Source: Candidatus Hermodarchaeota archaeon
GTDB lineage: Archaea > Asgardarchaeota > Hermodarchaeia > Hermodarchaeales > Hermodarchaeaceae
Assembly (NCBI GenBank): GCA_016839365.1
Contig: JAEOUH010000047.1
Coordinates: forward strand, 1 to 64,000
Direction of reading: 5' to 3'
Length of the DNA: 64,000 bases
Shown: one piece after another, positions 1-64,000 of the stretch
How positions within the stretch are numbered: position 1 is the stretch's first letter
Layout: each line of letters begins with the position of its first letter
The notes under the pieces: model-generated
Seen by the model: only the letters and a program-made list of their open reading frames with translations
What the model was told of the DNA's origin: nothing
The model's database searches: none
Position numbers and translations under genes: made by a program

Positions 1-700
1 CATCATCTATGCCCTTAAGCTGTTTATTTACATCGCGCTTAGAAACCTCGTCAATTCGCGCACGAATTTGAAGGGTCTCTTTATCGAACTCTAACTGCTG
101 TTTGCGATTTTCAAGTTGGGCTAGCCAACGGTTTGCTAGAGATATTTCATTATCAAGTTGCTGATTGATTTCTGTAAGCTTACCTTGGTATTCGTTGGAT
201 AGCCGCTGGTAAATTGCGTTATCAACCTCTCCCGATTTCTGAAGTTCTTCTAGCCGTTGAAGGCGTCCTTCTTGGACCTCCTTTTCCTGTTTAAGCTGTT
301 CTAAGGGAGTGATGGCCTTGCTTTCTAACTCTTCGATTTCTTTTGTTATCGGATCTAAGCGTTGTTGAAACTTGTCAGATTGGTTTTTTGCTTCTTTTTC
401 GGAAAGTTCACCAACAAGTTGCTTGACTTTCACTGTTTCTTGCTCTTCGTCAAGAGCTGCTTTTTGGAACCGTAGTCTTTCCAGTTTTCCCCGCATAATC
501 AACGCCGATTCAACGGCCGGAGGTATTTCTGTTACCTCTTGTGAAATATGGTTGTCCGGTACCGGAGCTGCAATTTCGGGTTGAGCCTGAATAGTTTCAA
601 CGACTTTTTTTCGTGCAGTAAGGGAAACTCCGCAGTAGGAGCAGAACCTTGCATTAGGTTTTAGTTGTCGGCCACATTCAGGGCATTGTTGGTTTGACAT
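1..700 (-). CDS. Zinc-ribbon + CdvA-like coiled-coil protein (partial, runs off left edge)
   Basis: Manual translation from ATG at 700: MSNQQCPECGRQLKPNARFCSYCG (CxxC..CxxC), then coiled coil including RLQRLEELQKSGEVDNAIYQRLSNEY; not in the ORF track because it is truncated by the window. Confidence 0.75.
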   Translation of the reverse strand, partial: MSNQQCPECGRQLKPNARFCSYCGVSLTARKKVVETIQAQPEIAAPVPDNHISQEVTEIPPAVESALIMRGKLERLRFQKAALDEEQETVKVKQLVGELSEKEAKNQSDKFQQRLDPITKEIEELESKAITPLEQLKQEKEVQEGRLQRLEELQKSGEVDNAIYQRLSNEYQGKLTEINQQLDNEISLANRWLAQLENRKQQLEFDKETLQIRARIDEVSKRDVNKQLKGIDD

Positions 701-775
701 GGATCTCCGTCCTATCAGCTATCTTGAAAGATAGGGAACGGACTTATAAAGTCGGGGGATTGGAATCTCATTTGA

Positions 776-2065
776 TTAGATGAAATAATAAATTCCGACT
801 ATTTGAAGACACATCAAGATTGTTGCGGTAATGAGAGGAACTGCTAGATTGTCATCCAATGGAATAGGAAGCAGTTCAATAATCGCAGCTATAATCGTAA
901 CAAGTAATGCAGAAAGAGGAGATACAATGAGCAACAGGATAAAGAACGCAATTGAGAATCCGATGAGGGTGCCTTCAAGTGTTTTCTTGGGATTGAAAGG
1001 ATAGTGGTGCCGTCCAAAGAAGATACCGCCAATTGTAGAAAACGCATCACCAATTAGGAATACGATGACACTGGCGGTGGCGATGAAAGGCAGGTTCAAT
1101 AGGGTGCCAAAGATGAGAAGGGGAAGTGCAACACCTGCAGCAAAGTAGATGGGAGAGAGAACGTATCTGTCAATCTCATCTTCGCGTCCTGCCGCCATCA
1201 CTGCTTTGGAAATGATTGGAATCTGTATCCCAAAGCTTCTAAGGACTTCGGAAATGGTGAAAAGAAGCGTTAGACTTCCAATTAACATGTAAATTGGGAA
1301 ATGCCATGAAAGATCCCACAGCCAGAGTAATGGGATGATAACGGCACTTGCATGAAGAAGTTGCCGCAAGATTTCTTGCCCCAACCGTCGCGGAACATGA
1401 ATCCGAACCGTAGGGGATGAAAGGTATGGTAGGAGCCCACGTAAGTCAGGTGTTTTTACAACCGCCCGAACATGTCGACGCGCGACTTGATCTGGACGAA
1501 AACCAACTGGAAGGTTAACGAATTCAAACAGGGGGACATTGTTTCGATCGTTAGCTACACCGATGGTTTCATAGTCGTAAAGATTGTGGAGGTCGATGAT
1601 GTTTTGTAATGCATCAACTTTACTCTGTCCCTGGCAATCTAGAGCAGCTATGTGCCCTGTGAGACGATTGTCTTCAAGTTCTACCCGAATACCGCTAGCG
1701 AAATGGGCCCCCAGATTTTTAGCTAGCCGACCTACCGCGAAATCGGGTATCCCGGAACTCATGAGGACGATAATGTGACCTTGGTCGCGGAGAACGTTGA
1801 AAGTCTCTTTCACTCCCCGATGCAAATACACCTGATCTGTCATGCGAATAAGCCAGTCCTTGGGAGCCCCGCGGAGCAGCCGGTACGAGTATCGCATAAA
1901 AGAAGCAATCTCCATAATACGGGCTTCATAGAGAATACCCAACACACCAAAAACAAATGCCTTGAGTAAACCAAACCTCGCTATGACTTGAGAAAGCCAG
2001 AAACCGTTAATTACTGTTCCGTCAACATCAAAAGCAATGATACGATGTCGGTCAATAGTGACCAT
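776..2065 (-). CDS. HAD-IB (SerB-like) hydrolase domain fused to dolichol/phytol kinase-like (CTP_transf_1) membrane domain
   Basis: N-terminal FDVDGT, SSG; C-terminal TM helices with GDAFSTIGG, PKKTLEG, DDNL motifs. Confidence 0.75.
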   Translation of the reverse strand: MVTIDRHRIIAFDVDGTVINGFWLSQVIARFGLLKAFVFGVLGILYEARIMEIASFMRYSYRLLRGAPKDWLIRMTDQVYLHRGVKETFNVLRDQGHIIVLMSSGIPDFAVGRLAKNLGAHFASGIRVELEDNRLTGHIAALDCQGQSKVDALQNIIDLHNLYDYETIGVANDRNNVPLFEFVNLPVGFRPDQVARRHVRAVVKTPDLRGLLPYLSSPTVRIHVPRRLGQEILRQLLHASAVIIPLLWLWDLSWHFPIYMLIGSLTLLFTISEVLRSFGIQIPIISKAVMAAGREDEIDRYVLSPIYFAAGVALPLLIFGTLLNLPFIATASVIVFLIGDAFSTIGGIFFGRHHYPFNPKKTLEGTLIGFSIAFFILLLIVSPLSALLVTIIAAIIELLPIPLDDNLAVPLITATILMCLQIVGIYYFI

Positions 2066-2197
2066 GATACCTTTTACGACCCCTCTGCCCTTTTATGAAT
2101 AGCCCAATCTTCAAGGAGTTCATCTATTCCTAGATTGATAACAAAGTTTTACCCCTATTGAGTCTAATTTTGGATGAAAGTGATGAGGTGCTAGCAT

Positions 2198-2689
2198 ATG
2201 CGAAGATTTCTCTATGCGGATCCAACTGTGTGTGTTGGTTGTAGGATTTGTGAAGCTATATGTAGTTTGCATTGGGAAAAGACAATTAATCCGAAGAAAT
2301 CGCGGAACCGGGTACGTCGAGTCGATCCAGGACTTGATGTTGTTGTGGCGTGCCGAAATTGCGATCAGGCGTGGTGCATCGAAGCGTGTCCTGAAGAAGC
2401 CCTGCGGAAGAACCGGAATGGCATTGTCATTGTGGATTCGAAGAAATGCCGTGGGTGTGGGGCTTGTGTCGAAGCATGCCCATTTGGAGCCATCTTCTTA
2501 CATCCTGACACGCAAAAAGCCATCAAATGTATCGCATGTGGATTTTGTACGAAATACTGCCCAGTGGACACTTTACAAATTCTTACCGATGAAGAATTGG
2601 CAGCTCTGAAGCAGCAGAAAGTGATTCAGCACGAATGTGGGAATCTCCTTGACGAACTTCGAGTGGAAGAGGAATCAGAAAAGAGGTGA
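2198..2689 (+). CDS. 4Fe-4S dicluster protein (AOR-associated electron transfer subunit)
   Basis: Multiple CxxCxxCxxxC motifs; directly upstream of AOR. Confidence 0.9.
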   Translation: MRRFLYADPTVCVGCRICEAICSLHWEKTINPKKSRNRVRRVDPGLDVVVACRNCDQAWCIEACPEEALRKNRNGIVIVDSKKCRGCGACVEACPFGAIFLHPDTQKAIKCIACGFCTKYCPVDTLQILTDEELAALKQQKVIQHECGNLLDELRVEEESEKR

Positions 2690-2692
2690 TCT

Positions 2693-4618
2693 ATGATGGT
2701 GAAGAAAGGGAAACTTGGCGGGTATGCAGGGCAGCATCTACACGTGGATATGACGAAAGGAACGTGTAAACCGATTCCAATCGACAAAGAGTTTGCTCTC
2801 CTGTATCTTGGAGGTCAAGGATTTGCCTCACGAATCATGTATGATCGGGTAGGACCCAAGACAGATGCATTGAGTCCAGAAAATATCCTTATTTGGGCAA
2901 CCGGACCCTTCACCGGAACTCTATGGCCCCAGGCTTCTCGCTATGTGGTTGCTGCAAAATCACCACTCACAGGCATCTTTGGTGAAGCCCATTCTGCGGG
3001 ACATTGGGGACCAGAACTGAAATTTGCTGGATATGACACCATTATTGTCACAGGTCGATCAAAGATTCCGAAGTATCTGTTTATTGATAATGGAACTGCT
3101 CGATTACTCGATGCAGTGGAACTGTGGGGTCGCAACACCGCAGAAACTGAAGACATGATAAAAGAAACGCATAATGATCGAAATCTGCGTGTATCTTGCA
3201 TTGGTCAAGCAGGAGAGAATCTTGTCCGATTTGCGGCCATTATAAATGATTATGATCGAGCCGCGGCACGGTCTGGAATTGGAGCCGTAGCAGGGAGTAA
3301 GCACCTTAAGGCGGTTGCGGTTCGAGGTGGACAGGATATTCCCATTGCCAAGCCAGACCGCTACCTCGAAGTGATAGAAGAGCTACACCGAAAAATGCTA
3401 GCAAGCCCATTTACCGCTAGTCGAGCGATGTATGGAACGACAAATCTGGTTGAATTGATGCAAGAAATCGGGCGACTACCGAGTTATAATATGCGTTCGG
3501 GAGTATTCGCAGCATATCAGAAAATCAGCGGCGAAGCGATCAAAAAAGACTATTTAGTGAAACCCCGAGCTGATTTTGCCTGCCTGCAACGGTGTGGTCG
3601 CTATACGCGCGTTAAAAGTGGACCTTATGCTTATTGTGGTGGCGCTCCTGAGTACGAAACCCAGTCAGCCATGGGAAGCCGATGTGGGAATGACAATCTC
3701 GAATCAATCCTCTATGGCCACCACCTAAGCAACCTCTACGGTTTAGATACCATCTCCACAGGGGCAACGATAAGCTGGGCTATGGAGGCCTGGGAAGAAG
3801 GCCTCATCACCGCAAAAGACACCGGTGGGATAGATTTAAGCTGGGGCAATCATGAGTCCATCATCACACTCATCCACATGATTGCTAAACGGGAAGGGTT
3901 TGGAGACATATTAGCTGAGGGGAGTTATCGAGCAGCCCAACGCATCGGACGTGGGACTGAGAAGTTTGTCATGCATTGCAAGAAGCAAGAAATCGCAGGG
4001 CAAGAGCCTCGAGCCCAAAAATCTATGGGGCTGGCTACCGCTACAGCAGCACGGGGGGCTGACCACCTCTATGCATTTCCTGTTCTGGATGAAGTGGGAT
4101 TTGATCAGGAAATTGGAATCCGTTATGGAACTGATTATCTCCCAGAAATCGGTGATCGCCTTAATCCCAAATACAAAGGAGTCATGGTAAAAGAAAATGA
4201 GGATTTCTGTGCGGTTGTTGAATCATTGGGTGTCTGCAAGTACGGCACATTGATACCCCCAGTCCTTTTTTATGAAGACATTGTCAAAGCCTTTGACGTT
4301 ACTGTTGGTCACTCAATCAGTGAGAAACAGTTGCGAACAATAGGTGAACGGATTGTGAATCTCAACCGCGGTTTCAATGTCCGAGAAGGAATTCGCCGGA
4401 AAGATGATTCACTTCCAAGCCGCCTAACCAAGACTCCAGCCCCAGAGGGACCATCGAAGGGACAGGTTGTTGAGTTGGAACAAATGCTCGACGAGTACTA
4501 CGAGCTTCGTGGCTGGAGAGTTGAAGATGGGCTTCCAACTAAGCGAACGTTAAACCGATTAGGACTAGATGATGTTATTGTAGACCTGACAAAATTAGGT
4601 ATAGAATTACCCGAATAA
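2693..4618 (+). CDS. Aldehyde:ferredoxin oxidoreductase family (tungstopterin)
   Basis: KSPLTG, GENLVRFA, GSKHLKAVAVRG, PEYET, GLDTIS, RGADHL motifs. Confidence 0.92.
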   Translation: MMVKKGKLGGYAGQHLHVDMTKGTCKPIPIDKEFALLYLGGQGFASRIMYDRVGPKTDALSPENILIWATGPFTGTLWPQASRYVVAAKSPLTGIFGEAHSAGHWGPELKFAGYDTIIVTGRSKIPKYLFIDNGTARLLDAVELWGRNTAETEDMIKETHNDRNLRVSCIGQAGENLVRFAAIINDYDRAAARSGIGAVAGSKHLKAVAVRGGQDIPIAKPDRYLEVIEELHRKMLASPFTASRAMYGTTNLVELMQEIGRLPSYNMRSGVFAAYQKISGEAIKKDYLVKPRADFACLQRCGRYTRVKSGPYAYCGGAPEYETQSAMGSRCGNDNLESILYGHHLSNLYGLDTISTGATISWAMEAWEEGLITAKDTGGIDLSWGNHESIITLIHMIAKREGFGDILAEGSYRAAQRIGRGTEKFVMHCKKQEIAGQEPRAQKSMGLATATAARGADHLYAFPVLDEVGFDQEIGIRYGTDYLPEIGDRLNPKYKGVMVKENEDFCAVVESLGVCKYGTLIPPVLFYEDIVKAFDVTVGHSISEKQLRTIGERIVNLNRGFNVREGIRRKDDSLPSRLTKTPAPEGPSKGQVVELEQMLDEYYELRGWRVEDGLPTKRTLNRLGLDDVIVDLTKLGIELPE

Positions 4619-4647
4619 TTAGACCACAAAATCCCTCTCATAAGCAA

Positions 4648-4663
4648 GGTTTAAATTTAAACC
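4648..4663. promoter_or_regulatory. Perfect 16-bp palindrome GGTTTAAATTTAAACC overlapping a TATA-like element
   Basis: Seen directly, 85 bp upstream of the GTPase ATG. Confidence 0.4.
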
Positions 4664-4747
4664 ATTTCAGAGTGAGATACGCGGGCTAACTAAGTACATG
4701 CCCTCCTCCTCATTTTAGAGAAGACGAACCTTGAGGATTTTGATAAT

Positions 4748-5425
4748 ATGAAAGTGCTTGTAACAGGCCCACATCTATCAGGAAAAAGCACACTCATTCA
4801 GCACCTAGCCAAGGGGAACGTGATCAACATTCAAGTAAACGGGACAACTGTTGGTCTTGATCATGGTGTCGCCGAATCCTTTGGAATACCAATTCGGTTA
4901 TTTGGTACACCCGGGCTAGCCCGATTCAAGGTTTTACGACGAATTATTTCTGAGGGAGCTGACGGAATCCTCTTTGTTGTCGACGCGAGTAAACCCGATG
5001 GAGATGCTGAAGCACGCTATATTTGGACAGAAATTAGTGACCTCCTCCCCAATGTTCCCTGTATTGTTGCTGCAAATAAACAAGACCTCCGGGTAGCTCG
5101 AACTCCAGAAAGAATCCGCCATGACTTGAGTTTCATGGTTGGCGTTCCTGTGATTCCAATTAGCAACACCACTGATTACAACTTGGATAAGCTTCTCCCC
5201 GCCATGGCTATGCTCATTGTTTATGAATGGAGCCCCATCCTACGAGCTTTCGGCGCAAGTGGAAAAACGAGCTTTTCAAACCTCGCTAAAAACTTACACA
5301 TCACCGAATCTAAAGTCCGAAACTATCTACGGTGGTTTGAACTCCGGAAATTAGTCGTTGTAGATTGGGACAAAAACACGGCATACGTTTCGCCTGGGGT
5401 AACAAAGATACTCGCTCAACGGTAG
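4748..5425 (+). CDS. Small GTPase (MglA/Rab-like) with C-terminal winged-HTH-like domain
   Basis: G1 GPHLSGKST, G3-like GTPG, G4 NKQD; C-terminal SFSNLAKNLHITESKVRNYLRWFELRKLV resembles HTH. Confidence 0.8.
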   Translation: MKVLVTGPHLSGKSTLIQHLAKGNVINIQVNGTTVGLDHGVAESFGIPIRLFGTPGLARFKVLRRIISEGADGILFVVDASKPDGDAEARYIWTEISDLLPNVPCIVAANKQDLRVARTPERIRHDLSFMVGVPVIPISNTTDYNLDKLLPAMAMLIVYEWSPILRAFGASGKTSFSNLAKNLHITESKVRNYLRWFELRKLVVVDWDKNTAYVSPGVTKILAQR

Positions 5426-5472
5426 CAAGCTTTAAAGTCAGTAAGCCGCATGCATGAAACCGGGGTAAAAGA

Positions 5473-6246
5473 ATGCCAAATCCAGGTCCCACATGGAAAC
5501 GTATTCTCAAAATCATCGAAGAAGAACGCATTGCACACCTCACCCTCATTGATCCTGACCCCATAAAACAATCTGCTGATACGGCCGGGCAAATCGCAAG
5601 CCTCGCAGAAAAAGCAGGAAGCAACGGTATCATGGTTGGAGGGTCAACAGCATTTGGAATCATCGATGAATCCGTCCAAGCGATAAAAAAACAGGTTGAC
5701 ATCCCCGTCATTCTCTTCCCTGGTAACGTCTCTGGGCTTTCACGCTCTGCAGACGCGGTCTTCTTCATGAGCCTCCTAAACTCACGCAAAACCTATTGGA
5801 TAATTGAGGCTCAAACCCTTGCTGCTCGACATATCAAAAGCTACAACCTTGAACCCATCTCTATGGGCTACCTAATCGTCCAACCCGGTGGTACCGCAGG
5901 ATTCATCGGAGATGCAAGGCTCCTTCCCAGAGACAAACCTGAAATCACCGTCGGCTATTCACTTGCGGCCCAATACATGGGCTTCCAATTCGTCTACTTA
6001 GAAGCCGGCTCTGGAGCGGAAAATGTGGTCCCCATTCCTATGATTAAACTCGTATCGCACACAATTGATATCCCCCTTGCAGTTGGTGGAGGCATTTATT
6101 CACCCGAGCAAGCTGCTGCCACAGCTGCGGCAGGAGCGGATATAATCGTCCAAGGAACCATCATTGAACGCACAATCATGGACGATAAAGGCAAGCAACT
6201 AGCTGAAACCATCAAAGCCATGCGTGCAGCGAAAAAGAAGGGATAA
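5473..6246 (+). CDS. Geranylgeranylglyceryl phosphate synthase
   Basis: HLTLIDPD, MVGGS, VILFPG, YLEAGSG, VGGGI motifs. Confidence 0.92.
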   Translation: MPNPGPTWKRILKIIEEERIAHLTLIDPDPIKQSADTAGQIASLAEKAGSNGIMVGGSTAFGIIDESVQAIKKQVDIPVILFPGNVSGLSRSADAVFFMSLLNSRKTYWIIEAQTLAARHIKSYNLEPISMGYLIVQPGGTAGFIGDARLLPRDKPEITVGYSLAAQYMGFQFVYLEAGSGAENVVPIPMIKLVSHTIDIPLAVGGGIYSPEQAAATAAAGADIIVQGTIIERTIMDDKGKQLAETIKAMRAAKKKG

Positions 6247-6549
6247 ACCCTCATCCTCATTTTCCCCTCCACCAATAGGCGGAAAGATTGCGACAACATC
6301 TCCTTCAGTAAGTGGTGTTGCTAATCCTTGTTGAAGCCTGACATGGCGTCCGTTGACAAGAACATGAAAATAGGACTTGAGTGATCCATTAGGTTCCAGG
6401 ACCATCTTTTTGAATTTGTCCCCAAATTTATGACCAAGGATATCTATAACTTCTTGAACGTCGTCGGCTTCGAGTTGAGTTTCTCTGACTCCGGTTAGGG
6501 CGCGGAGGCTTGTGAACATGCGAACAGTAACTTGAGGTTTTTTGGTCAT
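6199..6549 (-). CDS. MoaD/ThiS/SAMP ubiquitin-like protein with C-terminal extension
   Basis: VLVNGR...GDVVAIFPPIGGG followed by 21 extra residues. Confidence 0.85.
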   Translation of the reverse strand: MTKKPQVTVRMFTSLRALTGVRETQLEADDVQEVIDILGHKFGDKFKKMVLEPNGSLKSYFHVLVNGRHVRLQQGLATPLTEGDVVAIFPPIGGGENEDEGLSLLFRCTHGFDGFS

Positions 6550-6567
6550 GGATTTGTGTTCATCCTA

Positions 6568-7752
6568 TTAGTTGGTCTGGAAGGATAGTGCACGGTGTGG
6601 ACAGATGCTGACGCAAACCCCGCAGCCATAACAGAGATTCGTGTCCACTTGGGCTTTGGATGTGTCTGGGTTGACAGCTATGGCTGAGTAGGTACAGGAT
6701 TTGTTGCATAGCCCACAACCCGAGCAGGCTTCTTCGTCGACAGTTGGTGGGAGACTTTCGATGCGGAGTGTCTCAGTAGGGAGATGTTTGAGGGAGATGC
6801 CACGGACATCCAGAGGTGAATCATGTCCATGGGATTCGAGATAGCTAGCTATTTCTGTAGCGATGCGCCCGTACACTGAATTACCTTCGAGGATAGCAGC
6901 AGTGCATACTTGGACAGCCGATGCACCGCACATGACGAATTCAATGGCATCAGAACCGGTGCTAACTCCCCCAACGCCAATGACGGGTTTTGAAGTGCCA
7001 CGGGCAATATCAGCTACACACCGAACTGCCAGGGGTTTGATGGCAGGTCCAGAGAGCCATCCAACGCCTCCTGGCCCACCGAGGAGTGGTTTACCAGTTT
7101 CAATGTCGATGTGGAGACAGGGTCCAAGAGTATTGATGGCTACAAAACCATCGACATGTTTGTCTACGGCCTTTGTAAATACCGTTAGGTCTTTGACATG
7201 AGGGCTCATTTTCGCAAAGACGGGAATATCGACGGCTTCTTTTAGTGTCTTAGCGACTTCGTTGAAGACTTTGGGATCAGATTCGATGTAATGGGTGCTG
7301 AACTCGATTCCATCAACCCCCGCTTTCTCCACAAGTGGAGCGAGTTTTGCTAGTTCCTCGGGAGTATATCCCACTGATGCGATGAGAGATAAGCCTGCTT
7401 CCTTTGCCTTCGGATATTCGTGTTTGAGCCATTTTTCGTAGGGCTTATCACTCCACAGTTCATGGTTCAGTAATCCGTAGGCCCCTCGAACATTGATCCG
7501 TTCTAGGTGGACAATCTGGTTTTGCATAGCTGTTGCCAGAAGCCATTGACTCTTACCCCGATCGAGGGTTTGCATATTCGGACGGGGAACTTCGGCAGGT
7601 TTGACGCTGATAGTTTTGGCTACTAAGCCACCAACTCCACCTCGTGCTGCTTGTAATAGGGTGTCCCCGTCTCGGCTCGTTGGTCCTGCAGCGGTTAGGA
7701 CGGGATTTCGGAGGGGAATTCCTGCAACATCAACATTCATTTCAACGGTCAT
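6568..7752 (-). CDS. Dihydropyrimidine/dihydroorotate dehydrogenase-like flavoprotein with C-terminal 2x[4Fe-4S] (PreA-like)
   Basis: NPVLTAAGP, KTIS, INTL, LSGPAIKP, IGVGG, VQVCTA; CSGCGLC and CYGCGVC. Confidence 0.85.
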   Translation of the reverse strand: MTVEMNVDVAGIPLRNPVLTAAGPTSRDGDTLLQAARGGVGGLVAKTISVKPAEVPRPNMQTLDRGKSQWLLATAMQNQIVHLERINVRGAYGLLNHELWSDKPYEKWLKHEYPKAKEAGLSLIASVGYTPEELAKLAPLVEKAGVDGIEFSTHYIESDPKVFNEVAKTLKEAVDIPVFAKMSPHVKDLTVFTKAVDKHVDGFVAINTLGPCLHIDIETGKPLLGGPGGVGWLSGPAIKPLAVRCVADIARGTSKPVIGVGGVSTGSDAIEFVMCGASAVQVCTAAILEGNSVYGRIATEIASYLESHGHDSPLDVRGISLKHLPTETLRIESLPPTVDEEACSGCGLCNKSCTYSAIAVNPDTSKAQVDTNLCYGCGVCVSICPHRALSFQTN

Positions 7753-9689
7753 TATTCTTCCACCAACTTACCTATTTTTGCGAGTTCATCGGCTACATCG
7801 CTTAGCCCTAAACGGACTAGCTCGGAGCGTTTTGGAAGGCCATCTTTTGTCCAGTTGCGGACTTCATAGTATTCATCGAGCATGGGTTCGAGGTCACAAA
7901 CTTGTCCTTTACCTGGACCTTCCGGCATTGGTTCCTCCGTGAATCGGGGGTGGAGCTGCTCGTTTTCACGTGTGATGCCTTCTCGGACATTGAAGCATCG
8001 TCGAAGGTTGCTGATTCGTTCAGTGATTTTGCGCAGTTCCTTGATGTCCCCAAATTCTTCAAAGCCGGTTAGGGGAGTGAGCATTTGCGCCACGATATCG
8101 AAATAGTAGATTGGTGGCCACATGGAGCCATATTTACAGAGAATGACACTATCAACGAGCACGTATAGATCTTCTTGGTCTTTGATAAGATGACCCTTAA
8201 AAGTGGTGCTGCTCAAATCCATCACTTCAGAAGCGTGTTCCTCACCGAATCGCTCTATCGCGACATCGGGGAAACCAAGTTCTTCGTAGCAACTTAAGCT
8301 ACGGAGATGGTCTGCACCCCGCACGTTGGTGGCATAGGTTAATCCAACGCTTTGTTGAGGTCGGGGATCTTGACCCGAGGCTTCCATGCCCTTTACGTGA
8401 ATCGCGTACCGTTCCGCCCCTTTTCCAATTCTTTGTGCAGCCCGCATAGAGCCTTCAGCGAGTAGATTACCGATGCCTTCACGGTGAGCAATTTTTTCTA
8501 TGAGCGCAATGATTGTTTCATCATTTCCCCATGATAGGTCAAGTCCGTCAGCATCCTTTGAAGTAACAAGGTCGTGTTCTGCAGCTTCCATTAGAAAGGC
8601 GATGGTGCAGCCTGTGCTTATGGTGTCTAACCCATAGAGATTGCAGAGCTGATTTGCATACAAAATCGATTCGACATTACTGTTTAGGCAATTGCTACCC
8701 AAAGCCATGAGCGTTTCATACTCTGGTCCCCCAGTCTTTACTTTGTATGGTCCTGATTTCACCTGGGAGGTATACTTGCACTGGAGTGCACACCCAAAAC
8801 AGGCTTCCCGGCTTGTCCGATATTTCTGTCGTATTGTTTCTGGTCCGATGGCATCAGCTTCTGCAAATACCCCGGTTGTATGGTTCTTTGTGGGGAGCCG
8901 ACCAATCTCTCCAATAGCTGTTACAAGGTTAGTTGTCCCATACATGCCAAGGGATTCTTCGTTCATTTCCCCCCATTTTCCAGTGGTGGTCTGTTCAAAG
9001 GCTTTTCGTGCAGCGGCCATGAACTTCCCATGCTTGGCAACCAGTACGCCCCCTAAACCGCGTGCAGCAACAGCTTTGAGATTCTTACTACCCATCACAG
9101 CCCCGCCACCTGCACGACCTGCGGCTCGGTAGTATGAACCAATGATTGCTGCGTATCGGACCAGATTTTCACCTGCTATACCAATGGAGGCAACTTCGAT
9201 GTCATTGTCTCCAAGTTCCTTCTTGATCTGGTCTGTCGTTTGGGTAGTGTCTCGGGTCCACAGATGAGTGGCATCATGGATGGTCACGGTTTTGTCGTGT
9301 GCCATTAGGTAAACTGGCTTGGGGGCTTTGCCCTGAATGACTAGCATGTCAAACCCGGCGTATTTGAGCTGAGGCCCCCAATGCCCTCCACAATGCGCTT
9401 CGCCCCAGACCCCCGTTAGAGGAGATTTGAAGGCGACCATGAATCGTCCGGAGGGAGAGAAAAAGGCACCTGTAACTGGACCTACGCCAAAAATGAGTGG
9501 ATTCTGCGGATCAAGAGGTTCGGAACCTGGTTTTACGCGATCCCATAAGATACGCGAGGCGAACCCGGTTCCACCTAGATAGTTTTTAGCAAATTCACGG
9601 TCCAGGGGTTTAATTTTGACTTTGGATTCAGTCAAATCAACTTCTGCAATTCGTCCAGCGTACCCGTAGTAGACATCGTCTTTACTCAT
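7752..9689 (-). CDS. Aldehyde:ferredoxin oxidoreductase family (tungstopterin)
   Basis: KSPLTG, GENLVRYA, MGSKNLKA, PEYET, GLDTIS, RGADHL. Confidence 0.92.
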   Translation of the reverse strand: MSKDDVYYGYAGRIAEVDLTESKVKIKPLDREFAKNYLGGTGFASRILWDRVKPGSEPLDPQNPLIFGVGPVTGAFFSPSGRFMVAFKSPLTGVWGEAHCGGHWGPQLKYAGFDMLVIQGKAPKPVYLMAHDKTVTIHDATHLWTRDTTQTTDQIKKELGDNDIEVASIGIAGENLVRYAAIIGSYYRAAGRAGGGAVMGSKNLKAVAARGLGGVLVAKHGKFMAAARKAFEQTTTGKWGEMNEESLGMYGTTNLVTAIGEIGRLPTKNHTTGVFAEADAIGPETIRQKYRTSREACFGCALQCKYTSQVKSGPYKVKTGGPEYETLMALGSNCLNSNVESILYANQLCNLYGLDTISTGCTIAFLMEAAEHDLVTSKDADGLDLSWGNDETIIALIEKIAHREGIGNLLAEGSMRAAQRIGKGAERYAIHVKGMEASGQDPRPQQSVGLTYATNVRGADHLRSLSCYEELGFPDVAIERFGEEHASEVMDLSSTTFKGHLIKDQEDLYVLVDSVILCKYGSMWPPIYYFDIVAQMLTPLTGFEEFGDIKELRKITERISNLRRCFNVREGITRENEQLHPRFTEEPMPEGPGKGQVCDLEPMLDEYYEVRNWTKDGLPKRSELVRLGLSDVADELAKIGKLVEE

Positions 9690-10192
9690 TTTTTCGCTCC
9701 TCCGGTGATGATGTGAAGATAATCAGCAGCTTTCTTGACACCCTTTTTCCGAAGTCGGTCGGTTAATTCATTCGGTTCCAAGTATAGCAGAGCACCTCTG
9801 GGGCAAAATTGTGCACACATTGCATATCCTTCACACAAATCGCATTTGACGGTGCGACCATCAGCTACATCAATATGAATCCCACCAAATGGACAAGCGA
9901 TTAGACATTGGTGGCAGCCAATACAGTTGTCTTGGTTGATACAAACCGCATTGGTTTTAGCATCGCGATAGATGGCATCAGCAGGGCAGCTTTCCATACA
10001 TAGGGGGGTATCGCAATGCTGGCAGATAACTGGGATGTTAATTCCGTTTTTTTCGTTACGTATAATTGTTAGAAGCGCCCTGGAGGGGTTGTATTCCTGG
10101 TTATGATGAAAAGAACAAACGAGGGTACATATTCCACAGCCGGTACAATTTTCCGGGTCAACGACAAGAACCTTATGAGCCGATTTGATCAT
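9686..10192 (-). CDS. 4Fe-4S dicluster protein (AOR-associated)
   Basis: Four Cys clusters, KCDLC; overlaps the AOR start. Confidence 0.9.
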   Translation of the reverse strand: MIKSAHKVLVVDPENCTGCGICTLVCSFHHNQEYNPSRALLTIIRNEKNGINIPVICQHCDTPLCMESCPADAIYRDAKTNAVCINQDNCIGCHQCLIACPFGGIHIDVADGRTVKCDLCEGYAMCAQFCPRGALLYLEPNELTDRLRKKGVKKAADYLHIITGGAKK

Positions 10193-10286
10193 GAGAATAC
10201 ACGCCCTGGAAAATGAGGCATCGAAGCCTTAAAGGATTACTCGATTGTCATATTCATCTAAAATAACCTGTGTGGAGCGATTTCTG

Positions 10287-11618
10287 ATGCGTATCTTGAT
10301 AAAAAACGCCATGATTGTCACGATGGACGCCCAACGCCGAGTTCTGAAGAACTCGGATCTTCTTATTGATGGAACGAAAATCGTAGCAATTGATTCTCAA
10401 ATTAGGGAATCGGCTGACCTTGTGGTTGATGGAACGGGTCGGATGGTCCTGCCTGGATTCATTTGTGGGCATACCCACTTGTACGGTATCATGCTCCGTG
10501 GCGCCCCGCTGGATGTTAAACCGACAACTGATTTTCTTCAGATTCTCGACCGAATTTGGTGGAAAGTGGATTCGGCATTCGTAAATGAGGACGCCTACGC
10601 AAGTGCCCTTGCGTCCTGTTATGAGTTTATTCGCGGCGGAACCACCTGTTTTGCTGACACCTATTCTGGACCTGGTTCCATTGAAGGTGTGCTAGATGCG
10701 ATATCCAAAGGCGTCATCCAAGCGGGAATGCGAGGAATTCTAGCCTTCGAAGCCACTGAACGTAATTCGAAAGAAGAAGGAGAGCGAGGGCTCAAGGAAA
10801 ATATTCACTTTCTCAACAAGCTCCAAAAAACTCCAAATGACCTACTTTGGGGAATGTACAGTTTGCACGCATCCTTTACCCTTAGTGATGAGTTAATACA
10901 GAAAACACGAGAGCAAGCCGACAGACTCCCTGCACCTCTTACTATCCATACAAGTGAAGGGCTGATTGATGTCTACCACAATATCGAGCGCTATGATAAA
11001 CGAACCGTCGAACGGCTTTTCGATCTTGGAGTGCTCGGACCTGACGTGATTCTTGCTCATTGTGTGCATGTGAACCAAGATGAATTGAAGCTAATCAAGG
11101 CTAGCGGAGCAAAAGTCGCTCATAATCCCATGAGTAACATGAACAATGCCGTCGGAGTAAGCCCCCTGAAGGAAATGTATGAGCTGGGAATTCCAGTGTG
11201 TTTGGGGAATGATGGGTTCATCTTCGATGCTATCGAGAATATCCGCTCCGCCTATCTCATTCATAAAGTGCATCACCTTGACACACGTGTGACAACTCCA
11301 CAACAAGTGATTGAGATGGCAACCATCAATGGAGCCCAAGCCTATGGTCTTGAAGATAAACTAGGATCTCTTGAACCTGGAAAACTAGCGGATTTGGTTG
11401 TGATTCATCCCAACCCTAGGATTACTCCGATTTTACCAGAAGGGGTATACGGGTATATTGTCTACGGCTGTACTGCAAATGAGGTTGAGCATGTTTTTGT
11501 GAACGGGAGGCAAGTTGTTGAAAACCATCAGGTCGTATCGGTAGAATCTGAGGTTGTTAAGAAGGCTCTTGAAGGTGTCGTACCAATCTTGTGGGAAAAA
11601 CTTGGGATCAAATGTTAG
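10287..11618 (+). CDS. Amidohydrolase, SsnA-like
   Basis: PGFICGHTHLY, IWWKVD, HASFT, HTSEG, AHCVH, HNPMSNMN, GNDG; start set at MRILIK. Confidence 0.85.
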   Translation: MRILIKNAMIVTMDAQRRVLKNSDLLIDGTKIVAIDSQIRESADLVVDGTGRMVLPGFICGHTHLYGIMLRGAPLDVKPTTDFLQILDRIWWKVDSAFVNEDAYASALASCYEFIRGGTTCFADTYSGPGSIEGVLDAISKGVIQAGMRGILAFEATERNSKEEGERGLKENIHFLNKLQKTPNDLLWGMYSLHASFTLSDELIQKTREQADRLPAPLTIHTSEGLIDVYHNIERYDKRTVERLFDLGVLGPDVILAHCVHVNQDELKLIKASGAKVAHNPMSNMNNAVGVSPLKEMYELGIPVCLGNDGFIFDAIENIRSAYLIHKVHHLDTRVTTPQQVIEMATINGAQAYGLEDKLGSLEPGKLADLVVIHPNPRITPILPEGVYGYIVYGCTANEVEHVFVNGRQVVENHQVVSVESEVVKKALEGVVPILWEKLGIKC

Positions 11619-11902
11619 TGGACACCACCCGCTACTGGTGGAAATAACGCCACAACATCACCATCTGTTAGCGGCGTATCTAACCCCTGAAGGACATGAA
11701 GTCCGCGACCATTAACAAGGATTTTGATATAGCGACGCAATTGGCCTTCTTCGGTAAAGACAGTGTTGCAAAACTTAGTACCCTGCTCCTCGCAAAGTTG
11801 GTTTAAAAGATCACTTATAGTATGGCCTTTGAAATTCACGGTAAGTTGCTGAAAGCCAAATTTTTCAGTATAGGGTCCAATTGTCCGTACGACCACAAGC
11901 AT
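11615..11902 (-). CDS. MoaD/ThiS/SAMP ubiquitin-like protein
   Basis: ILVNGR...GDVVALFPPVAGG-VH; start set at MLVVVR. Confidence 0.85.
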   Translation of the reverse strand: MLVVVRTIGPYTEKFGFQQLTVNFKGHTISDLLNQLCEEQGTKFCNTVFTEEGQLRRYIKILVNGRGLHVLQGLDTPLTDGDVVALFPPVAGGVH

Positions 11903-12005
11903 GACACGAATTTTCTCTACACAATTGAAAAACCTGCTGGTGGCTTTATTAACTGCAAAGTCCAATCCTTAAGAAGAATCAAAAGTAAATGCGGAGTTAA
12001 TTCCG

Positions 12006-13397
12006 ATGACCGATTTGATTATCGACGGGGCAACCGTTATCACAATGGACACGCAACGCCGGATTCTGACTGATGGAGCCGTGGCTGTAGAAGATCAGCG
12101 TATCATCGCTGTTGGAAAAAGCCATGAAATCAAACAGAAATTCAGTGCTGAAACTCGAATATCAGGAAGAAACAAGATTCTCATTCCTGGTTTGATTGAT
12201 TGTCATGTCCATCTTGCCCAGGCTATGATTCGTGGTACGGCCGATGACGTGGACCTCATTCCCTGGTTGAGGGATTACGTTTGGGTGCTTCAAGGAAATT
12301 ATACGCCGGAAGATGGGAGGGTTAGTGCTGAGTTATGCATTGCTGAGATGTTGAAATCAGGCACGACGAGTTTTCTTGAAAGTATGATTCATAAACGGTA
12401 CGGAATGGACGGGATTGCTCAGGTTGTCGAACGAACGGGAATTCGCGGGTGTTTGTCAAAGCTCTTCATGGATTGGACGGGCTACGCAGACGAAGAGGCC
12501 ATAATGTATGAAGGGATGATTGAAGATCCTCAGGAATGCATTGCAGAAACCTTGTCCATGCATAATAAATGGCAGGGAGCGGCTGATGGGCGTGTTTTCA
12601 TTTGGTGGGGAGCCCGTACTCCCGGTGCTGTTAGTCCTGAATTATATCGCCAAGTCGCAGACCTTGCCCGGAAACGTCATATGGGTATTACCATGCATCT
12701 TGGTGAAGTGAAAGAGGACGTTGAGTACACCAAATCGCAATTTAATCAATCCCCCGCTGAGTTTGCCCGAGATGTTGGGATGATGGGAAAGAATGTTGTT
12801 TTGGTACATGGGGTATGGATTACCCCAGAAGAGTTTCCGATTTACGTTGAGACGGGAACCCATATGTGCCATTGTCCTGCAAGTAACGCCAAGCTAGCGT
12901 CGGGTATTGCTCTTATTCCTGAAATGTTAGAGGCAGGAATCAATGTTTGTTTAGGTTGTGATGGTGGACCAAGCAATAACGCCTATGATATGTTTCGGGA
13001 AATGTTTCTTGCGGCAGTAATCCACAAAGCCCGAACCTTAGATCCCTTGACAATGCCCGCAGAAACGGTGTTGGAAATGGCGACTATTAATGGCGCTAAA
13101 GCTCTTGGGCTAGAGAAGGACATAGGTAGTATCGAGGTGGGTAAGAAAGCGGATTTAGTTCTTGTTAACACAACCCAACTGAACCTTGCACCTACCTATA
13201 ATCCCGTCAGCAACATCATTTATGCAGCCAATGGGTTCAATGTTAACACCACCATCGTGAATGGGCAGATCTTGGTACATGAAGGGAAACTCATGACCTT
13301 GGATGAAGAGAAGGTCATTGAAACCGCCCGAGAACGAGGACAAAAACTGCTGGAACGAGCAGATGTGAAGATTCAAAGTCGATGGCAAAGAGATTAA
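12006..13397 (+). CDS. Amidohydrolase (MTA/SAH deaminase / AtzA-like family)
   Basis: PGLIDCHVH, MHLGE, HCPASNAKLASG, GCDG, MATINGAKALG. Confidence 0.88.
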   Translation: MTDLIIDGATVITMDTQRRILTDGAVAVEDQRIIAVGKSHEIKQKFSAETRISGRNKILIPGLIDCHVHLAQAMIRGTADDVDLIPWLRDYVWVLQGNYTPEDGRVSAELCIAEMLKSGTTSFLESMIHKRYGMDGIAQVVERTGIRGCLSKLFMDWTGYADEEAIMYEGMIEDPQECIAETLSMHNKWQGAADGRVFIWWGARTPGAVSPELYRQVADLARKRHMGITMHLGEVKEDVEYTKSQFNQSPAEFARDVGMMGKNVVLVHGVWITPEEFPIYVETGTHMCHCPASNAKLASGIALIPEMLEAGINVCLGCDGGPSNNAYDMFREMFLAAVIHKARTLDPLTMPAETVLEMATINGAKALGLEKDIGSIEVGKKADLVLVNTTQLNLAPTYNPVSNIIYAANGFNVNTTIVNGQILVHEGKLMTLDEEKVIETARERGQKLLERADVKIQSRWQRD

Positions 13398-13441
13398 AAG
13401 CGCATTCGGTTTTATGCGCAGTTAAGTAAGGTGACTCTAAA

Positions 13442-14509
13442 ATGGGTTCAGATATTGTTGGTAAATATCACGGTCGTGACTGGTTGACTATCCAAGAATG
13501 GAGCCAAGAAGAACTGCAATCGCTCATCAATGCAGCAATTGAGATTAAGAAGCTTCAAAAAGCAAAAAAACCTCACGACTATTTACTCAGGCAAACCCTG
13601 TTCATGATTTTCTTTAATCGATCCTTGCGTACGCGAAATTCCTTCGAGGCGGGTATGACTCAAATGGGGGGACACGCCCATTTCCTTTCACCACAAGATG
13701 TCTATCGCCCTGCCTTGCCAGATGATGAAGAAGCCTATTCAAGTGAACGAATCTCGGATGTGGCAAGAGTGCTAGCCCGTATGGGTGACGCGATCGCTAT
13801 TCGAATATACGGGTCTCATGCAAAGTGGATCTATGGTCGTGGTCATCGCATCCTCAGAGAATTTGCTAAGTGGTCTGAGGTTCCAATCATCAACATGGAA
13901 GATGATGTCTATCATCCTTGCCAAGCCATGGCCGATATGCAGGCCATTCAGGAGCATTCTCGCAATGTTCAGGGAAAGAAGTTTGTCATGAGTTGGGCTT
14001 ACAGTCCAAGTACTCAAAAACCCCTTGCAGTACCCCAAAGTGGTATTCTAATGGGAACGAAATGGGGAATGGATACTGTCCTTGCACACCCGAAGGGTTT
14101 CGAACTTGACCCCAAAATCCTTGAGATGTGCGAAAAGAACGTAGCAGAATATGGCGGCTCCTTCGAAATAACTAATGACATGGAAGCAGCTTTTGCAGGT
14201 GCCCATTACGTGTATCCAAAATGCTGGACAAGCAAGCATCATATTCCCCCCATTGCCCCTGCAGAAGATTGGGAGGGCGCTCAGAAGCTTTTCGATGCCA
14301 ATAAGGATTGGATAGCTACACCTGAGAAAATGGAACTAGGTGCAAAAGATGTCAAATACATGCATTGTTTACCAGCCGACCGTGGATTCGAAGTGGTCGA
14401 TGAAGTAATCGATGGAAAGTGGAGTATCGCCTTTGATGAAGCCGAAAATCGACTTCACGCACAAAAGGCCATTATGGCTGCGATTATGGGTGAACCCAAA
14501 ACCCGATAA
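13442..14509 (+). CDS. Carbamoyltransferase, YgeW-like (knotted OTC/ATC superfamily)
   Basis: SLRTR, HPCQ, SWAYSPSTQKPLAVPQ (YgeW-like), HCLPADRG, EAENRLH. Confidence 0.85.
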   Translation: MGSDIVGKYHGRDWLTIQEWSQEELQSLINAAIEIKKLQKAKKPHDYLLRQTLFMIFFNRSLRTRNSFEAGMTQMGGHAHFLSPQDVYRPALPDDEEAYSSERISDVARVLARMGDAIAIRIYGSHAKWIYGRGHRILREFAKWSEVPIINMEDDVYHPCQAMADMQAIQEHSRNVQGKKFVMSWAYSPSTQKPLAVPQSGILMGTKWGMDTVLAHPKGFELDPKILEMCEKNVAEYGGSFEITNDMEAAFAGAHYVYPKCWTSKHHIPPIAPAEDWEGAQKLFDANKDWIATPEKMELGAKDVKYMHCLPADRGFEVVDEVIDGKWSIAFDEAENRLHAQKAIMAAIMGEPKTR

Positions 14510-14518
14510 TTCAAACCT

Positions 14519-15538
14519 TTAGAGCAGGTTCTCATCACTCATTACGAGCGAAAGCAGTCCCTTTTGAAGATGCAGTCGATTCTCCGCTTGATCGAAGATG
14601 ACACTTTGAGAGCTATCAACGACTTCATCTGTCGCCTCTTCACCTCGGAAGACGGGGAGACAGTGCATGAAGATAGCGTCCTTGTTAGCTAGTTCCATGA
14701 GTTCAGAATTACAGATCCAGTCACGATATTTTTCGTGGAGTTTGGCTTCGCGGTCTTCTCCCCATTTATCAATGCCCACAGCTGAGCACTCTGCGCTCAT
14801 CCATGAGCGAGGATAGATGACATGTGCCCCCGAATAAGCTTCCTTGATGTCATTGGTGATGGAAAATCCGCCACCTGATTCATTAGCATTTTGATGGCAC
14901 CAGTCCATAATCTCGGGATCTAATTCAAAGCCAGGAGGGTGTGCAAGGACAGTATCCATTCCAAACCGAGTTGCGGTCAATACCGCACTCTGCACGCTAC
15001 ACCAAGAACGGGAATGGCGACTATATGCCCATGAGAAGACGAATTTCTTGCCCTGAATTTTTGGGAAATTCTCCTGTACTGTCATGAGATCAGTCAGCGA
15101 TTGGCACGGATGGAACTTATCATCGGCCATATTGATTATAGGGATAGTTGACCATTTGGCGTATTCACGTAAGACTTGATTTCCTCGCCCATATACATAG
15201 CCAACTGCTTTTTCGAGGATACGGATGCCAATACCGTGACCATATCGAGCGAGCGTATTAGCTGTGTCTTTGACACTTTCACCCTCGCCTAGCCGCATAG
15301 CACCTGGCTCAAGGAATTGGGCGTGCCCGCCAAGTTCCGTTAGTGCGGCTTCGAAACTTGCCCGGGTTCGTGTGCTTGTATTGTAGAATAGCATGAAAAA
15401 GGTCTTATCAGACAAAAGGTGAGGAGATTTTCCCGCTTTCGTCTTTTTCTTTAAGTCTTTTGAGAATTCGAGAACGGCTTCGAGTTCTTCTCGTGTCCAC
15501 TCTTGAGTGGTAATCATATCTCTGCCACGTAAATCCAT
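14519..15538 (-). CDS. Carbamoyltransferase (OTC/YgeW-like paralog)
   Basis: STRTR, HPCQ, SWAYS, HCLP, QAENRLH. Confidence 0.85.
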   Translation of the reverse strand: MDLRGRDMITTQEWTREELEAVLEFSKDLKKKTKAGKSPHLLSDKTFFMLFYNTSTRTRASFEAALTELGGHAQFLEPGAMRLGEGESVKDTANTLARYGHGIGIRILEKAVGYVYGRGNQVLREYAKWSTIPIINMADDKFHPCQSLTDLMTVQENFPKIQGKKFVFSWAYSRHSRSWCSVQSAVLTATRFGMDTVLAHPPGFELDPEIMDWCHQNANESGGGFSITNDIKEAYSGAHVIYPRSWMSAECSAVGIDKWGEDREAKLHEKYRDWICNSELMELANKDAIFMHCLPVFRGEEATDEVVDSSQSVIFDQAENRLHLQKGLLSLVMSDENLL

Positions 15539-15629
15539 CTTCCACAACCTCAGGTTCTACTTATGTGGATGCGGTGGTGGCAAAACCTTTTGAAGCTTTC
15601 GAGAAGACGCTATCGAGAAGGTATGCACC

Positions 15630-16400
15630 GTGAAGTATTTTGATACCCATTCGCATTTGGAGATGCCGCGACTTTACCCACAGGTAGATAAAATCGTAAG
15701 TCGGGCCAAAGAGGCAGGGGTAATTGGAGTAGTTGTTAGTGCTATTGAGCCAAAATTCTATCCAAAGGCGATGGACTTGAAACAACGATTTCCAGGATTC
15801 ATTTGGCCTACCTTTGGTCTCCACCCACCAAGAGCGACACCTCAGATGGTGAAACGGACAATTAGGGCCATCCGTACTCACGCAGAAGAGATTGTAGCAA
15901 TAGGAGAGGTAGGATTAGATTACTATTGGGTGAAAGACTCGACAGAGCGGAATTATCAGAAGACTGCGTTTGTAGAGTTCATTCATCTCGCTAAAGAACT
16001 GAATTTACCGTTAGTCGTACACTCACGTGATGCTGAGGCAGATGCGATGCAGATTTTACGTGAGCAGCAGATGTTTGATGTGCAGTTACATTGCTTTAAT
16101 GATCCTCAACAAGTTCGACAAGCAGCAGACGCCAACTTCTTCATGAGTGTCCCAACAAGTGTCGTTTTACGTCAACGTATGCAGCGTATTGCGAAAGAGA
16201 TGCCGATAGAGAATATGCTCTTAGAAACTGATGCACCTTATCTGTCTCCTGTTCCAAAACAAACTAATGAGCCAGCAAATCTCCCACAGGCTGCTGTCAA
16301 AATTGCTGAACTCAAGGGCACAACACCTGAAACGATTGCGGTTACAACAACCAAAAATGCTCTAAATTTCTTGCAATTACTTAATCTCTATACAGGGTAG
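15630..16400 (+). CDS. tatD: TatD family nuclease
   Basis: DTHSH, GLHP, IGEVGLDY, HSR, HCF, LETDAP. Confidence 0.92.
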   Translation: MKYFDTHSHLEMPRLYPQVDKIVSRAKEAGVIGVVVSAIEPKFYPKAMDLKQRFPGFIWPTFGLHPPRATPQMVKRTIRAIRTHAEEIVAIGEVGLDYYWVKDSTERNYQKTAFVEFIHLAKELNLPLVVHSRDAEADAMQILREQQMFDVQLHCFNDPQQVRQAADANFFMSVPTSVVLRQRMQRIAKEMPIENMLLETDAPYLSPVPKQTNEPANLPQAAVKIAELKGTTPETIAVTTTKNALNFLQLLNLYTG

Positions 16401-16418
16401 AAGCAATGATTCGGACTT

Positions 16419-18245
16419 CTATCGTACTGTAAGGGTCTTGCTAATATTCCGAGGATAATCAGGATCGATATCCTTGTATGTTGCTAAATGATAGGCCAGA
16501 AGTTGGAGGGGGATTGCTTGAAGGATTGGACTAAGGTTTTGGTTTGATTTCGGAACAGTAAGAAAATCTTCTTCGGTCACATAACGTCGGAGTAGCGGAT
16601 GGTCTTCGCCAGTGGCAATGATTCGGGCGCCACGGCATTCAACTTCAGCTAAGTGATTTACTATATGTTCTGCGTCGTCTGGTGCAATTGCGAAAATGAT
16701 GGGATAGCCTTTGTCGACGATGCTAAGCGGACCATGTTTGAATTCACTTGAGTACATACCATCTGCTACAATATAGCAAACCTCTTTGATTTTCAGGGCA
16801 CCTTCCAAAGCTACACCATGTGTCAGGCCATGGCCTAGCACGTAAAAGTGGGAGAATCTTGATAGATACGGAGCAAGCGATCTTGCTTTCAGAGTGGTTG
16901 TCGAAATGGTTTCTTCTATGAGAGGAGAAAGCTGGGTCTTCAAAGCATTTAGCTTAGATTCAGCTTGATTTTGGTTTAGAACGCCTTTCTTACGCCCCGC
17001 TTGGATTGCTAAAAAGTCAAAGAGGGTGACTTGGCTTGTGTAGGTTTTGGTGGCAGGAACGCTAATTTCAAAACCGGATCCTAAAGGCAGATAGAGATCA
17101 CTTAGATGAGTCAGGGTTGACCCTAACACGTTGACTACACCTAGGATTTTGGTGTTCTTTTTCAGTGAATGATGGACTGCATCAATAACATCCTTTGTTT
17201 CCCCACTTTGACTAACGCAGACAGCAACGTCTTTTTCACCAATGGATTCGCCATAAAGTGAAGTGAATTGACCCCCAATGACAGGAATGGCTGCAATGTT
17301 AGCTAATTCATTGAAGTAATAGCTTCCAACAACTGCTGCATGGTAACTGGAACCGCAAGCTATGAAAAAGACACGGTTAGCTTCGATGAGCGTGTCTACG
17401 AATTGACTGATGTAAGGTTCACGGATGGCGCTGAAGAGAGTGCGAGTCGCACTAACTTGTTCATGGATTTCCTTGAGCATAAAATGAGGATAACCACCCT
17501 TCTGAGCTACACGGATATCTGCATCAGAGGTGTATGGATTTCTTTCAATGACTGTACCTTTGGAGATACTGCGAATTTCAAGGGTTTCAGGTGTTAGAAT
17601 AATCATCTCACCGTCATGGATGTTCACAATTTCACGGGTGACAGGCAAAATGCTTGGTAAATCACTGCTTACACAGGTTTCCCCATCGCCGATACCAGCG
17701 AAAAGACTCGATCCCATCTTCACGGCATAGATTTTGTCGTCATCCCGGTGCATTACTGCAAATGCGTAATCCCCCTTTAGGTCACTACAACCTTTGCGAA
17801 TAGCATCGATCAGATCGCCCGACTGATCGTAGTATCTTTCCACAGCGTGTACACAAATCTCCCCATCGTTCATGCTGCGAACAATATGACCTTCTTCAGT
17901 GTATTGTTCCCGGAGGGGAAGGAAATTTAGGATGTTCCCATTATGTGCCGCACATAGGTCCTCATCACAGTCTAAATGAGGTTGAGCATTTAGTTTACTC
18001 GGAGCACCAAAGGTTGCCCATCGAAGTTGGGCAATTCCCTTTGATCCTGGCATCTCGCTGAGCCGGAGCTTTTCTGCTACTTCATCGAATTTTCCTTTGT
18101 CTTTGCGTAGATGAATCCGATTCTTAGCTACAGTAGCGATGCCGACAGTGTCATAACCACGGTAGGTGAGTTTCTCGGCACATTCGACGAGGATTTCGCC
18201 GATATCATTGCGTTTGTTGCTGGTTATTGCGAATATGCCGCACAC
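16419..18245 (-). CDS. glmS: Glutamine--fructose-6-phosphate transaminase
   Basis: N-terminal MCGI, YRGYD, RWAT, HNG, SQSGET, EFKHGP, PRNISKTLT. Confidence 0.92.
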   Translation of the reverse strand: MCGIFAITSNKRNDIGEILVECAEKLTYRGYDTVGIATVAKNRIHLRKDKGKFDEVAEKLRLSEMPGSKGIAQLRWATFGAPSKLNAQPHLDCDEDLCAAHNGNILNFLPLREQYTEEGHIVRSMNDGEICVHAVERYYDQSGDLIDAIRKGCSDLKGDYAFAVMHRDDDKIYAVKMGSSLFAGIGDGETCVSSDLPSILPVTREIVNIHDGEMIILTPETLEIRSISKGTVIERNPYTSDADIRVAQKGGYPHFMLKEIHEQVSATRTLFSAIREPYISQFVDTLIEANRVFFIACGSSYHAAVVGSYYFNELANIAAIPVIGGQFTSLYGESIGEKDVAVCVSQSGETKDVIDAVHHSLKKNTKILGVVNVLGSTLTHLSDLYLPLGSGFEISVPATKTYTSQVTLFDFLAIQAGRKKGVLNQNQAESKLNALKTQLSPLIEETISTTTLKARSLAPYLSRFSHFYVLGHGLTHGVALEGALKIKEVCYIVADGMYSSEFKHGPLSIVDKGYPIIFAIAPDDAEHIVNHLAEVECRGARIIATGEDHPLLRRYVTEEDFLTVPKSNQNLSPILQAIPLQLLAYHLATYKDIDPDYPRNISKTLTVR

Positions 18246-18316
18246 ACAATTTCGCTCCTTGTAATTGGCTTCACAGGCAAAATTCGTTTAACTGTGTTTC
18301 GTTATTGCATCATTTT

Positions 18317-19579
18317 CTATTTTTCAAGACCAAGCGCTTGACGAAGTTGGTTGAGATCTGGGTCAATGACTGGTGGTGTTAAAACTCGTTGAATGACTAT
18401 ATCTTGGTCTTTTAATCCGCTACCTGTTGCTTCAACTAGAATGCATTCCGAGGGGTCTTGAGTTCCTAATTCGAGTTGAACAAGTAGACCAGCGAGTCCA
18501 GTAACTCCGGAAGGCTCTGCAAAAATTCCTTCATACTTTGCGAGCAATTGTTGTGCATAAAGAATCTTGTCATCTTCAACCGCTATGGCAGAACCTTTCG
18601 AATCCCGTATTGCAGTAAGAGCAAGGTCACCATCCCAAGGTAAAGGATCACATAATCCTTCAGCGACGCTGTGAGGCGAGGCACAAGGGACAATCTTGAA
18701 AGGATCCTGATTAGTAAGGTACGCTTGAACAAGTGGAGCACATCCGGTGGCTTGAACAGCCAACATACGAGGATGACCCTTTACTAGCCCAAGTGTTTCA
18801 AAATCAGTGAAGCCACGCCATTGACCACCGAGTAGGCCCCCAGCACCCACTTGAACATAGGCTATGTCGGGCACATTCCAGTCGAGTTGTTCAATGATTT
18901 CGTATGCAAGGGTCTTCGGGCCTTCGGCTTGATATGGATTGAAAGGTCCAAAGCTTGGGCAAGGAGTCCACCCATAAGTGCCGCAGGCTTCCCGTAATAA
19001 TTTGACCGTTGGATCGTCCCCTTTGTGTAATCCACGGAGTCGTACAACTTTTGCTCCGTATAGGAGCAGTTGAGCGATTTTTCCCATGGGTGCAATATCC
19101 GGTACAAAACAATAGCAGGAAAACCCTGCACGGGCACAATATGCCGCCAAGGCGGCAGCTGCATTACCACTACTTGCCGAAGCAAGAGTTGTTGCACCGT
19201 GCTCTTTGGCTTTCGAAACACCAACAGTCATGGGGCGATCTTTGAATGACCATGTAGGATTTCGTGTTTCATCTTTAATGAAGAGCTCACGCAGCCCCAG
19301 GTGTTCAGCAAGGCGTTTGCTACGGAGGAGAGGCGTGCCGCCCTCACCAAGGCTGATTATGTTTGATTGATCTTTAACGGGAAGTAGTTCAGAGTAACTC
19401 CATACTCCAAGAGGGCGCCTAATCAATTCCCTCTTAGTTATGATTTCTTTGAGTTGTTCGAAATCGTAGTGGACATCAATACGTGCGTTACATTCGTGAG
19501 TTTTACAGAAAAGTGGATTCTGGGATTCTTCGTATTTGCTTCCACATTTTGGGCAACTGAGATGAGTTACATATGACAC
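18317..19579 (-). CDS. thrC: Threonine synthase
   Basis: LGEGGTPL, NPTWSFKDR, ASSGNAA, EPSG, TGSGLK. Confidence 0.88.
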   Translation of the reverse strand: MSYVTHLSCPKCGSKYEESQNPLFCKTHECNARIDVHYDFEQLKEIITKRELIRRPLGVWSYSELLPVKDQSNIISLGEGGTPLLRSKRLAEHLGLRELFIKDETRNPTWSFKDRPMTVGVSKAKEHGATTLASASSGNAAAALAAYCARAGFSCYCFVPDIAPMGKIAQLLLYGAKVVRLRGLHKGDDPTVKLLREACGTYGWTPCPSFGPFNPYQAEGPKTLAYEIIEQLDWNVPDIAYVQVGAGGLLGGQWRGFTDFETLGLVKGHPRMLAVQATGCAPLVQAYLTNQDPFKIVPCASPHSVAEGLCDPLPWDGDLALTAIRDSKGSAIAVEDDKILYAQQLLAKYEGIFAEPSGVTGLAGLLVQLELGTQDPSECILVEATGSGLKDQDIVIQRVLTPPVIDPDLNQLRQALGLEK

Positions 19580-19581
19580 GG

Positions 19582-20334
19582 TTAACTGGCCTCCAATTGG
19601 GTTTCACTTTGTAATGCGACTAACCCATCGTGGATTATTACATATCGTTCTGACATGCCTTCTAAATGTTCAAAGAGGGTTGTATAAACTGATCGACTTC
19701 GTAATGGCGCTTTCGTGTCTAAGTCATCGATGGGAGCAAGAGATTTACGTCTAATAGCGCGTCTAAAAGCGATTACTATTCGATAACCATCTTCCCGTCG
19801 AAGCCGTGCTTGCTGTTTCTTCGACAGAATATGGAGGAAACTATCGAGCTGTGTCTTCAGAGAGAGTGAATCAACTATTATTACTAAACACGCAACAAAC
19901 AGAAAGATACTTCCTATCATCTCACTTTCCCACCAAGATAGTTGCGTTATAGGAGCCATCAAATCCAGTGCCGCTCTCAAGCAGCGTAGGCTTACATCCC
20001 GTTTTTGGGCTAAATAGAACAGGTCGCTAGCCTCGAGTAAGAGACCGGCGGCTCTTGTGGGCTGGTGTTTGCGCCAATAATAGTCCCCGCTAACGAGGAC
20101 AAAGACTAGCGCATCTTCGTGCTGTTTTTTCTCCCGAAGTTTTGCGGCTTCTTGCAGGTATTGACCTAACTTCGCCTTGGCCACATCCGATCCAGGCGAT
20201 GTCATTAACCCTGTTAAGCGTAACTCAGCTTCTGTTTCAAATGACTTTCGGTGATTCCCAACCGCCTTATAGAGATCCCGCCAGAAATTTTGCAGAAAAA
20301 CACCTCGTAACAACCGGGAAAGTGCTCTTTCCAA
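19582..20334 (-). CDS. Hypothetical all-helical (TPR/SNAP-like) protein
   Basis: 250-aa ORF with TPR-like A/L periodicity; start uncertain. Confidence 0.55.
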   Translation of the reverse strand: MERALSRLLRGVFLQNFWRDLYKAVGNHRKSFETEAELRLTGLMTSPGSDVAKAKLGQYLQEAAKLREKKQHEDALVFVLVSGDYYWRKHQPTRAAGLLLEASDLFYLAQKRDVSLRCLRAALDLMAPITQLSWWESEMIGSIFLFVACLVIIVDSLSLKTQLDSFLHILSKKQQARLRREDGYRIVIAFRRAIRRKSLAPIDDLDTKAPLRSRSVYTTLFEHLEGMSERYVIIHDGLVALQSETQLEAS

Positions 20335-20457
20335 TCCTTAGCTTATAAGACTGAAAAACATTCGGTGAAATCTAAAACTTCAAAGAAAGTGAGGTTTATT
20401 CATCGAATCTAGCAAAGTTTATGTTGGTCGAACCTTTGTTTCAGTTGGTGGCGTCAA

Positions 20458-23400
20458 GTGGTTTCCAAGCGGACTGTAGTGGCAGCTATTTCCGTAGCCA
20501 TTATCCTAATGATAATTCTTAGTTTTCTTTTGCCACTTATTTTTGTGCCACCTATTCCGCGACAACGACCATTCGATGACATCCCCGATTGGGGAACTGG
20601 GGTGACAGTAGAGGGGGGAGAAGACACCATCCTTGATAATATTACGCTTGAGGATGTTACCTTAGATCTAAACTGGTCAATTGACCCGACATTCATTGTT
20701 GCCATTGTCTCACCGGTGGATCCACCTCGTTATTGGCGAACTACCGCCTACGACCGATATACTGGAACCGATTGGGAAAAGAGCACAAACGCCACCCTGC
20801 CACTTCCCATGGTTACTCCCGCAGGTGAGACAGTGTATACCATAACCCAAAATATTACCAATCAGGGTCCAACGGGAACATTTCCTCTCTTATCCTTGTG
20901 GCCGGAACCCCAAATTATTGACCAGTCCCTTCAATTTCCCAATCTTTCCGATCCTAATTCCTATAACCTTGAGGTTGATGAGTTCGGAACTGCCCTTTTC
21001 AACGGATTCTTCTCCCAAACGGGAACCGCAACCTTGCAATATCAGGTTACTTACCTACCCCGAAATTGGACACTAATCCGCCCACAATCGCTCCCAAGTA
21101 GTTCGACTCCAGCTCCTATTCTCGCTCAGTATCAACAGCAAGGGCTTACTATGATGAGCGCTTCGACCCGTTCGAATGTACAGACACGGTTATCGTCGAT
21201 TCTTGCTGGTGTACCCAATACAGCCTTCGAGCAAGCTTTTGCCATTCACAACTATTTCAAAGCAAGTTTCGCCTTTGACCCGTTTGTTCCAAGACCAAGT
21301 TCGAGCGAGGAGCATGTTGAATGGTTTCTCCAGCAAGGCGGAGGTATAGGAATTGACTTTGCCACCACTTATACAATGTTTCTCCGTGAAGCGGGAATTG
21401 CCGCCAGACCGGTCTTTGGAGCAGTGCTTGGAGAAAATCAGGGGAGTCAACGGGTCCTTCGTCTGATGCACCTTCATTTTTGGGTCGAAGTGTATATTCC
21501 TACCGCTTCACAGGGCTATTGGATTCAATTTGACCCCACCCCGTTACCCAGCTTTGTCACCGACGGTAGCCCTCCACCCGTACCCAGCCCACCAAACCAG
21601 TCTCCCACCCCTGTTGTGCCCGATGAGGACCCCTGGGTTGTGAGTAGCTACTTGAACCTAGCCGTCAGCGTTTCTTCTCCCATTGTCAACCGATTTCAGC
21701 TATTTCAAATCAGTGCAACTCTTACCGAGGATGGCGTCCCCCAAGCTGGTGAGACGATTTCATTCTATGATGAAACCGAACAATGGTTCTTGGGAAGCAG
21801 TGTAACCTCGGCTCTTGGTGTAGCGAGTGTAACCTTTGAGTATAACAATTCAGCCATCGTTGGTGGACACTTACTCAGCGCGGAATTCATCGCCTTGAGA
21901 GCGTACAACGTCACTGCACTTTATGGTGCAGCAAATCTGTTGATGTCCGTTGCCCCATTGGAAGCGAACCGAAGTACATTCGTTCATATTAATGGTACAT
22001 TAACCGATGCGGTTAATGGCAGAGGGATTTCAGCTAATGAAACCGGCTTCACAGGCGTTAATATCTTATTCAATTTCGCCCTTGCTTCGCAACCGTTAAC
22101 TGACGCACTAGGTCGTTACGCGGTTGATTACTCAATTCCTCTCTCTCAAGCACCTTTAGGTCCAACGCAGGTGCAAGCCGCATTTGTTTTACCAGGTGTC
22201 ATAGATCCAACGGCGAGTGGAATTGAAATATTAAATGTCACTGCCACCTCACAGCTTACTGTCCAAGCACAACCGAATTCGGTACGGTTAAACAGTAATA
22301 CTACACTTCAAGGCCAACTAAGATATGACAACGGCACAGGAATTGCCGGACAGAGCATTCTACTGTTTTGGAATGGAACACCTGCTGGCACAACAAGCAC
22401 TGATGGGGCTGGCTACTATTCTCTGGATTATAATGCTACAGCAATTGGACAGGTCACCATTGATGCCCGGTTTTTAGGTGCTCAATATGTGTACGGTTCA
22501 CAGGCATCAAGCACTGCTCTCGTGCACCAACAAGGCACAATCGTTGTATATGTAGACGATGATGATGGTGACGATATCACCCAACGGGGAAATACTGTTT
22601 TCTTTTCAGGTTATGTTGAAGATCAATATGGAACCCGCCAAGGATCCGTGACCGTCCGTATTTTTTTGAATGGAACTCAGGTTGCTTCTACTGTAACCTT
22701 TGCCAACGGGTCGTACTCAGTTAGTTTTTTGCTTCCAGGAACCCAACCGGTGGGTATTCGTGAGGTCACTGGGGATGTCGTTCATGCAACATTGATAGCC
22801 ATCTCCAGCTTTGATTATTTTCTAATTAATTCATCAACCGCGGTTCAGAACCTAATAGTTGATATCTCCCCTGCCCTGCTGGGGGAAACAGTCACTCTTA
22901 TTGGTCAACTTATTGATGATCAAAGAATCGGGCTTTCAGGACAAAGTCTTGACCTTGCTATTTCTTACTTAGCCACCTCCATCCCAATTGGACCAGTGTT
23001 AACTCAACCAGGTGGCACGTTTTCATTTGTTCTACCGATTCCAACAATCATTCCTTCAAGCGTTTCGACCATTTCATTGGATGTGACCTATGTTGGGACC
23101 CTCTATTATGGCGCCAGTGGCAATTCTTCGTTTCTTTACATCTTCTCAAACGCGACGCTCCTGATTGATGTCCCTGCGGGACCTTTTGCGTGGAATGAAA
23201 GCATTCTGGTAAATGGTTCCCTTGTCGATAATTTTGGTCGTCCCCTACCTAACCGAGATATCCAGCTTTTCGTTAATGGAACGAGTAACATTTTAACTGC
23301 ATCAGATCAATTGGGCCACGTCGGGTTCCTGATTAGATTCAGACCTTCAGGAATCAACGATGCGACCTATGCCCTACAGCTCCGGCACGAAACGATAATT

Positions 23401-23964
23401 ACCCTTAACTCGTCTGTAAGAAACATAATTGTGGAGGCCGAACAACCCATGCAACCACCACCATCTCTACCAATTCCCCTTGAATGGATTTTTGTTATAG
23501 TCATAATCATTGTCATTGCGATTATTGCCTTTCTTGGCTATCGCTACTGGAAACGCCGTCCTCGGCAGCCTACTGTACCATCAATAGATGCAGCAGCGAT
23601 GCTGACTGCTCTTCGTCAGCTTCTGACAGATAAGAAATACAGGGAAGCCATCATCTACGCCTTCCGGATGTATGAAGCCATCATTCAGGCTAAACTCGGA
23701 ATCTATCGCGACCCTAGTATAACAGTACGAGAGTTCGCCAATCTCACTGTTGCGCATGGCCGCCTAGACTCCCGAAATATGGAGGTTTTCATTCGGGGTG
23801 TCGAAGAAGCCCGCTACAGTGATCATCCCGTTAGCTATAATCTGGCGCTCTCCACATTGAGTGCCTTTGCCAGTCTCTACAACTCCTTAACTGGAGGCAA
23901 TCTGCGGTTTGTCACGCAAGAAGAACAACCCCAACCAAATGCCCAACCAACCGAAAGCGGCTGA
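20458..23964 (+). CDS. Membrane-anchored transglutaminase-like domain protein with Ig-like repeats and C-terminal DUF4129-like domain
   Basis: RYWRTTAYD, LREAGIAAR, HFWVEVY, WIQFDPTP; beta-rich repeats; TM helix; SITVREF...EEARYSDH. Confidence 0.8.
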   Translation: MVSKRTVVAAISVAIILMIILSFLLPLIFVPPIPRQRPFDDIPDWGTGVTVEGGEDTILDNITLEDVTLDLNWSIDPTFIVAIVSPVDPPRYWRTTAYDRYTGTDWEKSTNATLPLPMVTPAGETVYTITQNITNQGPTGTFPLLSLWPEPQIIDQSLQFPNLSDPNSYNLEVDEFGTALFNGFFSQTGTATLQYQVTYLPRNWTLIRPQSLPSSSTPAPILAQYQQQGLTMMSASTRSNVQTRLSSILAGVPNTAFEQAFAIHNYFKASFAFDPFVPRPSSSEEHVEWFLQQGGGIGIDFATTYTMFLREAGIAARPVFGAVLGENQGSQRVLRLMHLHFWVEVYIPTASQGYWIQFDPTPLPSFVTDGSPPPVPSPPNQSPTPVVPDEDPWVVSSYLNLAVSVSSPIVNRFQLFQISATLTEDGVPQAGETISFYDETEQWFLGSSVTSALGVASVTFEYNNSAIVGGHLLSAEFIALRAYNVTALYGAANLLMSVAPLEANRSTFVHINGTLTDAVNGRGISANETGFTGVNILFNFALASQPLTDALGRYAVDYSIPLSQAPLGPTQVQAAFVLPGVIDPTASGIEILNVTATSQLTVQAQPNSVRLNSNTTLQGQLRYDNGTGIAGQSILLFWNGTPAGTTSTDGAGYYSLDYNATAIGQVTIDARFLGAQYVYGSQASSTALVHQQGTIVVYVDDDDGDDITQRGNTVFFSGYVEDQYGTRQGSVTVRIFLNGTQVASTVTFANGSYSVSFLLPGTQPVGIREVTGDVVHATLIAISSFDYFLINSSTAVQNLIVDISPALLGETVTLIGQLIDDQRIGLSGQSLDLAISYLATSIPIGPVLTQPGGTFSFVLPIPTIIPSSVSTISLDVTYVGTLYYGASGNSSFLYIFSNATLLIDVPAGPFAWNESILVNGSLVDNFGRPLPNRDIQLFVNGTSNILTASDQLGHVGFLIRFRPSGINDATYALQLRHETIITLNSSVRNIIVEAEQPMQPPPSLPIPLEWIFVIVIIIVIAIIAFLGYRYWKRRPRQPTVPSIDAAAMLTALRQLLTDKKYREAIIYAFRMYEAIIQAKLGIYRDPSITVREFANLTVAHGRLDSRNMEVFIRGVEEARYSDHPVSYNLALSTLSAFASLYNSLTGGNLRFVTQEEQPQPNAQPTESG

Positions 23965-25354
23965 AGCGAAAAAACGGAGCAAATTCATCACTATCTTTGT
24001 CTTCTGCTTCGTGTTCGCCATAGCGTGGCTGCCAATTTTACTCAGCATTACGGGTGTCGGTGGCGTTGACCTGCTCCCATTCTCAATCTATAACACAAGC
24101 ACTGATCCAGGGGACGGCTGTTCAGAACTTGCCAGTGAATTGGTGAGCAATGGGTATGAGGTTCATCCCTTAATCAGCTCTCTAAGTGTGATTAACAGCA
24201 TTCCCAGCAACCACGTCCTTTGTATTATCGGACCTACTCACTTTTTTTCCATAATTGAAATTTCAGCGCTATTAGACTTCTTCATGAATGGGGGAAGCCT
24301 GCTATTAGTAGATGATTTTGGTTCTGCGAATAACATACTAGATGGGCTAGCGGTTTACAGCGACACGTGGCCCAAACGGACCGTGAATCTAATGGTCGTA
24401 TCAGACATTCGCTTTTCTCACGGTCTCCTCTTAGATGCAAGCATCAATGAAAACGGGCTCCCTTTGCTCCCGGTAATCAACTCTTTTAATGATGGGGGGC
24501 GCATCTTTTCTCCTGGTCACCACGTTGTAATGAACTACGCCTCATCCATTGAAGGAGCTTCAGGTTACGAGCTAGCCGCCTCCTCGACGAACTCATGGAT
24601 TGTAGCCGGAGATGTTTACAGTCATGTAATAAATGCAGGCGATCCCAATTACATCGCCTATAACGCAACCCGAGGAGACCAACCTGGTCCACTTCCAGTA
24701 ATGCTAGAGATGCAGGTAATGAATGGCACGTTGATTATGCTTAGCGATCCTAGCATCTTTATCAATAATATGATTGACCGTGGCACCAATCGCCGGTTTG
24801 CCGTCGAACTGTTTACCTACCTTGCGAATCAGGCGAATGCAAACTCCATCATAATTGATCATAACCATTTAGGATGGACCCCAAACTCACCGGTCCTTTA
24901 TGTAGGGTTGATGTTGGGGCAAATCACTTATGTTTCGACCAATTGGATTTTAGCCCCCTTGGCACCGCTTTTAGCCATTTGGATGGTTCGGCGGTACCTA
25001 CCATTTGGACGCCCAGAGAAGCAGAAACCTATGGAAATCTATCGGTTACGGGGCCAAACGATGTTCACGAGAACATTGTATGAGTACATTAACAACCAGC
25101 GTTATAACGAAGCCCTAAAAATCATCTATGGCCAACTTAAGCGCGATTTAGGTCGAAAATACGGGTTACGCATTTTTGATGTACCACGACTTCTTGTAAC
25201 GGTTTCGCGCACACGACAGCCAAGCGATATTGCACTTATTACAGATGATTTTGAAGCACTTGAAAAAGTAGTCCATACATCAAAACGGATTAAACGTGAA
25301 GAATTTCTGGACCGCTTTTTCCAAATTCAACGTATACGAGACAATATTGGGTGA
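23939..25354 (+). CDS. DUF4350-like (GATase-fold) membrane protein
   Basis: GGSLLLVDDFG, LSDPSIFINNM, NRRF; MoxR operon context. Confidence 0.7.
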   Translation: MPNQPKAAEAKKRSKFITIFVFCFVFAIAWLPILLSITGVGGVDLLPFSIYNTSTDPGDGCSELASELVSNGYEVHPLISSLSVINSIPSNHVLCIIGPTHFFSIIEISALLDFFMNGGSLLLVDDFGSANNILDGLAVYSDTWPKRTVNLMVVSDIRFSHGLLLDASINENGLPLLPVINSFNDGGRIFSPGHHVVMNYASSIEGASGYELAASSTNSWIVAGDVYSHVINAGDPNYIAYNATRGDQPGPLPVMLEMQVMNGTLIMLSDPSIFINNMIDRGTNRRFAVELFTYLANQANANSIIIDHNHLGWTPNSPVLYVGLMLGQITYVSTNWILAPLAPLLAIWMVRRYLPFGRPEKQKPMEIYRLRGQTMFTRTLYEYINNQRYNEALKIIYGQLKRDLGRKYGLRIFDVPRLLVTVSRTRQPSDIALITDDFEALEKVVHTSKRIKREEFLDRFFQIQRIRDNIG

Positions 25355-25360
25355 AATGAA

Positions 25361-26329
25361 ATGAGTAGACGCAGAAGAAGTGAAGGAATGACCATTTCTG
25401 AAGTACGAAGCCATGCAACCAAAATCCTCGACGAAGTAGGCAAGGTGATTGTGGGGAAACGCAATATTCTCCAAAATATCCTGATTGGACTACTAGCGAA
25501 AGGACACATCCTCCTTGAAGGAGTGCCCGGCATCGCAAAAACTTACATGGCAAACGCCTTTGCCCAAGCCATTGGCTGTGAGTTTAAGCGAATCCAATTT
25601 ACCCCGGATATGTTACCCGCCGACATCGTTGGAACTAACATCTATGACCCTAACACAGGGGAATTTCGCCTACGAAAAGGTCCAGTCTTTTCAAATCTTG
25701 TGCTAGCCGACGAAGTCAACAGATCACCCCCAAAGACCCAATCAGCGTTGCTTGAAGCGATGCAGGAAAAGCAAGTTACTATTGAAGGCGCTACGCTACC
25801 CCTTCCAGAACCATTCATGGTTTTGGCAACACAGAACCCTATCGAATTAGAAGGAACATATCCTCTTCCCGAAGCACAGGTTGACAGATTCTTGTTTAAG
25901 CTTCATGTCGATTATCCTTCGGATGCGGAGGAGGTAGAGATTCTTCGTCGGAAGCATCAACCCGAGGAGGTTGATATTGAACCCGTCGCGGATCCACATA
26001 TTTTGATGCAGATGCAGGAATCGACTAAGCGGGTATTCGTTGAGCCTTATATTATGTCGTATATTCGAGACATCGTTGTTCGCACGCGGAATGATCCTCA
26101 GATTTTGATTGGTGGTTCGCCTCGTGCATCGATTGTGTTGCTTGACACTTCCAAAGTTCATGCGGCGTTTAGTGGTCGTGACTATGTTACACCAGACGAC
26201 ATTAAGATGTTGGCTCAGCATGCGCTGAACCACCGTTTGATTCTGAAACCCGAAGCTGAATTGGAAGGCACTTCCGTCCAGGCTGTTGTGGACCGGATTC
26301 TAAGGCAGATTAGTGCACCGGGAGCGTAA
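25361..26329 (+). CDS. moxR: MoxR family AAA+ ATPase
   Basis: GVPGIAKT, RIQFTPD, DEVNR, ATQNPIE, GTYPLPEAQVDRF. Confidence 0.93.
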   Translation: MSRRRRSEGMTISEVRSHATKILDEVGKVIVGKRNILQNILIGLLAKGHILLEGVPGIAKTYMANAFAQAIGCEFKRIQFTPDMLPADIVGTNIYDPNTGEFRLRKGPVFSNLVLADEVNRSPPKTQSALLEAMQEKQVTIEGATLPLPEPFMVLATQNPIELEGTYPLPEAQVDRFLFKLHVDYPSDAEEVEILRRKHQPEEVDIEPVADPHILMQMQESTKRVFVEPYIMSYIRDIVVRTRNDPQILIGGSPRASIVLLDTSKVHAAFSGRDYVTPDDIKMLAQHALNHRLILKPEAELEGTSVQAVVDRILRQISAPGA

Positions 26330-26335
26330 GTTTAC

Positions 26336-27658
26336 GTGTTCTCCGAACGTGGACGAACAGTTCTCCTCATTGGGATATTCATCCTCGTCTCGGGATTTGC
26401 CTTTACAAATTTCGTTCTTGTCATTTTAGGCATCTTTCTTATCATAGGATCCGTAGCCAGTTCACCCTTTTTTCATCTGACCATGCCGGTTGAAACTCTT
26501 GAAGTGACCAGGGAAATCGACAAACGCAAAATTTTCCAAGATGATTTTCTGCATGTGAAACTTATTGTGAAAAATTCGGGGTCTCATCGAATCGATTCAA
26601 TTGATATTTTCGATGTATATCCTGAGATATTTCGACTGGTGTTGGGACAGAACAGAATTCGAACCCGTATTGACCCGAATCAAGAGATTAAATTCTCATA
26701 CATTCTCCAAGCTCCACTCCGAGGGAAGTTCACTTTTGGACCCACTAAATTTCAGATATATGATCGGTTAGAGTTTCGGTTTGAAGAAATGTCTGGAGAG
26801 AATTTTGAAGAGCTTCTAATTTATCCTAATGTCGAAGAAGTCCGTATTATGGAAAGTCTCGCAAAGAAGCGCCGAGTGGGTCATATGTTTGGAATTCATA
26901 AGACCCGCCAGATGAGTTTAGGGACCGATTTCACAGGTATCCGGAAATATGAAGTGGGAGATGAATACCGCCGGATTGACTGGAAGGCGTCTGCTCGAAC
27001 ACAAAAGCTCATGATGCGCCAATATGAGACTGAGCGCAACATTCGCATGTTTATCATTCTTGATATTGGTGCAACCATGGCAGCTGGGCGTCCAGAAAAT
27101 AGTAAACTTGAGGCCGCCATCCGTGCAGCCTTGATGCTCGCAAAGATGGCGATGGAGCGAAAGGACCATGTTGGACTATTAAGTTGGTCAACGAAGCAAC
27201 ATTCGTTCTTGAAACCTGGGTTAGGTGATGCCCATTATTATCGAATGCTCGATCTGTTAGCTGAGATTTCACCTGGCGGCGAGTTCGATTTGACCACGGC
27301 CATTGAGTATCTAGCGCCACGCGTTACTCAGCAAAGCTTCTTTGTAATAATTACCGACCTGGAATCAAATCGTAAGCGTTTGGAAAAAGGTGTCAAACTT
27401 ATTCGTGGTTACAAACATAATGCAATAATTGTTCGACCTTTTGGCCCATGGTTCGAAATAGAAGAGATTTACCTCTCCCCTGTTGAACGAGCCATTGGAG
27501 AGGCGATTGTCCACAGGCTTCTTGAAGAACAGTCTCAGTTATCGAAAAGCTTCCAACGAGTGGGTGTAACAATTGTTCCTGTTGGCCCCGGGGATTTTCT
27601 TCCCACAGTTTTAAGTGAGTATCTCAAGGCGAAGAAACGAAGTATAGCGGTGATTTAG
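26336..27658 (+). CDS. DUF58 (vWA-associated) protein
   Basis: IRKYEVGDEYRRIDWKASAR motif; downstream of MoxR. Confidence 0.88.
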   Translation: MFSERGRTVLLIGIFILVSGFAFTNFVLVILGIFLIIGSVASSPFFHLTMPVETLEVTREIDKRKIFQDDFLHVKLIVKNSGSHRIDSIDIFDVYPEIFRLVLGQNRIRTRIDPNQEIKFSYILQAPLRGKFTFGPTKFQIYDRLEFRFEEMSGENFEELLIYPNVEEVRIMESLAKKRRVGHMFGIHKTRQMSLGTDFTGIRKYEVGDEYRRIDWKASARTQKLMMRQYETERNIRMFIILDIGATMAAGRPENSKLEAAIRAALMLAKMAMERKDHVGLLSWSTKQHSFLKPGLGDAHYYRMLDLLAEISPGGEFDLTTAIEYLAPRVTQQSFFVIITDLESNRKRLEKGVKLIRGYKHNAIIVRPFGPWFEIEEIYLSPVERAIGEAIVHRLLEEQSQLSKSFQRVGVTIVPVGPGDFLPTVLSEYLKAKKRSIAVI

Positions 27659-27678
27659 GAAATGGAGGCAGAAAATCA

Positions 27679-28923
27679 ATGACACGATACATTCTTTGGG
27701 TGCTCCGGGGCATCGCTGTAGCCGCATTCATTGCTTTTGCCGCTATTATACTGATGAGTCTAAATCCATTAGTATGGCGTATCGCGGGACCTAGTGGCAT
27801 CTTCACCGCACTTGTAGACTTCGCAGTCGGACTTCGTAATGTGTTAACTTTACTGATTATTTCTTTCATCGAATTAGCTGCAGCTGTAAGTGCGTACATC
27901 ACAGGTTTTCTGACACAACAGGATGCCGCTGGACTTGTTACGTTCTTCCGAGATGCGATTACTGCGTATTTCCAAGCCTTTGGATTCAGTCTAGCGCCTG
28001 CTGGGCTCCCTCCATTCGATTATGTGATTATTTTTCTCCTTAGCTTCTATTTCTTGTCCTTTTGGATTCTACTGATCATTGCCATTATCGCAGGCGTTAC
28101 GTCATTTCTTAGAGTGAGTGGCCGATTAGCATCATTGTGCTTCATCTCGATGATTGGATTAGCAATCCTTGGTGCTGCTGGGATTGTGCTGAATATTCCA
28201 GGCAGCGAAAACGGCTACTTTCTTCCAAGTGCTGAGTTTATCTGGCCCTTGTCATGGCCTGTATTACTTGTGGCCTTGGTGGGCTTCATCTACCTCGAAG
28301 CCTCCTACCAAGTCGTGTATTTTTACTCACTTCTTGAGCCGGTAACTGTTCGCGAAGAACAGTTACGAAGGCAAATAACTCAGTTGCACACTGATGCTCA
28401 AAGACAGGTGCCGGTGCAAACTGAGGAGGTTCCAGTGCCTAAAGCGCTTCAACGAATGTTAGGCTCAGATGCGTTTCGATTAATGCGCCAAGTGATTGAA
28501 AGAAAATTGTTACGCAGAGAATGGCTCGTCGAATTGAAAGACGCCCATGAGGTACGACGATTGAATAGGTTTGTTACGCGGTTATTCCGGGAAGACCCAG
28601 AAGCTGAAGCCACTCTAACTGCGCGTGCTTCAACGCCCTCAATATATCGTATGACTGTCTTATCGATCAGCTCATCAGCTATTGGGTTTATTTTCGTGCT
28701 TCTCATTGCGTATATTTGCATCAATCCTCTAGCCTTTCTAACCCTATTGAATGCCCCGCCAATCATTATTGAATCAATTGAGCTGTTATTTCTGCCCGAA
28801 AAAACACTGTTGTTTCTGGTGCCCCTAGCACTGCTCTTTCCTCTTGCAGCTTCGATAATCGGCTATATTCGACAACGACGTGCTCAACCAGCAGAGCCGA
28901 CTAGACCGACAATAACACAGTAG
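27679..28923 (+). CDS. Hypothetical polytopic membrane protein
   Basis: Many TM segments; last gene of the MoxR operon. Confidence 0.7.
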   Translation: MTRYILWVLRGIAVAAFIAFAAIILMSLNPLVWRIAGPSGIFTALVDFAVGLRNVLTLLIISFIELAAAVSAYITGFLTQQDAAGLVTFFRDAITAYFQAFGFSLAPAGLPPFDYVIIFLLSFYFLSFWILLIIAIIAGVTSFLRVSGRLASLCFISMIGLAILGAAGIVLNIPGSENGYFLPSAEFIWPLSWPVLLVALVGFIYLEASYQVVYFYSLLEPVTVREEQLRRQITQLHTDAQRQVPVQTEEVPVPKALQRMLGSDAFRLMRQVIERKLLRREWLVELKDAHEVRRLNRFVTRLFREDPEAEATLTARASTPSIYRMTVLSISSSAIGFIFVLLIAYICINPLAFLTLLNAPPIIIESIELLFLPEKTLLFLVPLALLFPLAASIIGYIRQRRAQPAEPTRPTITQ

Positions 28924-29377
28924 CTCGTGAGGTAGCACTTTCAGCCAATGCCACTTGAACGGCAGTGACATTTGGGAAATCAGAGGACAGGTTGACAATC
29001 AACTTCTGGCATAAAAAGCGGGCGAGCTCTTCAGCAGTTGTTTCGACAACGTCAATGACCTTTACATCCTTAGCGGGAAATGAGTATTTACCGTTGGGCG
29101 TGGTAACTTCGATTTGCTGGGCCTTTTTAGTGGTTCTGATTAATTTCGATTGGGCAGGAAGTAGGACAAAGTGATCCCACTGTTTGCAAAGTTGTTGTAT
29201 GCGCTTTTTGAGTATGCGAAAATCCACAACCATCCCATATGAATCGATTTCACCCCAAATAGTGACAGTGACATGGTAATTATGCCCGTGAAGTTGCTCA
29301 CAGGCTCCCCCTTCGCTAACGAAGTGGGCTGCAGCAAAATCGATTCCTGAAACCTCTACCGAAACCTGACTGGTCAT
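28901..29377 (-). CDS. queD: 6-carboxytetrahydropterin synthase (QueD/PTPS family)
   Basis: FAAAH, CEQLHGHNY, GMVVDF, WDH, TTAEELA. Confidence 0.85.
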   Translation of the reverse strand: MTSQVSVEVSGIDFAAAHFVSEGGACEQLHGHNYHVTVTIWGEIDSYGMVVDFRILKKRIQQLCKQWDHFVLLPAQSKLIRTTKKAQQIEVTTPNGKYSFPAKDVKVIDVVETTAEELARFLCQKLIVNLSSDFPNVTAVQVALAESATSRATVLLSV

Positions 29378-29464
29378 AGTGAGTACCCCCTTCAATAGAG
29401 TATGTTCGTGTAGAAAAAGTATGGGAAAAAGAGAGGAAAGGCGCCCGCCAAGGCGGACGCGGGG

Positions 29465-31129
29465 TTACATCATACCGGGCATTCCGCCCATACCGCCCAT
29501 GCCACCCATACCAGGAGGCATCCCACCGGGTCCACCAGGGGGACCAGCACTCCGCTTAGATGCAATGACATCATCAATTCGTAGAATTAGTGATGCGGCT
29601 TCAGCAGCTGATCGAATGGCATGTGTTTTCACACGAAGTGGTTCGAGTACACCGGCTTTGAACATATCTTTGGCTTTCCCTGTCATGATATCGATACCCA
29701 TGTTTTTGTTGTTACTTCCGTGTGCAGCACGAAGTGCAACAATGACATCAATGGGATCATGACCTGCATTTTCAGCAAGGGATTTGGGGATTATCTCCAT
29801 CGCATCAGCGAATTTGTTGACGGCAATTTGTTCCCGGCCCTTGAGAGACGAAGCGTATTCTCGGAGTTGGGTTGAGACTTCCACTTCTGGGGCTCCACCA
29901 CCGGCAACGACTTTGCCATCTTCAACGGCATCGCGAACGACAGAGACAGCGTCATGAAATGCGCGTTCAGCCTCATCAACAACACGTTCTGTGCCGCCAC
30001 GAATGAGGACGCTCACTGTTTTAGGATCTTTACACCCTTCAACAAAGACCATTTTGTCATCACCGACCTTCCGTTCTTCGACGATATCACAGCGGCCAAG
30101 GTCATTGGACGTGAGATGATCGATGGATGATACAACTTGTCCTCCCGTTGCACGGGCAAGTGCTTCCATGTCACTTTTCTTAACACGACGAACGGCAAGA
30201 ATGCCATCTTTAGCGAGATAGTGTTGAACTTTGTCATCGATGCCTTTCTGGGCAAAGACCACATTGGCACCAACTTCAATCACCTTTTCTGAGATCTTTT
30301 TCAGCATTCGTTGCTCTTCGTTCAGAAAGGATTGCATTTGTTCGGGGTTGGTGATTCGAATTTCAGCATCCATCTCCGTTTTCTCAACTTCCATGGAGGC
30401 GTTGAGCAGCGCGATTTTCGCTTTGTGTACACTACGCGGCATTTCAGAATGCACTATTTCTTTGTCGATAATGACTCCGCGAACTAATTGAGTGTCGCGA
30501 ACTGATCCGCCTTCCTTCTTTTCGACTTTAATGTTATCAATGTCGGCCACAATTCCATCAGGTGTTTTTTCGGTTATTTGTAGCACGGCATCAACCGCAA
30601 TGGGAGATAGGAAGTCTTTAGCTTCGGCAATCAGCTTGCTAGCTATAGAGGTGTCGCTGACTTTCAAAAGTTTTGCACGGTCATCAATAGGGCAGTCAAT
30701 AGCCATGTTGTTGAGAATTTCACTAGCCTTGTCTACGGCTTTTCGATAACCTGAGATAATGACAGTTGGATGGACGCCTGATGTGATTAGTCCCAGTGCT
30801 TGTTTGAGATATTCACCGCACAGGACCACTGCTGAGGTGGTGCCATCACCCGTCTCAGAGTCTTGGGCTTTGGCTACTTGAACAAGCATCTTGGCAGCAG
30901 GATGCTGAACTTCAATCTCATCAAGGATAGTCGCACCATCATTTGTGATGGTGACATCACCAAGGCTATCCACCAGCATTTTATCTTGACCACGCGGACC
31001 CAGAGACGTGCGTACTGCATCAGCAAGTGCTCGTACTGCCATAATATTATTTTCGCGAGCGTCACGACCTCGGGCGCGTTCAGTTCCTTCTTTGAGTATT
31101 AATACCGGCACACCTTGCATTTGTGCCAT
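29465..31129 (-). CDS. Thermosome subunit (group II chaperonin)
   Basis: [19 protein letters not shown]-rich C-terminal tail. Confidence 0.95.
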
Positions 31130-31248
31130 GATAGTGTTCCTCCTTCATATTTAGTGGTTTTTTAAATAGGATGAACTTGGTCGGCAATCTTTGCACTGAC
31201 ATAAAAAGATTACGCCGTTTCTGGTTGCGCTGCTGATTGAGAAAGAAC

Positions 31249-31848
31249 CTACATTTCTGTTAGGGGAGTGTAATCCCAACGTGTAAAGATTGTCTTCAAG
31301 AGCCGTACAATGCCACGAGAGAGGAAGATCGTCTCCATGAGAAACGCCATGAAGAGAATCTCGATCCAAGCCTTCCCCACTATGCCTAGTGCGATGATGA
31401 GGACGAACTCAGCAGGAATGGGTGTCATAACTGGAACGATGAACAAGAAAAGCCAGATAGTGAAGAGGCACTCGGGTACATATCCGAGGACTACAGAAAG
31501 GAAAGGCCGTTTCAGGGTTCGCTGTACAAACCCACTTGTGAAACCTGCCATGGCTTTTCCTGCTGGAAGGCCGATGAGCCCCACTATGCCTAAAGAACCC
31601 CAGATATAGCCAAAGGCAATTCCTGGGTAAATCCCCACAATTGCACCGGTTATTGCGCCTAAGATTGCTCCACCCGGTATTGCTACCATGAAGGTTCCAA
31701 GGTGACTTAGATCCAGAGAGATTTGGGTAGCACCAAGTTGAACTGTGTTGATTGTAAGAATCGATACAGCTGTGCCTAATGCGGCCATCACAGCAACATA
31801 AACGATGATTTTCGTGCTAAAGCGCCGTTTTACGTTCTCGTCCGACAA
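31249..31848 (-). CDS. ECF transporter S component
   Basis: About 200 aa with 5-6 TM helices; AVMAAL, GAITGAIVG pattern. Confidence 0.65.
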   Translation of the reverse strand: MSDENVKRRFSTKIIVYVAVMAALGTAVSILTINTVQLGATQISLDLSHLGTFMVAIPGGAILGAITGAIVGIYPGIAFGYIWGSLGIVGLIGLPAGKAMAGFTSGFVQRTLKRPFLSVVLGYVPECLFTIWLFLFIVPVMTPIPAEFVLIIALGIVGKAWIEILFMAFLMETIFLSRGIVRLLKTIFTRWDYTPLTEM

Positions 31849-31988
31849 AGTGGAACCTCCTTCGGAGTTGGCGCATTGAAGGTTCCTCATATATAAGAGT
31901 AGCTACTCGTTATTGAGTTGAAGCCTATCATAGTTGTGGAGAAAGTTATTTCTGAGTCGGGTCAACGAACAGTGGTGAGGTTTGTTCA

Positions 31989-33398
31989 GTGTCGAAGTTC
32001 CGCCATTCCTTCCTGCCCACGGTGGGTGTACAAGAAAAAGAGATGCTTACTACCCTTGGCATCAAAGATATCGATGAATTGTTCAGTGACATTCCTTCAA
32101 AATTTCTGTTAAAAAAGCGCTTGAAGATTCCAAATGGTCTATCCGAAAGTGAAGTTTGTGAGAGGGTTTCTCGTTCGCTTGCGCAAAACTGGATTCCTAG
32201 AAAAGGAATGAGTTTCTTAGGAGGCGGCGTTTGGCCACATATTATCCCTGAAGCGATCAAAAGTATCGTCAATCGCACGGAATTTCTAACAGCATACACG
32301 CCCTATCAGGCAGAAATTAGTCAGGGCATGTTGCAGGCGCTATTTGAGTATCAGAGTCTGATGGCGGAGTTAATTGAACTCCCAATTGTTAACGCCTCGA
32401 TGTACGATTGGGCAAGTGCGTTGGGAGAAGCAGCCCTTTTAACCAGTCGGATTACTACCCGAGATTCTTTTTTAATTCCTCACCTCATTTCACCGGGTCG
32501 CCGAGCAGTTTTGCACACCTATACCCAGCCTGCAGGGGTCAAGGTTGTTGATATTGGTTATAATCGCCGTACGGGACAATTGAATGTTGAGCACCTAAAA
32601 GAGCTGCTCGATACGAACACTGCAGGTGTCTATTTCGAAAACCCAGGATATATGGGAGTTCTCCAAGATGATGTCGACGCTATTGTGGATATTGGGCATG
32701 ATGCTGGGGCACTTGTTGTTGTAGGTATCGATCCTATTTCCCTTGGAGTAATTCGGCCTCCCGGAGATTATGATGCTGATATTGTCATAGGTGAGGGGCA
32801 ACCCTTGGGTAGTCCAATGAATATGGGTGGACCACTCCTAGGGATTTTTGCCAGTAAAGATGAAAGAAAAATCTTACGTCAGTTGCCTGGTCGAATCATT
32901 GGTTTGACATCAACACAAGAAGGGGATGAAAGGGGTTTTGTAATGACGATTCAGGCCCGAGAGCAGCATATTCGTCGGGAGAAAGCAACATCGAACATTT
33001 GCTCAAATCAGGCTCACTCAGCAATCACCGCCGCAGTGTACTTGTCTCTATTAGGACCCCAAGGCATAACCGAGTTGGGAGAGAAAATCCTCCAACTACG
33101 CCACTATGCGGAAGAGCAACTTCATGCTGTCGATGGACTCAAAGCCCCCTTATTCGAAGCCCCCCATTTCAAAGAATTTGGCGTTTCAATAGAGAAGGGA
33201 CAAGAATCAACACCACCAACGATACGAGATGTACTTGCCAGAATCCAGGAATGTGGAATTTTAGCAGGCATTCCATTGGATCAGAGTTTCCCTGAACTAG
33301 GGGAAGCTGCACTTGTCTGTGTTACAGAAACCCATACACAAGAGGAGATAGACCAACTTTCGGTAGCATTTCAACAGGCTTTGGAGGGTAAACCATGA
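31989..33398 (+). CDS. gcvPA: Glycine dehydrogenase (decarboxylating) subunit 1
   Basis: TAYTPYQAEISQG, NASMYD, REQHIRREKATSNICSNQ. Confidence 0.95.
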   Translation: MSKFRHSFLPTVGVQEKEMLTTLGIKDIDELFSDIPSKFLLKKRLKIPNGLSESEVCERVSRSLAQNWIPRKGMSFLGGGVWPHIIPEAIKSIVNRTEFLTAYTPYQAEISQGMLQALFEYQSLMAELIELPIVNASMYDWASALGEAALLTSRITTRDSFLIPHLISPGRRAVLHTYTQPAGVKVVDIGYNRRTGQLNVEHLKELLDTNTAGVYFENPGYMGVLQDDVDAIVDIGHDAGALVVVGIDPISLGVIRPPGDYDADIVIGEGQPLGSPMNMGGPLLGIFASKDERKILRQLPGRIIGLTSTQEGDERGFVMTIQAREQHIRREKATSNICSNQAHSAITAAVYLSLLGPQGITELGEKILQLRHYAEEQLHAVDGLKAPLFEAPHFKEFGVSIEKGQESTPPTIRDVLARIQECGILAGIPLDQSFPELGEAALVCVTETHTQEEIDQLSVAFQQALEGKP

Positions 33399-34924
33399 AG
33401 TTTCGCCAAGCAAAATGGAATGAGCCTTTGATTTTTGAACGATCTCGAGTAGGGGCGATAGGCTATTCCCTACCCGACCCTAGCAAGACCATAAAAAAAC
33501 TGCTGCCTAATCCACTTTCAACCATTCCCAAGAACCTCCGCCGCAAAGTACAACCTTCTTTGCCTGAATTATCAGAACCAGAAGTAGTTCAACACTTCAC
33601 CCGTTTATCTCAGATGAACTACAGCATCGATTTGGGTCTTTACCCATTGGGTAGCTGCACGATGAAGTATAATCCACCCATGAATGAGGAGATTATAAAG
33701 GACCCTAATTTTGCTCAGGCTCACCCCCACCAAGATTGTACAACCCTTCAGGGTATTCTCAAAATCCTTTTCGAGTTACAGCAGTGGCTTTCAGAAATAA
33801 CTGGAATGGATCAGCATTCGCTCCAGCCGGCAGCGGGTGCGCAGGGAGAACTGGCCGGTGTTCTTATCATCCGTGCCTTTCATGTAGATCAGGGCGAACT
33901 AGAGATCCGACGACAAATTATTGTTCCCGATTCTGCCCATGGTACCAATCCTGCAAGTGCCGCGATGGCAGGATTTGATGTTGTCGTAGTCCCATCAAAC
34001 AAACTCGGTCAAATTGATATCCAAGCCCTAGAAAGTGCCGTTTCGAATCAAACCGCAGGTCTAATGTTGACGAACCCGAATACTTTGGGCCTGTTTGAAC
34101 AAGAAATCGAAACCATCGCTTCCATCGTTCACAAGGCAGGGGGCTTGCTCTATTACGATGGCGCGAACTTAAACGCAAATTTGGGTCGTGTTCGACCAGG
34201 GGATATGGGTTTTGATATAATCCACACAAATTTGCACAAAACATTCGCAACGCCACACGGGGGGGGAGGACCAGGTGCAGGACCTGTCGGCGTGAAGCAA
34301 CGACTCGCAGAGTACCTACCAGTGCCTGTGATTTCATTCGACGGGACACAGTATTACACAGATAATGCCCGGCCAAAATCGATTGGGCGCCTCCACGGAT
34401 TCCATGGTAATGCGGCTGTCTTGTTGAAATCCTATGCGTATATCATACGAATGGGGTGGGAAGGATTGCATGCAGTTTCGAATCATGCGGTTTTGAACGC
34501 AAACTACCTTATGAAAAAGATCGAGAGTATCAAGGGTTTCAGCATTCCCTTCGCTCCTGGTGTCTGGAGAAAACACGAGGTTGTGGTTAGTGCAAAACCC
34601 CTTGAACGAGATACGGGAGTAAACGCTCGAGACGTAGCAAAAGCTTTACTCGACAGGGGATTACATGCGCCTACTTTCTATTTTCCAGCCATTGTTGAGG
34701 AGGCATTAATGATCGAACCCACAGAGACCTTCAGTAAGGCAGAACTTGACAGATTTATTAAAGCACTAACAGAAATTGCAGAACAAGCCTACTCCGACCC
34801 CAACCTCGTTCGCCGTGCACCGCAGAACACGGCAATTACTCGACTCGATGAGGTTAAGGCAGCACATCCACGCACCATGACCCTATCTTGGCGGATGTTA
34901 CAACAACGCGATCAGGAAATCTAA
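33395..34924 (+). CDS. gcvPB: Glycine dehydrogenase (decarboxylating) subunit 2
   Basis: PLGSCTMKYNP, SAHGTNPASA, NLHKTFATPHGGGGPG. Confidence 0.95.
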   Translation: MKFRQAKWNEPLIFERSRVGAIGYSLPDPSKTIKKLLPNPLSTIPKNLRRKVQPSLPELSEPEVVQHFTRLSQMNYSIDLGLYPLGSCTMKYNPPMNEEIIKDPNFAQAHPHQDCTTLQGILKILFELQQWLSEITGMDQHSLQPAAGAQGELAGVLIIRAFHVDQGELEIRRQIIVPDSAHGTNPASAAMAGFDVVVVPSNKLGQIDIQALESAVSNQTAGLMLTNPNTLGLFEQEIETIASIVHKAGGLLYYDGANLNANLGRVRPGDMGFDIIHTNLHKTFATPHGGGGPGAGPVGVKQRLAEYLPVPVISFDGTQYYTDNARPKSIGRLHGFHGNAAVLLKSYAYIIRMGWEGLHAVSNHAVLNANYLMKKIESIKGFSIPFAPGVWRKHEVVVSAKPLERDTGVNARDVAKALLDRGLHAPTFYFPAIVEEALMIEPTETFSKAELDRFIKALTEIAEQAYSDPNLVRRAPQNTAITRLDEVKAAHPRTMTLSWRMLQQRDQEI

Positions 34925-34966
34925 CTTAGACTAATTGAAATGCAAGCTTATTCACTCGTATGGTTT

Positions 34967-35698
34967 CTATCCACGCTTCTTTAGGCCTGACCGCTTGGGT
35001 GCAATGAGCCCAACTTTCCGGCCTGGAGGAGCAGTACGCGCAACTGAGCTTGGGCCCCCGGGCCTTTGCTTGTTACCACCACCGTGTGGGTGGCTGGCTG
35101 CATTCATTGCAACACCCCTGACCTTCGGATATGTTAAACCTTTAGCGTAACGCTGTTTGTGTTTGCTTCCGGCTTTCAGAAACGGTTTCTCAGGTCGTCC
35201 ACCACCGGATACAACGCCAATTGTAGCCCGTGCTGTGGAGCTGAAGGTTCGAGTCTTTCCAGATGGTAAGCGAATCGAGGTGCTTCCTCCAGAATGTGTG
35301 ATTATGGTGGCATAGGTGCCACTAGATCGAACGAATTTTCCCCCGTCACCAGGTTGACTTTCGATATTGAAGACAGGTGTACCTTCTGGGATTTTTCCAA
35401 TAGGTAGAATATGCCCTGCACGAATGCCGGCCTTGGGACCTATTCGTATTTGCTCTCCAACAGCGGTTCCTTCTGGTACAAGGGAAAGATGAGTTTCACC
35501 ATTTTCATATCGAAGTGTGGCGATGGGAGCTCCACGACCGGGATCATGCATTAGTTCTTCAACATCGGCTTGAAGATAACCACGCTTGTCCATCAAAGCC
35601 AGTGGAGGATACTTGACCGCCCCGCGTCGACGGTGCGTTTTTGCACGAAATGTCGGTGATCCGCGCCCGCGACGTTGTACATAGATTCGTTTACCCAT
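34967..35698 (-). CDS. rpl2: 50S ribosomal protein L2
   Basis: MGKRIYVQRRGRG, HDPGRGAP, VRGVAMN, HPHGGG. Confidence 0.97.
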   Translation of the reverse strand: MGKRIYVQRRGRGSPTFRAKTHRRRGAVKYPPLALMDKRGYLQADVEELMHDPGRGAPIATLRYENGETHLSLVPEGTAVGEQIRIGPKAGIRAGHILPIGKIPEGTPVFNIESQPGDGGKFVRSSGTYATIITHSGGSTSIRLPSGKTRTFSSTARATIGVVSGGGRPEKPFLKAGSKHKQRYAKGLTYPKVRGVAMNAASHPHGGGNKQRPGGPSSVARTAPPGRKVGLIAPKRSGLKKRG

Positions 35699-35714
35699 TC
35701 TTATCTACCTCTGA

Positions 35715-35975
35715 TTAGAATAATCCTAGTTTGACTGCTAAGTCAGCTGCATTGTATTCAGGGGCAAGTTTTACGAGAGCCTTCTTTGTACCCTCGGGAG
35801 TAATCATAGTGTTAACCTTGATAACCTTCACTTCATAGAGTAGTTCAATGGCTTCACGAATTTGTCCCTTTGTGGCTTTTCGGTTCACCATGAAGGTGAG
35901 ACGGTTTTCTTTTTCGACAATCTCTGAAGCCCGCTCAGTAATCATCATCCGGATTATCACATCATAAGGATCCAT
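35715..35975 (-). CDS. rpl23: 50S ribosomal protein L23
   Basis: TERA..EKENRLTF, KVNT, KKALVKL; operon order. Confidence 0.95.
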   Translation of the reverse strand: MDPYDVIIRMMITERASEIVEKENRLTFMVNRKATKGQIREAIELLYEVKVIKVNTMITPEGTKKALVKLAPEYNAADLAVKLGLF

Positions 35976-36766
35976 TACTGATCACCCTCGGCTGGTTGTT
36001 CCGCAAGAGCTTCAATTGCTGATTTCGTCCAGATTGTCAAGCGTCCTGGTTGTGTTCCCGGCGCTAAAACCTCGGCGTTAAGCTTTGAAGCATAGATAAC
36101 CCTAACCCCTGGAATATTTCGTGCAGCCTGACGTATTCCCCCGTCCTGGGTGATGACAATCAATGGACCCACCGGTCTTCGGTACTTTCGACCGCGGCGT
36201 CGGGCGTTTCCTGCCCGGATCTTTCGCCCGTTTTTCACTCGGATAATATCGCTCCAAACACCGAGATTTTCCAAGACATCTTTGACTTCCTCTGTTGTTT
36301 GCAACTCTTGGAACTTATCAATGATGACCAGTGGAAATTGGTCAGCTTCAAAGACATGACCACGTAATGACACAAGTTCCGGATTAGTTGTTGCAGCAAT
36401 GGCTGAACGAATGGCTAACCGACGTTCTTTTTTGTTAATCCGTTCTACAGGATTCTTTGCGGCCTCTGGAGGATGGGTTTTCCGCCCACTAACTGTGAAT
36501 GGAGCAAAAGCAGCATTTGAAGCAGTGGGGTAACCCTGTCCCTTTCTACGGGGTACCCTTGCTTTACCTTGTCCTGTTCCCCAAGATTCTGCGGAGGTCC
36601 GTTTGCCAGCGAGGGGATCGACGCCTTGCCTTTGATACCGAGCGGATTGCTGGGCAAGGACGGCGCGCTTGATGACATCTTTTCGAAGTGGAGTGTCAAA
36701 TACTGGAGGAAGGGCGACTGTTCCCCGCGATTTTCCTTCTAATGTATGAATCTTAACTGAAGCCAT
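35975..36766 (-). CDS. rpl4: 50S ribosomal protein L4
   Basis: SAESWGTG, INKKERRLAIRSAIAAT, LAPGTQPGRL. Confidence 0.96.
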   Translation of the reverse strand: MASVKIHTLEGKSRGTVALPPVFDTPLRKDVIKRAVLAQQSARYQRQGVDPLAGKRTSAESWGTGQGKARVPRRKGQGYPTASNAAFAPFTVSGRKTHPPEAAKNPVERINKKERRLAIRSAIAATTNPELVSLRGHVFEADQFPLVIIDKFQELQTTEEVKDVLENLGVWSDIIRVKNGRKIRAGNARRRGRKYRRPVGPLIVITQDGGIRQAARNIPGVRVIYASKLNAEVLAPGTQPGRLTIWTKSAIEALAEQPAEGDQ

Positions 36767-36779
36767 GATGAATCCTCCA

Positions 36780-37781
36780 TTATTTCTTCGCGGTTGTACT
36801 GATATATACGATTTCAGGGGGTTTATCTGGAATCGGTTTTGACCGACTCGGTACTCGGAGACGAATCAATCTTCGAGATGGTCCAGGTAGGGATCCGTCG
36901 ATTAGAAGGAAATCGGATAGAAGGTTACCATAATGTGGAAACCCACCGGATGGCGTAATATCATCACTCTTTTCGCCGATTCGTAATAATCGCTTATTAT
37001 ATTCGGTTCGTTGATGAAGCCCCATTTGACCCGCTCGGGGTACTGTGTACATAATTCGGCTCGGATGCCATGGACCTAGGGTACCAACTGCGCGAACTGC
37101 TTTACGTGATTTGTGTGGCAGTTTAGCAACGTTAAAGCGTTTAACCACGCCTTGGAATCCTTTTCCTTTCGTAACAGCAATGACATCGAGGAACTGACCC
37201 GGTTGGAAGATATCCCGTACGCGTATCTCTTTTCCGAGGAGGGGTTTTACGTAATCAAATTGGTCTTTGATTGAACCGCCATAGATGCCACATTCAATGA
37301 CCTCGGGTTTCTTCTTACCAATTCCTGCCTGCTTGGGCTGGGTCAAAAGAGAGACACGCAATTCTGTGATTTCATCTAAGGATTTGGATAGTTTATCCAT
37401 GGATGTTTTGCCTTCATAGTCTTTGGGCCAAGGTAATACGCGCCGTATATCACGTGGAAGTTTGTCCATCCAGGTTTCACTTAAAACCCGAAAACCACCG
37501 CCATTTTGACCGTAGCCCCGGATTGACGCAACAAGCATCGGTGGTGTATCGACAATTGTGACCGCGCGACTAACTTCTCGACCAAACCAGGGGCTGGTTG
37601 GTTTATTATCGATTAGAATCACATGTGTCATCCCCACTTTATATCCTGCAAAGCCAAGGATTTGGGGTTCCGCTGCCTGTTCGGGCCAATGGCGAACCCG
37701 TCCACTAACCCGACGCACACGCTTTCGGGGACGATGGGAAAGGCTACCATGTCTTGGGGCACTTTGTTTTCGATGACCCAT
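36780..37781 (-). CDS. rpl3: 50S ribosomal protein L3
   Basis: PRHGSL, GYKVGMTH, KGKGFQG, RAGQMG. Confidence 0.96.
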   Translation of the reverse strand: MGHRKQSAPRHGSLSHRPRKRVRRVSGRVRHWPEQAAEPQILGFAGYKVGMTHVILIDNKPTSPWFGREVSRAVTIVDTPPMLVASIRGYGQNGGGFRVLSETWMDKLPRDIRRVLPWPKDYEGKTSMDKLSKSLDEITELRVSLLTQPKQAGIGKKKPEVIECGIYGGSIKDQFDYVKPLLGKEIRVRDIFQPGQFLDVIAVTKGKGFQGVVKRFNVAKLPHKSRKAVRAVGTLGPWHPSRIMYTVPRAGQMGLHQRTEYNKRLLRIGEKSDDITPSGGFPHYGNLLSDFLLIDGSLPGPSRRLIRLRVPSRSKPIPDKPPEIVYISTTAKK

Positions 37782-38022
37782 GGATTCCACTTCTAAGGGA
37801 AGTAATCAGGGGAGGCAAGTTCTGTTACGAATAAGATGTTGCCTCCACCAGCTCAACGGCTCGGAAGCGGGTGGAGCGATTTAAGTCTTTCGTACTCCTA
37901 ACCCATCGAACCATTACACAAGTTCAAAAAAGATAGTAGGAGTTCCGGTTTCCATCCACCGCTATTTCTATAAACCACGACTTCTATCCTACTGGAAGGA
38001 AAACCAAGGAATTGTGCATAAA

Positions 38023-38134
38023 GCCGGGATAGCCAAGTGGTTACGGCGCGGGCCTTGAGAGATGCCATGAAGTGTCATCCAAGGTAGCCTGTGACCCTAC
38101 GGTCGCAAGGGTTCGAATCCCTTTCCCGGCGCCA
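38023..38134 (+). tRNA. tRNA-Ser(TGA) with canonical 37/38 intron (38060-38085, 26 nt)
   Basis: Cloverleaf with long variable arm and encoded CCA; BHB helix CTTG/CAAG, inner GATG/CATC. Confidence 0.92.
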
Positions 38135-38245
38135 TCCCACCCTATCATATTTGTCTCTTGCCCTTTTTGTTAGCGATGCAGCAAATCCGAATGTTAAAAA
38201 GTGAACAACCCTCTTGGTTTTCTGTGCTTCATCAGGTGATAATTC

Positions 38246-38668
38246 GTGGAATACGAATACTCCGACGAAATCACATCCGACCAGCTGTTCCACGCCTATG
38301 GAACGACCCTACCGGAGGTTTTCCGAAACGCAGGAAAAGCGTTGTTCGGTGTCATGTCTGATCTAGAGGAAGTCAAGCTCGAACACGAAATCGAAGTGAA
38401 AGCTGAAGGTATTGATGAGCAACACCTACTCTATGATTGGTTGTCAAACCTGTTACTAGAATTTGAAGTCGAAGGTGTGTTTTTCGCGGATTTCTCCATC
38501 AATTTAATCGAAGAAAGGCCAGGTGAAGGATTTCACTTAGTAAGTATAGCAAAAGGAAACAAGAAAATACCAGAACTTCGAACCCACGTTAAAGGGGTGA
38601 CGTTACACCGTTTCTCCCTTGAAAGAATTAATAACGGATACAGGGCTACCGTTGTAGTGGATGTTTAG
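38246..38668 (+). CDS. Archease
   Basis: ITSD..AYG..L.E.F.NA, LLYDWL, HVKGVT, VVDV; upstream of rtcB. Confidence 0.9.
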   Translation: MEYEYSDEITSDQLFHAYGTTLPEVFRNAGKALFGVMSDLEEVKLEHEIEVKAEGIDEQHLLYDWLSNLLLEFEVEGVFFADFSINLIEERPGEGFHLVSIAKGNKKIPELRTHVKGVTLHRFSLERINNGYRATVVVDV

Positions 38669-38697
38669 AATCACATATCATTAAGGGGTAATCAAGT

Positions 38698-40146
38698 ATG
38701 AAGGAAAAATTAAAGCAGCAAGACGAGTTTCGCTGGTGGCTTGACAAATCAGCGCGTCCTCGCATGAACGTCGGGGCAAAGATAATCGGTTCGAAAGAGA
38801 TCATCAATACCTTAGAGGACGCAGCTGTTGAGCAACTAACCAACGTAGCAACGCTTCCTGGTCCAATTGAACCGGTTCTGGCCATGCCTGACGCTCATTG
38901 GGGATATGGGCTTCCGATGGGAGCCGTTGGCGCTTTTGATGCTGAAGAGGGGATTATTTCCGCAGGGTGTACAGGTTTTGATATCAACTGTGGCGTCCGC
39001 CTCATTCGCACTAATCTTAGTGTTGAAGATGTCCAACCCAAGTTACAACAGCTAGTTGAGGAGCTATTTAATCGAGTTCCTGCGGGAGTCGGTTCTCAAG
39101 GTAAAATTCGATTAAGTGATAGTCAGTTTAGTGATGTTATTCGGTGGGGAGCTAAGTGGGCGATTGATAATGATCGGGGGGTACCAGCGGATTTAGCCCA
39201 TTGTGAGGAAGGAGGTTATATGGAGGGAGCCGCCATGCAGGCACCTCAAGTTAGTGAAAAGGCACGACGTCGCGGACGTCCACAACTTGGTACGCTTGGA
39301 GCAGGAAACCATTATCTAGAGGTTCAGAAGGTTGAGAAAATTTTTGATGAACCTGTTGCCAAAGTCTTTGGTCTGGAGAAAGGGCAAATAGTGGTGATGC
39401 TTCACTGTGGATCCCGTGGATTTGGCCATCAGATTGCAACCGATTATTTAGAGAGTATGGCTGTAGCAGTTAAGAAATATAACATATGGCTTCCAGATCA
39501 ACAACTCGTCTGTGCACCTGCAAACTCTCCTGAAGGGCAGGACTATTATGCTGCGATGAAGGCAGCAGTGAATTTTGCCTTTTGTAACAGACAGGTTATG
39601 ACCCATTGGATTCGACAAGGTTTTGAAGCGGTCTTTGGTCGAGATTGGGAATCGCTGGGGATGCACCTTGTTTATGACGTGACGCATAATATCTGCAAGT
39701 TCGAAACCCATGAGGTGAATGGATTGAAACGCGACATGTATTTGCATCGGAAAGGTGCGACGCGCGCGTTCGGGCCAGGCAACCCCAAAATCCCTGAAGA
39801 CTACCGATCAGTTGGTCAACCCGTCCTAATCGGTGGCTCAATGGGAACCGCATCCTATGTTCTAGTTGGCACAGAACAGGCAATGAAAGAAACCTTTGGA
39901 TCCACCTGTCATGGAGCAGGTCGAGCAATGTCTCGAAAAGCAGCGATTCGCAAGTATCATGGACGAGATATCAAAAACGCACTTGAAGCCAAAGGAAAAG
40001 TGGTTCGTTCCATGGGTACAAAGATACTAGCTGAAGAAGCGCCCAATGCCTACAAAGATGTCCATGTTGTTGTAGACTCAGTCCATGGCGCGGATATCTC
40101 ACGCAAGGTCGCAAGTCAGATACCATTGGGTGTTGTGAAAGGCTAG
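38698..40146 (+). CDS. rtcB: tRNA-splicing ligase RtcB
   Basis: MPDAHWGYG, GFDINCG, GTLGAGNHY, HRKGAT, HGAGR, EEAP.AYK. Confidence 0.96.
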   Translation: MKEKLKQQDEFRWWLDKSARPRMNVGAKIIGSKEIINTLEDAAVEQLTNVATLPGPIEPVLAMPDAHWGYGLPMGAVGAFDAEEGIISAGCTGFDINCGVRLIRTNLSVEDVQPKLQQLVEELFNRVPAGVGSQGKIRLSDSQFSDVIRWGAKWAIDNDRGVPADLAHCEEGGYMEGAAMQAPQVSEKARRRGRPQLGTLGAGNHYLEVQKVEKIFDEPVAKVFGLEKGQIVVMLHCGSRGFGHQIATDYLESMAVAVKKYNIWLPDQQLVCAPANSPEGQDYYAAMKAAVNFAFCNRQVMTHWIRQGFEAVFGRDWESLGMHLVYDVTHNICKFETHEVNGLKRDMYLHRKGATRAFGPGNPKIPEDYRSVGQPVLIGGSMGTASYVLVGTEQAMKETFGSTCHGAGRAMSRKAAIRKYHGRDIKNALEAKGKVVRSMGTKILAEEAPNAYKDVHVVVDSVHGADISRKVASQIPLGVVKG

Positions 40147-40161
40147 GTTTGGTATTCAAGA

Positions 40162-41049
40162 ATGCTATCAAAAGAAGCTAATCAGATTCCATTTGCGATA
40201 TCTATTGCCATACCAACCTCCTTCATTGACGTTGACCAAAGTCGAGAGCAACAAACCCAGCATATCGGACGAATTGCCCGAGCTGCAGCAATCTTTCAAG
40301 TCGATGATATTATCATCTATCGGGATAAGATGAATTCAAAACAAATGAAGAACCTACAGTTCGTCAGCCGGGTCCTTGAATATATGGAAACACCACAATA
40401 TCTTCGAAAACACCTCTTTGGAAAGATGCCCGATTTGCAATACGTAGGAAGCCTCCCTCCACTTCGAACACATCATCATCCTCTTGTGAAAGAATCATCG
40501 AAGCTTCGGAATGGCGAATTTCGAGAAGGGGTGGTACTTACAGCCAAAGGAAAAAATGTTGTAGATGTCGGCGTCGAATCACCTTTACCACTCTTACAAT
40601 TCAAATCCACTCATCTGCTACAACGAATCACAGTACAAATTCGAAGAGATAAATCCGGGAAAGTGACCGCACACCCGAGTTCTCCTCCTCGATCCAAACA
40701 ATATTGGGGATACTCTGTCAAGGGTGTGGAATCCTCTTTGGGTGACTTCTTGGTGAAAAAAACGAATTATCCTTTCGTTATTGCTACGAGTCGGAGAGGA
40801 AGACCAATTGCGGAAGAAGCGAGTAAAATTAGAAGTCAGTGGGAGAAATTCCATCGACTACTATTGCTTTTTGGGAGCTATAAAGAGGGGCTTGCAGAGA
40901 TTCTTCAGCGGGACCAAATTGATGTAGCCTCAGTTTCGAATCATATTATCAATCTAGTTTTCAATCAGGGCACAGCAACCATTCGAACAGAGGAGGCGGT
41001 ATTTATGGGGCTCTCCGCATTCAGATTACTTGAACAACTAAAGGATTAG
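40162..41049 (+). CDS. SPOUT-family RNA methyltransferase (MTH1/SPOUT1-like)
   Basis: GRIARAAAIFQVD, ETPQYLRK, NQGTATIRTEEA. Confidence 0.88.
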   Translation: MLSKEANQIPFAISIAIPTSFIDVDQSREQQTQHIGRIARAAAIFQVDDIIIYRDKMNSKQMKNLQFVSRVLEYMETPQYLRKHLFGKMPDLQYVGSLPPLRTHHHPLVKESSKLRNGEFREGVVLTAKGKNVVDVGVESPLPLLQFKSTHLLQRITVQIRRDKSGKVTAHPSSPPRSKQYWGYSVKGVESSLGDFLVKKTNYPFVIATSRRGRPIAEEASKIRSQWEKFHRLLLLFGSYKEGLAEILQRDQIDVASVSNHIINLVFNQGTATIRTEEAVFMGLSAFRLLEQLKD

Positions 41050-41053
41050 CAGT

Positions 41054-41587
41054 CTATACTTCTTCTTGGATTTCTATTTGATCACTGGTGGCGATGAGAA
41101 GCTCATAGGATCCTGTACCCGTGAAATAGCCATCTCGTGTAACCTGGATTGTAATGTTGTGGTATCCTGAAGAGACATTGGGAATTCGAAGATGTAACTC
41201 GGTGGGACTGGATTCTATTTTCTGAATGGTAATGTTGAGATTTCCAAGGAAAGCCTCAAGAACCGCATTCTCTGGAATTTCGTTCTTTGGAAAGCCCACG
41301 ACAACTGTTAGCTTGAGCTCTTCGCCTGGCTCTGCGACTCTGAGTTCTGGACCCAAAACCTTGACATCAATTCGATGGCTCCAGTATACATAGCTTGCAG
41401 GAAGCAAAAAAAGTAGAAATAACACGAGATAAACGAGGGCACCTTGTAGAATCGCTATGATGAGGTCGTCACGAACTACTATTGTGGGTGCGATGAAGGG
41501 AAGCAACAAGACTGCTACGGCTCCGTAGACGATAAGACTCCCACAAATTACGAGGGTTAGAGTTGAACGAGGATTACTATCTGTCAC
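41054..41587 (-). CDS. Hypothetical protein, two N-terminal TM helices plus a beta-rich domain
   Basis: ORF with hydrophobic N-terminus. Confidence 0.6.
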   Translation of the reverse strand: MTDSNPRSTLTLVICGSLIVYGAVAVLLLPFIAPTIVVRDDLIIAILQGALVYLVLFLLFLLPASYVYWSHRIDVKVLGPELRVAEPGEELKLTVVVGFPKNEIPENAVLEAFLGNLNITIQKIESSPTELHLRIPNVSSGYHNITIQVTRDGYFTGTGSYELLIATSDQIEIQEEV

Positions 41588-41696
41588 AGTTAAAGGGATG
41601 TTAATCTAATGCTAAATAGCATTTCGATTAAGCAACGAGTATTCTATTAATTTTAAAGCGAATGAATTTTCCAGACTCCCTTGAAAACGTAAAATC

Positions 41697-42005
41697 TTAC
41701 TTCAGGGTTATTTCGATGAAGACTTCATCGGGCACCCGGATTCGCATAATCTGGCGCATTGTCCTTTCATCAGCTTCTAAATCAATTAAGCGTTTGTGGA
41801 TTCGCATTTGCCAATGATCCCAAGTTGGTGTTCCTTCTCCACAAGGTGATTTTCGCGTCTGAACTTTCAGAGTCTTTGTGGGTAAAGGAATAGGACCTGA
41901 CATCTGAACACCTGTTCTGGATACAATGGATAGGACTTGGTTACAGACTTCGTTTAGCTTTGGAATGTCTGTACTGGAAAGTCGAATCCGAGCTTTCTGC
42001 GCCAT
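41697..42005 (-). CDS. rps10: 30S ribosomal protein S10
   Basis: [23 protein letters not shown]. Confidence 0.97.
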
Positions 42006-42149
42006 ATTAACTACACCAAATTGACTTGGGAATCAACCCGAATGTTTGCTCCCTTTTAACTTTTTTTGCACACCGAAAGCGTATCCAATTGATGCACCTT
42101 GGAGAATAGAAAAAGAAAGGGAAGAAGAATAGTGATAGCAGGGCTACCT

Positions 42150-43451
42150 CTACTTCTTCTCCTCGGTGATTTTTCGAACAACGCCTACAGCAACTGTTCG
42201 TCCACTATCCCGGATTGCAAAGCGACCTAACTGTTTCATATCTGCATAGGTCTCCAGACAGATTGGGGTAACAGGTCGGAGTTTTACTAGTGCAGATTCG
42301 CCTTGCTTAATGAAGTCGGGTTTCTCTTGTACCGTTTCTCCGGTTCGCGGATCAATCTTAGCGACGATTTCAGTGAAGGTGGCTGCTACTTGGGCGGTGT
42401 GTGCGTGCAAAACAGGAGTATATCCTGCAGCAAGAGCACGGGGGTGGAAAATAACGATGATTTGCCCCTCGAACTCAGACACAACGCGTGGTGGCTTATC
42501 GAGATGCCCCATCACATCGCCACGGCGAATCTCACCTTTCCCGATACCTCGGACATTGAATCCGATATTGTCACCAGGTTCAGCGCTGTCCAAGCGTTCG
42601 TGGTGCATTTCAATGGTCTTAATTTCACCTTCTTTGCCAGGTGGCATGAAGATGACTTTGTCACCGATTTTCATTTTTCCAGTTTCAACCCGCCCCACAG
42701 GAACTGTGCCAACACCTGTGATGGTGTACACGTCCTGAACAGGAACCCGAAGGGGTTGATCAACGGGTTTGGGTGGAAGGACAAATTCATCAATTGCTTC
42801 AAGCAACGATGGTCCCTTGTACCATTCCATGTTAGAGCTGGCTTCAGTCAACAGATCACCGGTCCATGCAGATACAGGAACAAAGTTGATCTTGCTTGGG
42901 TCAAACTGTGCACCTTTCAACAGGTCTGAGACTTCAGACTTGATCTCTTCGTACCGATCTTTCGACCAGGCGGGTGTTGAGTCATCCATTTTGTTGACGG
43001 CAACGACAAGCTGCTCGATGCCCAGAGTTCGTGCGAGGAAAGCGTGCTCGCGCGTCTGACCACCAGCACCCACGCCAGCTTCAAACTCACCCTTACGCGC
43101 TGAAACCACTAGAATTGCAGCATCAGCTTGACTGGCTCCGGTAATCATGTTCTTGATGAAGTCAGCGTGACCCGGAGCGTCAATAATAGTGAAATAGTGT
43201 TTCTGGGTCTCAAATCGGCGGAACGCAAGGTCAATGGTCAGCCCACGTTCCCGCTCTTCTTTGAGACGGTCCATCACGTAAGCGAACTTGAAGGATCCTC
43301 GATCCATCTCTTCGGCCAGCTTCTCGAGCTTTGCCATCTCTTGTTTTGATAATGCTCCAGTCTTGTAGAGCATGTGCCCCATCAACGTTGATTTACCATG
43401 GTCTACATGACCGATGATAATTAGGTTGATGTGTGGTTTCTTTTCCGACAT
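42150..43451 (-). CDS. tuf: Elongation factor 1-alpha
   Basis: GHVDHGKST, DAPGH, NKMD, LGRFAIRD; start set at MSEKKPH. Confidence 0.97.
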   Translation of the reverse strand: MSEKKPHINLIIIGHVDHGKSTLMGHMLYKTGALSKQEMAKLEKLAEEMDRGSFKFAYVMDRLKEERERGLTIDLAFRRFETQKHYFTIIDAPGHADFIKNMITGASQADAAILVVSARKGEFEAGVGAGGQTREHAFLARTLGIEQLVVAVNKMDDSTPAWSKDRYEEIKSEVSDLLKGAQFDPSKINFVPVSAWTGDLLTEASSNMEWYKGPSLLEAIDEFVLPPKPVDQPLRVPVQDVYTITGVGTVPVGRVETGKMKIGDKVIFMPPGKEGEIKTIEMHHERLDSAEPGDNIGFNVRGIGKGEIRRGDVMGHLDKPPRVVSEFEGQIIVIFHPRALAAGYTPVLHAHTAQVAATFTEIVAKIDPRTGETVQEKPDFIKQGESALVKLRPVTPICLETYADMKQLGRFAIRDSGRTVAVGVVRKITEEKK

Positions 43452-43612
43452 TGTATTCAACTCGTTTTTTGCTAACTTAAGCTGGCATAAAATATGCAGG
43501 TTATGGCACATCAAGTGGGGCGTATAAAACTCTTTTGGCGTTATGGGTTCCCAGAAGGGTTCGAAAACCTGTTAGATGCCTTGTGAGATTGTCAATGTGG
43601 GAAAGGGTATTC

Positions 43613-44251
43613 CTAGCGGGCTGAGAGTGCCATGCGTTCTTTTTCTTCTCGTCGTCGTACGGCGTTGCTTCGAGAGTCGCCACTTGCAGCGGCGATGAGT
43701 TCATCTGCGATGATCTCTTCGATGGCTTCAATGGTACTGAAGCTTCGACGCCAGATGCTTTCGGAGATGAATCGAAGTGCCAAATCGATGCGACGGAGCG
43801 GAGCGACATCGCAGGCGGTGTGGTAACTTATCCCACCATATGAAATCCGCGTGGTTTCTTCACGAGGAGCTGTGTTTTCGATTGCTTCGATTAGAATTTG
43901 GAGTGGATTCTGATTAGTTCGTAGATGTATTACTTCGAAGGCAGACCGGACTATTCGGATGACAGTGGATTTTTTCCCAGTGATGAGTCCGGATTGTCGT
44001 GCGCTTTGACTTCGTCGGCTGGCCCAACCAGGTGTCATGATGCGGTTAATGAACCGTTCGACAATTGGAACTTGGCGTTTTCCAAACCGCCGATGTTCGT
44101 GACGACCGAAAGTGTGGGGGACAATTACTGGACTAAGGCTAATGTATTTTGCTAGGCCCTGATCGCGGATTTGGATATCTTTTGTGCTCCAGCGACCAAG
44201 CACTTTGATTTCAGGAAAAGTTGTTGTCGGATTGGGAGTTTCAGCACTCAT
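43613..44251 (-). CDS. rps7: 30S ribosomal protein S7
   Basis: PHTFGRH, NPLQIL..AIEN.APREE, DVAPLRR; start set at MSAETP. Confidence 0.96.
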   Translation of the reverse strand: MSAETPNPTTTFPEIKVLGRWSTKDIQIRDQGLAKYISLSPVIVPHTFGRHEHRRFGKRQVPIVERFINRIMTPGWASRRSQSARQSGLITGKKSTVIRIVRSAFEVIHLRTNQNPLQILIEAIENTAPREETTRISYGGISYHTACDVAPLRRIDLALRFISESIWRRSFSTIEAIEEIIADELIAAASGDSRSNAVRRREEKERMALSAR

Positions 44252-44271
44252 CTTTGATTTACACCTTTGGG

Positions 44272-44715
44272 CTAGCGTTGTGGTTTTTCGACCTTGCCAA
44301 TAATCATGGCTTCGAGAGATGCACCATTGCACTTGACAACTTTCCACCGAACACCGGGAAGGTCTCCAAATGATCTTCCGCGAGCGCCTCCAATTCCTTC
44401 GACGATGACTTCGTCGTGTTCATCGACATAAGTGAGTGCACCATCACCAGGGAGAAAGGCTGTGATTTGCCTGCCATTGCGAATTAATTGTACGCGCACA
44501 CATTTGCGGATTGCTGAGTTTGGTTGTTTTGATTCAATACCCACTTTCTCTAAAACGATGGCACGTGCTTGTGGGCTTCCTTCAAGTGGGTCGGCCTTGA
44601 CATCAAGGCGTAACATCCGCCGTTTATAATATCGATCTTTCCAGCGGAACTTCTTACGCTTTTTCTTCAGGGTGCGGCCAGCAAATTCTCCTGATGGTGA
44701 TTTTGATCCAGGCAA
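44272..44715 (-). CDS. rps12: 30S ribosomal protein S12
   Basis: [25 protein letters not shown]. Confidence 0.97.
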
Positions 44716-44800
44716 TCTCACTTTTCCTCGTAATTATGTAGGGTGCTGCGATTCCGTGAAGGAGCTTAAAACTTTTGTCATCTATCGGTTGATGCGAAGG

Positions 44801-45265
44801 TTATCCAGAGGTTTCAGGGGTTGGTTCGGTAATAATAATCGCATCAATACCATGATGACGCTTTGCCAGAAGCCGAGCTCGTTCTATATTACGGCCATTT
44901 CTACCAATCACGCGCCCCCGGTTCTCACTATTAACAGTGACAACAGCAACGCGGCGTCCTTTAGATTGTTCTTGGACATCGACGGTAGAGACTTTTGCAG
45001 GGGCTAGTGCATTGCGTACGAATGACTCGGGTGTGTCAGCATCTTCCACAACATCAATATCACGTTTGAGCATGGTTCTCGCTCGTTTTATGGTCATGCC
45101 CCGGCGACCAATAGCTAATCCAAGATGCCCTGGACTCACTACGAATATGATGCGTTCTCCATCTTGATCGACGACACAGTCTTTGACCTCAGCGCCTGTG
45201 ATGTCACTGAAGAGTGCCATCAGTTTGATTTCTTCAATGTTCAATTTTATGTCAGAGGTCGTCAC
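44801..45265 (-). CDS. nusA: Archaeal NusA (KH domains)
   Basis: AIGRRG and VIGRNG KH motifs; conserved operon position. Confidence 0.93.
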   Translation of the reverse strand: MTTSDIKLNIEEIKLMALFSDITGAEVKDCVVDQDGERIIFVVSPGHLGLAIGRRGMTIKRARTMLKRDIDVVEDADTPESFVRNALAPAKVSTVDVQEQSKGRRVAVVTVNSENRGRVIGRNGRNIERARLLAKRHHGIDAIIITEPTPETSG

Positions 45266-45573
45266 TTCTTACTCGCCTCAGTTAGAGCAGAAATGTCTGC
45301 ATCTCCTGGCTCTAATACAGCCATTGCAGCCACCATATGTGGGCGTCCACATATTTGGCCTAAATCCCAACTGTTACTTTGAAATTCATGAATCGGCACT
45401 CTGTTTGCTTTTGCGAGCATATCAACTTCGGTAATCACTTCACTTGGCGCATTTGCTGCCAAGATGACTACACGAGGAGAGCCTGTTCGGAGTAAATGAA
45501 GTGTGCGATTAGCTCCGAACACAGTTTTTCCGGACTTCACAGCTAATCTTATTGCAGTTTCAGCATCCATCAA
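45262..45573 (-). CDS. rpl30e: 50S ribosomal protein L30e
   Basis: AVKSGK..FG, LGQICGRPH, EPGDADI. Confidence 0.95.
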   Translation of the reverse strand: MMDAETAIRLAVKSGKTVFGANRTLHLLRTGSPRVVILAANAPSEVITEVDMLAKANRVPIHEFQSNSWDLGQICGRPHMVAAMAVLEPGDADISALTEASKK

Positions 45574-45777
45574 GAATCACTCTTTAGTTTTCTTATTGCA
45601 TGCATTACGTCTTGTAATGAAGCTTGCAACACACCGTCGCATATAAGAGCTACGGAAGCGAATTGCGCGTTTGGCAGAATTTCTACGCTCCCTTTTAAGT
45701 TCTGTGCACACTCCGTTAAACTTCTAGCCATTTACATAAAATGACATCACAGAGGGGTTTATACACCCGCAATGGTG

Positions 45778-46992
<1,215 letters not shown>

Positions 46993-49641
46993 TCACTTCT
47001 CCTGGCTTAAAACGCGTTCAATGATTACATCAAGATTTACAGCCTTGCCATGATCGCTTCGAGCGGGGTCAACGCCATCTTCGCCATATTTGAATTGGAT
47101 GATTTCTCCGTTTGAATTTCGTACAGTGCCATCGTATTCGACTTTGATGTCTTGGAGCGCATTGATGAGTCGGCGTTGCATATACCCACTAGTGCTGGTT
47201 CGAACAGCAGTATCCACTAGACCTTCTCGACCTCCCATTGCATGGAAGAAGAATTCGATGGGGTTCAATCCTTTTCGGTAACTGGCAACCACAAATCCTC
47301 GAGCTTGTGGAGACAAATCGCCTTGAACAAAGTGGGGGAGCGTTCGCCTCCGATACCCTCGGGAGATCCGTTGACCACGAACCGCTTGTTGTCCAACACT
47401 GGCAGCCATTTGTGCCAAGTTAAGTGGGTTACCTTTCGCACCTGTGCCAGTCATTATTACCGCATGCTTATCAAGTCCAAGTTGTTGTGCCGCCACTTCG
47501 CCGGCTTCATCACGTGCACGAGCAAGAATCTCAATCATTTTCATTTCGAAGGTTTCCTCAATTGAACGACCTGGAAGCCGCTGAAGTTCATCTGCTTCAT
47601 AGATTTGAACTAACTGACTCCCTTCTTCTTCTGCGTCCTTGAGAATCTGTTCAATTTGACGTATGGCAGTTGGTGTGAGAATGACATCATCAATTCCCAT
47701 GCTAAAGCCCATGTTGGTGATGAGGACTACAAGCAGGGGACAGATGGCGTCGAGAAATCGTCGAGCTGCAGAGTTTCCATAGTCCTTTGCGATTCTGTGT
47801 AGAACACTTTCAGGTTGTGCAGCTCCGATTGCCTTCTTATCAATTACACCGGTTAATAGCTGACCGTCGCGAATGAGCACGTAGGCATCATATGGGCATT
47901 TTTCTTTTTGGCACTTATCGCATTTTTGGCAAATTCGGGCTTTCAAAGATAGGTTCAGACCCTTTGGCAACAGCATGCTAAAGATTTGTTTCCCGGTCCA
48001 CATGGGTTCAGGATCTTTGATGGTGGGTGGTGGAAGGTCTTCCCGGTAGCCAGCTGAAGCTAAAAGCTGGCAGGTTTGGCGTTTGTTGAATATCGAGCTC
48101 TTTCGCGTAAGTAAGAAAGCAGAAGATATGTAGTCTTGAATCCCACCGATGATAGGGCCACCATAACGAGGGCTAAGAATCTGCTCTTGAACTAGCATTA
48201 GGATTCGAGCTTCAGCCCGAGCCTCTTCGCTTTGAGGAACATGGAGGTTCATTTCGTCGCCATCGAAATCTGCGTTATAAGGCGGGCAGACAACAAGGTG
48301 AAGCCGAAATGTCCGGTATTCCATTACCTTCACTTCGTGGGCCATGATAGACATGCGGTGAAGTGACGGCTGTCGGTTGAAGAGAACAATATCCCCTGAC
48401 CGAAGGTGTCTTTCAATCACGTAGCCTGGAGCCAATCCATCAGCGTTTGTCTTCCGATCTTTTACATAGCGTAGATCAATTCGTTTCCCATCAGGACGCA
48501 CAACATAATTACATCCGGGATAACCCTGAGGACCCTCAAGGACGAGTTCCCGCATATCTTCGATATTCCATTCGGTGACCCGCTCAGGAACTGTTAGGGT
48601 TTTGGCAATTTCTAAAGGAACACCCACTTCATTGATGGATAGGTTAGGATCAGGCGAAATTACTGTTCGGGCTGAGAAGTCGACACGTTTTCCGGAAAGA
48701 TTGCTTCGGAATCGTCCTTCCTTTCCTTTTAATCGTTGAGCTAATGTTCGTAAGGCACGGCCTGATCGATGGCGCGCTGGTGGAATGCCGGAGACTTCAT
48801 TGTTGAAATATGTGGTTATATGATATTGAAGCAGCTCCCAAAGGTCTTCCACAATCAGTTGTGGTGCGCCAGCTTCGATGTTTTCCCTGAGTCGTTGATT
48901 AATTCGGATGACATCCACAAGCTTGTGTGTAAGGTCATCTTCTGATTTTACACCAGATTCTAATGTGATGGACGGACGAACGGCTACTGGAGGTACAGGT
49001 TGGACAGTGAGAATCATCCATTCGGCCTTTGAGACACGGGTGTCGATGCCCATGAGGAAGGCATCTTCAGGGGTGATTCGTTCCAGTCGGTCGCGAACAT
49101 CAGTAGGCGTTAGACGGACACTGCCTTCCATCTTCTCTTCGTAGAAGGTTGTTGGTTTTTCGAACTTAATCTTGTATTGTTCGGCCTCGCAGTGGGGGCA
49201 GGTGGTGGCTTTTCCAGCTTCTTTTAGGACTTCATCAGCGATAACTTGGTCTAAATGACCGAATTTTTCAAAGTGCATATCAACTCGATTTTTGTATGTT
49301 TCTCGAGATTCCTCTTTCAGTTTTAATCGAGCACAGCGTCTACAGAGTGCCTTGAGGAATTTCTTAATCTCCTTCGCGAAACTGACGTGCACGACGGGGC
49401 GAGCCAGTTCAATGTGGCCAAAGTGACCGGGACATTCGCCGACTCGATTTCCACAGGATTTGCAGCGCTGACCAGGTTCAATTGTGCCTAGTTTGGGATC
49501 CATCAGTCCAGAGGATATGGGAAGACCATCTTCGTCGTAGGTGTCAGCTGTAATAACCTGTGTTACACTCATTTTACGAATTATCTCAGGGGAGAGAAGG
49601 CCGAACCAGACGCTTCCAATCTGTTTGAGTGGGTGTGACAT
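46993..49641 (-). CDS. rpoA1: RNA polymerase subunit A' (Rpo1N)
   Basis: YNADFDGDEMN, GGREGLVDTAVRT. Confidence 0.97.
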   Translation of the reverse strand: MSHPLKQIGSVWFGLLSPEIIRKMSVTQVITADTYDEDGLPISSGLMDPKLGTIEPGQRCKSCGNRVGECPGHFGHIELARPVVHVSFAKEIKKFLKALCRRCARLKLKEESRETYKNRVDMHFEKFGHLDQVIADEVLKEAGKATTCPHCEAEQYKIKFEKPTTFYEEKMEGSVRLTPTDVRDRLERITPEDAFLMGIDTRVSKAEWMILTVQPVPPVAVRPSITLESGVKSEDDLTHKLVDVIRINQRLRENIEAGAPQLIVEDLWELLQYHITTYFNNEVSGIPPARHRSGRALRTLAQRLKGKEGRFRSNLSGKRVDFSARTVISPDPNLSINEVGVPLEIAKTLTVPERVTEWNIEDMRELVLEGPQGYPGCNYVVRPDGKRIDLRYVKDRKTNADGLAPGYVIERHLRSGDIVLFNRQPSLHRMSIMAHEVKVMEYRTFRLHLVVCPPYNADFDGDEMNLHVPQSEEARAEARILMLVQEQILSPRYGGPIIGGIQDYISSAFLLTRKSSIFNKRQTCQLLASAGYREDLPPPTIKDPEPMWTGKQIFSMLLPKGLNLSLKARICQKCDKCQKEKCPYDAYVLIRDGQLLTGVIDKKAIGAAQPESVLHRIAKDYGNSAARRFLDAICPLLVVLITNMGFSMGIDDVILTPTAIRQIEQILKDAEEEGSQLVQIYEADELQRLPGRSIEETFEMKMIEILARARDEAGEVAAQQLGLDKHAVIMTGTGAKGNPLNLAQMAASVGQQAVRGQRISRGYRRRTLPHFVQGDLSPQARGFVVASYRKGLNPIEFFFHAMGGREGLVDTAVRTSTSGYMQRRLINALQDIKVEYDGTVRNSNGEIIQFKYGEDGVDPARSDHGKAVNLDVIIERVLSQEK

Positions 49642-49656
49642 TGTTTTTTCCTCTTA

Positions 49657-52600
49657 TCATGTCCTGTCAGTTAATTTCAGTCGAGGCCATATGCCAAGTG
49701 ATATGAGCTCTTGTATGACGAGTTTGAATGCATAGGACATTTCAACTCGACTAATTGTGGTTGTTTTAGGTGCACAGACACGGCATCGGAACCGATCACG
49801 ATTTCGATCATATTCGGCCAGCATACCACATTCTTCGCAAACCATCGCCGTGTATTTGTCAGATTCTTCTAATAATCGTTCGCGGAGTAGTAGTGCTGCT
49901 CCATGGCCAATTAAACAGTCTCGCTCCATTTCACCAAAGCGCAGTCCACCCTCTCGTGCTCGGCCTTCGGTGGGCTGGCGTGTTAGAATTTGCACTGGAC
50001 CACGGGCACGGGCATGCATCTTATCTGCAACAAGATGGTGGAGTTTCTGATAGTAAACCACGCCGACGAATAGGTCAACGTCATATTTGTGGCCTGTTAC
50101 CCCATTATACATCGTTTCTCGCCCGCTATATTTGAATCCAAGATTGTGGAGATCTTGGAACATTTGATCTAGCTTCTTTCCAGAGAATGGTGTGCCGTCG
50201 ATTGGTTGTCCTTGTAAGCAGCCGATTTTACCGCCCATGGATTCAAGGATTTGTCCAAGAGTCATCCGACTGGGGAAGGCATGAGCATTGACTACGAGGT
50301 CGGGTACGATGCCTGATTCGGTAAATGGCATGTCTTCTTGGGGGGCGAGGAGTCCAATGACACCTTTTTGTCCATGGCGGCTAGCAAATTTATCGCCTAA
50401 TTCGGGTATGCGTTCATCCCTGACTTTTACTTTGACTAAGCGGTTCCCGTCAATCGTTTCTGTTATGAGCACTTTATCGATTGTGCCCTCTTCCCCATGA
50501 CGAAGGCTGATTGATGTTTCACGGCGTTTGGGTCCAGGGACTTCAAGTTCAGTATATTCTTCTAAGAACCGTGGAGGACTGGTTCGTCCGATGAGGATTT
50601 CATCGCCGGCAACTTGGAATTCAGGTTCGATGACACCATCTTCACTGAGCAGTCGATAGGCTTCTGATGCCCGATATCCACGCACTTCGCGGCTGGGAAT
50701 TTCAAATTTGTCTTCTTGGCCACCCGGATACTTACGTTCCTCGGCGTCATAGCTTCGAAAGAAGGAAGATCGTGCAATACCCCGTTCAATAGAAGCTTTG
50801 TTGAGCACTAGGGCGTCTTCGATGTTGTAGCCTTGGAAGGAGTGGATGGCTACAATGAAGTTTTGCCCTGCAGGGCGTCGATGATACCCAATTACTTCCA
50901 TTGGTCGAGTTGTGACAATGGGGCTTTGAACATAATGTAGAATGTGACTACGGGTGTCCACTCGAAGACTAAAGTTCGCTGAATAGAGCCCGAGAGCTTG
51001 TTTAGCCATACCTGCTTCGTAGGTGTTGCGTGGGGATTGGTTGTGCTCAGCAAAGGGGACAAGACTTGCACATATGCCTAAAATCGTTTCAGGGACAATT
51101 TCGAGATGAGTGTGTTCTGGTGTTATATCCTCCAGATTCATGGCGATAAGGGTGTTTTCTTCTTCTTCTGCATCAAGGTATTCGATTATCCCTGCTTTTA
51201 CTAGGTCATCCCAAGAAATCTCACGATTCCGTACGCGCTCTATATGTTGCTTTTCAAGAAGCGGAGAACCATCTTTGACGATGATAAGGGGACGACGAAC
51301 GCGCCCCGCATCAGAGTTTATTTCCACCTCATTGGTATCGGGATAGAAAGCAACGTTCACCTGATCGCTGAGCTCGTTCCGTTGGCGGCGATCCCGAAGA
51401 CGAGTAACTAATAACTCGGGTTGTGAATGGTTGCCAACAAATCGGCCATTTAGATAAACGTAAGCGCCCTTCTTAGCCGTGTCCGCTTTAGCATCTATTG
51501 GCTGGACTTTAAGGGATAAGAGAGCTTCTTCCACTTCGGCTTCGTCAGAACCTACTGAAATATATGACATTAAGGCGAGGTTCTTTACAAGTCCACAGTT
51601 GGGACCTTCAGGGGTCTCATTTGGACAGATTTTGCCCCAATGGGTGGGATGCAGGTCCCGGGCTTCGAAGTGTGGTTGGCTGCGACTGAGGGGCGATACT
51701 ACGCGGCGAAGGTGGCTGATTGATGACATGTAGTTAACGCGATCAAGTAGCTGACTCACTCCTGCCTTTCCACCAACCCAGTTCCCTGTGGCAAGGGCAT
51801 GGCGTAGCCTTTCGGTAATCACGTCGGCTCTTACGGCGGTTTTGATATTGGGTTTGCGGCCTCGCGTGGCGGTACGTTCAAGCTGATATTTGATGTCGCG
51901 GCAAAGATTGAGGAATGCTACTCGAAACAGGCTAGTCAACAGGTCTCCGGCAAGTTTGAGCCGTTTATTCGCATAGTGGTCTTTGTCATCTTGATTTCGT
52001 TGATTGACACTAAGTTCAAGAAGGCGCTGGGTCATTTGACCCACATAATGGGCCTTACTCACTGCAGACCCTGTATCTGTTCCAACGTGAGGTAGCAGGT
52101 AGCGGTTGAGAACCTGTTCGGCTCGACGAAGGCGGTAATCCTTGGTTTGGCCAACAGCAACCCGTTTACCAATATAATCCAAGGCATTTTCACGAGTAGT
52201 TTGGGGGTCCTTCGGAGCCACTAATGATTCCGCCGCATGAAAACTAGGAATTAGTTCTTGCGCGATTGCTGGGTCATCAGTGATTGCTGAAACGATTTCG
52301 CGATCGGTTACCAGACCTAGGGCCCGCATCAGAACGACTAGGGGAATCTTCCCTGGTACTGATGGAAATGATACACGAAACGTATGATCAGCCCGTCGTT
52401 CCATGGTCACCGGCGCCCGAAATCCTCGGGCTGTTGAGAACACCTTAGCCATGTGTGTACACGAGCTGCTACTTGTCGCTTCCTCAATGAGGATACGGTT
52501 CGGGGCGAGATCTTCCTGTGTGACAAGCACACGCTCTGACCCGTTAATGATGAAATAGCCGCCAGGGTCGTTTGGATCTTCACCGGCTTCAACAAGTTCT

Positions 52601-53019
52601 TCCGGTGTCATCGCCGAAAGTCGGCAAAACGCAGATTTGAGCATAATTGGAAGCCGGCCTACATACACACTAATCGTTTCTTCATCATACTCCATCCCAG
52701 TCTTCTCATCCCGGTACACCGGAGTCATTTCTAAGTAAATGGGAGAGGAATAGGTGAGGTTGCGAATCCGCGCTTCCGCAGGCGCGATATTACGGACCGA
52801 CCCATCAGCCTCACGTACGGAGGGATTTTGAATCTCAACACGTCCAAGGCGCACATAATAGTTTGGAATATCGGGCTCTATCTTTCCAACATCACTAACA
52901 ATCTGTTGAATGCGGCGCTCAACAAAGTGATTGTACGAGTCCAGGTGCTGCCTGACTAAACCCTTCGAAAGAAAGAAGGATTTCATAACTGCCCAACGGT
53001 CTTCAGTCGAAAGTGCCAT
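49657..53019 (-). CDS. rpoB: RNA polymerase subunit B (unsplit Rpo2)
   Basis: GDKFASRHGQKG, GGLRFGEMERD; single 1120-aa ORF. Confidence 0.97.
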   Translation of the reverse strand: MALSTEDRWAVMKSFFLSKGLVRQHLDSYNHFVERRIQQIVSDVGKIEPDIPNYYVRLGRVEIQNPSVREADGSVRNIAPAEARIRNLTYSSPIYLEMTPVYRDEKTGMEYDEETISVYVGRLPIMLKSAFCRLSAMTPEELVEAGEDPNDPGGYFIINGSERVLVTQEDLAPNRILIEEATSSSSCTHMAKVFSTARGFRAPVTMERRADHTFRVSFPSVPGKIPLVVLMRALGLVTDREIVSAITDDPAIAQELIPSFHAAESLVAPKDPQTTRENALDYIGKRVAVGQTKDYRLRRAEQVLNRYLLPHVGTDTGSAVSKAHYVGQMTQRLLELSVNQRNQDDKDHYANKRLKLAGDLLTSLFRVAFLNLCRDIKYQLERTATRGRKPNIKTAVRADVITERLRHALATGNWVGGKAGVSQLLDRVNYMSSISHLRRVVSPLSRSQPHFEARDLHPTHWGKICPNETPEGPNCGLVKNLALMSYISVGSDEAEVEEALLSLKVQPIDAKADTAKKGAYVYLNGRFVGNHSQPELLVTRLRDRRQRNELSDQVNVAFYPDTNEVEINSDAGRVRRPLIIVKDGSPLLEKQHIERVRNREISWDDLVKAGIIEYLDAEEEENTLIAMNLEDITPEHTHLEIVPETILGICASLVPFAEHNQSPRNTYEAGMAKQALGLYSANFSLRVDTRSHILHYVQSPIVTTRPMEVIGYHRRPAGQNFIVAIHSFQGYNIEDALVLNKASIERGIARSSFFRSYDAEERKYPGGQEDKFEIPSREVRGYRASEAYRLLSEDGVIEPEFQVAGDEILIGRTSPPRFLEEYTELEVPGPKRRETSISLRHGEEGTIDKVLITETIDGNRLVKVKVRDERIPELGDKFASRHGQKGVIGLLAPQEDMPFTESGIVPDLVVNAHAFPSRMTLGQILESMGGKIGCLQGQPIDGTPFSGKKLDQMFQDLHNLGFKYSGRETMYNGVTGHKYDVDLFVGVVYYQKLHHLVADKMHARARGPVQILTRQPTEGRAREGGLRFGEMERDCLIGHGAALLLRERLLEESDKYTAMVCEECGMLAEYDRNRDRFRCRVCAPKTTTISRVEMSYAFKLVIQELISLGIWPRLKLTDRT

Positions 53020-53435
53020 AATCCACCCTCAGAGACGAATCTGCTCAACATGTGACAGGATTCTTACCCTCACCAGACGGCACCATGCTTCCATGAGCCC
53101 ATATAGCTATAGTCCGCATGAGAAACGTAGAACCCTGTGTCTATGAAGCAGAACGGGAACATTGTCTCATCAGTAATTTTGCCCGGGCAGAAACATGCGG
53201 CGCCAAACCAGCCGTCGCTCCAGCGAAACAGACCGTCTGCGAAGTTACGCGGACAATGTACAAACGCCTTTTTAAGCTTTCGATTAAACGCTTAAAATAC
53301 ACAGAAAAAACCTACACTATCTGCCCCATCAACCACTGAAAAGGAAAAATTGCGCCCGTTTCATGGTTAGGGGTTTATATTTGAACAGCAGGACAGAATT
53401 TCTTCATAATTTGAGTTTTGCGAGAGGTTTGAGCA

Positions 53436-53975
53436 GTGCCAACGAAGATTGTAATTGAATCGGAGAAAGAATGGTTCGGTTCGAGAGCCGCAGGTGTAAT
53501 GCTTGACGAGAAGAACCGAGTCCTGCTATGTCAACTGAAAGGTGATGACCTCTGGGTTCTTCCCGGCGGAGGAATAGGCCTGCATGAAACCCTACACGAA
53601 ACCATCGAGAGAGAACTCACCGAAGAAGCGAACTTCGAAATCACGGTCCAACGACTACTTTGGGTAATCGAGAATTTTTTCATCTTTCATGCCAAGAAAC
53701 ACCACATCCTTGAATTCTACTTCCTCGTAACACCCAAAGAACCAACCGGAATCTGGGAACAAGACGAATTCAAAGGACAAGAAGAGTTCCTTCCTACAGA
53801 CAACTTCTGGCACCTCCCCACAGGAAAAACCCCATTACACTTCAAATGGTTCGACATCCCAAACCTTAACGAGATCAATTTCAAACCCGCCATCCTCATC
53901 GAACTCCTCAAAGACCTCCCACAACACCCCATGCACCTAGTATGGGACACCTACGGAAGAAACACAGAAATCTAA
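53436..53975 (+). CDS. NUDIX hydrolase
   Basis: Nudix box PGG...ETL.ETIERELTEE. Confidence 0.85.
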   Translation: MPTKIVIESEKEWFGSRAAGVMLDEKNRVLLCQLKGDDLWVLPGGGIGLHETLHETIERELTEEANFEITVQRLLWVIENFFIFHAKKHHILEFYFLVTPKEPTGIWEQDEFKGQEEFLPTDNFWHLPTGKTPLHFKWFDIPNLNEINFKPAILIELLKDLPQHPMHLVWDTYGRNTEI

Positions 53976-54019
53976 CTCCCCTTTTCCCACCAAAGAGAAA
54001 CCAACGAGAAGAGAAGAAG

Positions 54020-54128
54020 TGGCGCCCGTTCCGGGATTCGAACCCGAGTCCTAGGAGATCCGCAGACCCATGAATCATCATTGATCGTTGACAGTCCCAG
54101 ATGATAGACCTGGCTACACTAAACGGGC
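54020..54128 (-). tRNA. tRNA-Asp(GTC) with canonical 37/38 intron (54058-54088, 31 nt)
   Basis: Cloverleaf on minus strand, encoded CCA; BHB CTGT/GCGG. Confidence 0.9.
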
Positions 54129-54199
54129 GCGGTGTTGTGTGGATTATTTGGGGAAATTTAAAGGTTACTCTGGTCGGAGTGGCTGGTTTGGGTGAGGGT

Positions 54200-54332
54200 T
54201 GGTCCCGGCGCCCGGATTTGAACCAGGAACCATCTGGTGTCTGCGTTGGTTGACACCCAGTCATTGCCATGATGGCTCGGGGTGCGGTGTATACCTACAG
54301 CCAGACGCTCTACCAGGTTGAGCTACGCCGGG
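54200..54332 (-). tRNA. tRNA-Tyr(GTA) with canonical 37/38 intron (54239-54294, 56 nt)
   Basis: C1-G72, anticodon stem TCTGG/CCAGA, BHB CTGT/GCAG, encoded CCA. Confidence 0.92.
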
Positions 54333-54373
54333 ATTGCGAAAAATAGGTTCGCGTGAGTCGCTTATAAGAGTTT

Positions 54374-54865
54374 TCAAAGGGTTTTGGTGAAAAGTTGGGT
54401 GAGAGTAGTGATGATTTCGTTGGCAGCGTCTTGGACGGGTTTAGAGAGGGGTTGAGTGAATTCGTCGGTGAGGGGTTGGATGCCGAGGATGAGGATAGTG
54501 GTAGCGATGTTGTTTTCGAGGTATTCGAGAAAGAAGGTGAGGGGGAGTTGGTGGGAGGAGAAGGCGATACCACCAATAGAGTCTTTATCAATGAGTTTAA
54601 TGGTGCCAGCTTCAGCTTGCATGAGGGCAGCATCGATGAGGAGGATGAGATGGGGGTGGGAGTCGATGATATGACTGAGGAAGTTTTCAGGAACCGTGCT
54701 GGCATTGATGAGTTCCACATGGGGTGGATTGCGACCTTGGAGCTGGTCAATGATGTAGGGACCGATGCCATCGTCAGCTTTGAGGTCGTTTCCGATGCCG
54801 AGGATGGCGATTTTAGGTGCGTTGGTGAAGGCTTCTGTAAGACGGTGTTGCCAGGATATCATCAA
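54374..54865 (-). CDS. hycI: Hydrogenase maturation protease (HycI-like)
   Basis: LGIGNDLKADDGIG, TVPEN, IDAA, SSHQLPL, GIQP. Confidence 0.88.
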   Translation of the reverse strand: MMISWQHRLTEAFTNAPKIAILGIGNDLKADDGIGPYIIDQLQGRNPPHVELINASTVPENFLSHIIDSHPHLILLIDAALMQAEAGTIKLIDKDSIGGIAFSSHQLPLTFFLEYLENNIATTILILGIQPLTDEFTQPLSKPVQDAANEIITTLTQLFTKTL

Positions 54866-54931
54866 GTCAGGAAAACGGGAAGAATGTTATATAGCTTCGC
54901 CTCTTGTCGCTTCAAATAGTGGTGCATAGGC

Positions 54932-55522
54932 ATGGTAGAGGAAAACGAACAGCATTCTTCAGAAGAGGAGCGCCTTCCGCTTCCTGATGAGCCTATTCCA
55001 GCGAGATTAACTCGGGGAAAAGTAGTGGTTGAAGGTGAGTATGCGTCTGTGCTCTATGAGGCGGGGTATTATGGTACGATCAAGGGTGAGCAGAAATTAG
55101 AACTTGAGCCCGAAGAAGCGCTCTTATTGGCTCGGCGACAGCGTATAGCGGTGAGTCTGCCACAAAAGGAGGTGCTGGAATTTTCTTCGCTGCTGATGCG
55201 CTTATCAGAGGGGCAGCCGGGACTTTGGACTCGTTTTCTTGTATACAGTGATCTTCGAAGCCGAGGGTATGTAGTGCGGACGGGGTATGGGAAAGGATTG
55301 TTGTTCCGCGTATATCCAAGAGGAGCTAAGATCAATGAGGCAACTGCTCAGTATTTTGTTTGCGCGATTTCCGAGGGCTCTCCCTTGAAGGTGGAAGAGC
55401 TGGATGCGTTTAGCAAACAGGCGAAACGTAACCGGAAGAAGTTGATGCTTGCTGTGTTAGACCGGCAGGGGGAGACGACGTACTACCTTGTGTCTCCTGC
55501 TGATATTGTTGCGGAAAAATAG
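54932..55522 (+). CDS. endA: tRNA splicing endonuclease subunit (probably the structural, non-catalytic subunit)
   Basis: VYSDLRSRGYVV, FRVY, KKLMLAVLD..GETTYY; the catalytic His position appears to read TAQY. Confidence 0.85.
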   Translation: MVEENEQHSSEEERLPLPDEPIPARLTRGKVVVEGEYASVLYEAGYYGTIKGEQKLELEPEEALLLARRQRIAVSLPQKEVLEFSSLLMRLSEGQPGLWTRFLVYSDLRSRGYVVRTGYGKGLLFRVYPRGAKINEATAQYFVCAISEGSPLKVEELDAFSKQAKRNRKKLMLAVLDRQGETTYYLVSPADIVAEK

Positions 55523-55538
55523 AGTAACTGTAGAAGAA

Positions 55539-55661
55539 TGGCGGGCCCGCCGGGAATTTCGACGTCAACGTTATCGATCGTATTCGAACCCGGGGTTACC
55601 AACTTAGGAGGCTGGCGCCTTCTCCGGGGAAGAAGAGCCTATCCGGCTTGGCCACGGGCCC
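55539..55661 (-). tRNA. tRNA-Arg(CCT) with two non-canonical introns (D-loop 55622-55640; T-loop 59/60 55556-55582)
   Basis: Removing the 19-nt and 27-nt BHB introns gives a 77-nt cloverleaf with anticodon arm CCAGC-CTCCTAA-GTTGG. Confidence 0.88.
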
Positions 55662-55709
55662 AGGGAATACTAGTGTGCAAGGAAGTTGATGCTTTATGCA
55701 TGTTTCGTT

Positions 55710-56399
55710 TTATCTCGTGAGTAACTTCGCACCTTTATCTTGACCGACATAGACAATATCGGCTTGAGTGGGAAAAAGGCCGTTTTCGATAACTCCAGGA
55801 ATGGCATTCAGTTGGGAATCTAGTTGTTTTGGATCAGTGATTTGCGGAAATGAGACGTCGATAATGAAGTTGCCGTTATCTGTGATTACTGGTCCAGCCT
55901 TTCGTTGGGCTTGCCGGAGCATCGGCGAGCCACCAAGACGTTGAATGCGATCTATAGAGAGAGCCAAAGCAGCGGGAAGCACTTCAACTGGAATGGGGAC
56001 CGTCGTTCCTAGGATATCCACGAGTTTTGAACTATCAACAATGATGATTAGTTGTTGCGCGGCCTCAGCCAAGATTTTTTCGCGGAGAAGGGCGGCGCCA
56101 CCACCTTTGATCAGTGCAAGATTTGGATCCACCTCATCCGCTCCATCCACAGCACAAGCTAAACTGGTGACAGCACCCAATGGGACTGTGGTAATTCCTA
56201 CATCATGTAATCGTAACTCAGTTGCATAGGAACTTGGCACAGCAGTGATGGTAATGTTTTCAGAGGCAATTTTTTCCACTAATAGGTCAATGAATATCTC
56301 AACCGTTGACCCTGTACCCACCCCCAAGCACATCCCATCAGAAACATGTGTTACCGCCGCTTCAGCAGCAAATCGTTTTTCTTCATCAACCGTCAACAT
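55710..56399 (-). CDS. rpiA: Ribose-5-phosphate isomerase A
   Basis: GVGTGST, DGADEVD, KGGGAALLREK, ITDNGN. Confidence 0.95.
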   Translation of the reverse strand: MLTVDEEKRFAAEAAVTHVSDGMCLGVGTGSTVEIFIDLLVEKIASENITITAVPSSYATELRLHDVGITTVPLGAVTSLACAVDGADEVDPNLALIKGGGAALLREKILAEAAQQLIIIVDSSKLVDILGTTVPIPVEVLPAALALSIDRIQRLGGSPMLRQAQRKAGPVITDNGNFIIDVSFPQITDPKQLDSQLNAIPGVIENGLFPTQADIVYVGQDKGAKLLTR

Positions 56400-56501
56400 C
56401 AGCCACCTGTACGCTCAACTGGCACATAGCACTTCAACCATTTGACCCTTAAAAATTCATCATCTCCCAACGAAATCCAGTTCGCACACCCAGGAAAAGA
56501 G

Positions 56502-56578
56502 TGGAGCCTCGGGCGGGATTTGAACCCGCGACCCTCGCCTTACCAAGGCGATGCGCTACCACGCTATGCCACCGAGGC
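56502..56578 (-). tRNA. tRNA-Thr(GGT), intronless
   Basis: Cloverleaf, anticodon arm TCGCC-TTGGTAA-GGCGA, encoded CCA. Confidence 0.93.
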
Positions 56579-56591
56579 TCAACAGGCTAAA

Positions 56592-56774
56592 TGGTGCCGA
56601 GGGCGGGCGTTTCGTGAAGCCCTACAGGCTTCAGTTCGATCCCGCGACCTCCAGATTTCTCCGGTGCGCCAGCAATCATCATATTTTGACCCTGGGGCAA
56701 AGCCCTATGAGTATCGCCCTGACATTTCAAGAATGTTCCAAGTCTGGCGCTCAACCAGGCTAAGCTACCTCGGC
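56592..56774 (-). tRNA. Elongator tRNA-Met(CAT) with three introns (30/31: 56713-56743; 37/38: 56657-56705; 59/60: 56609-56634)
   Basis: Three BHB motifs; the spliced product is a 77-nt GCCGAGG...CCAGA-CTCATAA-TCTGG...CCTCGGC-ACCA cloverleaf. Confidence 0.85.
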
Positions 56775-56944
56775 AGCACTAACCCACCGACCGTACCTTT
56801 TAAGCATTATTCTCAGGGCTTCCCCGATTCACAATTTTTCACACCTATTCACTAACACGAAGCAATTTTAAGCACCAAAACAACTTTGACACGCCACCAA
56901 CTGTGCGGGGCGTGTCCAAGGGTCACCGCCACAAAGACTAAGCC

Positions 56945-57055
56945 GCGGGGGTATCTCCCCCGATAGAGACCCCACAGCCAAGCTTGGTCAAAGGCGCAGG
57001 ACTTAAGATCCTGTCTCGTAGGAGTTCCCGGGTTCGAAGCCCGGCCCCCGCACCA
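56945..57055 (+). tRNA. tRNA-Leu(TAA) with intron at position 8/9 (56953-56975, 23 nt)
   Basis: BHB GGGG/CCCC, inner TCTC/GAGA; spliced 88-nt type II cloverleaf with CAGGA-CTTAAGA-TCCTG. Confidence 0.88.
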
Positions 57056-57156
57056 ATTTTCAAAAGATTTTTGTGCAATCTTGGAAGGTAGCGATTCGGA
57101 AAGCCACAAGCATCTTCCGAATCATTAATCAACAGTACTTGCACTAAATCAAATGA

Positions 57157-57231
57157 GCCTCCGTAGCATAGTGGTGGTGCTTTGGCCTTGTAAGCCAATG
57201 GTCCCGGGTTCAAATCCCGGCGGAGGCTCCA
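57157..57231 (+). tRNA. tRNA-Thr(TGT), intronless
   Basis: Cloverleaf, TTGGC-CTTGTAA-GCCAA, encoded CCA. Confidence 0.93.
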
Positions 57232-57485
57232 TTTCAAATAATGAGTTTTTAGATAATTTTGTAAAAAGCACCTTTAGAATGAAGTGTATCGAAATACATG
57301 GAATTTCATAGGGTTTAGACCAATGCGGTTGTTTATCGAATAGAGCCACAATGATTTACTCAGGTTGAAGATAATGAAACTGGGTTTTATTATCTGCAGA
57401 GCCCTTGGTATAATTAAAATTAGATTACAGCAAGAAGTTTCTAGATAAGATTTATCAAGAACCCGTCTTTTCCTATACGCGCATC

Positions 57486-57621
57486 GGGCCGGTAGTCTAG
57501 TTATCCGGTTACAACTTGTGCTGGACTAGAGCGGTATGATGCGAGAAGGAAAACGGGTTCTGTTTTTCTCGCAAAGTTTGGGACCTCGTGGTCCCGAGTT
57601 CAAATCTCGGCCGGCCCACCA
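57486..57621 (+). tRNA. tRNA-Pro(TGG) with two non-canonical introns (D-loop 57503-57531; 30/31 57546-57575)
   Basis: BHB CTAG/CTAG and TGCG/CGCA; spliced 77-nt cloverleaf with CGAGG-TTTGGGA-CCTCG. Confidence 0.88.
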
Positions 57622-57676
57622 CTTTTCTGTGTCAATGATTTCACAACACTTTTATAGCGGGGGTGAATCCTGCTGG

Positions 57677-57797
57677 GTGGCGCGGTCATAGAAGCTGGGT
57701 CACACCCGGTCTCGTCAGATCCCGGAAGTTAAGCCGGTTTCGTCGCCCTGAGTACTGATATCCGAGAGGTGTCGGGAAAAGTGTGAACTGCGCCACT
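57677..57797 (+). rRNA. rrf: 5S rRNA (stand-alone)
   Basis: Terminal stem GTGGCGC/GCGCCAC, CACCCGGTCTCGTCAGATCCCGGAAGTTAAGCC, AGTACT...GGGAA motifs; followed by a T-rich tract. Confidence 0.9.
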
Positions 57798-57900
57798 TCT
57801 TTTCCTTTCAGTCCGTTAGGAGTGGAGGGTTGACTCTAAGCAAAGGTTTTTATTTTGCCTTGAATCCGTTCCGGCAATAGCCTGAACTCTGTGACAAGTT

Positions 57901-59001
57901 ATGTTGCAATTTGCTGATTTCAATTGGATTTTCCAGATCATCTTTCTGGTCTTTTTCATGTTCATCTACCTTTATGGAACCAGGTTGCAAGGCTACATTT
58001 GGCAACGACAGGCAGAAGCGGGTCTTAAACAACTTGAAGTCTTAGCGACTCAGGGCAAGAATATCGCGGCGAAAGCCTTCAAGGATTTGAACGTCGATGA
58101 AAAGGAGCTCAAATCAACTATTGATGATTTCATGGAGTTTTTCATCATTGAGCCCGTCAATATTGACCCAGCGGGCGTATTGCAACGCTTGGAGCATGTT
58201 CTTGACGTGCGAACAACACGATATGAAGAGCACGTAGCTCGAGTTATTCCAAAAGCTACACCAGAACAACAAGCTAACGCTGAGGCGGTGCTCTCAGGAG
58301 CCATGGCCCTACACTACGTATATCGGGTTGTCCGTCATTTCTTTCTGTTGGGTAAAAAGACCAAGAGCATCTACTATACCATGCAGCTTCAGATGCAACT
58401 ACCTATGATTATCCAGATGGCTAAGGCCTACTTTGAAGCGACTCGAGCCTTTGCCGATGGCAAACCCATTGGTGATGGTATGGGTCCTCTTGCGGTTGCC
58501 CATTTTGCAAAAGAAATCAAGGCAGGAGATCCCGAAGAAATTGCTCAGCACACGATTGCGTTTTCTGGCGAATTTGAAGGACGAACTCTATGGTTTGTCC
58601 GTGCTAAGGGATACGGAAGCCAGGTTGGTAAACCCGGTGAGGGCATAAAGAAAGTTGTTGAACGCAACAAAGGTAAAATTGCCCGTATCATCACTGTTGA
58701 TGCTGGACTAAAACTTGAAGGGGAAGACACCGGACAAGTTATTGAAGGCGTTGGTGCCGCAATTGGCGACCCGGGACCTGAGAAATTCAAGATGGAGGAT
58801 TCTGGAGTCAGGTTCGAAATCCCCATCGATGCGATTGTCATCAAAGAGTCATTAGAAGATGCGCTTGCACCGATGAAGAAATCTCTTGTTGACGCTGTTC
58901 CTAAAGTTGTTGAACGGATGAAAAACGCGGTTCGTTTGCGAACAACGAAGGGTGATACCATCATCATCGCAGGCATTGGCAACACCATCGGCATTGGATA
59001 G
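57901..59001 (+). CDS. DUF1512 family protein
   Basis: PIGDGMGPL, ITVDAGLKLEGE.TG, GIGNTIGIG C-terminus. Confidence 0.8.
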   Translation: MLQFADFNWIFQIIFLVFFMFIYLYGTRLQGYIWQRQAEAGLKQLEVLATQGKNIAAKAFKDLNVDEKELKSTIDDFMEFFIIEPVNIDPAGVLQRLEHVLDVRTTRYEEHVARVIPKATPEQQANAEAVLSGAMALHYVYRVVRHFFLLGKKTKSIYYTMQLQMQLPMIIQMAKAYFEATRAFADGKPIGDGMGPLAVAHFAKEIKAGDPEEIAQHTIAFSGEFEGRTLWFVRAKGYGSQVGKPGEGIKKVVERNKGKIARIITVDAGLKLEGEDTGQVIEGVGAAIGDPGPEKFKMEDSGVRFEIPIDAIVIKESLEDALAPMKKSLVDAVPKVVERMKNAVRLRTTKGDTIIIAGIGNTIGIG

Positions 59002-59081
59002 AATTACTCTCTGCAATCGAATTTTGGCTTGTGGTAAAGCTTTTTCAACAGAATACAAAAGCAAGACATGAGGATTGCGTC

Positions 59082-59576
59082 TTGTCTGAAGTGCCATATG
59101 AATGGGCCGCCATCGGTGGAACCTTCGATCGTCTACATAAGGGACACAAGACGCTGCTTCGTCGGGCCTTCGAGTTGGGCAAGAAGGTGCTTATTGGTTT
59201 AACCACTCAGGATATGGTCAAGCATAAGCCCGATTGGGAAATAATCGCCAGTTATGACGAGCGCAAAGACGAATTAGAAAAATGGTTAGAAACCGAAGGT
59301 TATGGTGGACGTTATATTATTCGACCGCTTCACAATAAATATGGGCCTGCAATCACGATGCTTGAGCTCGAATTGATTGTAGTCAGTGAAGAAACTTGTC
59401 CAGTTGCAAAAGAAATCAATGAAATACGTCACGATTCCCAGCTGCCCCTTCTACATATCGCCGTTCTTACCATGGTTAAAGCGGAAGACCAAATCTCAAT
59501 TTCGTCCACACGTATCCGAGCTGGGCAGATTGATCGAGATGGGCGAATCATCTACCATGGTGTTCCAAGTCAATAG
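59082..59576 (+). CDS. coaD: Phosphopantetheine adenylyltransferase (archaeal type)
   Basis: GGTFDRLHKGH, YGP, VVSEET, ISSTRIR. Confidence 0.9.
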   Translation: MSEVPYEWAAIGGTFDRLHKGHKTLLRRAFELGKKVLIGLTTQDMVKHKPDWEIIASYDERKDELEKWLETEGYGGRYIIRPLHNKYGPAITMLELELIVVSEETCPVAKEINEIRHDSQLPLLHIAVLTMVKAEDQISISSTRIRAGQIDRDGRIIYHGVPSQ

Positions 59577-59699
59577 TGGAAGCTTTTTTGAGTAACCGTT
59601 TACGTTTGTTTGTAAGCAATGAAAGGATAATAGCCACCAACGAGGACGAATCCGAAGACTATGATCTGATGATGATTCGTGCAAATTTGTGGCAACACT

Positions 59700-59935
59700 G
59701 GAGCAGCGTTGAGGGTTATGCGGCATGTGACAGGCTCCTGCATGATTTAAGACGTGTCGTCAAGAGGTGACTGTGGGGGCAACCCACGATGTCCACACTT
59801 CAACGCCGGGTCGCATAGGCTCACAATGCCCGACATATTAAGAGAGGACTCGTCGGAGGAATGAAGGCGCTCCGCCCACCGATGATGATGGGGCGTTAGT
59901 GTATCGGTCAGCAGAGCAGAAGCGACCCATCACTT
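59700..59935 (+). ncRNA. Unassigned highly structured intergenic RNA
   Basis: GC-rich stems with G-U pairs on the + strand, a K-turn-like motif and a GCAA loop; family not identified. Confidence 0.5.
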
Positions 59936-59956
59936 CTCTATATTATCATCATTCAG

Positions 59957-60820
59957 GTGAAGAAAATAACCTATCGTCACCGCACACCCTTCTATCACTT
60001 TCTCAAAACCCAGCTAGGAGACCAGATACCTCCTAGGCTCCTACCTCGACGGCTTCGAATACTTGGCCATGTAGCAATTTTGTGGCTAAACCCACAAATT
60101 GAGCAATACAAGGAGTTGATTGGGGAAACCACGCTGGGATATAGTACCAAAATTCGATCCGTCTTACGGCGAACGGCTGCAATTACTGGTCCCTATCGGA
60201 AACCTGCCGTGGAATTGATTGCGGGTTCACCTGAAACTGAGACCGTCTTTCGAGAAAACAAGGTGATTTTCCATTTGGATCCAGTGAAAGTCATGTTCTC
60301 CGTTGGAAATAAGGCAGAACGGCTGCGCATGAGCAAACTGGGAACTGATGAGTTTGTCGTTGACATGTTTGCTGGGATAGGGCATCTATCTCTTCCCATG
60401 GCTGTGCATGCAAAACCTAAAGTCATTCATGCGATTGAGTGGAATCCTGATGCCTTCCATTTTCTTCAACAGAACATCCAATCAAACAATGTCTCCCACT
60501 TGTTTCAACCACATTTTGGAGATACCCGTCAACTCGCCCCGAGAATAGGTAAAGGTCAAGGAGATCGCGTCATCATGGGTTTAATTCAAGGCACTGATCA
60601 GTATCTCGAACAAGGAATACAATGCCTTCGTCCCGGGGGTATGATGCACATTCATGAAATCGGTCCTAAAGAAGATATGGCAACACAACTGCTTTCACAA
60701 TTGCACAAGATTGCATTGACGATGAACCGACAAGCGGATCTTGTTAGCACACGGATGATAAAGACCTATAATCCTAGATACAACCACTTCGTTCTTGATA
60801 TCCAACTAAACAGTAGGTAA
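59957..60820 (+). CDS. SAM-dependent tRNA-modifying transferase, Taw2/TYW2 / Trm5-Met10 family
   Basis: REN...FHLD..KVMFS.GN..ER.RM, DMFAGIG, EWNP, DRVIMG. Confidence 0.85.
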   Translation: MKKITYRHRTPFYHFLKTQLGDQIPPRLLPRRLRILGHVAILWLNPQIEQYKELIGETTLGYSTKIRSVLRRTAAITGPYRKPAVELIAGSPETETVFRENKVIFHLDPVKVMFSVGNKAERLRMSKLGTDEFVVDMFAGIGHLSLPMAVHAKPKVIHAIEWNPDAFHFLQQNIQSNNVSHLFQPHFGDTRQLAPRIGKGQGDRVIMGLIQGTDQYLEQGIQCLRPGGMMHIHEIGPKEDMATQLLSQLHKIALTMNRQADLVSTRMIKTYNPRYNHFVLDIQLNSR

Positions 60821-60829
60821 CTCCAGGAT

Positions 60830-61996
60830 TTATCGGGTTATTTGGTATTCCATGATTTCCTCATAGAGTTTCTTTGCTTCAGGATTATCTTCGAAGTATT
60901 TCCTAATCGGTTCAAGAAAATCGCACAGAGCCTTAGTTGTCGCGTCTTTCAAATCCAACGGGTGAATAGCCCCTGCAGCATACAGTGATTCGACTTCATC
61001 AGCGCTCGTAAGACTTAATGGCCCACCGAATTTCTCGGCTCGCTCTATGTGGAAAGTATAGCCATCTTGCATAAACAGGATATTTCGAACGTAACTGAGT
61101 ATTGGGTTATTTTCGACTTCTCCTGCAGGACAGTAAGCATTTTTAATTTTCCTTCTGATTACCCGAGGTGGGTCATGTATAAAGATGGCATCGCCGGGTT
61201 TGGATTTCGACATCTTGATGTCTATAGACACCTCTGGCGCTGTGAACTCAGAGGAGACGTCCATCCGAGCGGTTCCAGTCAGCCCGGGAAGAAGGGGCAT
61301 ATGAATGCCTATAGGTTTCCACCCCAGTTTCATCTTATCGGCCACTTCACGGGCTAGCACATGTGCACGACGTTGATCCATACCAGAAAGACAGATTTCG
61401 TAATGTTGGTCGATGATATCCGTTACCTGTAAGAGCGGATAGATGAGCTTAGAGAAGTCAATAGCTGCTTCCTCCTCGGTTCGACCCATTATGTCAGTCG
61501 ATCGGCGCACTCGAGCGAGAGTGAGATTTTTGGCCACCCGCAGAATTCTTTCCCAGTATTCGAGTCGACGCATTAAGTCTTCAGCGGTTACAATGTGCAC
61601 TTTGGTAGTATCTACTTTCAATGCTACAAAGCAGTGACGCAGGTATTCAGCACAACGTCTGATTTTTTCAATACTACCTCCAAATTTGTCGTTTACTTGG
61701 GCATGCCAAGTAGCGAGAAGAATTTCCATGCGCACACCCATATCCACCAGTTCATTGAGCTTATGGACCCAACCGAGCCATCCCACATGAAATAATCCAC
61801 TGGGTTCAACACCTATGTATCCTCGAGGTTTTTCTTGACGTGCAAAGGCAGCTATCAAGTCCTCTATGGTTAATACTTCTTGGGTATGCTGTGCAATCTT
61901 TTCTACGCTAGGTGGAAGAATGTTCACTAGTAATACACCATTACCCTTCGGGCATATTCTGTGTGATATAAAAGTACACCGATACTTATGGTCCAT
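60830..61996 (-). CDS. tyrS: Tyrosine--tRNA ligase
   Basis: YIGVEPSG..HVGW, YPLLQVTD, GMDQRRAH, KMSKS, HPLDLK; true start probably GTG at 61927. Confidence 0.94.
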   Translation of the reverse strand: MDHKYRCTFISHRICPKGNGVLLVNILPPSVEKIAQHTQEVLTIEDLIAAFARQEKPRGYIGVEPSGLFHVGWLGWVHKLNELVDMGVRMEILLATWHAQVNDKFGGSIEKIRRCAEYLRHCFVALKVDTTKVHIVTAEDLMRRLEYWERILRVAKNLTLARVRRSTDIMGRTEEEAAIDFSKLIYPLLQVTDIIDQHYEICLSGMDQRRAHVLAREVADKMKLGWKPIGIHMPLLPGLTGTARMDVSSEFTAPEVSIDIKMSKSKPGDAIFIHDPPRVIRRKIKNAYCPAGEVENNPILSYVRNILFMQDGYTFHIERAEKFGGPLSLTSADEVESLYAAGAIHPLDLKDATTKALCDFLEPIRKYFEDNPEAKKLYEEIMEYQITR

Positions 61997-62059
61997 TGCC
62001 AGTGATATATAAGAGCCAGTTAGGTCAATGACCCTGGTAGGTAGTTTTGGCGAATTATC

Positions 62060-62479
62060 ATGTGCCCCCTACGTGAAGCGACCCAAGCGAAGCAGGAGCG
62101 ACTGGAAGAGCGTTTTGTAAAAGGTGTTCAGCTCTTGATTAACCTCTCGGAAGACGGGGTAACAATAGTAGTAGAGGGGATTAAGGATATCACTGCACTA
62201 CGGGGATTAGGACTGAGTGGACCTATTTACATGCTTGCGGGTCACAGTGTCGTTAGTTTAGCTGATGAATTGGCTAATATTCCTCGTTTACTCATCCTAT
62301 TTGATTTTGATCGACGGGGAGGGCAATTGACAAGACGACTAACTGATCAATTAGAAGGGCGAGGGGTCTCAATACTTCATCGAGAAAGGCACCAGTTAAG
62401 GCGAGCGTTTTGTTGGCGTGTGAGGGTAATTGAGGGACTGAAGGGAATTGAGAAAACTCCGAAAGGCACAAAATTTTAA
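62060..62479 (+). CDS. Small Toprim-domain protein (RNase M5-like)
   Basis: IVVEGIKD..AL, LFDFDRRG. Confidence 0.8.
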   Translation: MCPLREATQAKQERLEERFVKGVQLLINLSEDGVTIVVEGIKDITALRGLGLSGPIYMLAGHSVVSLADELANIPRLLILFDFDRRGGQLTRRLTDQLEGRGVSILHRERHQLRRAFCWRVRVIEGLKGIEKTPKGTKF

Positions 62480-62615
62480 TGTGGCTCATTCGTGAGGCTA
62501 ACTGTATCACAATTACCAAATTACCTAATCATCATCACAAATCACTTCAAAGTGGCGTTATCAATATCACACGCCCGCACTTACATATCACAAATCATTT
62601 CACAAGGTGACGATT

Positions 62616-63915
62616 ATGGGAACAAATGCAGAAGGTACTGGTACTACGAAGTATTGTATTCATGGTAAAATCGAGATAGATGGAGTAGTTGAGACCCCCG
62701 ATGTTGTAGGTGCTCTCTTCGGTCAAACGGAGGGCCTACACTTCATATCGGCGATGTGAAGGGGTAATCGGTGAAGATTTAGATCTAAGAGAATTACAAC
62801 AGTCGGGGCGGATTGGTCGAATAAAAGTCGAGCTTCACACTGAGAGTGGAAAATCAAAGGGCACTATCACTATCCCATGTAGCCTAGATCGGACGGAAAC
62901 TGCAATCCTTGCTGCAGCAATGGAAACAGTGGACAGAGTTGGTCCTTGTGCGGCTAAAATAACCCTTGAAAAACTCGAGGATGTCCGCGAAGAAAAGCGG
63001 CAACAAATCGTAAATCGTGCAGTAGATTTGCTACGGGATTGGGAAGGGGAAATCTCTCCAGATTCTCAGGAAATGACGGATACGGTTCTTCAACAGGCAC
63101 GTACTGCAGAGATTATCAAACTCGGCAAAGAAAAGCTGCCTGCAGGGCCGGAGGTAGAGATATCAAAGACCATTATCATCGTAGAGGGTCGAGCAGATGT
63201 CTTAGCCCTGTTGAGATCTGGTGTCAAGAACGCTGTTGCAGTTGAGGGGACATCGGTTCCCAAATCTATTGCTGACATTGCCAAGGGGAAAACCGTGATT
63301 GCATTTCTCGATGGAGATCGTGGTGGGGATCTAATTCTAAAGGAGCTTGCACAAACCATCAAGGTTGATTATGTGGCTAGAGCACCTACTGGTAGAGAGG
63401 TAGAAGAACTCACTCACAAAGAGGTTACTAAAGCTCTCCGTAATAGGATTCCAGCAGGGCAGATTTTAGGAAAAGCGCCAGCTAAGGCGAAGCCAAAGGA
63501 GAAGAAGCGTACCCGTCGGACCCCCGAGAAGATCAAGAAACCGCGTCGCACAACAACGCGTACCACCTCTCGCATTACCACACGAACGAAAGTTGAAGCA
63601 AAACCAGAGCCAAAGGTGAAGGATTTGGGAATCCCAGAGCCGGTGCTTGATTCGGCTCAAAAGATTCAACGGACGATGATGGCAGTCATCATGGACGAGA
63701 AGTTTAAGCAATTAAAGGAGACTCATGTGGGTGAACTTGCTAACGATTTGCAGGAACTTGATAAGGCTAAAGTGCTTATCCTTGATGGCGTTGTAACACA
63801 ACGCCTTATTGATATTGCCGAAGATCGTGGCGTCGAATTAATTATTGGGGTGCGAGTTGGCAATATTGTGAAGAAACCGGCGAAAATGCGTATCCACACT
63901 TTCGATGAACTGTGA
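62616..63915 (+). CDS. dnaG: Archaeal DnaG (exosome-associated primase-like protein), spliced: exon 1 62616-62739, exon 2 62768-63915, 423 aa
   Basis: Exon 1 TTKYCI...[14 protein letters not shown] with SD AAGGTGA; exon 2 [35 protein letters not shown]. Confidence 0.93.
62740..62767 (+). other. 28-nt BHB-type pre-mRNA intron in dnaG
   Basis: GCCT-ACA-CTTCATATC-GGC-GATGTGAAG-GGGT-AAT; contains an in-frame TGA; removal restores the frame and the EGLLGED motif. Confidence 0.88.
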
Positions 63916-64000
63916 TTACTCAGAAAGCCTGTCAAGTCAGCAATGCTTAAATATTGAGCACCCGCATTTTCGCTTCACCCTATCATAATAACGAGAGTGC

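Follow-up and report, generated by a model that had tools for sequence, protein, structure and literature searches.

In a 64,000-nucleotide stretch of DNA from an Asgard archaeon of the Hermodarchaeia (hereafter the window), seven of nine tRNA genes and the protein-coding gene dnaG are interrupted by short archaeal tRNA-type introns, which the EndA endonuclease and the RtcB-archease ligation system would remove. We put at about 85% the probability of this reading, under which the window is otherwise unremarkable housekeeping DNA of a Hermodarchaeia genome. GTDB places the genome in one genus with Ca. Hermodarchaeum yapensis.

The window contains nine tRNA genes, all between positions 38023 and 57621 (Table 1). 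Eleven BHB introns interrupt seven of them (one each in Ser, Asp, Tyr and Leu, two each in Arg and Pro, and three in Met), four located at 37/38 and seven at other, non-canonical positions; these counts exactly reproduce those of a first-pass annotation made from the sequence. Default ARAGORN detected two of the nine genes, and Rfam gave five full matches and one partial match; the remaining genes were recovered with the encoded CCA end and the acceptor stem as search anchors. When introns were allowed, ARAGORN miscalled tRNA-Pro(TGG) as Ser(gct).

Table 1. Coordinates of the tRNA genes, splicing-enzyme genes and interrupted dnaG in the window.
Feature	Position	Strand	Description
tRNA-Ser(TGA)	38023..38134	+	CCA encoded; canonical 37/38 intron 38060-38085 (26 nt), strict hBHBh'
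Archease (RtcB activator)	38246..38668	+	Pfam PF01951, 112 bits, 1-136 of 136
RtcB (3'-phosphate RNA ligase joining exon halves)	38698..40146	+	Pfam PF01139, 568 bits, 1-426 of 426
tRNA-Asp(GTC)	54020..54128	-	Single 37/38 intron 54058-54088 (31 nt)
tRNA-Tyr(GTA)	54200..54332	-	Single 37/38 intron 54239-54294 (56 nt)
EndA paralogue, putative beta-like structural subunit	54932..55522	+	Pfam PF01974 and PF02778
tRNA-Arg(CCT)	55539..55661	-	Non-canonical introns: D-loop 55622-55640 (19 nt), T-loop 59/60 55556-55582 (27 nt)
tRNA-Thr(GGT)	56502..56578	-	Intronless
tRNA-Met(CAT), elongator-like	56592..56774	-	Introns 30/31 56713-56743 (31 nt), 37/38 56657-56705 (49 nt), 59/60 56609-56634 (26 nt)
tRNA-Leu(TAA)	56945..57055	+	Single 8/9 intron 56953-56975 (23 nt; helix GGGG/CCCC)
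tRNA-Thr(TGT)	57157..57231	+	Intronless
tRNA-Pro(TGG)	57486..57621	+	Non-canonical introns: D-loop 57503-57531 (29 nt), 30/31 57546-57575 (30 nt)
dnaG exon 1	62616..62739	+	ATG at 62616; 41 codons and first base of Leu codon
dnaG mRNA intron	62740..62767	+	28 nt, BHB, relaxed HBh' type
dnaG exon 2	62768..63915	+	Toprim domain (Pfam)

The borders of all 12 introns, the 11 in tRNA genes and the one in dnaG, show the BHB motif, with a central helix paired at 4/4 positions in ten and at 3/4 in two. Every tRNA intron boundary falls after base 2 of a 3-base bulge beside the 4-bp helix; nine of these introns have all four helix pairs and the other two have 3/4. Shuffles scored at identical positions reached the BHB score in no more than 20 of 5000 cases for nine of the 11. 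The tRNA-Ser(TGA) motif, which combines a 4/4 central helix with an inner helix of 4 bp and an outer helix of 7 bp, was equalled by 0/5000, and the tRNA-Pro(TGG) introns have helices CTAG/CTAG (D-loop) and TGCG/CGCA with a 10-bp inner helix (30/31). The motif is weak in two cases, the Arg D-loop intron (equalled by 290/5000 shuffles) and, in the unspliced context, the Met 37/38 intron; support for these comes from comparison with relatives instead of from shuffling.

Comparing intron positions among relatives, a check that had been proposed at the outset, showed that the dnaG, Arg, Leu and Met introns are conserved with their BHB motif retained, and that Met 30/31 is polymorphic. Exons are conserved, in contrast to the variable intron interiors, and the Arg and Leu introns carry compensatory changes. 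In the Arg D-loop intron the helix CCGG/CCGG, with bulges ATA and AGA, becomes TCGG/CCGA in a relative; the BHB rule together with this covariation gives an intron of 19 bases within the D-loop, in place of the 20 bases at 25/26 that had first been assigned. The Leu intron is kept in four relatives, with the compensatory changes in its hairpin, and one relative has a tRNA-Asp(GTC) call without an intron at the corresponding place. The tRNA-Met(CAT) gene, whose anticodon lies on a 7-nt micro-exon (ACTCATA, 56706-56712), was aligned across nine congeners. All nine have the 37/38 and 59/60 introns, and the 30/31 intron is present in five and missing from four. What those four lack is precisely the 31-base segment that the BHB predicts, and they read CCAG/ACTCATA unbroken (the slash marks the junction), which fixes the three-intron reading of this gene. 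This presence and absence among congeners supports ongoing intron turnover. Spliced in silico, the seven interrupted tRNAs form regular cloverleafs with an encoded CCA, which ARAGORN recognizes at full length (77-88 bases) with the expected anticodons.

The cut sites given by the BHB motifs coincide exactly with the borders that the cloverleaf or, in dnaG, the reading frame demands. These observations support the view that the introns of the window are real BHB introns. They also bear on the idea that the interrupted genes are decaying pseudogenes and that working tRNAs are made from intronless copies elsewhere in the genome. In favour of that idea, most of these genes go unrecognised by default tRNA finders, and an 84% complete assembly could miss further copies; a second copy is therefore to be called not found rather than absent. 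Even so, we found in this assembly neither a further gene sharing the anticodon nor an intronless or near-identical copy of any of the seven, only isoacceptors at 75-83% identity. Besides the Met gene of the window no elongator-like Met(CAT) was identified, the two further CAT genes being initiator-looking (contig C76) or ambiguous (contig C15). Together with the conserved exons, the variable intron interiors, the compensated helices and the regular spliced cloverleafs, this makes the pseudogene explanation very improbable.

The only mRNA intron in the window, already recognised in the first-pass annotation, interrupts dnaG. The gene starts 5 nt downstream of AAGGTGA, and its intron forms the helix GCCT/GGGT (two of the four pairs being G-U) with bulges ACA and AAT, a 9-bp inner hairpin and a 1-bp outer helix. 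Predicted splicing restores the reading frame and the conserved junction GQTEGL/LGEDLDL, yielding a product of 423 aa. The intron occurs at the same codon in 17/17 relatives of the family, with lengths of 28, 29 or 31, none a multiple of 3. Over 16 distinct sequences 96.9% of cells are paired, compared with 39-55% when the partners are slid, and three pairs are altered on both sides in a compensatory manner. Exon substitutions among relatives are mostly synonymous. The 41 codons of exon 1 are conserved at the protein level over 18 genomes, and a 13-residue exon 1 peptide is kept in all relatives. The gene is uninterrupted in two more distant Asgard genomes checked at the intron site and at 54 non-Asgard loci; contiguous homologues in more distant Asgard have open frames of 411-438 aa.

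Alternatively, the 28 bases might stay in the transcript, with dnaG read through a programmed frameshift or ribosomal bypass, made as two polypeptides, or decayed to a pseudogene. The minimal outer helix, the fact that splicing is deduced, and a downstream GTG that opens a 401-aa frame, in principle translatable alone, leave some room for this. It is nevertheless quite unlikely, given the exact BHB geometry, the restored junction, the covarying hairpin and the complete splicing machinery that the genome encodes. Protein-level conservation of exon 1 would be unexpected of a pseudogene or an untranslated leader, and the three insert lengths would require different frameshifts in different genomes, which argues against a frameshift.

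A motif-free scan recovered one further mRNA intron, in cbf5, where it separates the final Asp of INLD from the initial Lys of KPPGP. In the literature searched, a BHB intron interrupting a protein-coding gene has been reported only for cbf5 (in Crenarchaeota, since 2002), and the dnaG intron lies beyond that cbf5-only record. The crenarchaeal cbf5 intron (Watanabe 2002; Yoshinari 2006; Yokobori 2009, PMC2738675) is likewise a short BHB intron within coding sequence, cut between bulge bases 2 and 3, with an often relaxed motif and an (alpha-beta)2 EndA in the host. Its splicing has been demonstrated experimentally, whereas splicing of the dnaG and cbf5 introns described here is predicted. The crenarchaeal intron also sits elsewhere, splitting the catalytic Asp codon after its first base; the cbf5 intron of this genome lies about 30 codons upstream, while two other Asgard genomes carry one at the crenarchaeal site. 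The dnaG and cbf5 introns of this genome would therefore work like the crenarchaeal intron and yet fall outside its lineage, one being in a different gene and the other at a different cbf5 site.

The dnaG intron is family-wide and the cbf5 intron is present in this genus. We consider it probable that Hermodarchaeia routinely splice mRNAs with tRNA-splicing enzymes and that they acquired such introns on more than one occasion, in dnaG before the split of the family's two genera and in cbf5 at a new site within only one of them. The introns in dnaG and cbf5 agree in part with the earlier suggestion that introns spread from tRNAs into mRNA; the direction of such a spread is unsupported. Nothing else in the genome resembles the mRNA introns in sequence, and no recognisable second copy of any intron was found there. 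If our reading is true, the crenarchaeal cbf5 is not a one-off, and endonuclease-type introns repeatedly colonise essential protein genes among prokaryotes closely related to eukaryotes. In the archaeal group nearest to eukaryotes, dnaG, as a second essential gene, and another site in cbf5 are predicted to need endonuclease splicing. The gains are dated by comparing relatives that carry the cbf5 and Met 30/31 introns with relatives that lack them, and both the route by which BHB introns enter genes and the extent to which tRNA-splicing enzymes serve mRNA become testable.

The machinery that would carry out this splicing is supported as a two-subunit EndA together with RtcB and archease. The latter two form an adjacent gene pair with full-length domains and nothing unusual at the Pfam level. 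The EndA of the window has both an N-terminal and a nuclease-fold domain. It keeps the catalytic Tyr and Lys; the position of M. jannaschii His125 holds Thr in an alignment to 1a79 and Glu in another alignment. It has no CSL/L1 insertion, with a 9-residue gap at the CSL relative to a second paralogue on contig C43 (37398-37937; 32% identity). That paralogue, which matches 3p1z_B at 6e-46, has the only complete Tyr-His-Lys triad (FAVYRRG, GIDHS and SVRKR, aligned to the A. pernix alpha subunit), and its CSL, GKPLGIRKPK, aligns without gaps to A. pernix QPLDVEKPR with a Lys on Lys44 (PMC3241643). From these alignments the C43 protein is predicted to be alpha, the catalytic subunit carrying the specificity loop, and the window protein a beta-like structural subunit, whose non-catalytic role is deduced from one missing His, with two of the three catalytic residues retained. 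An EndA paralogue does lie among the tRNA genes, as first noted; it is the beta-like one, devoid of both the catalytic His and the specificity loop, whereas C43 encodes the catalytic subunit.

Both paralogues occur in nearly all of 30 Asgard relatives, in agreement with the published (alpha-beta)2 EndA with L1 loop of Asgard archaea (PMC5829648). The A. pernix (alpha-beta)2 enzyme (PDB 3P1Z/3AJV; PMC3241643) shares the two paralogous subunits and an alpha subunit with Tyr-His-Lys and the CSL Lys. By sequence, the beta-like subunit here matches the M. jannaschii homotetramer subunit (4.5e-21) more closely than A. pernix beta (2e-6).

In the order of events that we infer, primary transcripts would fold at the exon-intron borders into a BHB, with two 3-base bulges on opposite strands around a 4-bp helix, and a heterotetrameric (alpha-beta)2 endonuclease would cut after base 2 of each bulge, its beta-like subunit supplied from the window and its alpha subunit from C43, with the specificity loop permitting non-canonical sites. 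RtcB, activated by archease, would then join the exons. Three such rounds of cutting and ligation would assemble tRNA-Met from four exons, one of 7 bases. Removal of the 28 bases from dnaG would restore its frame, this EndA presumably accepting mRNA as well.

The archease-rtcB pair directly follows the intron-bearing tRNA-Ser, as originally described, archease starting 111 nt downstream. This adjacency is found in 18/18 members of the family and recurs in three or more further Asgard families, and tRNA genes flank the beta-like EndA throughout the family. Such proximity could suggest a co-regulated island of archease-RtcB, EndA and intron-bearing tRNAs, matching enzyme supply to substrate load, which we regard as unlikely: the catalytic EndA subunit is on a different contig, strands are mixed, and about 14 kb of ribosomal-protein, RNA polymerase and EF-1alpha genes lie in between. 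Moreover, the EndA-tRNA neighbourhood was not detected outside the family, and the tRNA-Ser beside archease is intronless in two genomes, so that the linkage is independent of the intron. The best interpretation of the closeness of enzyme and tRNA genes is a gene order inherited within a housekeeping region, not a functional module.

Across the genome about 29 of 43 tRNA genes are interrupted (~67%), with about one intron per gene. Thermoproteales had initially been taken as the reference for such density; the genome is Asgard, and denser interruption than in Thermoproteales has been published for Asgard classes (PMC11291895; bioRxiv 10.64898/2026.10.13.758758). The multi-intron tRNAs of Thermoproteales (Sugahara 2008, as cited in PMC11291895 and PMC3241643) are described there as sharing up to three introns per gene, non-canonical sites, relaxed BHBs and a heterotetrameric EndA with CSL, in a different phylum. 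With the published Asgard introns the present ones share several introns per gene, BHB boundaries, non-canonical sites including the D-arm, repeated gain, two EndA paralogues and frequent omission by standard annotators. The load here is lower than the published 92-97% of genes and ~2.2 introns per gene; it is middling within the published Asgard range. The main text of the preprint does not contain "Hermod", and neither source mentions introns in protein-coding genes. Interrupted tRNA genes in Asgard were already known, and the tRNA part alone only adds one more lineage to the published pattern. Standard callers mis-annotate such loci, truncating or mis-starting dnaG, missing tRNAs and giving wrong anticodons, and this distorts estimates of completeness and tRNA repertoire for Asgard assemblies.

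The observation of an intron-rich bulge-helix-bulge (BHB) splicing system in the window was confirmed, but its interpretation in the first-pass annotation, as an intron proliferation that has spread from tRNAs into mRNA, is only partly supported. The count of nine tRNA genes was borne out by a search that took the encoded CCA end, acceptor stem and T-arm as its anchors. ARAGORN in its default mode called two intronless tRNA-Thr genes in the window and nothing else, and Rfam gave five tRNAs above threshold and one partial match. The eleven BHB introns proposed in seven of these genes were all recovered. Four lie at position 37/38 (Ser, Asp, Tyr and Met) and seven at non-canonical positions (Arg, D-loop and 59/60; Met, 30/31 and 59/60; Leu, 8/9; Pro, D-loop and 30/31). 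All seven spliced products are full-length tRNAs of 77-88 bases including CCA with the expected anticodons, as called by ARAGORN.

Coordinates of the features discussed. Contigs C6, C43, C85 and C87 belong to the genome under study; G numbers denote relative Asgard genomes and L numbers loci taken from genomes; c, complement.
Feature	Sequence	Coordinates	Remark
Nine tRNA genes (span)	window	38023-57621	CCA-anchored search
Archease	window	38246-38668	Pfam
RtcB	window	38698-40146	Pfam, full-length match
EndA-like protein (beta-like)	window	54932-55522	Pfam
tRNA-Met	window	c56592-56774	
tRNA-like stretch	window	56907-56931	just 5' of tRNA-Leu(TAA)
5S rRNA gene	window	57678-57796	uninterrupted
380-bp gap	window	59600-59950	from cytidylyltransferase-like to Trm5/Tyw2-like gene
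dnaG start codon	window	62616	ATG
dnaG intron	window	62740-62767	28 bases; predicted junction 62739/62768
dnaG premature stop	window	62757-62759	TGA
cbf5 intron	C6	12840-12879	40 bases; predicted junction 12839/12880; L191:1341-1380
tRNA-Phe(GAA)	C85	24947-25059	one D-arm intron
Rejected split gene	C43	1216-2279	
Rejected split gene	C87	23862-25023	
tRNA-Asp(GTC)	G016:C45 (L229)	517-594	sister genus; 78 nt, intronless (ARAGORN)
cbf5 with BHB intron	G029:C1 (L276)	383500-384700	41 nt
cbf5 with BHB intron	G024:C1 (L277)	835600-836800	29 nt
cbf5 in two pieces	G005:C30	47536-49917	congener
cbf5 in two pieces	G010:C9	50102-52492	congener

The BHB rule, derived from the canonical Ser intron of the window and in agreement with PMC2738675, requires a helix of 4 bp with a bulge of three bases on the 3' side of each strand; cleavage follows the second base of each bulge. 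By script, such a motif stands at each boundary required for restoration of the cloverleaf in the eleven tRNA introns, and for nine of them at most 20 of 5000 shuffles match the observed score at the same positions. Scores were weak for the Arg D-loop intron and, in the unspliced context, for the Met 37/38 intron. Comparison with relatives lends support to both as predicted introns: the Arg helix CCGG/CCGG becomes TCGG/CCGA in one of them, and the Met helix pairs perfectly as CTCA/TGAG in two congeners and acquires an outer helix of 5 bp only after removal of the 30/31 intron. The Met 30/31 and 37/38 motifs both involve the CTCA of the gene's 7-base micro-exon. For the Arg D-arm, a 20-nt intron at 25/26 was rejected, as no register yields a BHB; CCGG/CCGG defines an intron of 19 nt and shows covariation. 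A 28-nt register for the Pro 30/31 intron was rejected because two surplus bases remain in the anticodon stem. The orthologue of the tRNA-Asp gene in one genome of the sister genus was called intronless; if this call is correct, the Asp 37/38 intron is also variable within the family.

The tRNA-Met gene allows two readings, as Pro(TGG) with one 80-base intron or as Met(CAT) with a 7-base micro-exon. The Pro reading (loop CTTGGAA, one intron at 37/38) was favoured by the intron solver and is ruled out by the congeners. Among nine congeneric orthologues, four are without exactly the 31 bases predicted by the CGCC/GGCG BHB, with CCAG and ACTCATA contiguous; in the others the Pro-like loop varies (CTTGTAA, CTAGTAA). 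The three genes read as Pro in this genome all begin with GGG, which also counts against it. These alignments therefore identify a three-intron tRNA-Met, as first annotated, whose 30/31 intron is polymorphic in the genus. Elsewhere in the genome, a tRNA-Phe(GAA) gene, miscalled as Leu(gag) by ARAGORN, has an acceptor stem (GCCGAGG...A73) identical to that of the window tRNA-Met.

The genome has about 43 tRNA genes, all with encoded CCA, of which 14 are of mature length and 29 (67%) are interrupted, at 97-189 bases; the genome-wide intron count, hand-checked in part, is approximately 40-45. Neither ARAGORN, run in three modes whose results were pooled because its calls on the window differed from those on the full contig, nor the CCA-anchored census, nor blastn with the spliced sequences found a second gene, and hence an intronless copy, for any of the seven tRNAs; this means "not found" only, because the assembly is 84% complete. 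The remaining matches are other isoacceptors only, at 75-83% identity. Blastn-short of the 12 introns against the genome gave chance matches only, for paralogues as for a source of the mRNA introns, and the idea that the window introns are copies of other genome sequence was rejected on these grounds. Dense, multi-intron, non-canonical interruption of tRNA genes has been published for Asgard classes (PMC11291895; bioRxiv 10.64898/2026.10.13.758758) and likewise for Thermoproteales, as cited in PMC11291895 and PMC3241643, so that the tRNA part adds one further lineage to a known pattern. The dense interruption first noted is real, but Thermoproteales are not the apt frame for it, Asgard density being published and the load of this genome middling, not extreme, among the Asgard families of the published census.

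The mRNA intron annotated in the window, in dnaG, was upheld by its BHB fit and its conservation. The conserved N-terminus of dnaG reads into a TGA, and the remainder lies in a different frame. The intron forms a BHB with helix GCCT/GGGT, bulges ACA and AAT and a 9-bp hairpin, and the predicted splicing, which joins GGGCCTAC to TCGGTGAAG, restores the GQTEGL segment and its continuation, encoded uninterrupted in more distant Asgard genomes. An insert is found at the identical codon in all 17 family relatives in which dnaG was matched, 14 congeners and 3 members of the sister genus. It measures 28, 29 or 31 bases, so that translation without splicing would end in a truncated protein in each of these genomes. 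In the intron alignment 96.9% of cells are paired, against 39-55% with slid partners; three pairs are changed on both sides, and the exon differences seen are mostly synonymous. Such a conserved, covarying insert cannot be an assembly error and is strong evidence against a pseudogene. No intron was found at this site outside Asgard: 54 loci, from Bathyarchaeia and others, have an uninterrupted dnaG, and ten Thermoproteota loci were unreadable with the motif. The nearest dnaG loci are from Candidatus Hermodarchaeota, Hermodarchaeum yapensis (same GTDB genus) and Promethearchaeota. The searchable literature reports endonuclease splicing of coding sequences for crenarchaeal cbf5 only, with no mention of introns in dnaG or in Hermodarchaeia.

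A genome-wide check of coding sequences for other mRNA BHB introns yielded one more, in cbf5. The queries of this motif-free scan were 2036 stop-to-stop ORFs, each 90 aa or longer, of a distant Asgard genome reassembled from 75 stretches into a single 1.42-Mb contig; tblastn was used to seek collinear match pairs with extra bases between them. Of 979 ORFs clearly matched, two, dnaG and cbf5, contain a short frame-breaking insert; two is a minimum, because the scan is blind to very short exons and to genes absent from the small reference. Other candidates, on C43 and C87 and as in-frame extras on C43, C49, C54, C71 and C83, were rejected as split genes, being either open in-frame insertions or adjacent genes that the reference carries as a fusion.

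The cbf5 intron has a perfect BHB, CTGG(AT/A)...CCAG(AA/A), with helix CTGG/CCAG, bulges ATA and AAA and a 5-bp inner helix, and its predicted splicing restores GIINLD/KPPGPTSHEVV. All 12 genus genomes read at the site have it; the nine in which the script resolved a BHB give lengths of 40-43 bases, and the three introns of 42 bases have stop codons in frame. The sister genus and seven further Asgard genomes lack it. Since the cbf5 intron of Crenarchaeota is placed about 30 codons further downstream, within the catalytic Asp codon (PMC2738675), the intron described here is a separate gain. Two other Asgard genomes, G029 and G024, carry cbf5 BHB introns at the crenarchaeal site, between the first and second base of that codon (GTL/DP). 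In two congeners the match to cbf5 is split into two parts, about 1.6 kb from each other within one 836-aa open frame, as would be expected of an intein or another large insertion that keeps the frame.

The EndA subunit, archease and RtcB annotated in the window are all present, but this EndA is probably not the catalytic subunit. It aligns full-length to M. jannaschii EndA, keeps Tyr115 and Lys156 and has Thr at the catalytic His125, and nine residues are missing where its paralogue on contig C43 has the Crenarchaea-specific loop. The C43 paralogue, with a match at 6e-46 to the catalytic alpha subunit of A. pernix, keeps Tyr, His and Lys; it also has a Lys that aligns with Lys44 of the loop that gives broad specificity (PMC3241643). 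Nearly all of the 30 Asgard relatives searched have both paralogues, in agreement with the (alpha-beta)2 EndA with L1 loop published for Asgard archaea (PMC5829648).

The first-pass clustering is likewise real, with archease-RtcB beside tRNA-Ser and EndA amid tRNA genes, but with the catalytic subunit elsewhere we read it as conserved gene order and not as a splicing module. In the loci compared (L246-L275), the order tRNA-Ser(TGA), archease, RtcB is identical throughout the family, and outside it tRNA-Ser(TGA) adjoins the archease gene in three or more further Asgard families (genomes G022, G023 and G025), being intronless in two; the tRNA genes around the beta-like EndA are conserved inside the family only. 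Neighbouring genes include those for ribosomal proteins L3, L4, S10, S7, S12 and an L30e/L7Ae-family protein, a NusA-like KH protein, RNA polymerase A' and A'', EF-1alpha, ribose-5-phosphate isomerase, a TrpRS/TyrRS-class synthetase, a Trm5/Tyw2-type methyltransferase and an HycI protease. The window has a 5S gene, and no 16S or 23S rRNA gene was found on any contig of the assembly. The 380-bp gap contains several UGAUGA and CUGA words resembling C/D boxes, with no Rfam match and a fold not above shuffles (z = -1.26). Upstream of tRNA-Leu(TAA), a short stretch (GCGGGGCGTGTCCAAGGGTCACCGC) resembles the 5' part of a tRNA, possibly as a remnant or a leader element.

Follow-up and report, generated by a model that had tools for sequence, protein, structure and literature searches.

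Genes for tRNA that are interrupted by three introns are known from Thermoproteales (PMC4390854). Within the Asgard superphylum, the majority of tRNA genes in Atabeyarchaeia and in Freyarchaeia contain inserts, and a single gene can have as many as five (PMC11291895; bioRxiv 10.64898/2026.10.13.758758); these two reports neither name Hermodarchaeia nor treat the order of splicing or micro-exons. The order in which three introns leave one precursor was followed by RT-PCR in the red alga Cyanidioschyzon merolae, whose pre-tRNA-Ile(UAU) keeps the 37/38 intron until the end, after introns 1 and 3 have left in either order (PMC3728597). As far as it is summarised in PMC4090602, the work on archaeal pre-tRNA-Trp (Clouet d'Orval 2001; Singh 2004) describes a box C/D guide nested in the 37/38 intron.

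Here, we analysed a tRNA-Met gene of a Hermodarchaeia-type Asgard archaeon. The window is a stretch of 64,000 nucleotides, and its genome (G000) is a MAG of 93 contigs that is 84% complete. Other G numbers denote the genomes of relatives, and L numbers denote loci. The search covered 40 relatives, 19 of which carry an orthologue of the gene.

Exon and intron layout of the tRNA-Met gene

The locus is a genuine tRNA-Met(CAU) gene in four pieces, most probably that of the elongator. It occupies 183 nt of the minus strand (56774-56592), and its four exons are separated by three BHB introns (Table 1). The joined exons form a perfect 77-nt cloverleaf, which was called tRNA-Met(cat) by ARAGORN and was also the structure given by RNAfold (-34.9 kcal/mol). 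The unspliced genomic sequence was missed by both ARAGORN and the Rfam tRNA model, even at E values up to 10. Removal of the inserts thus restores the cloverleaf, and each junction shows the bulge and helix geometry of an archaeal BHB multi-intron tRNA gene. The parse and the spliced cloverleaf bear out the first-pass annotation, which had proposed a triple-intron tRNA-Met with exons of 31, 7, 22 and 17 nt and had placed the anticodon on the micro-exon ACTCATA. The latter point is carried by the relatives. Intron 1 is exactly absent in nine of them (G001, G011, G013, G008, G012 and all four species of the sister genus), and these read without interruption across 30/31 as ..CCAGACTCATA.., ..CCAGACTCATAGGG.. 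or ..GCGCCAGACTCATAGGG.., so the CAT reading of the anticodon is settled. All three introns are present in six species of the genus (G000, G007, G005, G002, G010 and G014). Taken together, the orthologues in 19 relatives, the exact absences of intron 1, the preserved motifs and the compensatory changes in intron 3 place the layout well beyond chance.

Exon 1, which ends in ..GAGCGCCAG, is unchanged in 13 of the 15 aligned orthologues, and the remaining two (G008 and G012) deviate at four D-arm columns. The triplet ACT is present at both ends of intron 1, and a micro-exon of 7, 6, 5 or 4 nt is possible from the sequence; given this repeat, the length of 7 nt follows from BHB geometry only. The CCA at the end of exon 4 is encoded here and is not encoded in the sister genus.

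Table 1. Features of the tRNA-Met gene, its surroundings and the splicing genes of the same genome.
Feature	Position	Strand	Length and remarks
TATA-like TTAAAA	56798..56803	-	-29 to -24; last base 24 nt upstream of the mature 5' end
Exon 1	56744..56774	-	31 nt; acceptor 5' strand, D arm, positions 26-30
Intron 1	56713..56743	-	31 nt at 30/31; strict hBHBh' motif
Micro-exon ACTCATA	56706..56712	-	7 nt; positions 31-37, anticodon CAT
Intron 2	56657..56705	-	49 nt at 37/38; relaxed BHB
CUGGCGC in intron 2	56666..56672	-	conserved; perfect complement of exon-1 positions 24-30
Exon 3	56635..56656	-	22 nt; positions 38-59, A54 in the T loop
Intron 3	56609..56634	-	26 nt at 59/60; BHB with a 7-bp inner helix
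Exon 4	56592..56608	-	17 nt; position 60, T-stem and acceptor 3' strands, A73, encoded CCA
tRNA-Thr(GGU)	56502..56578	-	downstream neighbour on the same strand after a 13-nt gap; a T run follows
EndA paralogue without the catalytic His	54932..55522	+	196 aa; PF01974, structural beta-like subunit
Catalytic EndA alpha subunit	C43:37410-37664		186 aa; PF01974, Y/H/K; outside the window
RtcB RNA ligase	38698..40146	+	in the window

The TATA-like element lies within a conserved AATGCTTAAAAGGTA block, which is also found upstream of the gene in G008 and G012. The arrangement of tRNA-Met followed by tRNA-Thr(GGU) is kept in both genera, and the two genes probably form a dicistron. A further tRNA gene, a hidden class II tRNA-Leu(TAA), is located at 56944-57056 (+), divergent from tRNA-Met. 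It reads GCGGGGG-TA, then an insert of ~23 nt, then AGCCAAGC..., and it was missed by ARAGORN and remained below the Rfam cut-off with 27.3 bits. In the 2.2 Mb of G000, the Rfam tRNA model found only 23 genes above the cut-off, so that multiple introns probably conceal a large part of the tRNA genes.

G000 encodes two PF01974 proteins, i.e., two EndA-family subunits, as well as RtcB. The combination of a catalytic and a His-less subunit is the pattern of the heteromeric EndA with broad specificity (PMC6379350), and the type of its subunits suggests that the pair would accept relaxed motifs. The genes for the His-less EndA and for RtcB both sit in the window, amid a cluster of intron-bearing tRNA genes.

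BHB motifs and the predicted order of splicing

The motif of intron 1, TGAG CGCC AG↓A ... GGCG AT↓A CTCA, is a strict hBHBh' with the outer helix TGAG/CTCA (h), the central helix CGCC/GGCG (H), the bulges AG↓A and AT↓A, all four central pairs and flanking helices of 4 bp and 2 bp. The same 30/31 motif was found in 14 distinct tRNA-Met genes of the Hermod, Atabeyarchaeia, Nitrosopumilales and Bathyarchaeia lineages. The intron bodies of these genes are unrelated (14-40 nt), and one pair of the motif covaries among them (CGCC/GGCG vs TGCC/GGCA). Position 30/31 thus receives introns recurrently in tRNA-Met, owing to the complementarity of the D-stem GAG and the anticodon-loop CUC.

The motif of intron 2 reads CCAGA CUCA UA↓G ... 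GGAG AA↓A UCUGG. In the case of G000, its central helix has three pairs (CUC/GAG) and an A x G mismatch, which places it in the relaxed class (3/4); the helix is perfect (TGAG/UGAG) in G017 (L015), G008 (L011) and G012 (L012). The motif of intron 3, GCGGG AUCG AA↓C ... CGAA AC↓G CCCGC, also has three of the four central pairs in G000 and all four in some relatives, and compensatory changes were observed at five of the seven pairs of its inner helix. Motifs 2 and 3 are preserved in 13 orthologues. Across the motifs, 95-97% of the cells are paired, vs 30-49% when the partners are slid. Since the helices of motifs 1 and 2 are invariant within the family, covariation gives no support there, and the support comes from the comparison across lineages.

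Both helices at 30/31 had been named in the first-pass annotation, together with a second use of CTCA in the 37/38 motif. The helices exist as described, and the double use was confirmed, with CUCA taking part in the outer helix of the intron-1 motif and in the central helix of the intron-2 motif.

The order of splicing was assessed with constrained ensemble energies for the six intron-1-bearing orthologues, using protein-free nearest-neighbour parameters at 37 C. In the full precursor, formation of motif 1 cost +2.7 kcal/mol in G000 (+0.1 to +2.7 across the six) and that of motif 3 cost +1.0 kcal/mol (+1.0 to +2.3), vs +16.5 kcal/mol (+13.8 to +17.9) for motif 2. After removal of intron 1, motif 2 cost +5.2 kcal/mol in G000 and +4.7 to +7.5 kcal/mol across the six. 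The helices of the intron-1 motif belong to the predicted best fold; the intron-2 motif is still not part of it after intron 1 has been removed.

We propose that a primary transcript, probably together with tRNA-Thr(GGU), would start from the TATA-like box. Introns 1 and 3, with motifs near the most stable fold, would be cut at once, in either order. Intron 2 would most likely leave last, because its motif needs the anticodon stem, which is split by intron 1 between G30 and A31, and because the CUCA of the 7-nt exon is held by the intron-1 motif. EndA, with its catalytic and His-less subunits, and RtcB are expected to remove all three introns. As the 37/38 motif pairs CTC(A) with (G)GAG and CUCA is also part of motif 1, the two motifs cannot hold CUCA simultaneously; the 7-nt exon should therefore not be cut on both sides at one time in one molecule, and this should protect it from loss. 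The predicted order fits a model of nested-intron processing that Tocchini-Valentini reportedly put forward in 2009. We consider the explanation as a whole, that is a tRNA-Met(CAU) with three introns removed by EndA and RtcB and with intron 2 likely the last to go, to be highly probable.

The order is predicted as a strong preference and not as a logical necessity. The first-pass annotation had called it obligatory. The energies favour removal of introns 1 and 3 before intron 2, as it had expected, but "obligatory" is too strong, since motif 1 can still be formed after removal of intron 2 (+3.1 to +6.0 kcal/mol in the six orthologues) and a fixed order is thus not forced. This cost is similar to that of motif 2 after removal of intron 1, which speaks for an alternative without any fixed order, in which EndA would cut whichever motif forms, intron 1 or intron 2 could leave first, and the mutual exclusion would bar simultaneous cutting only. 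The acceptance of relaxed motifs by the broad-specificity (alpha-beta)2 EndA (PMC6379350) is in line with it. However, motif 2 of the full precursor is dearer than motif 1 by 11 to 18 kcal/mol in all six orthologues, its outer helix is broken up by intron 1, and the 37/38 intron is the last to be lost in the red alga (PMC3728597). We regard splicing without a fixed order as possible, though unlikely, and prefer the order in which intron 2 leaves last.

Contigs at the locus from four RNA libraries came only from relatives that are ~91% alike, and they contained no splice joints. They cover tRNA-Thr, exon 4, intron 3, exon 3 and a part of intron 2 in unspliced form. Three libraries held only a small share of the stretch, and one run gave nothing.

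Intron 2 is the best conserved of the three introns, with a mean identity of 0.89 vs 0.74 for intron 1 and 0.71 for intron 3. Between G000 and G007 it is identical at 49 of 49 positions, vs 25 of 32 for intron 1. It contains GGGC-NNN-GCCCCAGGGUCA, a C-box-like AUGAUGA (56676-56682) and the antisense block CUGGCGC, whose complementarity to exon 1 has a p of about 0.02-0.05 per sequence against shuffles. The pairing of CUGGCGC, together with CCGGA/UCUGG, is the predicted best fold once intron 1 is removed. A GGGTCAGA...GAG block is common to intron 2 and to the tRNA-Met 37/38 introns of Atabeyarchaeia and Asgardarchaeum, which suggests that these introns are homologous. One reading of the antisense pairing is that the anticodon stem would be covered on both strands by CUGGCGC and CCGGA, as a built-in timer that would keep 37/38 shut until intron 1 is excised and the nick is sealed, so that the 7-nt anticodon exon would never be released; the resulting intermediate, without intron 1 but with introns 2 and 3, would then be abundant and would have been the template for the repeated erasure of intron 1 in sister species. 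We hold this reading to be improbable.

The antisense property was compared with dinucleotide shuffles in 28 distinct 37/38 introns of tRNA-Met, some of which (L020, L023) were mis-parsed by the regular expression. Antisense to the 5' half was nominally significant only in the Hermod family, in Atabey-1-type genes and in one Nanoarchaeota gene. Given the mis-parsed introns, we make no claim of a general rule that the 37/38 introns of tRNA-Met carry such antisense. RNAduplex of the 5' half with intron 2 gave many GC-rich alternatives (CCUGG/CCAGG, GGGC/GCGCC) and is too promiscuous to interpret.

A reading of intron 2 as a box C/D guide was rejected. AUGAUGA is present, yet the box position reads CGGA and not the CUGA of a D box, and the second genus has a degenerate C box. 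Orthologues also disagree on the target position: counting by the fifth-nucleotide rule leads to different targets depending on whether an AC insertion is present. No Rfam C/D match to intron 2 was obtained up to E = 10. The 37/38 introns of three DPANN tRNA-Met orthologues (L027, L029 and L051) carry UGAUGA and CUGA boxes. The antisense of L027, read by hand, places C34 five nt upstream of the CUGA box, and a similar stretch occurs in L029; the arrangement resembles that of a guide, carried in the intron, that would direct ribose methylation to the wobble base.

Identity and integrity of the gene

Initiator tRNA is marked by A1-U72 and three G-C pairs in the anticodon stem, which are absent here. 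The tRNA-Met has G1-C72 and the anticodon stem CCAGA/UCUGG, and an initiator is therefore excluded. The initiator is encoded by a separate gene (C76:8085-8162) with A1-U72 and GGG/CCC. No second locus covering all exons was found in G000, which is 84% complete, so that a second tRNA-Met gene is possible. Two other ARAGORN calls were set aside. The other "Met cat" call, at C15:33985-34130 (-), misidentifies a multi-intron gene whose loop reads CTTATA, and the "Leu gag" call at C85:24947-25059 (+) corresponds to a tRNA-Phe(GAA) that has an insert in the D loop and the same acceptor stem as tRNA-Met.

Archaeal tRNA-Ile2 genes also carry a CAT anticodon and are commonly mis-called as Met. On this general ground, the gene could encode a tRNA-Ile2, with C34 modified to agmatidine to read AUA, instead of an elongator tRNA-Met. 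TiaS (PF08489), however, was not found in G000, where at 84% completeness its absence is not proven, and it was detected in the control archaea. The "cat" gene of C15 actually holds CTTATA, and G000 has no other candidate for the elongator tRNA-Met. Ribose methylation of C34 is known for elongator tRNA-Met, and the intron antisense of the DPANN orthologues puts C34 five nt before the CUGA box. We consider a tRNA-Ile2 very unlikely and retain the elongator reading.

The T loop of the gene (GGGATCGAA) carries A54 (position 54 = 56639) in G000 and G007 and T54 in all 13 other orthologues; A54 is unusual for an elongator tRNA. In the same two genomes, the strand of the intron-3 central helix at 56611-56614 has changed from CGGA to CGAA, and the neighbouring U55-G has become U55-A. 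The replacement of the near-universal U54 and the incompleteness of the genome (84%) could be taken to mean that the gene, with its three introns and A54, is a decaying pseudogene and that Met is decoded by an unassembled copy. Against this, the same state is common to two species, and the G-to-A change in intron 3 restores pairing beside A54. All exon positions except 54 are identical to those of the twelve orthologues with the same form of the D arm (G008 and G012 are set apart by the four D-arm columns), all three motifs are intact, and the promoter block and synteny are conserved. A pseudogene is in our view highly improbable.

The first-pass annotation had also proposed that the beginning of intron 1 places a decoy loop, CTTGGA, where the anticodon would be, with TGG as the result of skipping the micro-exon. 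CTTGGA is present (56742-56737), but the proposal did not stand up to comparison: the triplet at this place in the six intron-1 bearers is TGG, TGT, AGT (three times) and TGC. Conservation at the 5' end of intron 1 is limited to ACT, whose bases serve as the third base of the bulge and in the first two inner-helix pairs. The alternative motif, which leaves the anticodon stem intact and has CUU/GAG as its central helix, costs +9.7 kcal/mol in the full precursor of G000. It is thus cheaper than the true motif 2 and ~7 kcal/mol dearer than motif 1, whose cleavage removes it. There is no evidence of function for the decoy, which may at most cause rare mis-splicing in three of the six species.

A tRNA with a UGG anticodon, built from exon 1 through ACTTGGA with an 80-nt canonical intron and the 59/60 intron, or arising as a by-product of skipping the micro-exon (diagnostic junction ..CCAGACUUGGAAUCUGG..), is extremely improbable and, as the main product, is ruled out by the nine orthologues that lack these 31 nt and read CTCATA directly: CCAG-ACTTGGA and the later ATCTGG do mimic an anticodon arm, and the alternative motif has an unbroken 5-bp outer helix and is 0.7 to 8.4 kcal/mol better in the full precursor than the true intron-2 motif (six orthologues; 6.8 in G000), but it has no inner helix and only 2-3 central pairs, and the product would carry A37 vs G37 in the true tRNA-Pro(UGG) 700 bp away. 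The latter gene, at 57486-57621 (+), was called tRNA-Ser(gct) with one intron by ARAGORN; by eye it is tRNA-Pro(TGG) with G37 and with inserts in the D loop and in the anticodon stem.

Turnover of intron 1 and comparison with known systems

Introns 2 and 3 are common to both genera, and intron 1 is a variable addition within the genus. The RpoB tree shows three clades in the genus, each with bearers and non-bearers of intron 1. Two discordant sister groupings have 100/100 support, namely the pair G010 (with intron 1) and G013 (without it) and the clade of G005 (with) and G001 (without). The RpoB branches within them are shorter than 0.01 substitutions per site, and the sister species differ solely in the exact presence or absence of an intron of 31-32 nt. 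The intron-1 sequences can be aligned in five species, and that of G014 is divergent. The pattern points to one gain of intron 1 in the genus with several exact losses afterwards, or to allele exchange. G008 (L011) and G012 (L012) share a D-arm variant allele (GGTTGCCTAGCCTGGTAGGGC), yet they belong to different RpoB clades, which favours some allele exchange. The continual turnover of tRNA introns described for other Asgard classes (bioRxiv 10.64898/2026.10.13.758758) matches this pattern.

As regards annotation, the only elongator tRNA-Met found in G000 was recovered where ARAGORN and the Rfam tRNA model fail. The trait of heavily interrupted tRNA genes, seen in Atabeyarchaeia and Jordiarchaeia, is extended to Hermodarchaeia. 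The discordant sister species are good material for the question of how introns come and go. With two motifs that share four nucleotides, the 183-nt natural RNA is also a compact substrate for the question of whether RNA folding alone sets the order of splicing.

Compared with the pre-tRNA-Trp intron, as far as the latter is described in the citing paper, intron 2 is likewise a 37/38 intron complementary to its own tRNA, with AUGAUGA and a 7-nt antisense block, and differs in that it has neither a CUGA D box nor an Rfam C/D match. The C. merolae gene (PMC3728597) resembles the present one in having introns on the 5' side (D stem), at 37/38 and in the T loop, and its order of splicing matches our energy ranking. 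It belongs to a eukaryotic nucleus, however, and its motifs can fold independently of one another, in contrast to the two motifs with a common strand in our gene. The genes of Thermoproteales differ in phylum and in the tRNA concerned. Like ours, they contain as many as three BHB introns, placed at both canonical and non-canonical positions, and escape the standard finders; they also depend on a broad-specificity heteromeric EndA and have a last intron whose motif is expected only after the others have been removed. The overlap of motifs on a 4-nt exon segment and the polymorphism of intron 1 between sister species set the Hermod gene apart from them. The Atabeyarchaeia belong to the same superphylum, and most of their tRNA genes carry several introns, which have been gained and turned over repeatedly. 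In both complete Atabeyarchaeia genomes, tRNA-Met has the same 30/31 and 37/38 layout around ACTCATA(A). Its intron 1 shows no sequence likeness to that of the Hermod genus. The layout described here is real and of a type already known in archaea, and it is a clean example that leaves the current understanding unchanged. What is modestly new is the presence and absence of intron 1 between sister species, and an intron 2 that is unusually conserved and carries an antisense block.

Follow-up and report, generated by a model that had tools for sequence, protein, structure and literature searches.

Introduction

The tRNA-Leu(UAA) gene of a Hermodarchaeia archaeon, contained in a 64,000-nucleotide stretch of DNA (the window, as the whole of it is called here), carries an intron of the tRNA splicing endonuclease (EndA) type between positions 8 and 9, and folding models indicate that the splicing of this intron is probably enabled by the gene's own 5′ leader. 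With more reserve, we lean slightly towards a general view: that a previously unrecognised cis-acting refolding leader, made up of a spare acceptor strand and an anti-D-loop strand, is required for splicing in archaeal tRNA genes with acceptor-adjacent introns, and postpones RNase P cleavage at G1 until after intron removal. Such leaders would have arisen independently in Hermodarchaeia, Freyarchaeia and Hadarchaeota, with a partial form in Bathyarchaeia. tRNA leaders are usually regarded as disposable spacers.

A review of tRNA introns names positions from 20/21 to 59/60 in a list that ends with 'etc.', with 3/4 as the extreme case (PMC4090602), and introns in the acceptor region are acknowledged in general (PMC12397907). 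Supplementary Data 4 of a 2024 Asgard study, in the portion available, lists without comment a Freyarchaeia tRNA-Thr(CGT) whose intron begins 8 nt into the gene (PMC11291895). In the available portion of a 2026 Asgard census, a few acceptor and junction introns are grouped as 'other', and its main text there refers neither to leaders nor to RNase P nor to Hermodarchaeia (bioRxiv 10.64898/2026.10.13.758758). As far as the accessible parts of these sources extend, the 8/9 position is catalogued but rare and undiscussed. An earlier reading of the DNA letters (the sequence-only reading) had considered the site unusual; it is indeed absent from the positions named in the review, but it already stands in the published table and occurs in several lineages. 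No published account of such a leader was found in a literature check that was incomplete and for which '8/9' is not a searchable term. The additions made in this study are a covarying anti-D-loop helix and a comparison across four lineages.

Results

The intron at position 8/9

The intron is virtually certain to be real. As the sequence-only reading had proposed, a strict hBHBh′ motif is built from the 5′ acceptor strand with an 8-nt first exon, and both its coordinates and its motif proved exact (Table 1). The central helix has 4/4 pairs; the bulges are GT|A and AC|A, each cut after the second base; and of the flanking helices, h′ comprises 4 bp and covaries, while h comprises 2 bp within the gene and is lengthened by the leader. 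ARAGORN calls a canonical 88-nt tRNA-Leu(TAA) once 56953-56975 is removed, again as proposed, and calls no tRNA in the unspliced gene, for which Rfam gives no match at its gathering score. Among 23-nt excisions at junctions 5/6 to 11/12, the full motif (4/4 central pairs and both flanking helices) is found only at 8/9, so that the other placements are ruled out, and only 0.03% of shuffled introns reach 4/4 pairs together with an h′ of at least 4. The stretch 56900-57057 is matched without differences by a contig from a separate sequencing run, possibly of the source sample. The contig sets of three metatranscriptomes from the same study contain no match at the locus, which counts neither for nor against splicing. 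A split or permuted tRNA gene was ruled out, as both exons are colinear within one gene. The T-loop (57033-57039) ends in G at position 60, rather than the usual pyrimidine, in the Leu-UAA genes of the family.

Table 1. Positions of the features of the tRNA-Leu(UAA) locus in the window and of two open reading frames on another contig (L130).
Feature	Position	Strand	Details and basis
tRNA splicing endonuclease, structural (beta-type) subunit	54932..55522	+	NCBIfam endA above cut-off; 1.4 kb upstream of the Leu gene
TATA-like box	56866..56872	+	72 nt before G1 and 32 nt before the spare acceptor copy; sequence
Spare copy of the 5′ acceptor strand	56903..56910	+	GCGGGG (56905-56910, lacking one G), with a GT predicted to pair with A73-C74
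Leader segment opposite 56993-56996 (3′ strand of the D-stem region)	56927..56930	+	Folding only
Anti-D segment GACTAAGC	56936..56943	+	Antisense to the D-loop at 56982-56989; extends the BHB outer helix
Exon 1 (tRNA positions 1-8)	56945..56952	+	BHB central helix from G3-G6, first bulge from G7-U8
BHB 5′ strand GC-GGGG-GTA-TCTC	56945-56957	+	Sequence
23-nt intron at 8/9	56953..56975	+	h′ helix 56954-57/56966-69; central strand CCCC 56970-73
BHB 3′ strand GAGA-CCCC-ACA-GC	56966-56978	+	Sequence
Exon 2 (position 9 to encoded CCA)	56976..57055	+	ARAGORN on the spliced sequence; includes the variable arm
Anticodon TAA, in exon 2	57004-57006		
3′ acceptor strand, in exon 2	57045-57051		
Endonuclease-like open reading frames, contig L130	2194-2679 and 7050-8021		

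Scans of genome collections used an exact pattern specific to Leu and thus cover Leu tRNA genes only. In a search of 400 Asgard genomes, the pattern was present in this genome and in 18/18 others of its family (in Leu-UAA, Leu-CAA or both), and in no Asgard genome outside the family. The BHB is retained in 36/36 distinct loci and the 4/4 central pairs in 35/35 distinct Hermodarchaeia introns, counts that overstate independence because the orthologues are related and the Leu-UAA and Leu-CAA introns appear, from the intron ends that they have in common, to share one origin. The central pairs vary only by replacement of C with U opposite G, and h′ shows compensatory changes. The introns of the relatives measure 14-34 nt in Leu-UAA and Leu-CAA, and exon 2 is identical among the orthologues of the genus through the discriminator base.

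It is very improbable that the insert stays in the RNA, whether in a pseudogene or in a tRNA that functions with a 23-nt hairpin after U8. The intron loop varies but the exons do not, the BHB geometry is conserved in all loci, and the insert is present in every Leu-UAA orthologue recovered from the family. The genome is only 84% complete, which leaves this reading some room, but no second Leu-UAA gene was found in it. TTA is a common Leu codon (9,663 of ~60,500 Leu codons in the long open reading frames of the genome); since no other Leu-UAA gene was found and TTA is frequent, the gene is probably essential.

The spare acceptor strand

The coordinates given by the sequence-only reading included the BHB but left out the leader, some 40-50 nt of upstream sequence on which the BHB fold is predicted to depend. 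The TATA-like box lies 63-76 nt from G1 in the orthologues, against mostly 22-45 nt in the other tRNA genes of the genome. Because of this distance, both leader elements (the spare copy and the anti-D segment) should be transcribed, with a start site placed from sequence.

The spare copy is predicted to hold the 3′ acceptor strand (pairing probability 0.93), and the other 29 distinct Leu-UAA/CAA loci of Hermodarchaeia have a full 7-nt copy 39-43 nt upstream. Among the 43 tRNA genes of this genome, an upstream copy of at least 6 nt accompanies 3/3 genes with an 8/9 intron and 1/40 of the others, where it lies upstream of the gene's TATA box; the two Leu genes among the three are not independent. 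No copy of this length was found in 17 other Asgard Leu genes without an 8/9 intron, in which none exceeds 3 nt. In a tRNA-Lys(CTT) gene without an early intron (G000:C15:73573-73669, minus strand), an exact 7-nt copy of the 5′ strand was noted 57 nt upstream, beyond the TATA box. The copies would behave as pairing strands, because they can differ from the exon (G7 against exon A7 in His, A5 with a mismatch to C68 in Hadarchaeota, an extra U in Freyarchaeia) and, in Hadarchaeota, extend antisense to the ACCA end.

The copy might instead be the true 5′ exon, in which case the 40 nt between the copies would be a second, acceptor-stem intron (best junction 5/6) and exon 2 would be only 3 nt long. 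This arrangement, the main alternative, is unlikely. The copy stands at the normal distance from the TATA box and junction 5/6 provides 3-4 of 4 central pairs in all loci; however, this pairing follows from the self-complementary GCG, in most loci it reaches 3/4 and is accompanied by no outer helix, and the present locus has neither flanking helix. An intron at 3/4 has been published for Thermoproteales (PMC4090602), and in the His gene of this genome 4/4 central pairs can form at junctions 3/4 and 4/5, where the flanking helices are short, but no one junction fits all lineages, the A5 copies of Hadarchaeota cannot provide position 5, and the cut sites of the second intron are far apart in the predicted fold. 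No conserved strict BHB was found for direct excision between the acceptor copies, and nested two-step routes, traced by eye, gave no correct product.

The anti-D segment

The anti-D segment is predicted by folding to pair with the D-loop with P=0.999, and this pairing is kept in 131/136 cells across 17 Leu-UAA sequences. At -4:17 an A-U pair is replaced by G-C where the D-loop changes between genera (12 versus 5). The duplex amounts to -11.2 kcal/mol here, compared with a median of -3.0 and a minimum of -6.9 kcal/mol in 40 control genes, and it is weaker in the Leu-CAA (-7.5) and His (-4.3) genes of this genome. The helix of the leader segment at 56927..56930 is weaker than the other two leader helices, and its partner differs among the orthologues. 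As Bathyarchaeia have an anti-D helix but a copy of only 2-5 nt, the copy is not universal; of the two elements, the anti-D helix has the wider occurrence in Leu genes.

Splicing could also proceed unaided, either during transcription or through capture by the enzyme, if the copy and the antisense stretch were relics of a duplication, inversion or integration at the time of intron gain. The first 35 nt contain the BHB, which could form ahead of the synthesis of the 3′ strand; tRNA-Leu genes are integration targets, and a decayed partial Leu-UAA copy 4.6 kb from an intact gene (L043, G005:C36:2711-2837) resembles an integration scar. We nevertheless consider this rather improbable: across two genera and two isoacceptors the spacers diverge but the 7-mer is invariant, changes in the D-loop are matched in the anti-D segment, and in Bathyarchaeia and Hadarchaeota the same role falls to unrelated leaders.

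Fold energetics

The BHB competes with the 7-bp GC acceptor stem because it takes acceptor bases 3-6. The sequence-only reading had stated that the acceptor stem cannot form while the BHB is folded; this holds in that G3-G6 cannot serve the native stem and the central helix simultaneously, whereas an acceptor-like helix is still predicted through the spare upstream copy of the 5′ strand. The balance was measured as the constrained-fold energy of the BHB fold minus that of the native-acceptor fold, in two-dimensional models at 37 °C. Constrained energies were chosen because the probability of the exact register is uninformative, as the G and C runs slip: the minimum-energy fold from ViennaRNA shifts the pairing of these runs by one base, and the exact BHB register lies a median of 1.7 kcal/mol above that fold in the Leu-UAA orthologues.

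The difference is -7.9 kcal/mol with the leader and +10.4 kcal/mol without it; it becomes -3.4 kcal/mol when the spare copy is removed and +2.6 kcal/mol when the anti-D segment is removed. Without the upstream sequence the 7-bp GC acceptor stem prevails, with a pairing probability of 0.99, and a hairpin formed by the insert projects from the intact stem, as the reading in which it remains unspliced would have it. The leader moves the balance in the same direction in Leu-CAA, in Bathyarchaeia, in the His gene of this genome and in the Freyarchaeia Thr gene, and in Hadarchaeota it turns the difference negative in 5/6 cases. In the two-dimensional models, the leader fold remains below the native acceptor fold by 0-6.5 kcal/mol after splicing (2.5 here); therefore, the strand-replacement step would need tertiary structure or the help of a protein.

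Other genes and lineages

In this genome, tRNA-His(GUG) (G000:C51:9033-9183, minus strand) has a strict 8/9 BHB and an intron of 30 nt; its spare acceptor strand, 13 nt upstream, departs from the exon sequence at position 7. A strict 8/9 BHB is likewise present in the Freyarchaeia tRNA-Thr(CGT), where the spare strand, imperfect in this case, lies 11 nt upstream. Introns of different sequence occupy 8/9 in Leu-GAG of Bathyarchaeia and in Leu-CAA on metagenome contigs, one of which encodes an eIF5A with its nearest named relatives in Hadarchaeota; in Bathyarchaeia and Hadarchaeota the D-loops are different, and each leader pairs with that of its own gene. The matches L075 (Halobiforma), L091, L111, L127 and L129 were set aside as false; the last four have 0/4 central pairs, and the true gene starts downstream or the stretch is duplicated.

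Several further observations concern individual loci. The tRNA-Leu(CAA) gene of this genome (L031, G000:C27:10485-10669, minus strand) shares the 8/9 intron and leader of Leu-UAA and apparently has three further insertions (anticodon stem, 37/38 and T-loop). An AT-rich archaeal contig (L137:12102-12230) has a tRNA-Leu 8/9 insert with 3/4 central pairs, preceded by a copy of 5 nt that lies 11 nt upstream, and is possibly a further lineage with such an insert. On the Hadarchaeota-like contig L130, inspection by eye suggests a probable homing endonuclease frame inside an apparent 23S rRNA gene and a second endonuclease-like frame adjoining the 8/9 tRNA-Leu gene.

Discussion

Proposed order of processing

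In the mechanism that we favour, the transcript would begin a few bases before 56905 and have a leader about 50 nt long. The spare acceptor strand of the leader would pair with the 3′ acceptor strand and the final 9 nt of the leader with the D-loop, extending the 2-bp outer helix, so that the real 5′ strand would be left paired to the intron. An (alpha-beta)2 EndA would then cut after 56952 and 56975, and the exons would be ligated. Finally, the real 5′ strand would displace the spare one, the L-shape would form, and RNase P would cut at G1 (56945), releasing the leader. Splicing by EndA before leader removal by RNase P, the order that the sequence-only reading had suggested, is likely according to the models and remains the leading possibility, the BHB fold being predicted only with the leader attached.

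The genome contains an RNase P RNA and two EndA paralogues. The beta-type subunit encoded near the Leu gene lacks the catalytic His and the specificity loop found in the alpha subunit (contig C43). The latter has the Tyr, His and Lys together with a loop of the Crenarchaea-specific type, and is closest to 3p1z_B (E 6e-46), which we take to be from Aeropyrum pernix. On the sequences of these two paralogues, the host appears to encode an EndA of broad specificity.

Comparison with known systems

Classes of non-canonical archaeal BHB tRNA introns were reportedly set out by Marck and Grosjean in 2003. The present intron resembles such introns in its hBHBh′ geometry, its shortness and the (alpha-beta)2 EndA with a specificity loop; in contrast to them, it borrows the acceptor strand for its central helix, and according to the models its motif prevails only when a conserved leader is present, a kind of helper that the accessible literature does not describe. 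Heavily interrupted Asgard tRNA genes (PMC11291895; bioRxiv 10.64898/2026.10.13.758758) share the Asgard lineage and many non-canonical introns, one listed intron being at 8/9, but the passages found in those accounts do not discuss this position. In the split and permuted tRNAs of Nanoarchaeum, Caldivirga and Cyanidioschyzon (PMC4033280, PMC3728597), the BHB is likewise built with flanking sequence outside the mature tRNA and splicing precedes RNase P, as predicted here. However, the present gene is colinear and cis-spliced, and its leader, as modelled, is not cut by EndA and instead keeps exon sequence out of the way.

Selection seems to act on the leader as a switch between folds, one that decides in which order splicing and 5′ maturation take place, and such a leader would explain how an intron persists where the BHB must take the acceptor stem. 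For annotation, the proposal predicts which leaders must be kept; ARAGORN and Rfam (at the gathering score) miss such genes. Furthermore, Asgard EndA and RNase P could be tested on the gene with its leader, a short substrate that can be made entirely by synthesis.

Neighbouring tRNA genes

Three further interrupted tRNA genes were noted close to the Leu gene. A tRNA-Met(CAT) gene (56596-56774, minus strand), divergent from the Leu gene, has three insertions and is missed by ARAGORN and Rfam. By eye, a tRNA-Arg(CCT) gene (55543-55661, minus strand) has an insertion in the D-loop, and a probable tRNA-Pro(TGG) gene (57486-57621, plus strand), which ARAGORN calls as Ser, has two insertions.
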